A DNA stretch of 63,843 nt, filler included, from Aplysia californica (Eukaryota), in NCBI RefSeq assembly GCF_000002075.1. It is 3 parts of 3 records of this genome, joined end to end, with 100 filler letters (N's around TTAATTAATTAA, not from the genome) between each part and the next. Parts side by side here need not be neighbours in the genome. Positions count along the whole stretch, not along the records: positions 25,421 to 53,198 come from NW_004798213.1; 2 more parts are not named here. One strand, written 5' to 3'. Below are positions 1 through 63,843 of this stretch, piece by piece (position 1 is the first letter of the stretch; every line of letters starts with the position of its first letter). The translations under genes were made by a program, and so were the position numbers. The notes beneath the pieces are model-generated. The model was given only the letters and a program-made list of their open reading frames with translations. It searched no databases and was not told the origin of the DNA.

Positions 1-47
1 ACTGGAATCATAGGCCCAACACAATATTTACCACTGGCCTACCGCAG

Positions 48-52
48 CCAAT
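48..52 (+). promoter_or_regulatory. CCAAT box upstream of WDR91
   Basis: AGCCAATCAG, an NF-Y consensus, about 160 nt upstream of the ATG. A YY1-like CAAAATGGC overlaps the start codon. Confidence 0.45.
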
Positions 53-207
53 CAGCTTCTGGCTGACGGGGCTGCAGCTAGCCGCAAGTGGAAAGGAGGA
101 AAACAATGTAGCTCTTTTGTTTTTGAGGTGCACATAACTTTTTTATTATCATTATCAGAGTCACGAGAGTGGTTTCCCGTTCGTTGTTCGGATTGTCTGC
201 AAACAAA

Positions 208-330
208 ATGGCTTCGAGTTGTGAGAAACTCGACCAGCTAGTTAAAGACTATTTGTTGTTTAGGGGATTTTCTGCTACTTTGAAAACCCTCGACCAGGAA
301 TTAAAAACTGACAAAGATAAAGGTTTAAGG
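208..330 (+). CDS. WDR91: WDR91 exon 1
   Basis: ATG at 208; MASSCEKLDQLVKDYLLFRGF...DKGLR; donor GTGAGG at 331. Confidence 0.93.
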
Positions 331-3300
331 GTGAGGAGCACTGAATACTTTTATGTAGAAGAAAATGGGTGGTCACCGCATCATCAGTGTTCTGTTTAGC
401 CTCAGTTTGCAAGTTCAGTTTTCAGTGCAGCAGAGAGAGAGAGAGAGAGAGAGAGAAGAGTCATTGCTTATTGTTGTCATAGACCCACGATGCTTCGAAA
501 ATAAAGTGTTTAGGGTATCAATATTTCTGGAACATGTTCATAAATTAACATTTGACTCAAAGGATAACAACAAAAAAGAGCAACGTTGATATTATAAGAT
601 TTGTTTGTTCTTGCACTTGGGCTTGGGGACCATTTCAATACACCCCCCCCCTTGCCCACCATGATAAGGGATTCTCCTTATAATCTGGTCTTGAAAAAAA
701 AAGGCCTGTCCTTTCATTTTTTTCAGTCATAATTAGGCTTATATTTTCTCAAATTTTAAGTTTAGTTTTCTAAGTTGCTAGCCTCACTAGGGGTGAGAAC
801 AGCATGTTATCTCACTCTTCTCACCCCCCTCATGCCTTTGAAAGTCCCTATCAATCCAACAGGCGTGCAATATAGAGCAGATCTTGGCCTATGGCACAGA
901 CACACATAGAGCAGCACAGAAAATAAGTTGTGCAGGCCTAGATAAGTTTCAGGTTTATAGTTTTCAGTGGGCTGGGTGAAGGCCATTTCACACCATGAAC
1001 AGCAAACACGAGAAAAAAAACAACCCAACAAAAACCGCAAAATGAGCTACACCACTGGTATGCAAGAACGATATGTCAAGAGCAGAACATATTTTTTTTC
1101 TTCCTATACCTAGCTTACTGATACTCATAATTATACCGGTAGCCTAATTTTAAGAAGGCTTGTGGATAAAAAAACAAAACAAATTAAGGCTATAAATAGT
1201 GACGGTAATTTCAGTAGTTGGCCTATACAGTAGATGAGGAACCAAGCTCTCACGAGTCATTTCCCAACCACATGCGGTAAGCCACCTAGGGCCTAGGTGA
1301 TTTTTATCGGCCTGCAAGAGATCAGGGGTGAGTCCTCGCCTCATGCCCACACTGGGGTGGGGGTGAGAATATATTAGGTCATGATGATGAGCTATTTTCA
1401 TCAGGGGTGAGAATATAGGTGGCCTTTAACTCTTTCATTTACTGTTATAAGAACAGAATGTAAACAGTTCATGCAGTAGGCCCTTTGCAGTGCATTCATA
1501 ATTTGTTGTGTCATGACTTAAGGCCCTATTTTTGTTTCAGGTTGATCGCATGATGGAGCAAATTTGGACACTTTTGTCTGGTTATGACTTACCTGGCCTT
1601 CGTGAGTATTGGCGCTATCTGAATCAACGGCTGTTTTCACGACTGGAACAACGCTATGCATCCAGTGTGCGCAAATTGGAAAGCAGCCTGCTCAAGCTGT
1701 ATGTAGTCAATGCTCATCAGTGCAACCGTCAGGATAAAGTGCTTGCTTTTTTTGAACAGATGGGAGGGGAATTGCAGACACATGCAGATTTCAAGGACTG
1801 GTTTGGTAAATATTTTCTTTGTATTTGCAGTACTGTTTTCTCAATACCCATGTGGGTTGATAGAACAGTCCAATCAAATTTTTCCTCCCAATTGCATCGG
1901 TTTCAAATCACCCTGCACACACACAATGGGAAAACATCGCACCGTTCATCATCGATCATCACTGAGAATATCATGCACACACTGTTGGTATCAAATGCAT
2001 CATTGCACATTTCCTGTATTGTGCCTAAGACATTACAAGAACTTCCTTGAATATAGCCATGTCAGTGTGAGTGCTGGATGATGGAGTGGTATCGAAGTCA
2101 GTGTGACACTGCATTGGGCTTTATGATGTGTGAATTATGTTTGTGAATGTTTGTGTGTATGTGTGGTTTGGGGGGGGGGGGGTATCATGATGGTATGGGT
2201 TTTGGAAGTAATTGATTACACAAGAGGGGTACTTGGTGTGCTCGACCAAGTTGGTTTTAGGATTTCCATGAGGACAGAATAATTAATGTAAAGTACCTGT
2301 GCAACTACTTTTTAGTTGAGGCCTTTCATTTATTTTTAAAAATCTATACAGAGAATATACCTTTGTTTTGAAGATTTTGGGTCTGTGTGACATTTAAGGA
2401 GAAAAAATTCAGTTATTTTTTTAACAATGTTTCTACATTTCAGCCTTAATTTCTGAGCAATCAAGCAAAGATTTGGATAATTCTCTTTTATTTCAGAAAG
2501 TGTAGATAATTTTCCTTTTCTTCGGAAGCTTATGATTTATTTGAAATTGTAAGATAAATAATTTTCATTTCACTTTCTCTTTCAGCCTTTCCATTTGTAA
2601 GCAATCCAGCCGAGAATCCTATGTATTCTCTTTACTTCCAAAAGCAGTGGCAAGACACACTACAGCTTTCCCTACACAACTTTCTTTCGGTTGTTCTGCA
2701 AGCCATGCATATCCTTTTATGCTTTATGTCAACCAGTCTGTTGAATGGTATTGTCATGAAATTCGGGTTTACTATATATATCTTTTAAATTTCAAGGGTT
2801 TAGGGACCATAGGTGTCATCTTTTGACTTCCTTACTTTTATTGATTGTCAAATATTTTTCGTTTGAGGCAAAGACTTATATGACAAATGAAGGCCTTGTT
2901 ACTAGTACAGTGTGATATTTACCAAGTGCTCTTGTATGATAAACAACAATTTTGGAACACATTTGATACGTTCTTTTTAATGAACTCATCATCATCAAAT
3001 ATTGACCGGAATATTCCTCACTAATGGAAATGTGCAGTTTTTAATTTTGGTGAAAGGAGATGTGGGAGATTATCTTTATTCAAGGAATATTGTAAATGGA
3101 GGTTGTTGTAGTGTTTATGAGAGATAAGATATTGATTATTTTTTCTCGTTGATATTTAATTCTTTATCCCTTTCTGGGAATAGACAAGAATGGTATATAT
3201 ACGCCAGTGGTTGGACAGAACATCATTGTTCATCTTCATCACACCCAGGTGTCTGACTGTTTCATGAGTTGACACAAAATGGAACTGTAGTTCCAGAGCA

Positions 3301-3511
3301 CAGTTCCATTCTGTAGTTTTCTTTCATACACTTTTAGAGTGATTTTAATGTATTGCCTTGACTTTTTATACCTGTACCTACATTACTCAATGTAGAGTTT
3401 GATGCAAGAAGAATGAAAACTCTGCAGGAAGAAAACTCTCTACTGAAGCAGCAGGTAAATATTTTTCCAAGTATTGTTTGCGAATCGCTTAAGAAAAAAC
3501 AAACTTTTGAT

Positions 3512-3592
<81 letters not shown>

Positions 3593-6500
3593 CCACTTTC
3601 ATGTTTTAATTTGCTTGCATGTGTTTTGTAAATTCACATTAGTATTTTGTATAAAATGTGATAAAATTGTATCAGTAACATTAATCAGAGAAGACCTTTT
3701 TAATTATTTCTCGGCCTCTTTTATTCATTTGTTATAAAAGTGTGTGTTTATAGTCATATGCTCCCTTCATGAGTATTTCATAGTGTAGATGTTTTGTCCT
3801 CTCTTGTTCTTCTCTGGCGGATATGTTGTGTAGTGTTTACACTGCAATGCCTCACAATGTGCTTTCCACAGCTTTTGAACTCGGCTGCCAACACAGATGC
3901 ATTAGTGAGAGAAACTCGTGCTGGCACGAGGAGGAACATACATGCTGAGCTCCACCCGCCTTCCTCCCCACCAGACATGGTCTATGATTTTTCAGGATTG
4001 GCCAGGTAGTTACACTATTGTATGAGAGAGGTCTAACTCGTCCGTGTTGTCTGCTAGTATTGCACCTACTGTTGAAGGTAACGAATTGCCTGAAAGTATG
4101 GCAACCAACAATTCCTTTAATCGGGTGAAGTTTTCGCTCACAAATCTAAGTTCATGTTTGTTTTATTTTCCTGTGAATACACACTGTTCTGGTGTCTTTC
4201 TTTTCAGTGAATTTTGTCATTAAGTCAAAGTGTGAGACTACTATGAAACAGTTTCTGTGTTGTTGGTGACATGGTCAGTGTTATCATTTCTATCACCTAA
4301 GTTCTAGATATCTGTTTCTATCATTATCTATATTCCGTTGTTTTTTCCTCAAACAAAGCGATGCAGACACAGGAAGTCAAGAAAAGCAAAAGCCTGTGAG
4401 AAGATTTCCTCTCAGCTTAACCTCTCCCCTCGGTGGAAGAAGGAAATCTGAGAATGCACAGACAAAGTCTAAATCTGCTGCCAGCTCAGGTGTCTCTTTG
4501 TCAGCCTCTGCCTCTGGTGGAGCATCCACCTCAGGTGGTCAAAGTAAGGTAAATGACTGTCATTCCTGGATGTTTGTTGAGGTGAAAAGAATTATTGGCC
4601 TAATTAATAGCACAAGATAAGATGGCAGACTGAAGTACTGGTTGGGCAGAAAAGAAATGGGGTGGAAATGGTCCTTCAGCTAGGACCTGTAGAGAACCAG
4701 AGCTAAAAATTCTTTGTCACAACGACACCTTCAGGTCAAACACACACCGTTTGCACCCCTTTAAATGTCACCAGGGCGCAGAATTCAGTAGATGAGCCCC
4801 CATGAGACGTCTGTCCGTAGACGATGCCTGCAGCTATGACTTTCCTACATCTAAACGGTCCACATTCTCAAGGCGTATCTTCATTTACGGCTGTACCATT
4901 CCCCCCGTTCGCGAAGCTATCAGAGGGTAGCAATGTGTTTATGATTCCTCGACCGTTTGAAAAGGATGAACAATTCCTCTATGGCATTTTTTTCTTTGGC
5001 AAAGCCTATATTCACCTGTCCGGTTATATCAACTCCACAAATGCTGTCTACTTGGGCAACCTCACCCCCACCCCTATTGTCTCTAAAGACAGCTCCATAC
5101 TGCAAGTTGTATAGTGTGTGTGGCTTTAAGTACTCATTGTTGAGTGGATCCTTGTATTTGGCCACCACTGAACGTTACAAACGACGCATTCAAATGGGTC
5201 GAGTCCAAAGGAGGACATATAGACCATTGGTTCTCCGAATTCCAGAATTTAAGAAAATAATATTTTTTAACTCTGTAAGAGAAAATAAATATTGTTTAAA
5301 GGTTACAGGGATGCAAAGATTAGATTTTTTTAATAAAAGGAGAGGAAAGAAACGAACTTCCGTTTTTGAAAATAAGTTGTTTCTTTGTGAATTTTATGTC
5401 AAAAACAAATTCCTTTTGAATGAATTATATCTGTTCCAAATTACAGCTTTCTAGTACAAATTTTGTGCGAGATATTTAGAAAAAAAGTTGTAGTTTTGTT
5501 GGATCACCCTGTGTTTGTTTTTAGCCTAAATTGAAAGTAAAAGATTTTTTATAAATCAGTGGGATTCCGAAATGAATAGGAAGCATCGACTTAATAGAAG
5601 TCTAGCTACTTCAATTTTGTTTTGTTTTTTACATGAAAGGAAAGTGTTTTTGTGGATATAATGGAAAATTGCTCGAAATTTCCCAAATATATGACTCTAT
5701 TTGAATAAATATAGCAAATCTTTTCCATTCTTCATCATCAAAGGTTGGGATACTTTTTTATCTAACGAAACATTTCCTGCTTCATTCAAGTTCAAGCTGG
5801 AAGCTCATACAATTTAGATCTAGTCTTGTCACTTTCTTAATGAACAATATGGTAGATTCATTAGTTTGCCGTTTTACTAATTTAGCATTTGTATAAAAAG
5901 TACTGTTTTCTGTAGATTTCTGAATACAGCAGAGGGTATGGTGTCATCAGGCTCTTGGCCTAGCTTCCTAAGAAGTGAATTTGTTTCTCTCACACAGGAC
6001 TGGTATTTTATCAAGTATGTCCATGTTTCTGCTGGGATTTGAGATCCTTTGAGGCTCAAGTGAGTCACGACAGGCAGGGCTGAAGCAGCTTTCCTCCTTG
6101 ATGATCTAAGTAGTCCCTACCTCATAATTACAAAGTTCTGTCTCTTTTAGCTGTTTTGAGTTACAAAGACCATGAAGTCAGAAAGCAAATGCTCTATCTG
6201 CTCTATAAAAATCGTAATAATATTCGGAGTCATAATCAAGATATTCAAAGAATTGTAATTCGAAAAAGCTTGGCATATTGTGAAACTCATAAATTTTGAA
6301 GTGGTACAAGACTTTCTCAAGACTAGATATTGAGCAGATAGAACTTTGTAATTCTGAGGGGGCATGTTGTCAATCACTTCGAAACAAAGCTGAGGATTTT
6401 CAATTGATATGTGAAATCAGTCCTGTTGTATGGATGTGAGATATAGAACGCATCACAGACTTTACATAAAGAGGATCCAGGTTTTCTTGAACAGGTGTCT

Positions 6501-7709
6501 AAGAAAGTTACTGAGGATCAGATAGACAGACAGGGTCACCAACAAGGAAAAGTTAAAAGGAAAACAAGATAGATCCCAGTCAAAGATGAGTTAGGAAAAA
6601 GGCGGTGGTTTTGGATTGGACATTCTCTCGGGAAATCAGGCAGCTGCATAACAAAGAAAAGTGTTGGATTGGAATCCACAGGGTAAAAGATCAAGGGGAA
6701 GACCACATGGAACCTGGAGAAGAATCACAGAAATTGATGTACAAAAAAGTGGAAAGATGATTCCATTCTTTTCTTTTTTTCCCACAGACAGCCAAAGTTA
6801 CTGAGATGTCTATCTTCCCACCACCGGCTGCAGCTAGACTTCAAAGTGAGAGTAAAAAGTCACAAGCTGTGTCAATGGCAGCTTCTACAGCAGCCACATC
6901 AGCTTCTTCTGCTCGTCAGCTCAACACTGCCAGATTTGGTACATCATCGCCGGCCCCTCGGCGGAGCTCCCCAGTCCAGCCTGTGAAGCAACAGGCACAC
7001 TCCACTCACGAGTCAATCAGCACTACAACTGTGACCCAATCTTTTACTAGTGTGAGTGAGCAATACTGGTTATCGTAGCACTTTTGTCATCATCATCAAT
7101 GCCTTTCACCCCTGGCAGAGTATAGGCCATATACAAGCTTCTTCCATTTATCTCTATCCTGGGCCATCCTTCCTAGCTCGTTAACACTTTTGTAGCCAGC
7201 TAGAAATATGGAATCTGGTTAAATGTTTTGGGGTTTTTTGTTTGGGTTTTTTTGGTGTGGATTTAGGGGGGGGGGTAATTTTGTGTGTGTGAGACTTCTT
7301 AAGCCATCTCTTTAATTTGTGAAGTAAAAGTGTCATTTTAGTTTATTTTGCTTTTGAAATTGTGTTTCGCTAAGGTAAGGCCCTAAAACAAGAAGTCAGT
7401 CTCCTAACTACTGGTTTTTCTTGTGGTGTTTTTAATACTTTGTCCGATGAGCTTGTTCTGTTGGAGGAGATTCTATAGTCTGAGCACTTCCCTATCTCAG
7501 GGTTGCATGATTGCATTGTTGTTGTCAGTCGTTGGCAGCTTATTCCTCAAATACATTATTGCAGAATGCATGAAACTTGGTTGGTCCTTTATCTTTATTT
7601 TTACCACTTTTCTCTTTCATCTCTGGATGATATAAACCTTTCAATCCATGATCAAACAACCAAGACTTTTTTATTTGAAGCTCAGCCTGACAAGACAATG
7701 CCGAACTCC

Positions 7710-7752
<43 letters not shown>

Positions 7753-10700
7753 AATAATGCAGCATGGTTGCTTTCTTTGGACAAACACAAAATTAATCCA
7801 ATTACAACATATGTATGATGTCCCCTTGTCTACCCAAACCTTTGAATAATTATTTTTAAAAACCCTTGAGCTAGAGAAAACTGGTGTTGAAGTCTTGGAG
7901 GCTATGACACTGTAAAAGTACTCCACACTTTTCAGTCTTAAATAAGTAGCTAAATGTATAGTAAAATACCCACTGTGTGTCTTTCTCTCTAGAAGTGCTA
8001 TTGAGAGATTGTGAGGTGTATGCATCTTTCAACACAATAAAGCTATTTTAGAGCTGCGACTTTCAATGACAAATGCTTTATGAGAACAATCTTATCCAAT
8101 CTGTCACTTATTTTATTTCTGTACATCAACACTCTTGATAAGCATTGTCGCGTCACTGTTACACACACATATATATATGTACTGCATTTGAGCTTCAACT
8201 CTCCCAAGTGATGCATTTCTATATAAATGCAAAGTCCACTATTGACCAGGCAGCAAAAGTAGTCTCTTGCTTTGCTTCTGATGAGGATTATATAGAAACT
8301 TCTCATCAGAGAGGTTGTAAACTACAGTCGAACCTGTGTAAGACGGCCACCCATTGTCAAGGAGAAAAGTGGCCGTATAAGACAGGTGGGCGTCTTAGGC
8401 AGGATTGATCAAGATGAAGAAAACAAACCATTCTTTTCTGAGGTCCTACCCGAAGGTAGCGCATGGTTGTTGTTGTTGTTTTCGCTGGGGTTTATTTTTC
8501 TCTTTTTGTCTTTTGTTGCTGCTTTTGTACAAGGGTGACAATAAAACGAAATATGTAAGACAAGGAGGACCGGGTGCTATGGTAAAACAAACACACGTGT
8601 CGCTACCATTCGTAGAACGAGCGACGCTTCTGTCACAAGTTCATGGTGACGTCCTTTGTTACTTTGTTACAGACTGGGTAAACAGTGACTACTCATCTCA
8701 CTTACAATTTGTGTGTATGAATTCTGGGCGGGGCTTATGGGTTATGAGGGATCACTCGCTAACCTCACCAGCAGCTGAAAATTAATTTTGTTACCTATTG
8801 GTCAACAGTGGGAGGGGCCTGCGCAACATGATCGGTTGGAGGGACTACCTGACAATAACGACAGGTGATTGAATTATGACGGCTCGCCCACAACGCCAGG
8901 GGCCAATGCACAATTTATAACAAAACGTAATGGAGTCACTAAGGTGACCGTCTAAGACAGGTGTTATTGCTTAGTGTGATAGGGGTTGTGGGTTAAAATA
9001 TGGTGGCCGCGGCCGCGTTGGACAGGTGCCCGTTTTACACAGTTAAATTATATAGAAAAAACGCAAGGGGGGAAATGGAAAGTGGCCGTTTGTACAGGTG
9101 GCCGTCTTATATAGGTGGCCGTCAGGGCAGGTTTGACTGTACTGGTTTAGTCTTGATTGGTTTGACATGGTCAATATCCAGTTTTCATTACATTCCTCTG
9201 TTTATTAAGTTCTTTTCCTTGATAACTATTGCAGCGTTCCTTGTCAGTTCCCAATCACAGTGCAGCAAGTTTCAGCAAACTTTCCAGTCAAGCTGCACCA
9301 GAAATGGCCAACAAGCTACTTCATCAGTGGTCAGAAGAGGGTAAAAGTTTGCCGCCTGGTAGCTTTTCAGTAGAAACAGATCTCTTGGTGGCTGCTGGTA
9401 AGTAGACTGTGGAGAAAGAGTGCCCCTCACAAAGAATAACAAATAGGCAAAAGGATTAAAGAGGCGGCTGGGATGGTGACATGAAAGCCAGATTGCTAGC
9501 GAAATATACAAGCTGTGTGAAAATCTTGTATATATATACTCCTGTGAAGAACATAACCAGTAATGGAAAATTGATAGAACTAGAAATCCTCACTAAATAT
9601 CTCATAAAAGATGCCACGTTTCATTCATCTTATATTTCAATTCATTGCAGACTTTAAAAGTTTTCCCTTAAAATACGTCAAGAAATGTCGCATTTTTCAG
9701 TAATATTGTCCCGCATGAAGGTCCCCAAAAATGTTGCAGCAAATAAAAAAAAAACAACATTACTTTTTTATTTATCAATGGATTATTAAAGTTTAAAAAC
9801 TACAGCTCTTAAAGTTTACTGCTCTTTCATTTAAGCTTGTTTAAAGCAATTTGAATAAAGATTTAATTTTTCATTGTCATTGCTACCTTTTTCTTGTTTT
9901 CCTTCTTTGTAATATTGCTCATTTGAAATTTTAAAAATATATAATGATTCTTTTTTTTTCTTCTGTTTTTGGCATTCTCTTGCTACTCTGTAGTAACCAA
10001 TGAAGGTTTTGTATACCTGTATTTGAACTAAACTTAACTTGCTTTGCATTGTATGATAAAGTATGCTTTGAAAGTATGAATTGGTCATTGGTTACCAAGT
10101 TTTGACTAATGATCTTCTTTGCCCCTGCATTCTTATATATGTATTTTTTTATTTTAACTTCCCAGATTGTGATAGTCCATTCCTGCTCTTAGAGGTAAGG
10201 ATTGTATTCTCATGTAATCGTGAGTGATTGTAAGTGTTTTATGTTAGGTTTAATATCAGGTCTGCTGGGGTAATAATATAGATTGTCAAGCACGTAACAG
10301 CTTGTTGTTGAGCGGGAATTTACGCTATACAAATGCTATGTATTATTATTATTATTATCATCATCATCATTATTATTATTATTATTATGACTTTTATTAT
10401 AATGTCCCCTTAGACACAAGCCAGGTCATTTTGGAGGCAGGCTGCTATGAGCCTGCTTGTCTGAGCCAAACAGGCTGAGTGGGATACAACATCCCAGCAA
10501 GCAGATGAAGATACTTGACACCCGACCAAACAAACTTCCCTGCTTGGGAATCAAACCTAGGTCTTCTGCATAAAATGGTGAAAAGCCTAACCACTACACC
10601 ACAGATACCTGATTAATTTGTTATCATCAAGAAGAAAGCGAACAAGGCAAAAGCTGAAGTAATGACACGTCTTTTATTATTACTTGTTCACTCTCGTCTG

Positions 10701-13700
10701 GCCGTGTTAAAAGAATTTGTGGGTGGTTGGCGGGTGCTCTGGTGTGGTTTGCTTATTCTTTCCTATCAAACATCTATCGTCCTTATCTCCCCTTCTTTTT
10801 TATGTTTGTTACTCTCTTGTAACACCTCTAATCTCCTGGTGCTCATATGACCTTATGCAGTTGCGAGTGCCGTAAAACCTCTACTAAAACTGACTAAAAG
10901 AATTCTAGCTCTTTTATTAATGTACCTATGCCCGCAGCACTGACATATATTTTACTTTAGAAAAACGAGTAGCTGTAACCATCACCTATGTATTGCAGGA
11001 TGAGTATCGAGAACATGGGTCAACGGCTTCATTTTGTCGCTTCAGCGTCACAGGACAGTATATTGCCAGTCTGGACGTAGATGGCATTGTCAAGTGAGTC
11101 CCGTTTGTACGCAGCAAAGTTCCTTCAGACCCACAACTTGAGATGTCATGAAAAGCTATCTAGAACACTATCAGAGACCTGCCAATCCCTCCATGGCTAA
11201 AAACAGTTTTTCCCTCCGAATCCTCTCTAAAAATCTAAGTTTGGGGAAAAATCTGAGTCCCCAGGAGTCGAGTAGACTCAGATTTCATTACGAATCTACT
11301 GTGAAAATAAACAGGAATTGTAAATACACACAAATAAACGCAAATTAGAATATAATGTATTTGCGTGTCATTTACCTTAAGTGGCACAAATATTGGAGAT
11401 CTTGCAGGGGAATAGAGACAAGAATAGACAATAATAATGTCTATTTTCACATTATTTTCGATAAGTTTCGTACAAGAGATGGAAATAGAATTCAAGAAAA
11501 TAATTTAAAATATGGAAATCAGATTGGAGTTCATTGTAGAGGCCGAAAAAAAAAAAAAAAAAATTGGAGGGCTCCGATTTTATGGGAGTACAAGGCAGGT
11601 CTGATATTAATGTAGGACAGTTTGAGCATTGTTGAATTCCTAGCTATTGTATTTTCTTTCGAATTTAAAACAATTTTGAAATTCTTCTGACAGGAAAATG
11701 AACTCACCAATAAATTTGATAAATTGGCCAAGTATGTTGAGCATTAATCTTTTATATTCATTAAATGAAGGTCTGGATACAGGCACCGAGTCAAATCTGA
11801 ATATATTGATCTATTTCATGCTGACTCAGTCAGGTATCCTTTTGTGCTCTGTCTGGATGTACTGATGAGTTCATGACTCCTCTCCTGTGTCTATGGAATC
11901 ATTTGACATTGAAGTGATTAAAGACAGGTTTTTCCTTTTTATAATGCTTTTTTTACTGGAAGAATTTGCAAAAGAGACAGGTTCACCAAGAATAATTTAC
12001 TAATAACGGAATTCATCGGTCAAATGGACCCGATCTGAACTGGATCAGATCAATTAGTGGCATGGCAAGTGCACACATTAACCAACTTACCTCTGCTTTG
12101 CTGCTTCAAATTTGACCCTGAAGTCTATAGGGCCTTTTCATTTTGTGCACAAACTAAATATCTAACTGTGCAATGTGTTGTACCCTTTTGATTGACTGTT
12201 TTCATAAAATGTATCAAACTTATCAAGTCGTGGCTGAGAAAATCAAACTTGTTTAATTTTTGAGGATTTGAGCAAATTGTGCCAGAATGGTAGGTTTTTT
12301 TGCCTTTCTATGAAGGTAAACTTGTCTGCCCTCAAATGTATCAAAAGAAGATTCGACAAAACTTTTCAAGAACTGGAAAAGATAGGTGACAGGGAAAGAT
12401 CAGGATAATACAGGAGGTTTTTTTTAGAACATCCAAGCACAGAAATAAATGGAGGACTGACCACCGCTGTCTGTGGCAGACCTGGCAGTTGAAGAAAAAG
12501 AACTTTGCAAATAAAGTAATACATTATAACACGGATAGCTTGAATTCTTGGGGACCGGCCTCGGTAGTTCGAGGAATCCGTAGTTCGAAGGGTATCTTAC
12601 AAAGGTAAAGAGAAGAAAAAAATTGGAACCGCGGGCACAGTTCGACGGATGCGTGATTTTGAGTCTTTTGTGTTCGACCTATCCATGTTGTACTGTATTT
12701 ACGCTGTGTCTACAACTTGTCTGTGTTTTGCCCAGGGTGTGGATGTGGAGCCCGCAGCCAGCCACTCAGGCCACCATCATGTCCAAGTCGGCGTTTCTCT
12801 CCCTGTCCTGGGTCAGCAAATCTGACAGATGGGTAAGTTCACAGTTACCAATTTTTGTTTGTTCAGGATTTTTCGTCTAGCATGACTATCTTTTTTAGAA
12901 TTTGTGTCGCAACGCGACGGATTCAGGCGCTCGTCAATTTTTGGGCATTTGGAGTTATTGGTAAAATTTGAAAGCTGATTTATTTGCCCTGCTTCCAGAG
13001 AAATAGATATTCATCCATCTTCGTAAAAGCCACCCAAAAAATCTTCTTTTTATGCATGCACATGAGCATAGCAACTTTTTAAAAAGCTGATTTTCTCAAA
13101 AGAGCTGAAATGGATGTAGCAGGTTTTGCATCTCAGCCCCTCATTTGTTCTTTGTTTAGTGTTACAGTATTATGTTCTTTCATTTTTTAAGTTAAACCGT
13201 CAGTATTAAGTGTACTTTTACTATTGTCATCCCCACTCACCCGAGACGTTCACATACATTTCCGCTTTTCTAAATTTTTGTCCTTAAGCTTCTCCTGGGT
13301 AACAAGACTGGCAGCATTCGTTTGTTTGACGTGAAAGAGAGCAAAACATTCCGAGAAGTCATGGTCCAACCAGATGCCCCTGCAAAGTGAGTCAATTGTC
13401 ATATCGTATCTTTGAATTGTCATATATTTGAAGTTATTTAAAATGTTCTTGATGTTCACTGTTAATCACTCAGACAAATCTATCAGAGCCCAGCCGGCTC
13501 TGTGCTAGATGAGGGCTGTGAGAATTGTATTATGTTGTAACTGGTAGAATGTGAAAAAAGAGGAGACAGTAAGAGTAGACCTTTCGCTGTGTTTTTTTTT
13601 GGGGGNNNNNNNNNNNNNNNNNNNNNNNNNNNNNNNNNNNNNNNNNNNNNNNNNNNNNNNNNNNNNNNNNNNNNNNNNNNNNNNNNNNNNNNNNNNNNNN

Positions 13701-15008
13701 NNNNNGGGGGGGTTGTGTGTGTGTTGGTGTGCTCTATAATAGTAGTAAGATTGTTGAGTTTCGTTTCCTTGCAAGCTCCATTCCCCCAGTGACTATCAGC
13801 GTGGATAGTGGGAGTTTGAGGGCTGTGTTGCTGTAGAGATCAATTGTCTTTGCTGTCAGTCTATTTTGTGTATATCCTCTTACTGACCCCTTCTAATAAA
13901 TAACTTTTATAGCATGCTTATCACTGGTGTTTTGCTCGACGGGATATGAAACTGGTTTCTTGAAAACTTTTTAACAGGCAAAAAAAAAAAAATCTGATTT
14001 ACATGATGAAAGAAAGCACAAGAGCTAATGTTGACTCCTGTTTTCTACTGAGGAATGGGAAAACAAAACTGAACAATAGTTTTAGAACAAAGCAAGAGTT
14101 GAAGTATAGCCTCCACTTAGATGGTTAGAGTAGAATACCAACAATGTGCTTCTCTTTTGTTTTACGTTCTCTTTTAGTTTGAAAACTGCTACAGTCATTA
14201 CATAAAAGCTATTGACTTTAAATGTTCTGATTTATGTTCCTTTTTTTTTTTAATACAAATTTTATTTAACACATTACTGCAAATTGACTTTATAGTTTAT
14301 GCCAAGTGGCCTACCCATGGCTAACATTATCATTGCCTAGTTCAAGGTGCAGCCCACTGACAAAGGCTTTCCACTTTTCCTTATCTAGGTCTATCTGCTT
14401 GACATTATTCCATGTCTTTCCACTTCTCTGTACGTCATTGGCCTATGACTAACACAAACATTATATCTCCCTTCAGCTGTATGAGAGTGACTGACCTATC
14501 CACCAACCCGTCCAGCAGTCAGTTTGTGTGTGCAACCTCTGACCACTGCCCCTTCCTCAGTGACCCAAGCTCTCTCAGTGGGCGACTTCTACAGTGGGAC
14601 TTGCGCACATTGAAATTAGAAGTGAGGGAAAAAAAATCTTTGTATATATTGATTTTTGTAAAGCATGCAGTTCTGTGTGCACAGAGGAGTAGACGCTATA
14701 AAAATAGTCTATATTGTTGTAGCTGTTGCAAACACTTCACATTTTAAAAATTTAAAGTACTGGTGAGATTTATGATGTGTACGTTTACTTTCTGGACCTT
14801 GAGAAATGGGCGGGGTCAGCTGTTGTATTAGTGCATTGTGGCTCTGGGGTACTGGTCTAACTGAGCTCAGTCAGTTGTCTAATTGTCTTATCTCTCTCAC
14901 ATGCTGCTGTTCTTGGATATCACCTATTGTCCTCTTTTTGTTATAGGTTTGTTTTTTATTTTTATCAACTATTATCACACATTTTACTTTTGTAAGTCTC
15001 TTTCTCCT

Positions 15009-15050
<42 letters not shown>

Positions 15051-18000
15051 TCTCTTTCTCTCTCTCTCTCTCTCTCTTTTTCTCTCTGTCCCTCTTTTTC
15101 TCTCTCTCTCTCTTCCTCCCCCATTTGATGAAATATTTTGCTGTTATGTTTTCTTCATTGTAGAGAGCTCTGATGGTGGAGTCTAGCACTACAAACGCTA
15201 TCACTTGTTCCTGCTACAGTCGTGATGGTCAGACCTTGGCCACTGGAGGGGCTGATGGATGGGTTCGGCTCTATGGCAAGTGTCTTTATCTTTTAGTCCA
15301 TTTGATGCATTTTTCATATATAGTTGTTTGATGGTCTGGTATGTTTTGTTTGTTTTATCTTTTAAAAGAGAATACCTTCCTAGTCACACAGAACTGAATA
15401 TTTCTTGAATATATACAGTATAACACTGAAAGGTCGAACGCAGAAGACTTGAAATCACACATCTGTCGAACTGTGCCTGCAGTACCGTTTTTTCTTTCTT
15501 TTTTATTTTTGTAAGATATCCTTCGAACTACAGATCCCTCGAACTGCCGAGGCCGGTCCAGACGAATTCAAGCTATCCGTGTTATACTGTATTTCCTTTT
15601 AGCGTTTTGGATGTTATGCACTATGTCATTACTAGAAATCATGAAGCTCATAACAGCAAAATACATAAGTTTACGAAAGAGAAAAGAAAGTGTTTTCCAG
15701 AGTTCAGTCCGTATTTTTGTTTTTTACAATTACATTTGAGCTCATTTCTGAAGCGGAAAGTCCTTGTTCGAGCCTTGTTTCGCACACAGATTTTTTCCTG
15801 CCCTCCCAGCAGTAATGGGTACCTGACTTCGAGTTGGGGAAGTAAAGGCAGTGTGGAAAGAAACTGGCCACCCTTCCACAAGATGCCGAAGGCCCAGGAA
15901 GTTGTCTCTCTAACACTAACAAGGCAATCCCCAATGTCCGGATCAGATGCGGGAAGAACTTTTTACAGTTTCTTTACAATTTTACTTATGTCCATCTGTC
16001 TCAGGTGATTTTTTATGGCACTCTGGTAAGCGTACATGGTGCCTCTAAATTTTAGACCAAAATATAAATATTATCCGATAATTATGTTTCAAGGACAGAG
16101 AATGAAAGGAAGGCCTGAACTTAAAGTACTTGGGGGAAGGACCTAGATTCCTACCAAATGGAGATGAAATACTCCTTGACAGATGTGGATACTTTTGCCC
16201 AGAATAAAAATACATGGAGAGCTTTGTTGGTACTATACTCCAGGACAAGATGAGAAAGGCTGATGATGATGAGCTGAGGAAGATGATGATGACGATGAGC
16301 AAAAATCTACCAAAAAAGTAGCCCATAGCAACAGTGTCAGCTTCTTCATCTGCCTTTCTCTCCCCATACTAAAGTATAGGCCACCAACAAAAGCTCTCAT
16401 TTGCTTCTGTCCAGGGCTGTAATCTTCTCCTGTGTTCAGCTGTATTCCACCTTCTATAGGTCGGAATCTAAGTCCCTCCCCCAAGAACTTTTAAGTCATC
16501 ATCTCTTTGTCTTTCTTTGTGGATTCAGTCTGAAGAATTGGTGGGTAATATTTGTTTCTGGTATCCTTAAGGTGTGTCCAATCTACTTCCATTTTCCCTT
16601 TCTGATATACATCTATTTTCTTTAGTCTTTTTATTTGTTTGCTTCCATGGTCATTCATTTCTAAAGATGCCAGGCCAATGATTTTTGGGATATTTCTAAT
16701 GCCTGAAGTTGTTAGATCACTTATATTTTGACATGTCTTTATGAGCCTGTTAATTTTATTATTGAATATTTAGTGTAGTAATACTGTCACCTCTTGTAAA
16801 ATTCAAAAGGTCAATGTCTAAGATCTTCTGAATGCTGTGAATATTTTCCTTTTTCTTTTGCAAGTATAGAATTTTTTATTTTTTTACTTTCCAGTGTATT
16901 TTAATACCTTACTCGTTTGTTTGACAGTGTCTTTTGACTTTCGCCTAAAAGCCTCACATGAGCAGTTAGTGGGTACTATAGTAAGGCCTTCCCACTTTTG
17001 TTTTCTACTATGTTTCTCTATATCCTAGTATATTTTTGGGAAAGTGTGACTGTTATCTTACTGACTCATGGTATACAGCCACTCAACAGCATGCTCAGTT
17101 CTGTATGTGAAGAATTTTTATACCTGTACTGAATATTGAGACTGAAATTTATTTTATTTTTTTCCTGAAAAAATTAAATGGAATAACACCCATCATTGCG
17201 TCTGTCGGTTTTTACACTCAAAATTGTCAACGACTTGCCTGTATGATTATTGTGGTCTTCCTCTTTTCCCCACGTGTAGAACTGCTGGCTACCATCTGAA
17301 ATTTTTGCCACTGCTGCACTGAGGTTTTTTCTTTGTTGTTATCGCTTTTTTTCAACCGTTTCTATAGATTATAAATTATGAGGGAGCTCAATTGGCAAAG
17401 GGTTTTTTTTTCACCTGGTGTTTAGTTTCATAGCAGCTTAACTTACATTTTCCACCCATTTTATACATTTCAGTCTTCTTTTGATTTTCTGTTAGTCTCG
17501 CCAAAATAAGAAGATTGTTGTCACTTACTGAAAAGATCTAAACTTATTGGTGCTCTTGTGTGTATGGTTTTTGTTAATGCCTATTCAACGTTTTCAGATG
17601 CCAACCAGCAGAAAGCAGTGAAAAAGTGGCAGGCTCATGAAGGACCCATTCACTCAGTGCAGTTTCATGCCAGTGGGTCTGTGTACAGCATGGCTGCTGA
17701 TGGCAAGGTGGACGTTTGTTATACTTCGAGTTTTGTGGTTTTTGTTTTGTTTTTCAATGGGATTTGTAACAGCTGTTTGGATAATCTTTACTTTTAAGAT
17801 TAGTAGCATGACCTGCTACTTGGGCTGTTTACGTACGGTCTGAAAATGGGATGCTCTGTGCTGAATTGGCGTACACACTTATACCAATTTTTGTCCATTA
17901 GTATAGGTTTTTGGATTCTAAGAGTGACATAACCAGAAAAAGTTACTCTTTGTATGCAAATTCCTGTCTAATTTTAGTATCTGATGTTATCAAGATTGAT

Positions 18001-20814
18001 ATTGTACTCCAGAGACTGTTCCACCACCTGACAGATCAGGCAACGGCAGATATGTACCCCTAAAAACGAAGAAAGAAAGATATAAAAGAAGTTTTTTTAC
18101 CATCTAGCTTAAGACTATTGTCAGAATAAGCATAGATGTGTATTGCTCTTTAGAGTATGTATCTATATAACTCCAAAGGTCTTGTAATTAAATTCCTGCT
18201 TGTGGTTGAATGGTGCATCTGATGTGATATGTACGTTTTGTCAGCTTTACTCCTCTTTTCATATTGAATTTTAATGAGAGTAATATACATTTTTATGCAT
18301 ACCTGCATGTGTTTTTATGGTCCTGTATAACTAAGAAAAATTTTTCTCTGGGATAAAAAAGTATTATCTTATCTTATCTTATCTTAACTGTCCTTTAGTG
18401 CTACTCAAGCCATAAAAATTACTTTTCTTTTTTTCAAAATTGAAAGAGTTTTTTTCAAAATTAAATGAGAAGTGATTAAGTTATTTCTTTTTTTCAAAAT
18501 TAGGACCAGGAACAGGTTAAATATAGGTTGAGAAGCATACATCCTCTAGTAGGGGTTAAGTCACTCTGACATGCTGTATCTTATGCTCGCTCTTCCTACA
18601 TTATCTGGGACACCCTGAGCAAGCAGTGAGATACCCCCGGGGCAGTGCCACTGACTGTAGTGTCTTTAGGCCATTCCCAAAGGAGGGACATTTCTCGTTC
18701 AAGCATAGTAGAATTGTAAATGGGCTGACTCATGTCACACTCATAACTGTGCCTGATCTACAACAGGGATCTGTTGCTTTTTCTTTCCTGATCCTTACTA
18801 TTGTCATTTTCCTCTACTTCTTTTGTATGTTTGTCACTGTCTTGTGACCTGCTATTTTACGGGGTGCTTTGATAGTGGAAGCAGACCTTATGCTGTTGAA
18901 GCTAGAGAGGTGAGCAGACTAAGTCTGATTCCCTTGTAAAGACTTCTCTGTTGACACCCACCCCTTGGCGCTCATATGACCTTATGCAGTTGCGAGCGCC
19001 ATAAAACCCTCTACTATTTTTATTTTTTTAAATAATTTTTTTTTTTAAGCAGTGATATTCCTTTTAGACAGGTTGATAAAAAAAGTCTGCTGTCTTTCGT
19101 ATGTCGCATCCTCTATTGCAAAGGAGTGGTATTTGTTCTCTGTATTTACAATGTCGGGGCCTCTTTTGTGCTGATTTGGTGTGTATGGTCTAACGTCTAC
19201 CCCAAGGTTTGAAAAAAATCATGATTTGTTATGTAGGACGTTGGACACATAAAAAGTTTTGAAAAGCTAAGTGCGTAATTGGGAAATTGGTTGTCAGGAA
19301 TGTATCAGCCAAAACTGAAATGTCTAAAATATTCTTGTGTGCAAATCTTATGGTATAGTTCTAAATCTTTGCGGTATGGGTCTATGATTTTTTAAAATCT
19401 TTTTTGAATTGTAATTTACTGTTGTTTTGAGAAAAAAAGATGTAAATTACACGTTTTTTATGAGATATGCTCCTTCACTCAATTTACGATAAGTAAGGCT
19501 TCTTGCTTCATGAATACTTGTATTCTGTAATGATTAACCTGTTTTTGTGCCTCTTTGTTTGTCAGATTTTTGTTTTGTTGTTTTGTGTGTGTGTGTGTGA
19601 GAGAGAGAGTGCGTGTGTGTTTGTTTGTGTGTGAGAGAGTCTGTGTGTGTGTTGTGGGAGTTCTATGTTTACTCTCTCCTCCCTGCATAGATGATTGGTA
19701 GAGAATGTTGTTGTTAATGTTTTGAGCTTTTTGTCGTTTCAGTTGAGTGAGTGGAGTATGGCTCGACCCGGACAGTTGCTGAATTCCTTGAAGGTTGGTC
19801 AGCGGAACTTGACGCTTGTCTCCCCTGGCAGCACGCGGGGCCGACTGTTTGCCCTGGACGTGGAGGGCCAGCATCTGCTCACTTACTCAGGCCGACGTGG
19901 AGCTATCTATAAGGTTTCTGCTCATGACTTTTTTAAACAGCTAGCTCTGTATCGGATGGAATGCTCACCGAAGGAACAAAAGAACCTTTATATAGATATG
20001 TGCTCGTCTTTTTTTTTCCTCTCCTATTGATATGTGCGAGTGTTCTTCATTTCCCTCATACTCAGCGAAAGGACGAAAAAGCCCTCATATAGATATGTGC
20101 ACATGTTCTTCTTTTCTCTCATATAGATATGTGCGCGTGTTCTTTCTTTCTCTCATATAGATATGTGCGCATGTTCTAAATATGTGTGCATGTTTTTTCT
20201 TTCTCTCATATAGATATATGCGCGTGTTCTTTCTTTCTCTCATATAGATATGTGCGCGTGTTCTTTCTTTCTCTCATATAGATATGTGTGCTTGTTCTTT
20301 CTTTCTCTCATATAGATATGTGCGCATGCTCTTTCTTTCTCTCATATAGATATGTGCACGTGTTCTTTCTTTCTCTCATATAGATATGTGCACATGTTCT
20401 TCTGTTCCCTCATATAGATATGTGTGTGTGCTTTTCTTTGCCCTCATATTTGGTTTCCTTTCTTCTATCGGGGGTTTTGATTGACTTTACAAGTATGTTT
20501 GGTCTTTATGTATGGAATAACATCCAGAGGCTAGCCCAGGATAGAGAAAGGTGGAAAATGTTTGTCTGTAATCAAGCCTTCTTGTCTAACTGATAACTTG
20601 GAGCTCGTGATTTGTAATTGTGTGTCTTGTTTCCTCATGTTGCCAGGGCTCTGGGTCGTCGGCTCTGCAGTGCATCATGGAACTCAAGAACCACATGTCG
20701 CCGGTGATCACCGTTGACTGGTCGCCCTCCCAGGACACCCGTGTCTGCCTCACCAGCTCCGTGGATGGGAAAATCAAAATATCCACTCTGCTCCAGAATG
20801 ATGGGAAACAATAA
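208..20814 (+). CDS. WDR91: WD repeat-containing protein 91 (17 coding exons, about 770 aa)
   Basis: join(208-330,1541-1805,2586-2708,3372-3454,3872-4005,4359-4548,6788-7051,9235-9340,10166-10194,10999-11093,12736-12832,13289-13386,14477-14621,15164-15275,17598-17707,19743-19913,20647-20814) = 2313 nt, all phases consistent. N-terminal LisH-like DQLVKDYLLFRGFSATLK, then LREYWRYL..RLFSRLE, QWQDTLQLSLHNFLSVVLQAMPVPTLLN, and C-terminal WD40 repeats ending VDWS..CLTSSVDGKIKISTLL all match WDR91 as recalled. Confidence 0.95.
1541..1805 (+). CDS. WDR91: WDR91 exon 2
   Basis: tttgtttcag|VDRMMEQ...FKDWF|gtaaat. Confidence 0.93.
2586..2708 (+). CDS. WDR91: WDR91 exon 3
   Basis: ttcag|AFPFVSNP...SLHNFLSVVLQAM|ATATCCTTTT (U12 donor). 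Confidence 0.92.
2709..3371 (+). other. U12-type (minor spliceosome) AT-AC intron of WDR91
   Basis: 5' splice site ATATCCTTTT, branch site GCCTTGAC at 3355-3362 and terminal AC at 3370-3371. Splicing restores the conserved QAMPVPTLLN. Confidence 0.93.
3372..3454 (+). CDS. WDR91: WDR91 exon 4
   Basis: AC|(P)VPTLLNVEFDARRMKTLQEENSLLKQQ|gtaaat. Confidence 0.92.
3517..3590. repeat. (TA)n microsatellite
   Basis: Pure TA run. Confidence 0.95.
3872..4005 (+). CDS. WDR91: WDR91 exon 5
   Basis: ttccacag|LLNSAANT...MVYDFSGLA|gtagtt; phase fits both neighbours. Confidence 0.8.
4359..4548 (+). CDS. WDR91: WDR91 exon 6 (low-complexity linker)
   Basis: aaacaaag|SDADTGSQEKQKPVRRFPLSL...GGQSK|gtaaat. Confidence 0.75.
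4720..5511 (+). mobile_element. decayed Tc1/mariner-superfamily transposon (transposase remnant plus 3' TIR)
   Basis: Broken frames give EKDEQFLYGIFFFGKAYIHLSGYINSTNAVY, like the mariner FSDEAHFHLSGYVN.QN.RYW motif, then LHTASCIVCG and terminal ..SKGGHIDH. Ends in GGATCACCCTG, a mariner-type terminus. The 5' boundary is approximate. Confidence 0.7.
6380..6760 (+). mobile_element. degenerate RTE-clade LINE fragment (post-RT region)
   Basis: Translates with stops and frameshifts to [17 protein letters not shown]...NRCLRKLLRI...WIGH...WNPQGKRSRGRPHGTWRR; similar to 62070-62430. Confidence 0.85.
6788..7051 (+). CDS. WDR91: WDR91 exon 7 (Ser/Ala/Thr-rich linker)
   Basis: ttttcccacag|TAKVTEMSIFPPP...QSFTS|gtgagt; phase 0-0. 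Confidence 0.8.
7088..7182 (-). mobile_element. RTE LINE 3' terminus with (GAT)n tail
   Basis: Reverse complement is nearly identical to 62453-62548. Confidence 0.85.
8325..9139. mobile_element. non-autonomous Tc1/mariner-pogo-type MITE
   Basis: TIRs CAGTCGAACCTG / CAGGTTTGACTG, TA target duplication on both sides, subterminal GTGGCCGT/CAGGTGG repeats. Confidence 0.85.
9235..9340 (+). CDS. WDR91: WDR91 exon 8
   Basis: attgcag|RSLSVPNHS...HQWSEE|gtaaaa; phase 0-1 bridges exons 7 and 9. Confidence 0.72.
10166..10194 (+). CDS. WDR91: WDR91 exon 9 (29-nt small exon)
   Basis: ttcccag|DCDSPFLLLE|gtaagg; supplies the PF(I/L)(V/L)L motif that precedes the first WD40 repeat. Confidence 0.8.
10280..10388 (+). 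mobile_element. L2-type LINE/SINE 3' tail with (ATT)n
   Basis: tgtcaagcac...cgctatacaaatgctatg followed by (tat)n, typical of an L2-clade terminus. Confidence 0.5.
10390..10605 (-). mobile_element. tRNA-derived SINE
   Basis: Minus strand head tgtggtgtagtggttagg (A box) ... ggtttgattccc (B box); tail aaatgacct...ggacattata. Confidence 0.65.
10690..10900 (+). mobile_element. retroelement 3' end with shared hairpin tail (I/Nimb-like LINE 3' UTR)
   Basis: Ends gctcatatgaccttatgcagttgcgagtgccgtaaaac, shared with 18967-19012 and 61694-61735. Confidence 0.6.
10999..11093 (+). CDS. WDR91: WDR91 exon 10
   Basis: tattgcag|DEYREHGSTASFCRFSVTGQYIASLDVDGIV|gtgagt. Confidence 0.92.
11172..11602. mobile_element. 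MITE with (C)AGACCTGCC / GGCAGGTCTG termini (hAT-like)
   Basis: Inverted termini; both ends are homologous to the reverse complement of 23582-23922. Confidence 0.65.
12522..12695. mobile_element. short TA-flanked MITE (pogo/Tigger-like)
   Basis: TIRs CA(T)TATAACAC / ATGTTGTACTG with TA flanks; inverted copy at 15416-15589. Confidence 0.8.
12736..12832 (+). CDS. WDR91: WDR91 exon 11
   Basis: gcccag|KVWMWSPQPATQATIMSKSAFLSLSWVSKSDRW|gtaagt. Confidence 0.92.
13289..13386 (+). CDS. WDR91: WDR91 exon 12
   Basis: tccttaag|LLLGNKTGSIRLFDVKESKTFREV...|gtgagt. Confidence 0.9.
14477..14621 (+). CDS. WDR91: WDR91 exon 13
   Basis: cttcag|CMRVTDLSTNPSSSQFVCA...GRLLQWDLRTLKLE|gtgagg. Confidence 0.9.
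15164..15275 (+). CDS. WDR91: WDR91 exon 14 (GC donor)
   Basis: ttgtag|RALMVES...ITCSCYSRDGQTLATGGADGWVRLY|GCAAGT. Confidence 0.88.
15416..15589. mobile_element. short TA-flanked MITE (same family as 12522-12695)
   Basis: Perfect TIRs CAGTATAACAC / GTGTTATACTG with TA target duplication. Confidence 0.85.
16100..16300 (+). mobile_element. degenerate RTE LINE 3' end
   Basis: AQNKNTWRALL..LYS-like terminus followed by (GAT)n. Confidence 0.55.
16340..16800 (-). mobile_element. degenerate RTE LINE 3' fragment
   Basis: Minus strand reads RKGKWK*IGHTLRIPETNITHQ...NPQ, then an RTE-type terminus. Confidence 0.65.
17598..17707 (+). CDS. WDR91: WDR91 exon 15
   Basis: ttttcag|DANQQKAVKKWQAHEGPIHSVQF...SMAADGK|gtggac. 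Confidence 0.9.
18300..18386 (+). mobile_element. Rex1/Babar-like LINE 3' tail with (ATCTT)n
   Basis: aatttttctctgggataaaaaagtatt followed by (atctt)n. Confidence 0.5.
18560..19015 (+). mobile_element. retroelement fragment ending in shared hairpin tail
   Basis: ggcgctcatatgaccttatgcagttgcgagcgccataaaac at 18967-19008; 5' boundary uncertain. Confidence 0.5.
19743..19913 (+). CDS. WDR91: WDR91 exon 16
   Basis: tttcag|LSEWSMARPG...TRGRLFALDVEGQHLLTYSGRRGAIYK|gtttct. Confidence 0.9.
19989..20449. repeat. minisatellite, unit of about 34 bp (CTCATATAGATATGTGCGCGTGTTCTTTCTTTCT)
   Basis: About 10-12 tandem imperfect copies in the last WDR91 intron. Confidence 0.9.
20647..20814 (+). CDS. WDR91: WDR91 exon 17 (stop)
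   Basis: tgccag|GSGSSALQCIMELKNHMSPVITVDWS...SVDGKIKISTLLQNDGKQ*. Confidence 0.92.
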   Translation, partial: GSGSSALQCIMELKNHMSPVITVDWSPSQDTRVCLTSSVDGKIKISTLLQNDGKQ

Positions 20815-23581
20815 GACTTGTTGACTGCGGTAGAACCTGGATAATGTCGGCTCGGTGAATGGAAATATTTGGATAATGTCAGTGTTCTCAGAATAGACAA
20901 ACAGATTCAATCAAATCTGCTCTATCGGCACCTGTCCAAGACAATCAGCAGTACAAACCACCCCTTCCCACCTTGCATTTTTTTTTTAAAGTATTATAAT
21001 GACACTGCTCTAGACATCTGTCTGTCTAAGATAACCACATTTCTGCTTGGCAACGGATAACCTTCTTGTACAATTTTGACTGTATCTGTTATATATTTAA
21101 ACTACTGGTTTATGTAAAGGTAAGTTCTTATGATGTCAAGATTCTCAAATCCTCCCCTGATCTGGGTTTTTTTTCCTTTTTCTGTCCAGAATCTTCATCC
21201 TGTCTATATCCACCATAAGCCCCGTTCTGAGAATAATTCCCTCTTGTAAGAAAAAGAAAATCACCATACATGTTTTTCTTTTTTTTAAATGTCAACAACA
21301 ATAACCGGATGTGATAAAAACATCCCATAAACAGCAGAAAGATAGATTATACAGTGATGTTTTAATTCATAGATAGCATTCGATGTTAATTGGCCCATCC
21401 ACATTTTCTGGTTAGTCAAGGATGGGCTATTTATCAGTTCTAGACCTGTATTCTTTGTCCTTGCTGTCTGACTCAACAACTTTTTCCAGATCTGAATCCT
21501 CATTGATGTCCCATTCCTTGTTCTAAAGGGGCCATGCATTGGTGGCTCTTCATTTCTCCCATTCTCTCCTTTGTTGTAATGATAAACAACACAAAAGAGA
21601 TCGCTGACCCTTTCGTGGCGGAAGATTTTTTTATTTATTTTTTTTTTCCATTTCTACTTCGTTCCAATTTTTATGAGCCAGAACAGCAGTGTCAGTCATT
21701 TTGCAGTCCTGTTCAGAATCAAGGACTAGTGTGTTTCATGCGTGTACAGTATTGCAGATTTTGAATCTTTCTTCAGGTTTAAAGTAGAATTCCGTTCTAA
21801 GCTATTATTGTAATACAACTTTAAAATCTTGCATGGTGCTCATGTAATGGTCCACACAATTGCCAAAATAGCTGATTTTAGGATGTACATTGTGCACGAG
21901 GACTGCATCTTGGCTCACTGTGCGGTATACATTTAACTCTTTTTATCCGGGCTACGAGTATACTGGTAACAAGGACCAGCCCGGGCTACGAGTATTCTCG
22001 GAACAGAGATACGGTCTCGTCAAAGAAGCTAGTTCTGCTTGTTATTACCAAAATACGCAAATACGGCGATGCTAGCTCTGTCTGAATATTTTAATTTTCC
22101 AATGAACAGTGGTTTCTTTGTTTTTGATGGGTGTAGAAGCTTGAAAGATGTCTCGAAAACGCACTTTCACGACCGACGAAGTACTTTTTGAAGTTGCGCT
22201 GGGTTGTGAGGGGGAAAGATACTAATTTGATGATAGTGACTCTGAAAATAAGTGCCGTAAATTCCGTTGTGGAAACTATTGTTATTTTCTTAAACTGGTG
22301 TCCCATTTCGACTGACCGCACACATTATCTCTCACTGTGTAATGTTCGATACTGCTCCATTTAAATCATTTGGATTTTTGTGTAAGAAGGAAATAGGAAG
22401 TGTCTTGTCTGTGTTTTTTAACAATTATTGTTGTACTGATACTTGAGTGACAGAAAGCAATAAGATATTTTCTTTCATGGTGGTGTTGTACTGTGTGATG
22501 TGACTGGCATTACCTCGTTTGTTGTATAAAGTATACTTTCCATGGATTTCTCCTCGTCTGGGCTTTTTTTTATCTCTCAAAGGGCCCTTTTCAGTAATAT
22601 ATACCGAGTTGGTATAGAGTGTTTGTTGCCTGTTGATTCCACTTCTAACATTCACCAAAATACTGTCTGTTTTTCATGGAGAATTGATCAGATGTACTCC
22701 AAATGTTTCTGTGATGCCATTTTTTTTGTTAAGTTAAACCGAGAATTACAAGTTGTTGCATGGCATTATTGTCTGCCAAGAAAAGTTTTACGAGATTCTA
22801 CTGCCAACTTTCTGAACTTGCTGTGCATTAGTTCTGCTGATTATCTCTGTATACTGAAGTAATCTAGGTCTTTGCACTAAGCCGTCATGTGATGTCTCGC
22901 TTTTGAGATGGGAGAAAGGAAGAGTGCGGAGAGAGTATGATGAGAAATGGGCGGGGCAGGTTGTGTCAAAAGTTGAGACCTCTCTCTCTCTCTCTCTCTC
23001 TCTCTGGAGTAACACCTTCTGATGTCACAGAAGGCAAGGTATAGTTGGACTCTATAGTGGATAGTTTTTCTTTTATAGAATATACATGTATGTCTAAAGT
23101 TCTGTTTGCGTATATGTCTCCCTATTTCTTTCTTCCCCCTTGTTCCAGGATGTTCTCTTCTGAATATGTGTATTGTATTATGAAAAAAAAATATATTGCT
23201 GTTTTCTTAAATTTATCTTGATCAGCTGCATGAACCCTTGGTCTCTTTGTAGATCTTTCAGCGTAATAGTGTGATAATACTCCAAGCTGTTGCTAATAAC
23301 TGCAGAACTATTTCCACTTTCCTTGAGCTGAGTATTTCAAAACCATCACGATGTCCTTCATGTACCTACAGGGTCCGGTGCTTGTGTAACCCTGAGATGT
23401 GCGGGTCATAGTTTGTTATCATATGTGTGCTGTGTGTCAGAGCAGATCCCAGATCAAAGAAGTGTGAGATTTTATCCAAAATGCTTGATGTCTTGCTGTG
23501 TGATACCTGCTTGGAAATGCTTATCAGAGGGAGGCCGATATTCCTGTTTCTCTCGTTGTAGACCAAAAGGTTTGGTATACT

Positions 23582-23922
23582 CATGCCTTCCAACTTCTCC
23601 GATAAAATCAGAGCCCTCTGATTTACAAAAAAATGTTTTGCCCATCGAAGAACTCCGATTGGATTTCCATAAAATCCTTTTTTACCCCCCCTTAAATTCT
23701 GTTTCCAGTGTGTAGGCAACTTGTAAATGATATAAAAAGACACATATTTATTTGCATATGTTTTTGATACACACGTTTTTTTTTGCCATGGTTGATTCGT
23801 AAAGCAATCTTTATCTGCTGGGGTCCTGAAGACTATAATTTTTCTTTCCCCATCTCAGAGACTCTTTGGGAAGATTGTGAGAAAAACTCCTATTTTTGGT
23901 CATTGAAGGGTTGGCAGGTCTG
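23582..23922. mobile_element. MITE (same family as 11172-11602, opposite orientation)
   Basis: Termini CATGCCTTCCAAC / GTTGGCAGGTCTG; internal homology to the other copy. Confidence 0.65.
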
Positions 23923-25320
23923 TATTCTATAAAATGTAATTATCTCTCAGTCTCATCAATATGCTCCTGATTTTCTTCATTTTGTTTTGCATTGAAATGA
24001 TGTACCGGTACTAGGGATCTTCTCACCTAACTACTTGTTGTTATGGAAACTTGTCAAATGATCAGTTGGTAAAATGTTTTCATCTGATATATTTAATTAT
24101 CCAATGAAATGGTAAAAGTAACCCAAAAAAACCCTTCTTCCTAGAGTAGGAGATATTGTTTTGCTTGACGATGTTTTGAGTACCATTGACCGCTTGCTGA
24201 CTCTGCTTATAGAGATCAGATAAAAAAAATTTGAGGAAATTGTTGGGCGTGCATACCAGAAGCTGTTTCTATTTTGCCTGTTCTTATCCATCTTATATCT
24301 TTTGTGTAAAATGTCAACGGCATACCCTACTTAATGTGCGATACAACTTCTATTTCTAAACCTTCAAGCTGTCAGTGATTCTGGCTAAACTTAAGAAACT
24401 TTTCATTGGCAAGGGATTCTCCCTTCACTTGGTTGTTGGTCTGAAGGTCAACTCTTCTCCCGCATTTTGCTTTGGTTCTCTTTCCATCTGAAATGGCACT
24501 GTACGAGACTATAGTCCCGTTGATGCTTGGTTGCTAGTAAGCATCTCATTTACCTGTGATTATCTACTCTGTGAAAGTCATGGCTCGTGCCCCAAGCAGG
24601 AAGAACATCTTTGGTGACAAGGTCATCTCTCGCTAAGATGTCAATATGTGTTTATAATAGTATGCTACAACATGTACATTGTAATCCCATAGCCAAAATA
24701 GAATGTGGAAACTGGACCTATTCTTACTTGCTATTTGGGCTTCTGATTTTGTTAAAAGTAAAAGGTTGATTTTTTGCAAATTTCATTACACACATACGCA
24801 CTATGTTGTTCTCTTGCTGTTTATAGTTATTGCACAAACCCTGCGAAAATTCTTCCATGAAGTGGCTTGTCAATGAACACCACTCATTGTACGTCCTCTT
24901 TTTGAAGCTTTTTCATTTAAAACCATCAAGAATCAACTGCTTGCCTGCTTGTTATTTTCACATGGTCTTGGAACAGTTTTTATTTTTCTTTTCTTATTTT
25001 GTTGGGGGCTTTTGGGGTTGTTGTTTTTTTATTTCAATTTTTTTTTGGGGGGGGGGCTGAATCATTAATGCTTTTCACTTTTGAAATTTCCTTTCAACCA
25101 GTTCAGTTTGGTAAGAGTTTTACAGCACTCGCAACTGCATGAGGTCATATGAGTGTGATTTTCATCACAGCTTCGAACAAAATCATATCAGCAACTGCTA
25201 TACTTCTGTCTGGCAAGGTGGATTTGATAAGGGGTAGTTCCATGGACCAGGGATTCAGCTCCAATTCTAGTGGGTTGCTGCTTCAAACTCATACACTGCC
25301 GTTTCTGGTGAGGGGGGGGG

Positions 25321-25420
25321 NNNNNNNNNNNNNNNNNNNNNNNNNNNNNNNNNNNNNNNNNNNNTTAATTAATTAANNNNNNNNNNNNNNNNNNNNNNNN
25401 NNNNNNNNNNNNNNNNNNNN
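25321..25420. other. artificial scaffold linker (N44-TTAATTAATTAA-N44)
   Basis: 100-nt gap with a six-frame stop spacer; identical construct at 53199-53298. Confidence 0.95.
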
Positions 25421-27719
25421 GCATGACTTATAGATGAAGCCTACTTCGCACTATCTACCAAATTAATGAAATAATGAAAGCTAAACAATGTTCTTTGAAC
25501 ACCAGTCAGCGAGTCCGGCATAGGTGTTCTATTCCAGGTTTCTGTGGCTGTGCTCCTAAAGGCTCACATAAAGCAGAACCTCTGAAAAGACCATACGGTG
25601 TTGAAAGAGGCGATCACTCATAAAATAGTTCTCACCTAGTAAACTACAGATACTCACCGTTCTAAACATTATATTGCGTGTCATTAATATTATATTATGA
25701 GAATACATAACAACATGAATAATAGTAATACGTTATCGAAGACTCGTCGACAGTGTCTGTGATGTTTCGGAAAGTTTTCGACGCCGGCCGTAACACGCGT
25801 TCGATACCTACGCAGGAAAGTCTGTTTTATCGAGTATCTTCGTTTTTCTGCTGAGGTATTGTATCCCATTCAGTTCGGGTTTGCTCTGACAGACAGGTAG
25901 CTTCGAAGCATCCGGCCTTCTTAATCGTCTAGGTAGTGTCACAAAGGGCGAAGACAACCTGCTATGAATCATTCGCGAAGGTACGGTCACTATAGAGAAG
26001 TATCTAGAACTAAAATGCCAAAGGTTCCTGGCACTTACAGTTTTCCACTGACTAACCGAAGAGCTCATAGCGATATAAATAAAAATATTTTTTAAAAAAA
26101 AGTAAAAATCATCTTACACAACAATATACCAAAACGATGGCAAACATGGAAAAAAAAATATCCGCTTATTTTTGTGCAGTGAATCTGAAATTGACCAGCA
26201 CGTTGAATGAGCACTGTCAGAATGAAGTTGCATTGCTTGATTCCGGGTAGACCAGTAGTTATCAAAATTCCTCGACGCAAGTATCAGGTGTGGTCGACAA
26301 CGGATTGCCACAGTGACAATGAATTCCAGAAGAACCAATTGATTGTTCTTACCACGGCAGCACAAAAAAAGCAACCGTCTAAAAATAACCTACAACTGCC
26401 TCGGGCTATAGCAAAAAACAAGACTACCAAAGTTCAACAATCGTTTGTTCGATGTTAGCATAGGAAACCAAACATTTTCACGGTGGTGATCGTGATAAAG
26501 GTGAACATTTTGTTGGCGAACTCCAATCTTCAATGAAATCAGCGAAGGATGACAACAAGATGAGGGAATGAAACGTAATTATGAGTGTTATGGGGTTACA
26601 AAGCAAATGTGAGCGATTTCCAACATCTAAAAACCCAAAACAATCCATAGGTGATGATGTAGTTAAAAAACAGTCATTTGAAACAGTCAAGGGAAGAAAC
26701 AAAAGAGTAAAAAGCAAATTCACTCAACATAATTCATTACGGTTGTGTGACTGTAATTTAGTGGAGCACACCGAAGCGTCCTGTCTGACGGCAACGGAAG
26801 CCAGATTGCAATGACAGACCAATCAAAATTGTGAGTTGTTTCCAGGCAAAAAGAAAGAGTCGCAATAAGGCGCAGAGAAGCTTTCGTACAGCAGCATGCG
26901 CCTGCTTATAACATTATTATGGTCAAGTATAGTACAATAACATTTTCTGGATGCTACAGTTTCCTGTGTAATGGTGGCTCTTTACGTGTATCTATACACA
27001 TATGTACTGCATCACTCTTGTCAGTACGGAATTATGAATACAGATCCATTTATGCAAGATTTCTATTGAATAATATTTTGAGAAGAAAAAAAAAACAGAC
27101 TCGTCTTCTAGGATATAACGATGGCTGTAGATTCTCACGATGGTGTCAAATGACTTACAGCCAGAAACAGGACTTATCCCCAGCTCTAATTGGCGATTAA
27201 TGTTCCAATACGTGAAATTTTAGGAAACAGTTTCCAAATCATGAGGGGAAGAGGGAAACAAAATAATTAAAATTAAAGATGAGGGGGTAGGGGTGGGGCG
27301 GGTTGGGTGTTTGGTGGGGGTGGGGTGGGGAGGGGGAGGGGGGGGCTGATAGTGAGGGAGGTGGTTGAATACTTGTTGACAGTTAGAGAATGTTTAGGTG
27401 GGTGGAGGGTACACCCTCAGGAATCAAACTGATCGTAACATGGCTGGCACAGCTCACTGTGTCACATTTGTCTGATGACATTAATACAATGGACAAAACT
27501 TTTGGAAATGTTACAGGGTTGGGACAATGTGGTAAAAAAAACAACAACAAAAAACAACAACAACAACAACCTAAACCAACTATGTGCAATGTGCGAGTGG
27601 GATTGATTTGTCAGATCAGGGGAGTCCACCAAATTGGAGAAGGAAGGAGGGAAGACAACCGGTGTCAACTCCACCTACCCTCCCGTGTCTGTGGCCATGG
27701 AGTAAATTCCCTTGACGAG

Positions 27720-27821
27720 CTACTCTCGGTAGTAGTCCGGGTTGTTCTTCGCCTTGGCGATCGTCCTTCTTAGTTTACGACGAAGGTCTGACACGGGTCT
27801 GTTATCAGGATCTCCACCGGC
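27720..27821 (-). CDS. distal terminal exon: [33 protein letters not shown]
   Basis: ctgcag acceptor, phase 0, TAG at 27720-27722; basic amphipathic helix. Confidence 0.8.
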   Translation of the reverse strand, partial: AGGDPDNRPVSDLRRKLRRTIAKAKNNPDYYRE

Positions 27822-30800
27822 CTGCAGATGACCAACCCACCCGTTACAACTACTGGACCATAATGCAGTGATTGGCGCTCGGTCATGAAAAGATTATGGA
27901 GTAGGCCTACCTTATAAGCATTACACATTTATTGTTATTTTTTCGGGCATAATCAGTTGCAATTGAACTATAGACTACGGAAACGTTAAAAACAACTGAA
28001 AAATAATAAGTTTTTGAAAGGTGCACCAAGTCCTGCACACTGTAATAAGATTATGAATCTGACAGCATTATTTGAAAGGAGTGACGCTCTTAACTTAGCT
28101 TATACATCGACAATAAGAAAAGATTAATGCCCACTCACTCTCTCTCCGAAAAAACTAAATTATGAACAGATGAATAGCTTTTCTAGATACACGAGAAAAC
28201 AAGATAAAATCGCCAGAGCAGTTGTACAAGCCAAAGGGCTCTAATGTGTTGGCAGGAAAATCAGATGCTGCTCAATATTGTCGCAGCAATTTGATTGCAT
28301 TAAACTTTGAAGTTAATTAAGTAAGCTTCTTCTTGTCAATGTTACGGTATTGTTGTAATACAAACGAGTCCAACTTTAAGTCAGCATATAATCATATCAT
28401 AACTTAGTTCAAATTCTAAAGTCAAAGACTATACTGTATGTGTATCCTTTAGCTCCGACCAAAGTGAAGTTCTAACAAAGCGCGGCAAAAGCACAAGAGC
28501 CAGCAGTTGTAACAGTGCGGACGCAAGCAATACAAGAACATGTTAAGCAAACATACATCATTTAGCTCAAAAGAGAGAAAAAAGAAATAATTGCATCTGA
28601 TAAAGATCTGGCGGTACCATTAATATCAACAAATAATGAATAGTAGCATTCATGCTTTCAGAGAAATTTGTTTAGATTTATAAGAAAATGCATGTATTGT
28701 AGTATTGTAACCACATAGAATAAATAAACAAAACATTCATTCCCTGAAGTATTGTAATATATAGTCTGTAACCGAATATTTGGTCTGAGAAAGAAAAAGA
28801 TGGACAGGAAAGAAGCAAAAAGCGCAAAGTTACGTGTTTAAGAATAAGCGTTAGAAAGAGACAATACATGTGCTGTCTGTGATAGGCATCTTGTGCTAAG
28901 AATGATAACATGCAAAAAAACATCTCACAAAAGTAAGGCCAATATAATAATCAATATAAAATTTTAAGTGTGCATAGTAAGAGCAAACCAGAAATAGACT
29001 CGTACAAATTTTAAAAAAAAGAAAAGAAAACGTGCATTGGATAAAATGTAGAATCATGCACTGGTTGATACAGAAAACAGTTAAATGAATCAAATTATGT
29101 TAGGAAACCAATTATGACATTTACAGCAAAGCGAGGTTATAGTGTGTGTTATTATTTTTTTTTTCTTTTACCTCCACGAACTATTTAAGAGCAGGAAGTC
29201 CTTCTTTGTGGAAAGGGAAAAGAATATCATCAGTGGTGGTTAAAACGTGTAAGGGGGGGGGGGGGGGGATTTGCATGGAAGCAATAGTGGATTCACCACG
29301 AGCTATGAGCCCGAGCTTGTATTTTTTGACAAAGTTAATTTACAACAACCGTTTATGTGTTGTGTATTCTTTACGAGGCAAAACAGGGAACCAGGAGCAC
29401 GTGGTGTGGTTGGTGGAGGGGGAAAGTGGAGAAATAGGTGAAAACAGGGGATGGGGTAGACAGGAGGGTGATTGTGACAAGCAAAGTGGTCGGTATATAT
29501 ATATNNNNNNNNNNNNNNNNNNNNNNNNNNNNNNNNNNNNNNNNNNNNNNNNNNNNNNNNNNNNNNNNNNNNNNNNNNNNNNNNNNNNNNNNNNNNNNNN
29601 NNNNNNNNNNNNNNNNNNNNNNNNNNNNNNNNNNNNNNNNNNNNNNNNNNNNNNNNNNNNNNNNNNNNNNNNNNNNNNNNNNNNNNNNNNNNNNNNNNNN
29701 NNNNNNNNNNNNNNNNNNNNNNNNNNNNNNNNNNNNNNNNNNNNNNNNNNNNNNNNNNNNNNNNNNNNNNNNNNNNNNNNNNNNNNNNNNNNNNNNNNNN
29801 NNNNNNNNNNNNNNNNNNNNNNNNNNNNNNNNNNNNNNNNNNNNNNNNNNNNNNNNNNNNNNNNNNNNNNNNNNNNNNNNNNNNNNNNNNNNNNNNNNNN
29901 NNNNNNNNNNNNNNNNNNNNNNNNNNNNNNNNNNNNNNNNNNNNNNNNNNNNNNNNNNNNNNNNNNNNNNNNNNNNNNNNNNNNNNNNNNNNNNNNNNNN
30001 NNNNNNNNNNNNNNNNNNNNNNNNNNNNNNNNNNNNNNNNNNNNNNNNNNNNNNNNNNNNNNNNNNNNNNNNNNNNNNNNNNNNNNNNNNNNNNNNNNNN
30101 NNNNNNNNNNNNNNNNNNNNNNNNNNNNNNNNNNNNNNNNNNNNNNNNNNNNNNNNNNNNNNNNNNNNNNNNNNNNNNNNNNNNNNNNNNNNNNNNNNNN
30201 NNNNNNNNNNNNNNNNNNNNNNNNNNNNNNNNNGGGGTGGGGCAGGGGTGGGGTGGAGGTTGGGAGGTGGGGGTTCATCCCAAAGTCGTGGTGGTGTAAG
30301 TAAGCACATGCCAAGCCAACACTTACAGCATAATAAGCAGGTATTTTTACCGAACTGCCTCCTTCGCTCCTGCAGATACAGAATGATGAGTTGTTTTTGT
30401 TTTTGTTTTTACCAATGCACAGAGAGCAACAGCAGCGGGCGGCAACAAGAAGGCTTGCAGCAATAATAACCACAAGTTATTCAATGGCATTGTGTTAGTC
30501 ACTTGCGTATCTGCCAAGTAGTTAACAGGCGCTTTCCTTTAATGACGTACATACTCGTCTGTTGTTCTAAAACACTGCTTAGCTTTTAAAAGCCCCCTTA
30601 TCACAAAAGCAAACTGACAGCGCGATTTAATTCTTGATTTTTATAAACCAAATGTACAAGTACTAGCAGAATACACACACTAAAAGTTAATTTAAAAAGA
30701 AGGCAACTGAAAAGTTCAACGTGTCATAGATTAAGTGTTTTTTCTAATACATGGAGTGTGGTAACTGGAACTGCGAGGGTAAAAAGGGAAAGCTGATTTT

Positions 30801-33800
30801 GTATTGGGGTCTTCCACTCTGCTTCTACGCTTCTCGAGATTTTGTAGGCGTCAGAAAAATCAAACACATTTATAAGTATGGGCTTGCAACAGGTGTGTTA
30901 ACTGTAAGTGTACGTATAATGAGTTACAATGAACGTGGTTTTAGGATATCAGACTGAAGTAAAAATAAGAATTGGCGTTGAACTGTTTTTGAACACCAGA
31001 GTCTGATGGCAGTGACGCATATTGTAATAACTTTCAAGTTGAAAAACCCCAAAGGAATTAGCTTTGAGTTAAACATTATATTATCAACATCAACATCTGG
31101 AGACGCCAGAACCAAACGGCGTGATTAAGTCTTAGTTTAACAAATCTGTTCAGCAATATAAAAATAAATATTTCATAGTTACACGTTGAGGTATTGACAT
31201 TAGTGAATTTAACATTATTACAGTAAAATAGTATTAATTGTGAACATTCCAACAAGTTAAAGGATCAACCATGCAAATCATTATTGGAAGAGATAGGAAC
31301 CTCTTTAACAAAAACACAACGAACGCTTCTGAATAAAAGTAGGAGAATAATCACATTTCTCTTTCTCTTATTATTTCACATTAATGTGTTTTTTTTGTTT
31401 TGCTTAACTTTTTAAAAGAAAATAATGGTTGGTTTGTCAGAACGTTATGAAAACTGAAGTTTTTGAAACAGAAACAAAAATCTTAAAGAGATACAGAGAG
31501 AGAATGAAAAGCCAAAGAATCTAGAAAAAACAAACGAACGACCTTGCTCGACCTCAAGAAGAGTTTATGCATGAACAATATAATAATAATTATATGTGCT
31601 ACATCTATATGTCCCACAACACAAAAAAGCATCTTGTCTGATAGTACACAAACTAAAGTGGTGAGTAAAAAGGGATCAGAAACAATCATCGAAATTCATT
31701 CATTTGGGCATGCGTTTACGGTCAGAGAGTGCTGGCTCTCGTGGAGCTTGTGATATAATATAATGTGCTGAATTTTGTGGGTTAGGGGGGGGGTAACTCT
31801 TGCAGATCAAAGGTCATTGTCTGGAGATTGGGTATAGGGAGCAATCAAATGGAAGCAACGGACCAGGTGAGTATAACCGGAGAGGTTTTCGGCGGTTTGT
31901 GGTGGGTGGAGTGAGGGGACAGGTTTTATAAGACAGGCGTACGGGATGTCAATGAAAAAAAATGGTTCAGGTGGGTTGGGAAGGGGGTGACTTTTGGGGG
32001 GGGGAGGGGTAAAGTTAAATGCCGAGCTTTTTCGTCGTATTGATACAACTTCGGAGGCTCAGTGAGAGGGAGAGAGGTTCGTAACTTGTTACATAAGGGT
32101 GTCATTGGTATCAATTTTCTCAAACAAATTAATAGGTGTATTCGGGCTTAGGAATGGTCTTAAACAGGGTTTCTTGTTATTTGTCTCTGATGGATGTCAG
32201 AGCAGGTGGGACCAAAGTGGGTAGAGTATGCAATTGTCAAAATTGGATAGATATTATTACTGGGTCATTTCCATGGGCTGACACCGAGATACCTGATAGA
32301 AGCTACGGATGCTTCTTTAAATTTGGTCTCCATTGGATCAGCAATTTTCAGTTTCGGTACAGGATGCAGCCTGGGCGAGGAGAGTCTCACCGGTGGCACG
32401 TAGATGGGAGGGGGGCGTGGTCTAAACACCGGCCGGGCTCGTTTGGCCACCACCCGTCTCAGGCTGGAGCAGGAGTAGCGAGGCTTGGCACAGGAGAGAG
32501 CAGAGAACGGTTAATGTCTGGGCTGATGCCAAACCTAGACATGCCAGAGAGCTTAACTATGCTCCGCGTGGCCCTAGTGCTTGAGTTTTAAGAGGTTTGA
32601 GAGAATCTTTTGTTGAAGTACGAAGTCGTATAAAACACAGAATAATAAAATGTCACTTTGAAGTGAAAGCGGAGAACTTCGTTCCCCAACATATTCACAG
32701 AGGAATTACCCCATTAAGGACGAGAAGAAACTATAATACCTCGGAAACCCGAAAGTTAAACCAGGGTTGACTACTCAGCTATGCCAACAAATATCGCCTT
32801 TTTAAGCGAACAAGTTATCAATTTTTACACCTTATGTATCGAAAGTCTATTGCCAGCTGACGTCTTTAAAGTCAGAAGAGTCGACACCCTTTTGACACTA
32901 ACATACTTACAGAATGTTTTTCATCTTAGCCTAACTAGTCTGTCAATGAACCCCACAAGAGCCACTGCGAGGGACAACTACAAGTCAGATGTCTACACGT
33001 TGGGATACGAGGGAAACTGTTTAGGGACAAAAGACAAGCTCTTTCTACTTGCAGACACAGTAACTATAATACAAAGAACATTTTGATAGAAAACAGGGGG
33101 GAAGCAGGGAGGTGTTTTTTAAAAATTATTCTGTTATACTGTTTTCACTTGACCTAGTTTCTATGTAAGCCATTCATTCGTGCTTGCCAGTGAACTAAGC
33201 TAGGGCAGAAGTTGGGCGGATGAATCTGACATCTCCCGCGGGTAGACATACAAACAATCACTTCCGGTACTACTTTAAACATGATCTGATCTGGCTGTGA
33301 TTTGAACATGGTTATGCCAAGGGGCGAGCCTCTTTTCCGGCAATGCCGAAATGTACCTTAACATTCCCTATAGTATTATAGAGGAGAATGACAACAGAAT
33401 TTATGTGAATGGGATTTGACACAATATTGTCACATTGGAAACTGTGGAGATTGTATTTGTATACCAACACGGGAAATCTCAAATACATCATAGATCTATA
33501 CTTTAAATAAGATGCTTGCAATAAGCAGAATGAACATAAAGTAAACATGTGCATTCAAAAAGAAAAGAAAAACAACCAATAGTGATAGACGTTCCAACGC
33601 TAATAAATGAATGAGTTCCAATACAGAAATAAAAGTACGCTGTGGAGGATGATACAATTAGTATGTACAAGAATTTGAATTAATGTATCGCAGTGGGAAA
33701 TTCCATGCACGGACAGTTTCTTTTTTAAAAAAAAGTGATAATAAATAAACGTTCACACCGGCATCAGATCAGACAGACAGGACCATGCAGCAGGCGCTGA

Positions 33801-36800
33801 GAAAGAAACATAAATTAGTGGGTATGATTTGTATTGCGCATGCACTCCGGCAACCCCTTTTTTGCAGAGAATAGTGGACAGTCACAAGGCTGCTATGATC
33901 GTACTTGCGATAGGTGCTTGTTGACATATTATCAGTGTCAAGGTAGCGATCAAGCAGTTGACGTTGGCGGTCCATCTTTTCTTGCACGTCCCGCACCTGT
34001 TCTCTGAGTCGGATATAACTAGAGGGCTGGTAGATAAGATCGTCAGGGCTGAGCCGGGACTCCACGCGGTACTGTGTACAGGGAGTGGGGGAGGGGGGAG
34101 GGGGAGGGGTGGTCGTCCACACGGGAGGTGGGGGGAGCACGGGAGCACATACATACAATTCGTGTTATGGTTTTGGGGAACACAAGATATGGCTATGGAA
34201 ACTAACTGGGGACATATTCTTATCATATCCAAAATGAGGAGCATTCCATTTCCAGCTGGGTTTTTTTTATTTTTTAAATTTTTACCTAGAGTTCTTTTAT
34301 GCACATTTTCAAATACCCTTAATAACCCGTAACTCTGTTAAGTGGTGTGAAATGCCACAAGCGAACATATCTGCTAACATAACAACTCTGTGATAGAAAG
34401 TCAGTAGCGAAATTTTCAGAAATGTGACAAAACCAAGAGCAAGTTTCTATTTTGGGGAGGTGATACTCTTTTTACAATTACGGTACCATAAAACAAGTTT
34501 AAAGTCTAAGTTTCGAAGACACACGGGTTGTTTTTACAACTTTAAATGATAAGAGGAGCACCAGTAGCATAATAACAGATTACAATTTCTGATCAAAAGA
34601 ATTGAACTTTTTGTCTGATAGAGTATCAAATTAAAAATTGTAAAAGTGTACAAACTTGAAAGTAAAACAACACTTTGGGGTTTACATTTACAGTTGTACA
34701 CTTCCTGGTGACTGGGGTGGGATAACCAAGTTGGATACAGGGAAAGTAATCTTGATGGGTTTTAATACTTTTTTCTTTTCGCATTCAATCTAAATCTATA
34801 TCAACAGGGAACTGTGATGTCAGCAGTAACTAACATATTTCATTCCGCCTTCAGTCGTCTAATAAACAACGGTTTCAGAAACAATGGCAGTCAGTGATCT
34901 ATGAACGCCTATTTTTAACCTTTCAGATGATATCAAATAAAATGGATGCACTACAAAACATTCACACGTGTCTTCGTTTTGAGATATATCTGGGCTGAAC
35001 TTTTATGCCGAGTTCACGACCCAGAAAAAAATGACAGTTGAAATAGATTTATTATTCTTATTCTATAAATGCAACAATGTTGGGCACTTCCTTGTTGTAA
35101 CAAATATAATATTAGGAACTGTATTTCCACACTGAACTATTGCATTAAGCTTTTCCCCATTATACACACACTTTATTCTGATTGCGAGACCCTAGGGGCT
35201 TACCTGCCAGGAATAGACGTTCCTAGGTTTTGTGAAACCGTCTACGTCTCTGATTGCCTTTCTGTCCGATTGTTTTGGCTAGAAGGTGGGAGGTAAAGGA
35301 AAGGGAAGGAGGGATCCAGTCAAAGGGTGATGGGGAACAAATAAGGGAGAACGGCCACTGCACAAAGGTATCATATTTTTGGACACTAAACATATTCCAT
35401 TGTGTACAAAGACAAGGAATGTGGTGTTACAGCCTGCACTTATCAAGCTCAACCCCTCACCCACCGCCCCTTTTCACAATGATCTTCTGCCAGAAAGTCA
35501 GAAAGGGATTAACTTTTGTCGCATACCGGTATCGCCAAAGGATTGGTACGTTCTCAGTCTTAAAGGAACGGAAAGTTCTCGATTGTCTATGTACTCGATG
35601 GATAGACGATATATTTGGAATACTCAGAAAACACTACGGACGTTTTTTTTTCAGGGCACACAACATCAGGTACATAAAGAGAGGGGCGTTTTTTTTCGGG
35701 AGTAATCATCCCCCCACCCCCTCAAGGCCATTAGATATCATCAAAATTTCACAATTCGATTTCAAGTCACTCCAAAGGTGTCTCACGTGAGTCTTTATCA
35801 GTGTCGGAGACATTTCAAACGCCTTTATCTATGAAAAGATAATGGTGGCATTTTCGGTCTTCTTTGCCAGAATACATTGCTACACTATGATGATATTGAA
35901 AGCTCAACGTTGTTTGACTCAGTGTAAGAAACCAAAGTATTTTGACTGGAGTCGGGATGCCAGATCTCACCAAAGTGTTTTTTTTCCATACTGTGAGAAG
36001 GTTTCCTTCGTCAACGAGATTACAGTGACATACATGCAGCTGAGAGAATACAATATACTACTCCGAGCTTCAAATGCTGTCTCGAGCAGATTCGTTTCCA
36101 CATTGTTCTTTCCTTTTCAACGTCCCCTGTCTTCATACCTGTGCTCATTGTAACAGTAAGTTGGGGGGGGGGGGGTGGAGCACTTTTGGAATCGTAAGTG
36201 TGGGCTCTAATACTCACATTGCTATATCAAAACAGTTTGTGTGGGATAATAAGGGCGAGTTATGACTTGAATTCAAAACAGGGTGCTGAGATACTGATGG
36301 GCAATAAGGTGGAAATGCATGCGTTGTGGGGAGCAAAAATGATCTATCGTGACTGGTGTGAGCCTTCATCTGACAAAGTACATTGTCTTACACCTTTTTA
36401 GATAGCAGGACTGCAGGCTTTCTTTGGGGGATGATGTCTTAAACAGACGAGGTCTTAAAGTTTGCTTTAAAAAAACCTCAGTTATTTGTTACTTAGAACT
36501 GTCCTATTAGGTAGTCTTAAGAGTTCTAATTAGACTTCGGCTCAAGGGGTACTACTTTGAAAGAAGGAACGTGGATACAGTCTAAACCCAAAACACAAGT
36601 TCACAGGCAGTCATGCACACACCCACACGTACACACACGCACGCACACAAAGCATACACATGCACACCACACACAGGTGTGTACATAAGCATACACGCAC
36701 CCACCCACATACAGACACACAAACACACAACAACATACACACCACACACACGCGCATACACACATACATACATACACACGCACACACAAACACACATACA

Positions 36801-39800
36801 CACCATCAGGCACACACACACACACACCTCCCCCAAACTTCCTTTCTTTCACCCCCTCCCTACTCTTTAAAGGAATTTCAAATTGTTCACAGTGCAGCTA
36901 CTACTTTTGAAGGTGACCCTCGAATGTGAAATAGTGACCACCCAAAACAATAATTTCTCTTATAAAAGGACACATGGGGAGACACACTCAATCTCACACA
37001 AATGCACACATCTTCACGATTTCTTGGGGATAACAATCGAACAGTACCCTCCCATATTCGTGCGAAATTATAGCAAAGTGGTATCTTTATTCGTGGGAAA
37101 TAAATGGAAAACAGTTAGATCTGTTGGGGAGAAAGCTGATACCTAAAAAGTAGAAGATGAAGTTAAGCTAGGTGCACTGTCAAAATAGTTGCTTATCTCA
37201 ACCAGTTTTGGCCCTTTGTATAATAGAAGAAAAAATGTCGAGTAGATCTATACTTATTTTAGGCTAGTTATAGAGGGCTCTCTGTGTGGTTTAAAGTAAT
37301 AACATTTGCCGTATGGTCTAACTGCGGTTTTTCAGCAAAACTGTACTTTTGTTTCAGTATGGACTGTGGAATGTGTCGTAAACAATTGAAATAAAAATTG
37401 CCAGCATTACATACTTGTTGAAAAAAGAAAAGGAAACACAACGCTATAAAGAGTTTATCGTCGAATAAACAGAATAGCTTTCTTATTTGCTTTTCAGTGT
37501 TTAGGGAATGTGTGTACGAACATGCGCAAAGTCAATGTATTCACGAGGGAGAACTCTAAACTTACCAATGGGGGTCGAGATGCACGGAGGGAACCAGATG
37601 CATTGGCTGGACGATAGTAAACCCCCTCCTGAAAATAGAGAGTTCAGCCTCTACGTAGGAGAATCTACGTCATTATCCCAGCCAGGGACAGTGACCAGAT
37701 TTCGACAAGGGGATGGACGTAGACTTTTCTCATGACTAGATCTATATAATTATTATCATTATTGTTGTTAGAAAATGTTTGTCTAATTATGCTCAGCATT
37801 TCCAACAGAGCAATCAGAGAGGTCAGTGAGAAGTCGTTTAACAAAGGCTAACATATCTTTATATTAATATGAAAAGTGCAGAAATATGCACTTATGAAAG
37901 TTGGGTTGCAAATGGAAAGAGAAGGAATATATTACATTATGGGCTGTGTTGTTCGAAGGTTAATGAAAATAATATTTAAGAACAACACTTATGTTATTCG
38001 TCAGTTTTCGCAATTAGGACTAATATTCAGAAAGCCAGATGTAATGTCAAATATTGCTTGGAGCCTAGGATTTCGGTCTTTTGATTTATCATAGAAACAC
38101 ATGAAAAGCAAAGCAAGTACATGGAGATATTGGAAGATGCAGACAGGGTCACTGTGACGTATCACATTCTAATTAACAAATCATCGAGGGTTGCCAACAG
38201 TGTATCAAGGTGGATTGCATGTCGAGACCTAGCTCAAAATGTGTGAAGCATGAAGAAAACCTCATGAACAAATAGAAATAGAGTTCATTTATAAGCATGG
38301 GGGTAAGCAGAAGGCAAAGTGCTGAAAAAGACATTTGGTGCAAATGTTAAAAGCTGAAAACAAAACTTTATTAATACCACACCAACATAATATTTATGAG
38401 ATTTAAAAAAACGAAACAGAAATAACACACCACCACACTACAGTTTTCACTGCAAGTAATAGTCAGGCATATTGAATATATCACAAGTGTTTTGACAACA
38501 AAAATAGATTAGTGAACATCAATGAAAATGTCAAACCAGAGAAGGAGAGAAAGGCCATGTAAGACATATCACGTCTACTAATGAGATCAAAATCAGAACA
38601 AAGTTGCTTTCACATTTTCTTTTGAAAACAGAATACCATTGTGTGTAAAACAATGAAACACGGATGAATCATGCAAACGAGCTACAAAAAACATAATTGT
38701 CTCAGTAAATGCAATGATGTATTGTGTGAATGCTTAGTCGAAGAAGAAAGAATCACTTTACAAACAGGAACAATGATGCTTAAGGAAGTGGTGATCGCGT
38801 CAAAATATGACTTAGAATGTACAAAAATAACCAATTTGTCAAATATACACATTTCAAATAACATGGAATGTGAAGGTATTTTTACAATATCAATGGGGGA
38901 TGGTAAAACTGTTGCTCCAAGGAAATTAAACTTACACATTGACGATTACTTTTGTCACATTTTACTCTCTCCCATGTTAATATTCTATCCCGTGATGATT
39001 CTGTCCCTTCCCATTGAAGTGTAGGGGCTACACCTTTTTCTATTTTGTAAAATGTCTTGTGCTGGGTAACGACGTTTGTGCATCTGTGGCCATTCTTCAG
39101 TGAACGTAAAAGTTTAAGGAAGCCAAAAAGGGACACACTTATAATTTATTGTAGGAGCAACAGTTTAGACACCAAACAAGGTGTTCACAAAAACAACAAT
39201 TCAAAATATGAAATGTGCTTCGAGCAATGCGCAGTGACTGAAATATACAATTGTCAAGTATACCTTCACGGTACACTGTTTTAGTAGGAAATGAAGCATG
39301 AAAAAAAAGATGAAATAAAAACTAGTAAAATGATATTGGAATAAGGGCCTCTACGCCAGTCGTTCACGGTGTGTTCGGTATGACGTACGACAATAAATAC
39401 GCCCTTGGTTGCCACGGCAACACGAATACACGCATCAATCCCGACTCTGTCTTTCGTATACAAGCATATGCAACCTTCATTCATACCGTCATGGAAACCT
39501 GCGGCTGACATTAAATTCGAATCCAGCACCTATCGTCTGCCCGGCAAAAGTCCGCCTCTGACAGACTCCAAAATCTTCCGACGACTGCCAAAGTGACAGA
39601 TCGGAAGCCAGGCTGAACTTGGAAGACCACGTGACAATGAGCTTACCTCGATGTCCTGAATCTTAAACTCGCGCAGCTTGTCGGCCGCAAACTGCGATCG
39701 GGGTCGCTTGACCTTCTTGGCTCCATCCCCAGCCTCCATTCGGCTTCCGATAATGGCGGCCTGACAGTAGAAGCACAACCCAACATCCATCAGTAAAAGG

Positions 39801-42800
39801 TCTTTCTTTGGTGTAGGTGTTAGTGCCATTCACCTCATGTCACCACGAACACGATGCGCCTCTAGATGGTGTAATACGACACGTACGGTTGGCCACTCTA
39901 GTCTAGCCTATGTTTACTTACCAGAATCTTTCTGAAACATTTACCCTTCAAACTCCCTGGTGTGAGAAATATAAATTAAGCCTTATTCTTTTATCTGAAA
40001 TTATTCATGTTTATTTTCTGTTCAGATATTGTTAATACTAACTAAAACGAAATAATACAAATAATATAAACAAAATAAGATGTTGCACAATATTATGGAT
40101 ATTGCATTTAGTTTGTTCTCATTGACTTTCTATTTGTTTGACATAAAAAGATATCAAGCCCTATAATATATAATTTATGCAGTTATAATTGAGACTTTTG
40201 TTACCACCCCCTTGTGACCAACCGATATGTAACTAGTGATTAATAATACCCATTGACATTCCGGTTTCCAGGCGTTGCACAAATCATTCCACCAAATATA
40301 GCTGGCAACCAACTATAGCAATCATCCACGTCACTTCCGGTTAGTACGGACAGAAACAGACGACTGGCAGCGACGCCATCAAGGCTGTGCGCCGACATCG
40401 TCCTGAGCGGCAAGCAGAAGTGGAGGCGACATGATTGACACAAAACAAGAGCCAAGACCGCCACCGATAACGCTTCGCGATTGTGACCGGTTAAAAGATA
40501 AAGTCCAACGACTTTTTTTTAGACGCATTTCAATAAAAAGCACCTTAATACTTCTGTTTAGTACTTCCAAAGGTTCAAACAACGAAAAGCTGCTCTCCTT
40601 GGATAGCGCTCACTTCGGGAATAATATTTAGATTTATTCACTTATAAAATAAAAACTTTAATTTGCCCTACACATTGGAATGTTTTAACGGAACAGAACT
40701 CTGAAAGTTACAAATAAAAAAAGCTTGAAAGAACGGTGTATGGAATGCACGATTCGAATAGAAATTGCGCATATAACTATTCTTTTCTGTCTATGATTTA
40801 TGAAAAGAATCATGGACCAAGCAAACATTAAAGCCAAAAAAATGTAAATTATAGCAACCACACAATTGATACCATGCGCCCGCCGATGTATTTCTCCTTT
40901 GCTTCATGCAGCAAGGCAAAACAGCTCTAAACACAAAATACACTGAGGACGACTTTTGTGTAGGACAACATCAGTTAAATAAAACAGTTCTGAGTCTTAT
41001 ATTTGTCCATGGCTACGCTATGTTTTTTAAATACAAAACTTTTTCGGATATAAAATAATCGGGTGGTACGTTCGGTGGCCATCTTTGCACACATGCAAAT
41101 GGCATTAATATTGAGAAAGAAGCAAAGCCCTTGCGACACGGCTTTTCTGCTTACAGCAAGCTACAAGAAAGTGAATTGAAACAGTAGAATATCGGTGAGG
41201 CCACTTCTATCGGAAAGATGGATGGTGAAAGCAGCGAAAGATTGTTAGCTTTGCACTCTTAGAATAAGAATGACGATGAGAGAGGTGAAAATGATGAGAA
41301 GGCATATTGTTGCTAAAGAGCTTAGATTTAATGAGTATGCATATGACTCTACTGTATTATCCGACAAAGAGAAAAAAAAACAACACATGGGTATTTATAA
41401 TACTTAATTGTTATCTTTATCACTTGAGGTGGGGACTGAACAATTTGTTTGATGTATCAGGTTTCAATCTCAATCTCAATCACGTATATTCTAATTATCC
41501 TGGCGTTGTCTAGCGTTGACTTTCAGTGCTGTGTAGCGACAGAGCAAGAGCTGGAGTACACGTATTGCCAAAAGCGTCTATCAGAACATACAAGACCACA
41601 GCTGCAGCACAGGAGAACATGGCGGAAAAGCATGGCTATCAAGAGTGTAGCTGTTAATAGATGAAAGAATGAAAGTTAGATTCTTTTTTTTTTCTTCCTC
41701 TTACCCTTGTTTCTTAATGATGGAAATCTTAGCAAACAAAAAGTGATGTCATATGTTATACATTGCAATTGATGGTACAGTACCTCTTGGTTCTCACAAT
41801 TGGGAAAAAGTAAGCAGTACTCTCACTTATTATTTTAATGCTGAAAAGTTCCTATTTATATAAGAAGAGCACCTTCCGCCCTTTGTGTAATTTTCCTACT
41901 ACCTGAAACGAGAAAACAAGGATTCACAGTATACGAATCAATTGGTTTGGGACAAAGCTGCATTATTTGGGAAAATCTAACTTTGGAAACGTACTGTCAT
42001 TTCTTCAAATAGTGGCCCAAGCCAAATGATGCCAACAAGCTAGCAAATCTTGAAGCTGAAGGGTTTGCTTTGCATTTGCTAAGATTTTCAAAGCTGAATA
42101 CATTTACGTAAGAAAGAGGGTACTGAGGCTATGTTCAGAAGGTGATGACCGAAAGATAATCACCTTAGATCTATTGCTTGGCCCTTGACCTTTCCAGGGG
42201 ACGTAAACCTGCGGGAAGTTTACGAGAGACGCGCGTTTCGGCATCGTGTCGGCTCCAAACCTCCCCCGGTGGGCGTACAGATATCTTGACAAGGCTTTCT
42301 CCGTCACGTCGGGGATCCTGAAGTAGTAGTCGGAGGCTCTCTCCACATTTCTGGGTTCGCTCGCGGCTCTCACTTGACGCCTTGGAGCCAAGCTCCCTTC
42401 CCGCGCACGGGCCCTTGAACGCAAGGCAGCATCCTTCCTCAGGACAACAGGCCTGTGGGCCCACAGCTCATTGGTGGAAACCTGCGAACGGGAAGCCGGC
42501 TCTTCAAAAGACTCTTTGACATCCTCGTAATAATAAGCAGACCGCCTTGGCGGTTCCATCGACCTGGCTCTGGCCCGACGCAGCACATCCGAGTCGATGG
42601 GCGGCCTGTGGGCGCGCAACTGGCTGGTGCTAACTACACCTGCTGATCGCTGAACAGCCGGGGCCGCCTTCTTCTTAGGGCGGGGTGGCAGAGTGGAGGA
42701 TGCTCCGAATTCCATGGGCGGGACAGACCCTGCTCGGGCTCTCAGAAGCCAAGGCACTTCCCCTACTGACCGAACGACTGGCTTAGAAGCTGAGGGGTTA

Positions 42801-45800
42801 ACATTAATAGAGCTACCACTACGATTAGGAGTAGGAGGAGGCAAATAGATCAAAACAGGCCTCGCGGGGGACTGGGAAGAGGAGGAGGAAGGCGCCTTCC
42901 TCTCTACCTTGGTGAAGGAAGAGTATTGCGCTTGTTGGGCCTGCTGGACTGGGGCAGACCTGGGGGCGGGGGGAGCCGTGCTGGCCCGCACACGCCTGCT
43001 AACGGCAGAGCTACGAGGGCTAGCGTGTTGCTCCGTGTTGACCTGCGGGGAGGAGGAGGACGAGGGTGGTCACCATTCAGGAGGAAGGGGAGGTCGACAG
43101 AGGGGGTCCATCGTGGACAGAGCTGGGACTTCTACCAAAGAGTTGGGAAAGTATAGCCAGAAAAGACAACGGAGGAAAACGAAAAAGAAAATAACTGTGC
43201 GAGGATAAAGAAAAACAACTAAAAATAAACTAGAACTAATAGAAACTAGCAAATCTAAAAAAGGAGAAAGGTTTCGGGCTAAAGAAAAAGGAGAGAGTGG
43301 TCCCCCTTCTTCAGTCTGCTTCCAACTAAATATTTCAAATGCCGTGCACTCTTAGGTGTGTTCTTGAAAGTGATTCAGACTGAGATTGTTTGTCAAGATT
43401 GGATTTTTAATGATTGTTTTATTTTTCAAAATCGTTTCTAGATCCACATCTGTTCTACAGACGGTGCTCAGATAATCATATGGAGTCTCTAAGGCCCACG
43501 CGGTACCTATACCCCCGCACAAAGACAAAGATATTCAAGAAAAATTCCCCCCCCCCCCCTTTCCCTCATCCTTCCTGTAGAAAGCATCACAGCAGCTTGA
43601 CGATTTGTATCTATTAAAAAAGGAGAGCACGAGAAAATATAGAACAAACCTTGGAAAAACCAGTGTGTAAACAATATTCCTTATCAATGAGGCATTAAAA
43701 TACAGACCCGTTAAAGGAATGAATAACTAAACTTCTGTCCCCGTCATCTCCTAGAAGGTATCATGATTAGGATCATTTTGACAAGTCAATGTATACTCAA
43801 GCAAAGTCAGACAGCCCAAAAATTTTAATCACTCATAAACAGCCAAATTTAGAGGTGAAATTGGAAAACATGACACCCTCTCTGCCCACCCTCACCCCCT
43901 TAAAAAAGTTTTGTTTGAAAGGCACTTCTCACTAGTTATCCTTCCCTCATGGTGCCTGCAAGAACAGATGTAATCAAGCAGGAAGAAGAGAGTACCCAAC
44001 CTCTCCTTTTCCATCTCTTATGGGTTGATAATGTAATTTAAAAAATGCTCTTCAGAAAAGTCTTTTCTGGAATAGTCTAAGTGGGGATTCAGGAAAAAAG
44101 TAAACAAAAGCAGTAATGGCTACTTTATGATGACAATAAAATTGCATGCAATGTCTGCTTCAAACAGTTTACAACAAAGATGGAAAACAATCATGAAGGA
44201 TACGGTATAAAAAAAGAAAAACAGAAAATAATGATCGATAAACAATAATTTTGAAAAAACCAAAAGAAATTTCCGAAATGAGACCAAAAAAGGACGTTAA
44301 GAAATAAAAGAATTTTTAAAAAAGGAGTCTAACTGGAGACAGAAGGAGCACATTCGTCTTTGGAGTTTTTAATGTTCAAAGAGAATATCTAAGACAACAC
44401 AGCACTCCGCAGGAACAGGATTCAGAATAGTAAGAGACTCTCCAAAATAAGGGAAGAACAGCCCAAAAGAAAGCCTGGCTATTTGAAACAGGAATGAAGC
44501 ACCAACTGAATCTGAGACAGACATGAGATCAAAGTCACAAATGCCAGAAGACTCGTCCAAGCTTCTCCGAGCAGAGCGGTAGGATGTCTCCTTGGGGACC
44601 TTTCACTTCTGATGGCGTTTCTTCGTGACGTCACTCACACTCGATGAATCTGCATCCACTTCTGCAAACTGTTTTGTTGAGTTTTATTATTGTTTGTTTA
44701 TTTGTTATGTTTTGTGTTTGTTTTCAGCCACCAGTGCCTTCGTATCTGTGTTCTTTGATGTTCACTCCTGTCTGAAAGATTCTTTTTCAATATTCGATAC
44801 ATTTTGTCGCAGTGGAAATGTCGGCCATTCCTGCTATGTTATAATTGGTCACAGCGCAGATTTCAAAGATTCAAACGGTCATGTTACGGAACGGACGAGA
44901 GCAAAACGGTCACGAGAATCGGAAAACGGCAGGTCTTCGTTTGGTCTTGTTTTGTTTCGTCTCAAACGCATACGTTTTTCAACCCCCATCTTGCTTACAC
45001 AATGCAAACACATTATCAATAGCACAGAGAGCAAGCGTTACACGAGCACAGCATTCCTGAGAAGAACGTATTTCTTTGAAAGAGTATCAAGTTCACACAA
45101 AGGTCTACATCGTACACAGAAAGAAAAGTGCAACCAAAAGTATAGTTTGTTTCATTAACACGCTGGAGAAAAGCTAAAGTAAATCACAGAAAAAAACATG
45201 CATTGGTACGTATTAACTTTTTCAACTAGATGTATAAATAGAAGCTACCAAGTGTCCGCGAAGTCTCTTGCCAAAACGTGCCTAGCAAAAACCAAAGCAA
45301 TAAAGCACGAACAACAAATCGTTCTACGAACTCAGTCAAAGAAATCAACTGACCATGTTCAGTCGACACAGCACGTTTTTTTCTTTCTCACCGAGTTCGG
45401 AGACTGGTTGTTGAATATTCTTTATAGGTCCCACTGTCCCTTAGACGAACAAATTTAAGCATGGCTGCAGTTTTGTTTACTGAAGCAATACCAAGAGGTA
45501 CACTTTTCCCTCAATGCCATAGGTGAGCTAAGAATGGCCTTTCAGTGCACAGTGAATTCGCGGACACCTTGTAATAAAGCGATACTTACCGGCCGAGCAC
45601 ACAATGAGAAGACAACAAACAGCTTTTAAAGCATTGTGTGGATCTAAAAGAGCTTTCTAAGCGAAGGCATGCTACCTGAACAGAGCCATGAAACGAGATC
45701 ATTACGAGTGCTCAGCGAAAGGTCATTTTGACTAAAACTTTATTTCACCTCGAATTGAAGGGATTAACCGTTGAAAGCTAAAAAGATCGAGCTCGATTTT

Positions 45801-48800
45801 TAAAATAACCACAAAGCCATTTTTCAAAAGTAAAACAAAATATGCAGTCAGCCTAACTGCTCTAAAGGGTGTCCTGTCCTGAAGATTTGGACTCTTAGTG
45901 AGCGATTCCCATCTCTTCAAAAGTTTTTAAAAAAAAATCGAAATAATAAATGTGATTCTTGACAGAAAAAATGCAATGTCTGCAGCACGAGCTGAATTTA
46001 ACAGCTTGAGAAGTAGGCCAACACGGCAGCAGGCGTGTATCGTTCAGGAAGTGGTTGGAAGCACTTTATCGACAGAGCAAAGAGTAAGCACAGTGAAAAA
46101 AAACCTTAGTCAAAATGACCCACATATCTCAGCGCCTGCCGAGCACAAGCGAAAACAGCAGCACATGAAAACACGTTGTTATTGCAGGTAAAGCATACGT
46201 TATATTTCATTGACAATACCCGAGACAGTCCCAATACTTGGACATCAGGAGAATTGGCAACACAGTTGGTTTTTGACTGAGGGATCTATCTATATGCATC
46301 TTCTTTTAAACTCAAGCTTCATCAAAAAAGCACTGAACTTGAAACGTTAATCTGAATCTGTGGTAAACATTTCAGTATGAAAAAAGAGACTACCTTAATC
46401 TTTCCAATATGAAACACTAATAATAAAGATGTAGTCACAAAATGTAAATAAAAAGCAAAAAAGTGAATATTTTTTCTAAAAAGAAAGAGACAGAAAACAA
46501 ATGTAAATCTCTGAGCACTTCATACTGAGCGTAGAAAAGACAGGTCAAACCAGAGGGCCAGGAGTGGCTTCCTAGGCTCTGCTTGAGTGGCCTGAAACAC
46601 CTGCCTAATAATGAACAAAAGGATAAAAACCTACATGAAAAGTCCACCACAGATCTCATATGAAATGATGGGAACCCCCAAATGATGATACGTGAATCAG
46701 TAATTTGTTTTTTAAAGTAATTTTTCTTTAGTCGAACGTAAGACTTCGCAGATTACAAGCAACATAAACGCGTCCCTCGTCTTGAACGTCAAAACAGTAG
46801 TAAGAATGAAGCGTGAGTTAAGCATGCTGTGAGTTAAAGCATTCAAAACAAACTATGATAATGATTAAATGATTATGATAACAACCGAGTCCTTGTTTCT
46901 TAGCGGTCATTTAGCTGTTATGGATACATTAGGCACTAACAAAGATGCTTCTTGTAGCATGCATTGCTTTTTACATCTATCTAACTCATGTTCTTAGCTC
47001 CTTGTCTTAAAACAAAATGTAATCATTCAACTTAACAAAAAATAACAAAGATTTCTGAGTTCAAGTATAGCTTTATGTTTTTTAAAATGTTAGATCCAAT
47101 TACAGAAATGACAATGAATGGGAAAAATACAAAAGCAAATAGATAAATGCGACTTGCAGAATAGAGCGCAAAAGCTTTCTTTCCAGTACACAAAAGCAGC
47201 CAAAAGCGTACAAGGAAACTTTAAAAGCACTTATAAATTCTCATATTATAAAAGTATACGCTAAGACAGGGCAAACAAACATACTGTGCGCGGGGTACCG
47301 ACGTGGCTACTTTGATATAAAAAACTAGTTACGTCCATCCACAGATTGGATAAATATGTGATAGCAAGGAAGTCACACTTCCGCTTCGTTTGAAAGGGCA
47401 AAGACTCAGATCGAATTTCTAAAGACGTAGATCTATTCAACTTGCAATTATACTTTTTTTTCGGGCTTCTTTCGTAAAATAAAGAACGGAAGAAAAAAGG
47501 GGATATCAAAACATGGCCACGCCGGTCCCATGGCGACATAGTGTTTGCTGCACAGATAAATCGTTGGGTCCCCGGAAACAGGCACAATTTTCGTTATTAA
47601 AAATTAAATACTTTCCAAGGTTCTATTTTCTTGTTTCGTCCCCTTACTATTTTTTTTAGTGAAACAACCTCTGGCCATGTTATTTAGAGGATAAGCAAAG
47701 CCAAATAGGAGTCACAGACCGCATTTTGGAATTGCAACTCTATAACTGAGTAACCCATTGGCCACACTCTTCATTTGCCAAAAAAGGGTGTGAGAATGCA
47801 ATTGGATTTTCGGCTGAATAAGGTCTCGATTTTATCACCTCAAATTTGAAAAAAAGTAAGGGGGAAGGGGGAGGGGCAGGGCACGTTGACACCGGGGAGC
47901 GCGTCTTTAAATATAAGGGAGCGGTTTTTTAAACATTCGAGGGAGAAAGGGGGGAGGGTACGTCACTCTTTCCGGGGACCCAAAACGCCCAGAAAAACCT
48001 GCAGAGCGTCCTCGGAAAACCTCTAAGCGTTACCTTGATATTAATTTTCTCTAGCACGGTAAGCCTGTTGGGGGTGTCTCCGCCTCCGCCGCGACCGCTG
48101 CCTCGGGCCTGGTAGACGGGCAGGTGGAAGCTTCGGCCAGCGGGCACGCTGGTCTCACTCACCACCAGTGGGTACACATCCACTCTGTGAGACTGGCCGT
48201 CGTCCAAACGCGACCGGTAGGAGGAGACGGGCACGCTGTTTTCTCGGCCTGCGATGTTAAGCGGCATGTGAATGGTGCGGTGAACATATGAGGAGGGGCT
48301 TCGACTGGGGACGACGCTACTACTGCGGCTGGCTGGCCGATAGTCGCCCTTGTCTACATGGTCCCTAATGTCTGAGCGCACATCGCGCAGGCGGTCCAGG
48401 TACTTGCCCAGAAAAGAATCCGCCGGGGTGGTTGGCTTGGGGGTTATGCCCAGAATTCTCTCATCTAAGCCTATGGTGGAACCCTTTAAGGGGATGGGTG
48501 GGGGGTAGTAGCGGAAACCATACCTATTCTTCCCATCTGGAGAGACTGCGCTTCCTTCAACACTTAAAACCAAGCTGGCGTTTTTGTAGGATGGGAGATT
48601 TGACTCGGCCATGACTGCCTTTGCACGTGCCGCAGTACTGGAAACAATCGAATCTATCATGGAGTTGTCGGCGTAAGATGGCTTTGTTAGGGAGTCATCC
48701 AGGTTCTTAGTGTAGGATGGGACAAGGGACACACTGGGAAGGGGATCTTCAGGGTAGGGCGAGGATCTGTGAGTTACAGAGGGCGTGGTTAAGGAAGGAA

Positions 48801-51800
48801 GGGGGCGGATGCTGGGTGTGTCGTCCGACGTCAACTCGAGGATTCCCTGTCGGGAGGGGCCAAAGGGAACGTAGTCGTACATTTCAGCCATATCAGCATC
48901 ATACGAGCCGTCATATGGGGCGTCGTAGGAGCTCAACTTGAGGGCAGACACACCAGAGGGTCTCGGAGAAGAATACGTACCATACTCGCTTGCTGTCTCA
49001 TAGTAAGGCTCGTCTTCTTCGTCTTCATCCTCAGCGCCATGCTTCGAATAGGTTAGAGCAGCCGGTCCTCTCAAGATCTTGTACTTCCTTCTGTAAGATC
49101 CAGGCTCGTATTCCTCTCCATCGTCATCGACGTAATCATTATCGTCGTCGTCATCATAGCGGGTTCGGTAAGACGACGGGTACTTCTGAGAGTATGTAAG
49201 GCTAGAGGGGACGTAACCTCGGTAGACTTTGGAGCTGCTCCTTGTGGACAAAGGGCTGAGCACGGACGGATCGGAGAGATAGGACCTATAGGACACGGTG
49301 GACCGCATGTCGTTCGAACCTGACGCTGTGGGCGGATCCTTGAGGAAAGATTTGTACGAGATTGAAGAAGCGCGGGTGTTGCCGGAGAGCGGGGCCGCTG
49401 GGGGCATGGAGGAACCCCTCAGGTAAGTGTTGATCCGGCTAGACAGGAGAGAATTGGGCGACGGAGCTAACGGCAAGTTGGACCGAAGCAGCTTCTCCTG
49501 CTTTCTGTAGGGCACCACGGCCCGGGGAGGCGAGGGAGACCGCACTTCTACCGGTGGGAGTGACCGGAAGCGTTTGGATTGACGGCCAGTCCGAGTTTCA
49601 CCCGAGCGAGACGGTGATCGGCTGGACGGACGCTGTGTGGACAATTGGGAAAACCCGGTTACTTAGCAGCGGGCGGGGGGAGACAATTCGACGCGCGGTT
49701 AACAATAAACAGGGGAAACTCATTAAAAAAAAGTAAACGCATCGTATTTTGATTGCATGCACGATCACTTTTTTTTTTTTGCTTCGTGCATTCTGGGGCA
49801 TGGTTCTCACGCTTTAGACTCTAACTAGTCGGGTTTAGTTGAATTTACACACATAAAGGACGGGAGAAATCCGAACGGTATGTTGACATTCACAAGGGAT
49901 GCTTAAGGGTCCCGCATGGCTTCGAAAACTAGACAGGTATGTCAAATCACGTGCAAACTTAACAGGTTTGAGTTTTCATTCAATAAAGTGGAAAACGCAT
50001 GTACCTTACCACGGAAATCGACTAAAATATTTTAAAATGTAAAACAATGATCTTACAATTCTTCTTAAGATTTAAATTCTCAAGATCTCTTCTCAACAAC
50101 GTACTGCCGATGGAGAGAAAACGTTTTTACACACATATCCTGATGCTTTGAATTACGTCTTTAGATAGTGGCGTTGTTCTTTAAAATAAACGGAATGTCC
50201 ATTTTTAGGTTGCGCACTTTGGGTGGCATTCAACGGAACGGTAGCATTCGGGTAGATGTGGAGAGGTGGGGTGTGGCTACTGAGTGCGGATTACGGACTA
50301 GTCAACGGAGGAAGGTATTGTAGTTTGCGGTGCCATGTCTTTAATGCAGGTAAGGTCTAGGGTGCAGGTGTGTCATGGGGTGGTAAAGAGGTAATGCAAA
50401 GTGGTTGTACTCTTGTGCATGTGAGTTGTCTTTTTAAAATTCATTTGTGGGGGTTTGTTTTCACACTTTTGTTTCAGTGCTTTTACTCTAGCAACAGGTG
50501 GCTGAATGCTAAAGAAAACGTGTTCTGTGAGGTAAGTTCTGTTTGCATCCACAAATAGGTAAGACACGCCTCCAGGTGAAATGGGAGTAAACTGGTCAAC
50601 TGAACAGAACAGGCTCTATATTGGGTTCACATCTAGGAACATTCCTAAGGGCTGGGAGGGAAATAAAACCCAGTGTTTTATTATGTGTGGAGACACCCGA
50701 ACAGAAGGTTGGCAGAGGAAGGGTTCACTCCCTTTTGTCGGAGGAATGTGATCAAAAATGAAAACCAACGAAAGAAAAGAAAATGGAGAATACTGAACAG
50801 GTTGGTTAAACAAAGGACTTTTATAGGTGAATACTGGAGGTCAAAACTAGTCTACTTCAAGGAGCCAAAAGGGGAAGGTTGGGAGGGGTTTAAATTTTGG
50901 AACAAGGACCAATAAAGGATAAAAATAAAATAAAAGGTATCAACACATACTGAATTTCACTCTAGATACTGAACAATTCATGTAGAGATCTGTGGAGGAC
51001 GTCTATGGATTGAGGAATGAGCATAATGAAGGTGAATTGACAGCACTCACGGATGTGTATCAAAGTAAATATCAAAATAAAAAGCGAAAAGCAGTACAAT
51101 TGCAAGTTGATGTGTACAGACTGAAAATGTGAGGAATTCTACCTAAGAGATTGATCGTTGAGAGGATAGCGTATGATACAAAATAGTGTAGAATAGACTA
51201 TGTAAAAATGAACATATTATTGAGATAAAAAAATTTGATTTGATGAAACACATGAAAGCCACACAAAAGTGAGGAACCTGATGAGCCTGAAAAAAGAGAA
51301 CATTTTAATGAAAAGAAATGTTTCATATTATCTCCATGCACAAGTCTATGCGCCTCATCACGGTATTTTCCTTATTTTTCGAAATTTCAATTTCATGGAT
51401 ACCAACTGGTTTCAGTAATTACACAAGAGCACTAACATTTTGAAGGTCCTCTTTCGTTTAAAAAACAATTCCAGTTTTGGATTAAAAACAAAATACCTCC
51501 CCCCCTTTCCACCTAAAAAGTCTGTTTCTTGTTCGCAGAACGTGATGAAGGCATTCTTGCTCAAGAAGTGAAGGAAGCAAAAATAACGTTCACAGCAATA
51601 CTAACAATAGGTTTGGTGTTCTTTGTCCTCAAATCGACAACAAGAGGATTATACAGCAGTCTATCAGAAAGTTCGATCATGACAAGACATGGACTAGTAC
51701 GTTTGGGAAAAGAGACATGTCTTCGATATGAGTGGAATAACTTAAGAAAGTTACAGTAATCAATGTAGTTTCCGATGTCTACAAGAAGGAAAATTTCGTT

Positions 51801-52962
51801 GCAAAAGGCATATCCCGTTTCTGTAGACCATTGGTGTTTCTTCAAACCATTCTTATGATCGTTCCTTTCGGAGACGGACGTTAAACCCGGAGGCCCCGCC
51901 TCTTAAATAACCTAATAGTGTTGATAGGGGCGTTAAACCTATACCATTTCACCATTCATATGAATGTGAGTGAACATAGCCAGTTTACTTTCCACTGGAG
52001 AACAGAACACGCAAGGAGATGCTCTTTCTGTAATGTAAATGTTCTACGCTCTCGTCGACACAATGTAGGAGATGCCTTTTGCAGACACACGAAAATGGTA
52101 GGGTCCGTAGTAACTGCCATAAATAAAAAGACTATGATTTCTGAGAGAGTAGAACATGGGGTAAGCATGATAATTGAAACGTAGACAAACAAACGACGAT
52201 AGCACACATAAAAGATAATACTTTAAACAGAATACTTCTTTTTAAAAAATTTTTAAAAATTCAACGTATTCTATGTTGGAAAACAAAGACATATTGTGTG
52301 ATAGCTACACAGAGAGGCACGGGCCTGCCACATCGGGACTTCTATGAGAGGACATGGGCTACTCACGATGGCCGCGTTGGCGTTTCTCAGCAGCTCATAA
52401 TCCCTCCCTCTGGACTTGGCCGCGGCATCGTAATTGTCCTCCAGGACGGCATTCGAAAAGTATTCGACTCTGTTGATGCTGTCATCGATGCCGTAGTCAT
52501 GGCGTGAGGGCTTGTCTGCAACACAGGGGGAGTAACGTGTTTGTTTTTTGCTATACGTATATCATTCCGAAGGTCACGCTTAGATTATTCCAAACTTTTG
52601 CATGCCACTAATACCATTCTCTGAAGCTAGTGTCTTCTTCGTCTTTGAGTTCCTTAGCTAAATTTCAGGGGAAGTCGACTGCTAGTTCTTTAACCTGCAG
52701 TGCAACTGATTTTTTTACGCATATAAGTTTTTACTAATTCGTAGGGCTCATTGGATGCAGCCATATTTAAAGTGAGTATGAAACGCATAAAAATATAGAC
52801 GTCACCACTGGCATTATTGTAACAAGATTTCTCTTAAGTACCTAAACAAGAAAGTGCCCCATCTTGCATTATTGATTGTGGATGATGATATTCCGGGTGT
52901 GCGGTCGACTGATAGGAGCGAAAGACAATGGGACAGACTCCGATGAAGAAGGGCGCCTTACA

Positions 52963-52996
<34 letters not shown>

Positions 52997-53143
52997 TATT
53001 GCAACCTATTAACGATGCGTTAAAAACCCAGAAGAGCCAGCTGACTATGTTGATGCTATTTTAGGTGAGGATTGAGGGATTATGATACATGACGAGTAGT
53101 TCAATATACACATGACCAATCAGCGCCTGCCTGACATCGTGTG

Positions 53144-53198
<55 letters not shown>

Positions 53199-53298
53199 NN
53201 NNNNNNNNNNNNNNNNNNNNNNNNNNNNNNNNNNNNNNNNNNTTAATTAATTAANNNNNNNNNNNNNNNNNNNNNNNNNNNNNNNNNNNNNNNNNNNN

Positions 53299-53334
<36 letters not shown>

Positions 53335-63843: not shown

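What the first reader, a model, noticed from the sequence alone, without database searches (positions are those of the whole stretch)
27720..52515. Unnamed modular gene: phase-0 cassette exons, two giant exons and three alternative C-termini
Seen: after the exon at 52367-52515, every exon starts in phase 0 and every internal exon ends in phase 0, so any combination stays in frame. There are two giant disordered exons (533 and 293 codons) and three separate stop-containing exons (41852-41902, 32265-32483, 27720-27821). Inference: there are at least two protein classes with a shared N-terminus. Class A is ...NANAAI|VNTEQH...NRSK|[16 protein letters not shown]. Class B is ...NANAAI|RPSS...KINIK|AAIIGSRME...|EGVYY...|YRVESR...HSSL| followed by either ...SPWK* or ...[21 protein letters not shown] recognise no globular domain. 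From memory, unverified, it resembles the poorly characterised molluscan muscle/myostracum 'RS-rich' proteins. This is the best candidate for an undescribed system in the window.
Basis: partly seen in the sequence, partly recalled or inferred. Interest (0 to 1): 0.8.

Follow-up and report, generated by a model that had tools for sequence, protein, structure and literature searches.

The report
Aplysia RS-rich muscle protein gene
This is a real, heavily alternatively spliced sea-hare gene (LOC101852657). It encodes a mostly disordered protein, the Aplysia counterpart of the mussel 'RS-rich proteins', which are found only in molluscs, are reported as very abundant in mussel adductor muscle, and have never had their function studied.

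Summary
The piece is Aplysia californica scaffold KB942339.1 and holds most of one minus-strand gene, LOC101852657 ('uncharacterized protein', RefSeq isoforms X1-X7).

Confirmed:
- There is a run of phase-0 cassette exons and two large alternative exons, E2 (533 codons) and E3 (293 codons).
- RNA-derived contigs from four runs join E1 to E3, E3 to E4, a 45-codon short form of E3 to E5, and E1 directly to E5.
- None of X1-X7 contains E3.

Wrong or incomplete:
- The stop exon 41902-41852 sits at intron-level depth and has no splice joint.
- The 32483-32265 exon is probably a cassette exon ending at 32293. Its stop codon comes from reading on into the intron.
- The real E6 donor is at 33905, not 33886.
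- Exons at 35278-35204 and 30369-30327 were missed.
- The second real C-terminus (RRYK* or DATSKA*, one exon read in two frames) lies outside the piece.
- The assembly gap sits in an intron, and no modelled exon crosses it.

The family is the mussel 'RS-rich protein-1/-2', known from myostracum shell proteomes and ranked sixth in adductor-muscle expression. It has no Pfam domain and is predicted to be mostly disordered. Every named relative is a mollusc. Its function is untested. I infer a muscle-filament-associated adaptor tuned by splicing.

The parts
52367..52515 (-). E1, a constant exon. It encodes (Y)[49 protein letters not shown]. Its first two bases complete a codon begun in the upstream exon E0, which lies outside the piece.
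   Evidence: Matches X1-X7 exactly. AG acceptor and GTGAGT donor. Its 3' end appears as the loose end at the E3 and E5 acceptors in RNA contigs. It is the most widely conserved module across molluscs.
48034..49632 (-). E2, a large alternative exon of 533 codons, phase 0-0. It is Ser/Pro/Tyr-rich with conserved blocks such as …[34 protein letters not shown]… and …[20 protein letters not shown]….
   Evidence: Present in X1-X7. 46-57% identical in heterobranch gastropods, and recognisable in bivalves and, by alignment, a cephalopod. Held at 100% of sampled words by 18 runs. Weak beta and helix segments in the AlphaFold2 model.
42164..43042 (-). E3, a large alternative exon of 293 codons, phase 0-0. 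It is very basic (net charge +30) and has four conserved RxRxx[S/T] sites. It is absent from RefSeq X1-X7.
   Evidence: Exon-level depth in 4 of 4 runs. E1 to E3 loose ends and an E3 to E4 GT..AG joint. Homologues at 44-56% identity in Bulinus, Arion and others that carry the same N-terminus and E4. Motif statistics, charge.
42908..43042 (-). E3-short, the first 45 codons of E3 ([25 protein letters not shown]…SSFTK), produced by an internal donor ACCAAG|gtagag.
   Evidence: Joint from 42908 to 37628 (E5) with GT..AG ends in 4 of 4 runs. The same architecture appears in Arion P0047 and in plankton-derived short isoforms. In Perna the MS/MS peptide GSSQ|AALVGNR spans a short-E3 to E4 junction.
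39647..39760 (-). E4, a cassette exon of 38 codons ([38 protein letters not shown]).
   Evidence: Present in X1-X4, X6 and X7, skipped in X5. E3 to E4 joint, plus a loose end at 39647 reading AGA CGC TAC AAG TAA, which is the splice to the distal RRYK* exon, in 4 of 4 runs. Conserved across molluscs.
37566..37628 (-). E5, an exon of 21 codons ([21 protein letters not shown]).
   Evidence: Present in X1-X6. Acceptor used from E3-short in 4 of 4 runs and directly from E1 in run X17. Its donor splices to 35278.
35204..35278 (-). E5b, a cassette exon of 25 codons ([25 protein letters not shown]).
   Evidence: Present in X1, X2, X4-X6, skipped in X3. The loose end at 37566 in 4 of 4 runs reads its first codons. 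Conserved in bivalves and a cephalopod.
33905..34071 (-). E6, 167 nt, phase 0 to 2 ([56 protein letters not shown]). It contains the only confidently predicted helix.
   Evidence: X1-X6. Sequence at the donor. AlphaFold2 helix at residues 700-730, with a pLDDT block mean up to 89. Conserved as …[13 protein letters not shown]… across molluscs.
32293..32483 (-). E7a, a putative alternative cassette exon of 191 nt, phase 0 to 2 ([63 protein letters not shown]). By reading frame it would replace E6.
   Evidence: 46% identity over 50 aa to the variable exon of short isoform P0060 (E = 3e-4 against the 113 proteins fetched so far), and a visible match to P0061. AG acceptor and ATCAG|GTATCT donor that fits the E7 acceptor phase. 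Not in RefSeq models and not tested with reads.
30327..30369 (-). E7, a mini-exon of 43 nt ((K)[14 protein letters not shown]) with an alternative donor at 30351 (SEGGSS). It lies 94 nt from the assembly gap.
   Evidence: X1, X3 and X5 use the long form; X2 and X4 use the short form. Splice sites. The motif GSVNIPxYYA is conserved in short isoforms.
27720..27821 (-). E8, the proximal terminal coding exon ([33 protein letters not shown]). It forms a basic helix followed by NPxYY.
   Evidence: X1, X2, X3 and X5. Conserved in gastropods, the bivalve Solemya and a cephalopod. Weak helix in both AlphaFold2 models.
41852..41902 (-). I judge it not an exon.
   Evidence: Intron-level depth only and no joint in 4 runs. 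No match in any homologue. In relatives E3 splices to E4 instead.
29505..30233 (.). Assembly gap (N), inside the intron between E7 and E8.
   Evidence: No exon of the model crosses it. The gap was not filled or looked up.

Best explanation
The piece carries most of one gene, Aplysia californica LOC101852657. It is the sea-hare orthologue of the mussel 'RS-rich protein-1/-2'.

Shown:
- The protein has constant ends: an N-terminal helix module (E0/E1) and C-terminal helices (E6, E8).
- Between the ends, in-frame cassette exons are combined freely. The middle can be the 533-codon E2, the unrelated and very basic 293-codon E3, a 45-codon short form of E3, or none of these.
- E4, E5b and the two forms of E7 are optional.
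- There are two terminal exons: E8 inside the piece, and a distal exon outside it that is read in two frames.
- Products therefore range from well under 200 to about 800 residues. They are predicted to be almost wholly disordered.

Inferred:
- The protein is an abundant adaptor associated with the muscle cytoskeleton or myofilaments. Its conserved end helices and short conserved blocks would dock onto filament proteins.
- Alternative splicing would set the length and charge of the linker.
- The conserved RxRxxS/T sites of E3 would allow control by a basophilic kinase.
For: Gene and splicing.
- RefSeq X1-X7 map exactly to the exons.
- RNA contigs of four runs from four studies show 100- to 1000-fold contrast between exon and intron depth. 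They also show canonical joints for E3 to E4 and E3-short to E5, and loose ends proving E1 to E3, E1 to E5, E4 to the RRYK* exon, and E5 to E5b.
- The same E2-or-E3 choice behind an identical N-terminus is seen in Arion (P0006 against P0029) and in Mytilus (P0049 against P0083).

Family.
- A profile search of 1.84 billion representatives gave only 68 hits. All the named ones are molluscs: gastropods, bivalves, a chiton and a cephalopod.
- The Plakobranchus orthologue is deposited as 'Rs-rich protein-1'.
- Perna viridis contigs that match M. coruscus RS-rich protein-1/-2 at E = 0.0 and 4e-146 carry the family's motifs and exon order. Their MS/MS peptides map onto my mytilid hits with 6-13 of 11-16 residues identical, most at 9 or more.

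Muscle link.
- 'RS-rich protein 1' is the sixth most expressed gene in Mytilisepta adductor muscle, at TPM 27,745, against 28,950 for myosin and 39,709 for paramyosin (PMC5549309).
- It is recovered with actin, filamin, calponin-like and alpha-actinin proteins in myostracum proteomes (PMC6641155).
- It is up-regulated together with myosin, calponin-like and transgelin-like transcripts (PMC7023338).

Disorder and motifs.
- No Pfam family matches.
- AlphaFold2 gives pLDDT 42 and 54, with only helices and weak strands.
- E3 has four RxRxx[ST] sites (P = 0.0075 against shuffles) at columns invariant in the alignment, and net charge +30.
Against: - No experiment on function, location or binding exists for any member in the papers searched.
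- The muscle evidence comes from bivalves, not Aplysia. The tissues of the Aplysia runs are coded and unknown to me.
- Transcript abundance and co-purification do not show that the protein binds filaments.
- The phospho-site reading rests on motif statistics alone.
- The link to M. coruscus AKS48138.1 and AKS48164.1 is indirect. It runs through a depositor's name, Perna sequences read in a supplement, and mytilid orthologues. I could not align those two records themselves.
- E7a and the exact set of full-length exon combinations are not established.
Confidence: 0.6

Rival explanations
1. It is the mollusc counterpart of arthropod myofilin. That would make it a small, largely disordered protein threaded among myosin tails or paramyosin in thick filaments at roughly one copy per myosin, with isoforms for different muscle types.
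For: - Protein-language-model feature searches put Myofilin (PF15929) clusters at ranks 1-3 for a short isoform (0.81, 0.81, 0.79) and at rank 3 for the long isoform (0.80).
- Mussel transcript levels equal those of myosin and paramyosin.
- Myofilin likewise has a conserved N-terminal piece, a disordered remainder and several isoforms (PMC9820631).
Against: - Feature scores below 0.9 are reached by a third of shuffled proteins, according to the tool's own note.
- No PF15929 match appeared for 7 exon peptides, 16 full-length members or 22 short isoforms, even at E up to 10.
- Profile searches of PDB sequences found no match.
- The N-terminal LKG motif of myofilin is not present. Molluscs have TKGHSVLK there instead.
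- The thick-filament location is untested.
Confidence: 0.12
2. It is an adaptor of thin filaments, dense bodies or muscle-to-shell attachment plaques. This would explain why it is recovered in the myostracum layer.
For: - It is found in myostracum with alpha-actinin, filamin, calponin-like proteins and actin.
- The basic E3 module (+30) and the conserved C-terminal NPxYY would suit binding to acidic filaments or PTB-type domains. This is inference from sequence.
Against: - It is also found in nacre fractions.
- Muscle proteins in shell proteomes may be carry-over.
- No binding data exist.
Confidence: 0.2
3. It is a secreted shell-matrix (biomineralisation) protein.
For: It is listed among shell-matrix proteins of Mytilus coruscus and Perna viridis.
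Against: - There is no signal-peptide-like hydrophobic N-terminus in E0/E1, nor in the longer mollusc N-termini.
- It co-occurs with many intracellular muscle proteins.
- It shows very high muscle expression.
- Aplysia has only a reduced internal shell (my own knowledge), yet exon depth is high in all four Aplysia runs.
Confidence: 0.03
4. It is an SR-type nuclear splicing or speckle protein, as the name 'RS-rich' might suggest.
For: Arg and Ser are the two most common residues.
Against: - There is no RRM or any other Pfam domain.
- RS/SR dipeptides are not enriched over composition (P = 0.10 and 0.20), and the longest alternating run is 3 residues.
Confidence: 0.02
5. The exons belong to two or more separate genes, for example with E3 as a nested gene in an intron.
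For: E3 is missing from RefSeq X1-X7. E2 and E3 share no detectable similarity.
Against: Direct E1 to E3 and E3 to E4 junctions appear in 4 of 4 runs. Arion and Mytilus transcripts carry an identical N-terminus and E4 around either exon.
Confidence: 0.01

Closest known systems
RS-rich protein-1 and RS-rich protein-2 of Mytilus coruscus (GenBank AKS48138.1, AKS48164.1), with their Perna viridis homologues (CL2840 contigs)
   Same: - Same family. The shared features are an N-terminal …STKGHS… segment and the DDxYDxAxKSRxRDxxLL helix, an E3-type start (VDTETFASPRSAVTSRRVR against Aplysia [21 protein letters not shown]), E4 (AALVGNRVE…RKPRSxYAANKMRELK), E5b/E6 (…LMSWQ|YRIESR…, KEQMDRHRQLMDRYL), and an Arg/Ser-rich composition.
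- The Plakobranchus orthologue carries the same name.
- As far as I can see, '-1' and '-2' are splice forms of one gene. The Perna contigs for both sit in one assembly cluster and share their first ~150 residues.
   Different: - The mussel records are E3-type forms only. The Aplysia RefSeq models are E2-type only.
- Sequence identity between gastropod and bivalve proteins is low outside the conserved blocks.
- I could not align the two GenBank records directly.
- None of them has a known function.
Myofilin (Pfam PF15929), a thick-filament protein of arthropod muscle
   Same: A small to medium, mostly disordered muscle protein with a conserved N-terminal piece and several isoforms. Myofilin is about 1:1 with myosin. 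The mussel RS-rich transcript is about level with myosin. It is the nearest named family in the feature search.
   Different: No sequence or profile match. No N-terminal LKG motif. The two families occur in different phyla. The location of the mollusc protein is unknown.
Genes for muscle proteins with combinatorial cassette-exon splicing, such as troponin T or Zasp/Enigma family members (my own knowledge)
   Same: Constant ends, many small symmetrical in-frame exons, and isoform sets that probably differ by tissue.
   Different: Those proteins have known folded or filament-binding domains. This one has none recognisable, and its two large alternative exons are unrelated in sequence.
Classical mutually exclusive exons that arose by tandem duplication
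   Same: In the four Aplysia runs E2 and E3 are used as alternatives after the same donor (RefSeq models).
   Different: E2 and E3 are not homologous (best BLASTP E = 0.4) and differ in length. Both are phase 0-0, so nothing in the reading frame enforces exclusion. Both can also be skipped together (E1 to E5). Some predicted models in other species contain both (P0033, P0034).

Membership tests
Mollusc RS-rich protein family (M. coruscus RS-rich protein-1/-2) | Conserved N-terminal module (…[ST]KGHS…, then xDDSIxRxEYxSNAxLEDxYDxAxxSRGRDxxLLRxANxAI) | tested here: met
   The E1 translation matches this module. TKGHSVLK is encoded just upstream of the RefSeq ATG in exon E0. It aligns with gastropod, bivalve and cephalopod members. 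The Perna RS-rich homologue shows the same module.
Mollusc RS-rich protein family (M. coruscus RS-rich protein-1/-2) | E3-type basic module that starts V[ND]TE.H/F.SPR..V.SRRVR, followed by E4 (AA[IL][IV]G.[KR].E…RRPRS.[FY]AA.K.RE) | tested here: met
   Window E3 and E4. Alignment A2. Perna sequences and junction peptides. The RNA joint E3 to E4.
Mollusc RS-rich protein family (M. coruscus RS-rich protein-1/-2) | C-terminal helix module YR[VIL][ED]SR…KMDR[QH]RQL[LM]DRYL | tested here: met
   E6 of the window. Conserved. Present in the Perna RS-rich protein-1 homologue.
Mollusc RS-rich protein family (M. coruscus RS-rich protein-1/-2) | Significant direct alignment to AKS48138.1 and AKS48164.1 | not testable with these tools
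   These records could not be fetched. The link is indirect: a depositor's name on the Plakobranchus orthologue, Perna homologues at E = 0.0 to those records, and Perna peptides mapping to mytilid members of my profile hits.
Mollusc RS-rich protein family (M. coruscus RS-rich protein-1/-2) | High expression in muscle | not tested
   Shown for Mytilisepta adductor muscle. The tissue of the Aplysia runs is unknown, and only high exon depth was seen.
Myofilin (PF15929) | Match to the Pfam Myofilin model | tested here: not met
   No hit for exon peptides, 16 full-length members or 22 short isoforms, with E up to 10.
Myofilin (PF15929) | Conserved N-terminal 'LKG domain' of about 35 residues (PMC9820631) | tested here: not met
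   The N-terminal conserved motif in molluscs is TKGHSVLK. The only conserved LKG lies inside E2 (…PPIPLKG…), not at the N-terminus.
Myofilin (PF15929) | Location among myosin tails in thick filaments | not testable with these tools
   Needs immuno-EM or cryo-EM.
SR proteins / RS-domain proteins | RRM domain plus a run of RS/SR dipeptides | tested here: not met
   No RRM. RS/SR counts are not above shuffles, and the longest alternating run is 3 residues.
Tandem-duplicated mutually exclusive exons | The alternative exons are homologous and of similar length | tested here: not met
   For E2 against E3 the best BLASTP E-value is 0.4. The lengths are 533 and 293 codons.

The most novel reading that the evidence does not exclude
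The RS-rich protein family is a major, so far overlooked structural component of molluscan myofilaments. It would be a functional analogue, or a very distant relative, of arthropod myofilin or flightin. It would sit on or in the paramyosin-rich thick filaments at near-stoichiometric amounts. Splice-selected modules (acidic, Tyr-rich E2 against the +30 phosphorylatable E3) would adapt filaments to different muscle types or to catch-like regulation.
Probability: 0.15. Interest if true: 0.65.

Novelty: new member of a known kind. Interest (0 to 1): 0.4.

Why it matters
Bivalve data place this protein's transcript level with myosin and paramyosin in adductor muscle. Yet it has no domain, no fold and no assigned function, and it is known only as a line in proteomic tables.

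This locus adds three things:
- The two named mussel proteins are very probably splice forms of one gene.
- The gene's modular exon plan is shared by gastropods and bivalves, and its conserved modules are also recognisable in a chiton and a cephalopod.
- In Aplysia the E3 forms lie at exon-level depth in all four runs, yet none of the seven RefSeq isoforms retrieved contains E3.

That gives a concrete exon map for designing isoform-specific probes, antibodies or knock-downs in a tractable mollusc. If the protein is a filament component, it bears on how molluscan muscles are built and regulated.

Tried and rejected
- Pfam scans of every exon, of 16 full-length homologues and of 22 short isoforms gave nothing above noise.
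- Profile searches of PDB sequences gave nothing relevant.
- AlphaFold2 on the long form (pLDDT 42, pTM 0.26) and on a short form (pLDDT 54, pTM 0.18) gave no compact fold. I therefore ran no fold search, which would have been meaningless.
- E2 against E3 shows no homology, so they are not duplicated exons.
- The myofilin lead from the Atlas feature search was not borne out by any sequence test.
- The RRYK* and DATSKA* ends are not in the readable letters of the piece. They were found in the same scaffold beyond the piece's 3' N run, as a single exon read in two frames.
- Literature searches by LOC numbers and accessions found nothing. A search for short Aplysia isoforms using P0061 as query returned only plankton-derived relatives.
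- Rfam found nothing, tandem repeats were only simple repeats, and the plus-strand ORFs had no Pfam match.
So I cannot say whether an E3-bearing Aplysia model longer than 513 aa exists in the databases.

Full report
**What the piece is**

A word search with the 533-codon exon returned a 100% match to 'uncharacterized protein LOC101852657 isoform X3 [Aplysia californica]'. Its 90% cluster holds RefSeq isoforms X1-X7. The gene lies on scaffold KB942339.1 of GCA_000002075.2. The piece is bounded by N runs on both sides. The gene is on the minus strand.

**Checking the observation**

I mapped X1-X7 back onto the window by exact peptide matching and read the splice sites. This gives the following exon map.

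| Exon | Window coordinates | Notes |
|---|---|---|
| E1 | 52515-52367 | constant |
| E2 | 49632-48034 | 533 codons |
| E4 | 39760-39647 | optional cassette |
| E5 | 37628-37566 | |
| E6 | 34071-33905 | |
| E8 | 27821-27720 | ends in YYRE* |

- E6 ends in phase 2 at AA|gtacga, and E7 starts with the third base of that codon.

**The assembly gap**

The gap at 29505-30233 lies in the intron between E7 and E8. No exon frame in the model crosses it. The exons on its two sides are joined in RefSeq models and in orthologous proteins (…IPAYYA|AGGDP…), so order and orientation are consistent. The ORFs that one search lists across the gap are artefacts of the N run.

**RNA evidence**

Eighteen runs of the same organism, from five studies, hold E2 completely. 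I laid the contigs of four runs from four studies on 37500-43499. Exons stand at depths of hundreds to about 15,000, and introns at 0-18. Joints have GT..AG ends on the minus strand, so these runs behave as RNA.

- E3 (43042-42164), which is absent from X1-X7, is fully covered at exon level in all four runs.
- E3 is joined to E4 (42164 to 39760) in 4 of 4 runs.
- An internal donor gives a 45-codon short E3 (43042-42908), joined to E5 (37628) in 4 of 4 runs.
- The loose end at the E3 acceptor is the reverse complement of …GAGCTGCTGAGAAACGCCAACGCGGCCATC, the last ten codons of E1, in 4 of 4 runs. So E1 splices to E3 and skips E2.
- In run X17 the same E1 end abuts E5, so both large exons are skipped.
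- The loose end after E4 reads AGA CGC TAC AAG TAA (RRYK*) in 4 of 4 runs.
- The loose end after E5 reads the first codons of E5b.
- No contig joins E2 to E3, although contigs can drop rare forms.
I reject it.

**The three proposed C-termini**

- E8 is real.
- The RRYK* exon is not in the piece. It lies beyond the 3' N run of the piece, at L001:39950 (cag|AGACGCTACAAGTAA). The same exon read one base out of phase gives the DATSKA* end of X6.
- That exon has a good donor at 32293 (ATCAG|GTATCT). This leaves two bases, exactly what the E7 acceptor needs and the same phase as E6.
- I therefore read it as a probable cassette exon (E7a, 32483-32293) that replaces E6.

**Relatives and conservation**

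- E2 has relatives at 46-57% identity in Physella, Lymnaea, Biomphalaria, Arion and Elysia.
- E3 has relatives at 44-56% identity (35% for the weakest hit in the search table) in Bulinus, Arion and others.
- Arion transcriptome proteins P0006 and P0029 have identical N-termini and identical E4 and RKYK ends, but carry E2 or E3 respectively. The Mytilus proteins P0049 and P0083 show the same pattern.
- So the choice between E2 and E3 is shared by gastropods and bivalves.
- E2 and E3 are not homologous to each other.
- A profile of eight orthologues, searched against 1.84 billion representative proteins, gave only 68 hits.
- Every named hit is a mollusc and is called 'uncharacterized' or 'hypothetical'. 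They include Haliotis, Babylonia, Patella, Pomacea, Gigantopelta, Nucella, Bradybaena, Ostrea (17 or more isoforms), Ylistrum, Mytilus (9 isoforms), Solemya, Dreissena, Mya, Tegillarca, the chiton Liolophura and the cephalopod Argonauta.
- An exon-by-exon BLAST of all fetched members shows a combinatorial architecture throughout the family.
- Short forms of 150-300 residues also exist, consisting of N-terminus, E5, a variable exon, E7 and E8. They come from 1-2.4 kb mRNA-like contigs of marine metatranscriptomes.

**Structure and motifs**

- No Pfam family matches any exon or member. PDB sequences give no match either.
- AlphaFold2 with alignments gives mean pLDDT 42 for the 787-residue form. 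The one confident helix is in E6 (residues 700-730). There are weaker helices in E1 and E8 and weak strands in the conserved core of E2.
- A 173-residue short form gives pLDDT 54 and only two helices.
- E3 has net charge +30. It has four RxRxx[S/T] sites, against 0.84 expected from shuffles (P = 0.0075). These sites fall on the invariant columns of the E3 alignment.
- RS/SR dipeptides are not enriched, and there are no RS repeats.

**What the family is**

- The Plakobranchus orthologue (P0034) contains E1, E2, E3, E4, E5b, E6 and E8. It is deposited as 'Rs-rich protein-1'.
- The name comes from Mytilus coruscus shell-proteome entries AKS48138.1 and AKS48164.1.
- In the Perna viridis shell proteome (PMC6641155), contigs CL2840.1.2.3 and .7 match these entries at E = 0.0 and 4e-146.
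- The supplementary tables print the contig sequences. They show the family's N-terminal module, an E3-type start, E4, E5b/E6 and the KEQMDRHRQLMDRYL helix.
- All four contigs belong to one assembly cluster and share their first ~150 residues. So 'RS-rich protein-1' and '-2' look like splice forms of one gene.
- The MS/MS peptides include EATRAL|VDTETFASPR and GSSQ|AALVGNR, which span the E1|E3 and short-E3|E4 junctions. This is protein-level support for those splices in a mussel.
- Seven of these peptides map onto my mytilid hits with 6-13 of 11-16 residues identical, most at 9 or more.
- In the Mytilisepta virgata tissue atlas, 'RS-rich protein 1' is the sixth most expressed gene of the posterior adductor muscle. 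Its TPM is 27,745, against 28,950 for myosin and 39,709 for paramyosin (PMC5549309).
- In Mytilus haemocytes it rises together with myosin, calponin-like and transgelin-like transcripts (PMC7023338).
- I found no paper that studies its function.

**How it most likely works**

Shown:
- One gene has constant ends and freely combinable in-frame modules.
- It has two real terminal exons.
- Its products run from well under 200 to about 800 residues and are predicted to be disordered.

Inferred, at roughly 45%:
- The protein is an abundant adaptor of the muscle cytoskeleton or myofilaments.
- Its conserved helices and short blocks would dock on filament proteins.
- Splicing would set linker length and charge.
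- The E3 sites would allow control by a basophilic kinase.

A more specific reading, a functional analogue of arthropod myofilin, is suggested by two feature searches and by the myosin-like transcript level. It fails every sequence test I could run and lacks the N-terminal LKG motif described in PMC9820631. I give it about 12-15%. Readings as a secreted shell-matrix protein, an SR-type protein, or separate genes are unlikely or refuted.

**Limits**

So an E3-bearing Aplysia model longer than 513 residues cannot be excluded. The length window was 161-513 aa.
- I could not fetch the two M. coruscus records or any myofilin sequence.
- The tissues of the Aplysia runs are coded.

**Verdict**

This is a real and correctly spotted modular gene. 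The gene is annotated, and the family is named but functionally unknown. It is a new member of a known, poorly characterised kind. Interest is moderate, mainly because a protein this abundant in mollusc muscle still has no known role.

Noticed in passing
L001:9960-10054 (same scaffold, about 1 kb beyond the piece's 5' N run; outside the window piece): The first coding exon of RefSeq X1-X7 (MPVRRQQPVFVPRASYA…) has an AG acceptor 42 nt upstream of its ATG. The reading frame stays open there and encodes GTKGHSVLKRRTHS, the N-terminal motif conserved across molluscs. Longer N-terminal isoforms that start in a further upstream exon are therefore likely in Aplysia, but they are not among the seven isoforms retrieved (X1-X7). 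Several N runs lie upstream.
   Followed up: partly
L001:39950-39971 (beyond the piece's 3' N run): One distal terminal exon is read in two frames. After phase-0 donors (E4, short E7) it gives RRYK*. After the phase-2 donor of E6 it gives (K)DATSKA*. Its first 29 bases equal the loose end seen after E4 in all four RNA runs.
   Followed up: yes
Perna viridis supplement of PMC6641155 (contigs CL2840.1, .2, .3, .7): The mussel 'RS-rich protein-1' and 'RS-rich protein-2' homologues share an identical N-terminal ~150 residues and one assembly cluster. The two named proteins are therefore probably splice isoforms of one gene. I did not find this stated in the papers read.
   Followed up: partly
P0033 (971 aa, unnamed in the library; N-terminus resembles the Biomphalaria proteins) and P0034 (1407 aa, Plakobranchus): These models contain E2 and E3 in tandem. 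Either some species include both exons, or these are gene predictions that string all exons together. No E2 to E3 contig was seen in the four Aplysia runs.
   Followed up: partly
window 53144-53198, 52965-52993, 36612-36827, 27534-27566: Simple repeats in introns or flanks: (GTCT)n at the very edge of the piece, (AG)n, a degenerate CA-rich array, and a short A-rich repeat.
   Followed up: no
window 39146-43421 (introns): Low-depth intronic contigs of run X2 (2011), and single contigs of X8 and X11, differ from the assembly by scattered single-base changes and 1-2 base indels. These are probably allelic differences between animals.
   Followed up: no
Recurring short motif in E2, E3 and E5 of many members: A motif of the type [ST]xxL[KR]AS[RA]PP, or RA[SG][ST]xPP, recurs in several modules and species. 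Examples are Aplysia [10 protein letters not shown] and VRASTAPP, and bivalve GLKASAPPKP. It may be a repeated docking or phosphorylation site.
   Followed up: partly
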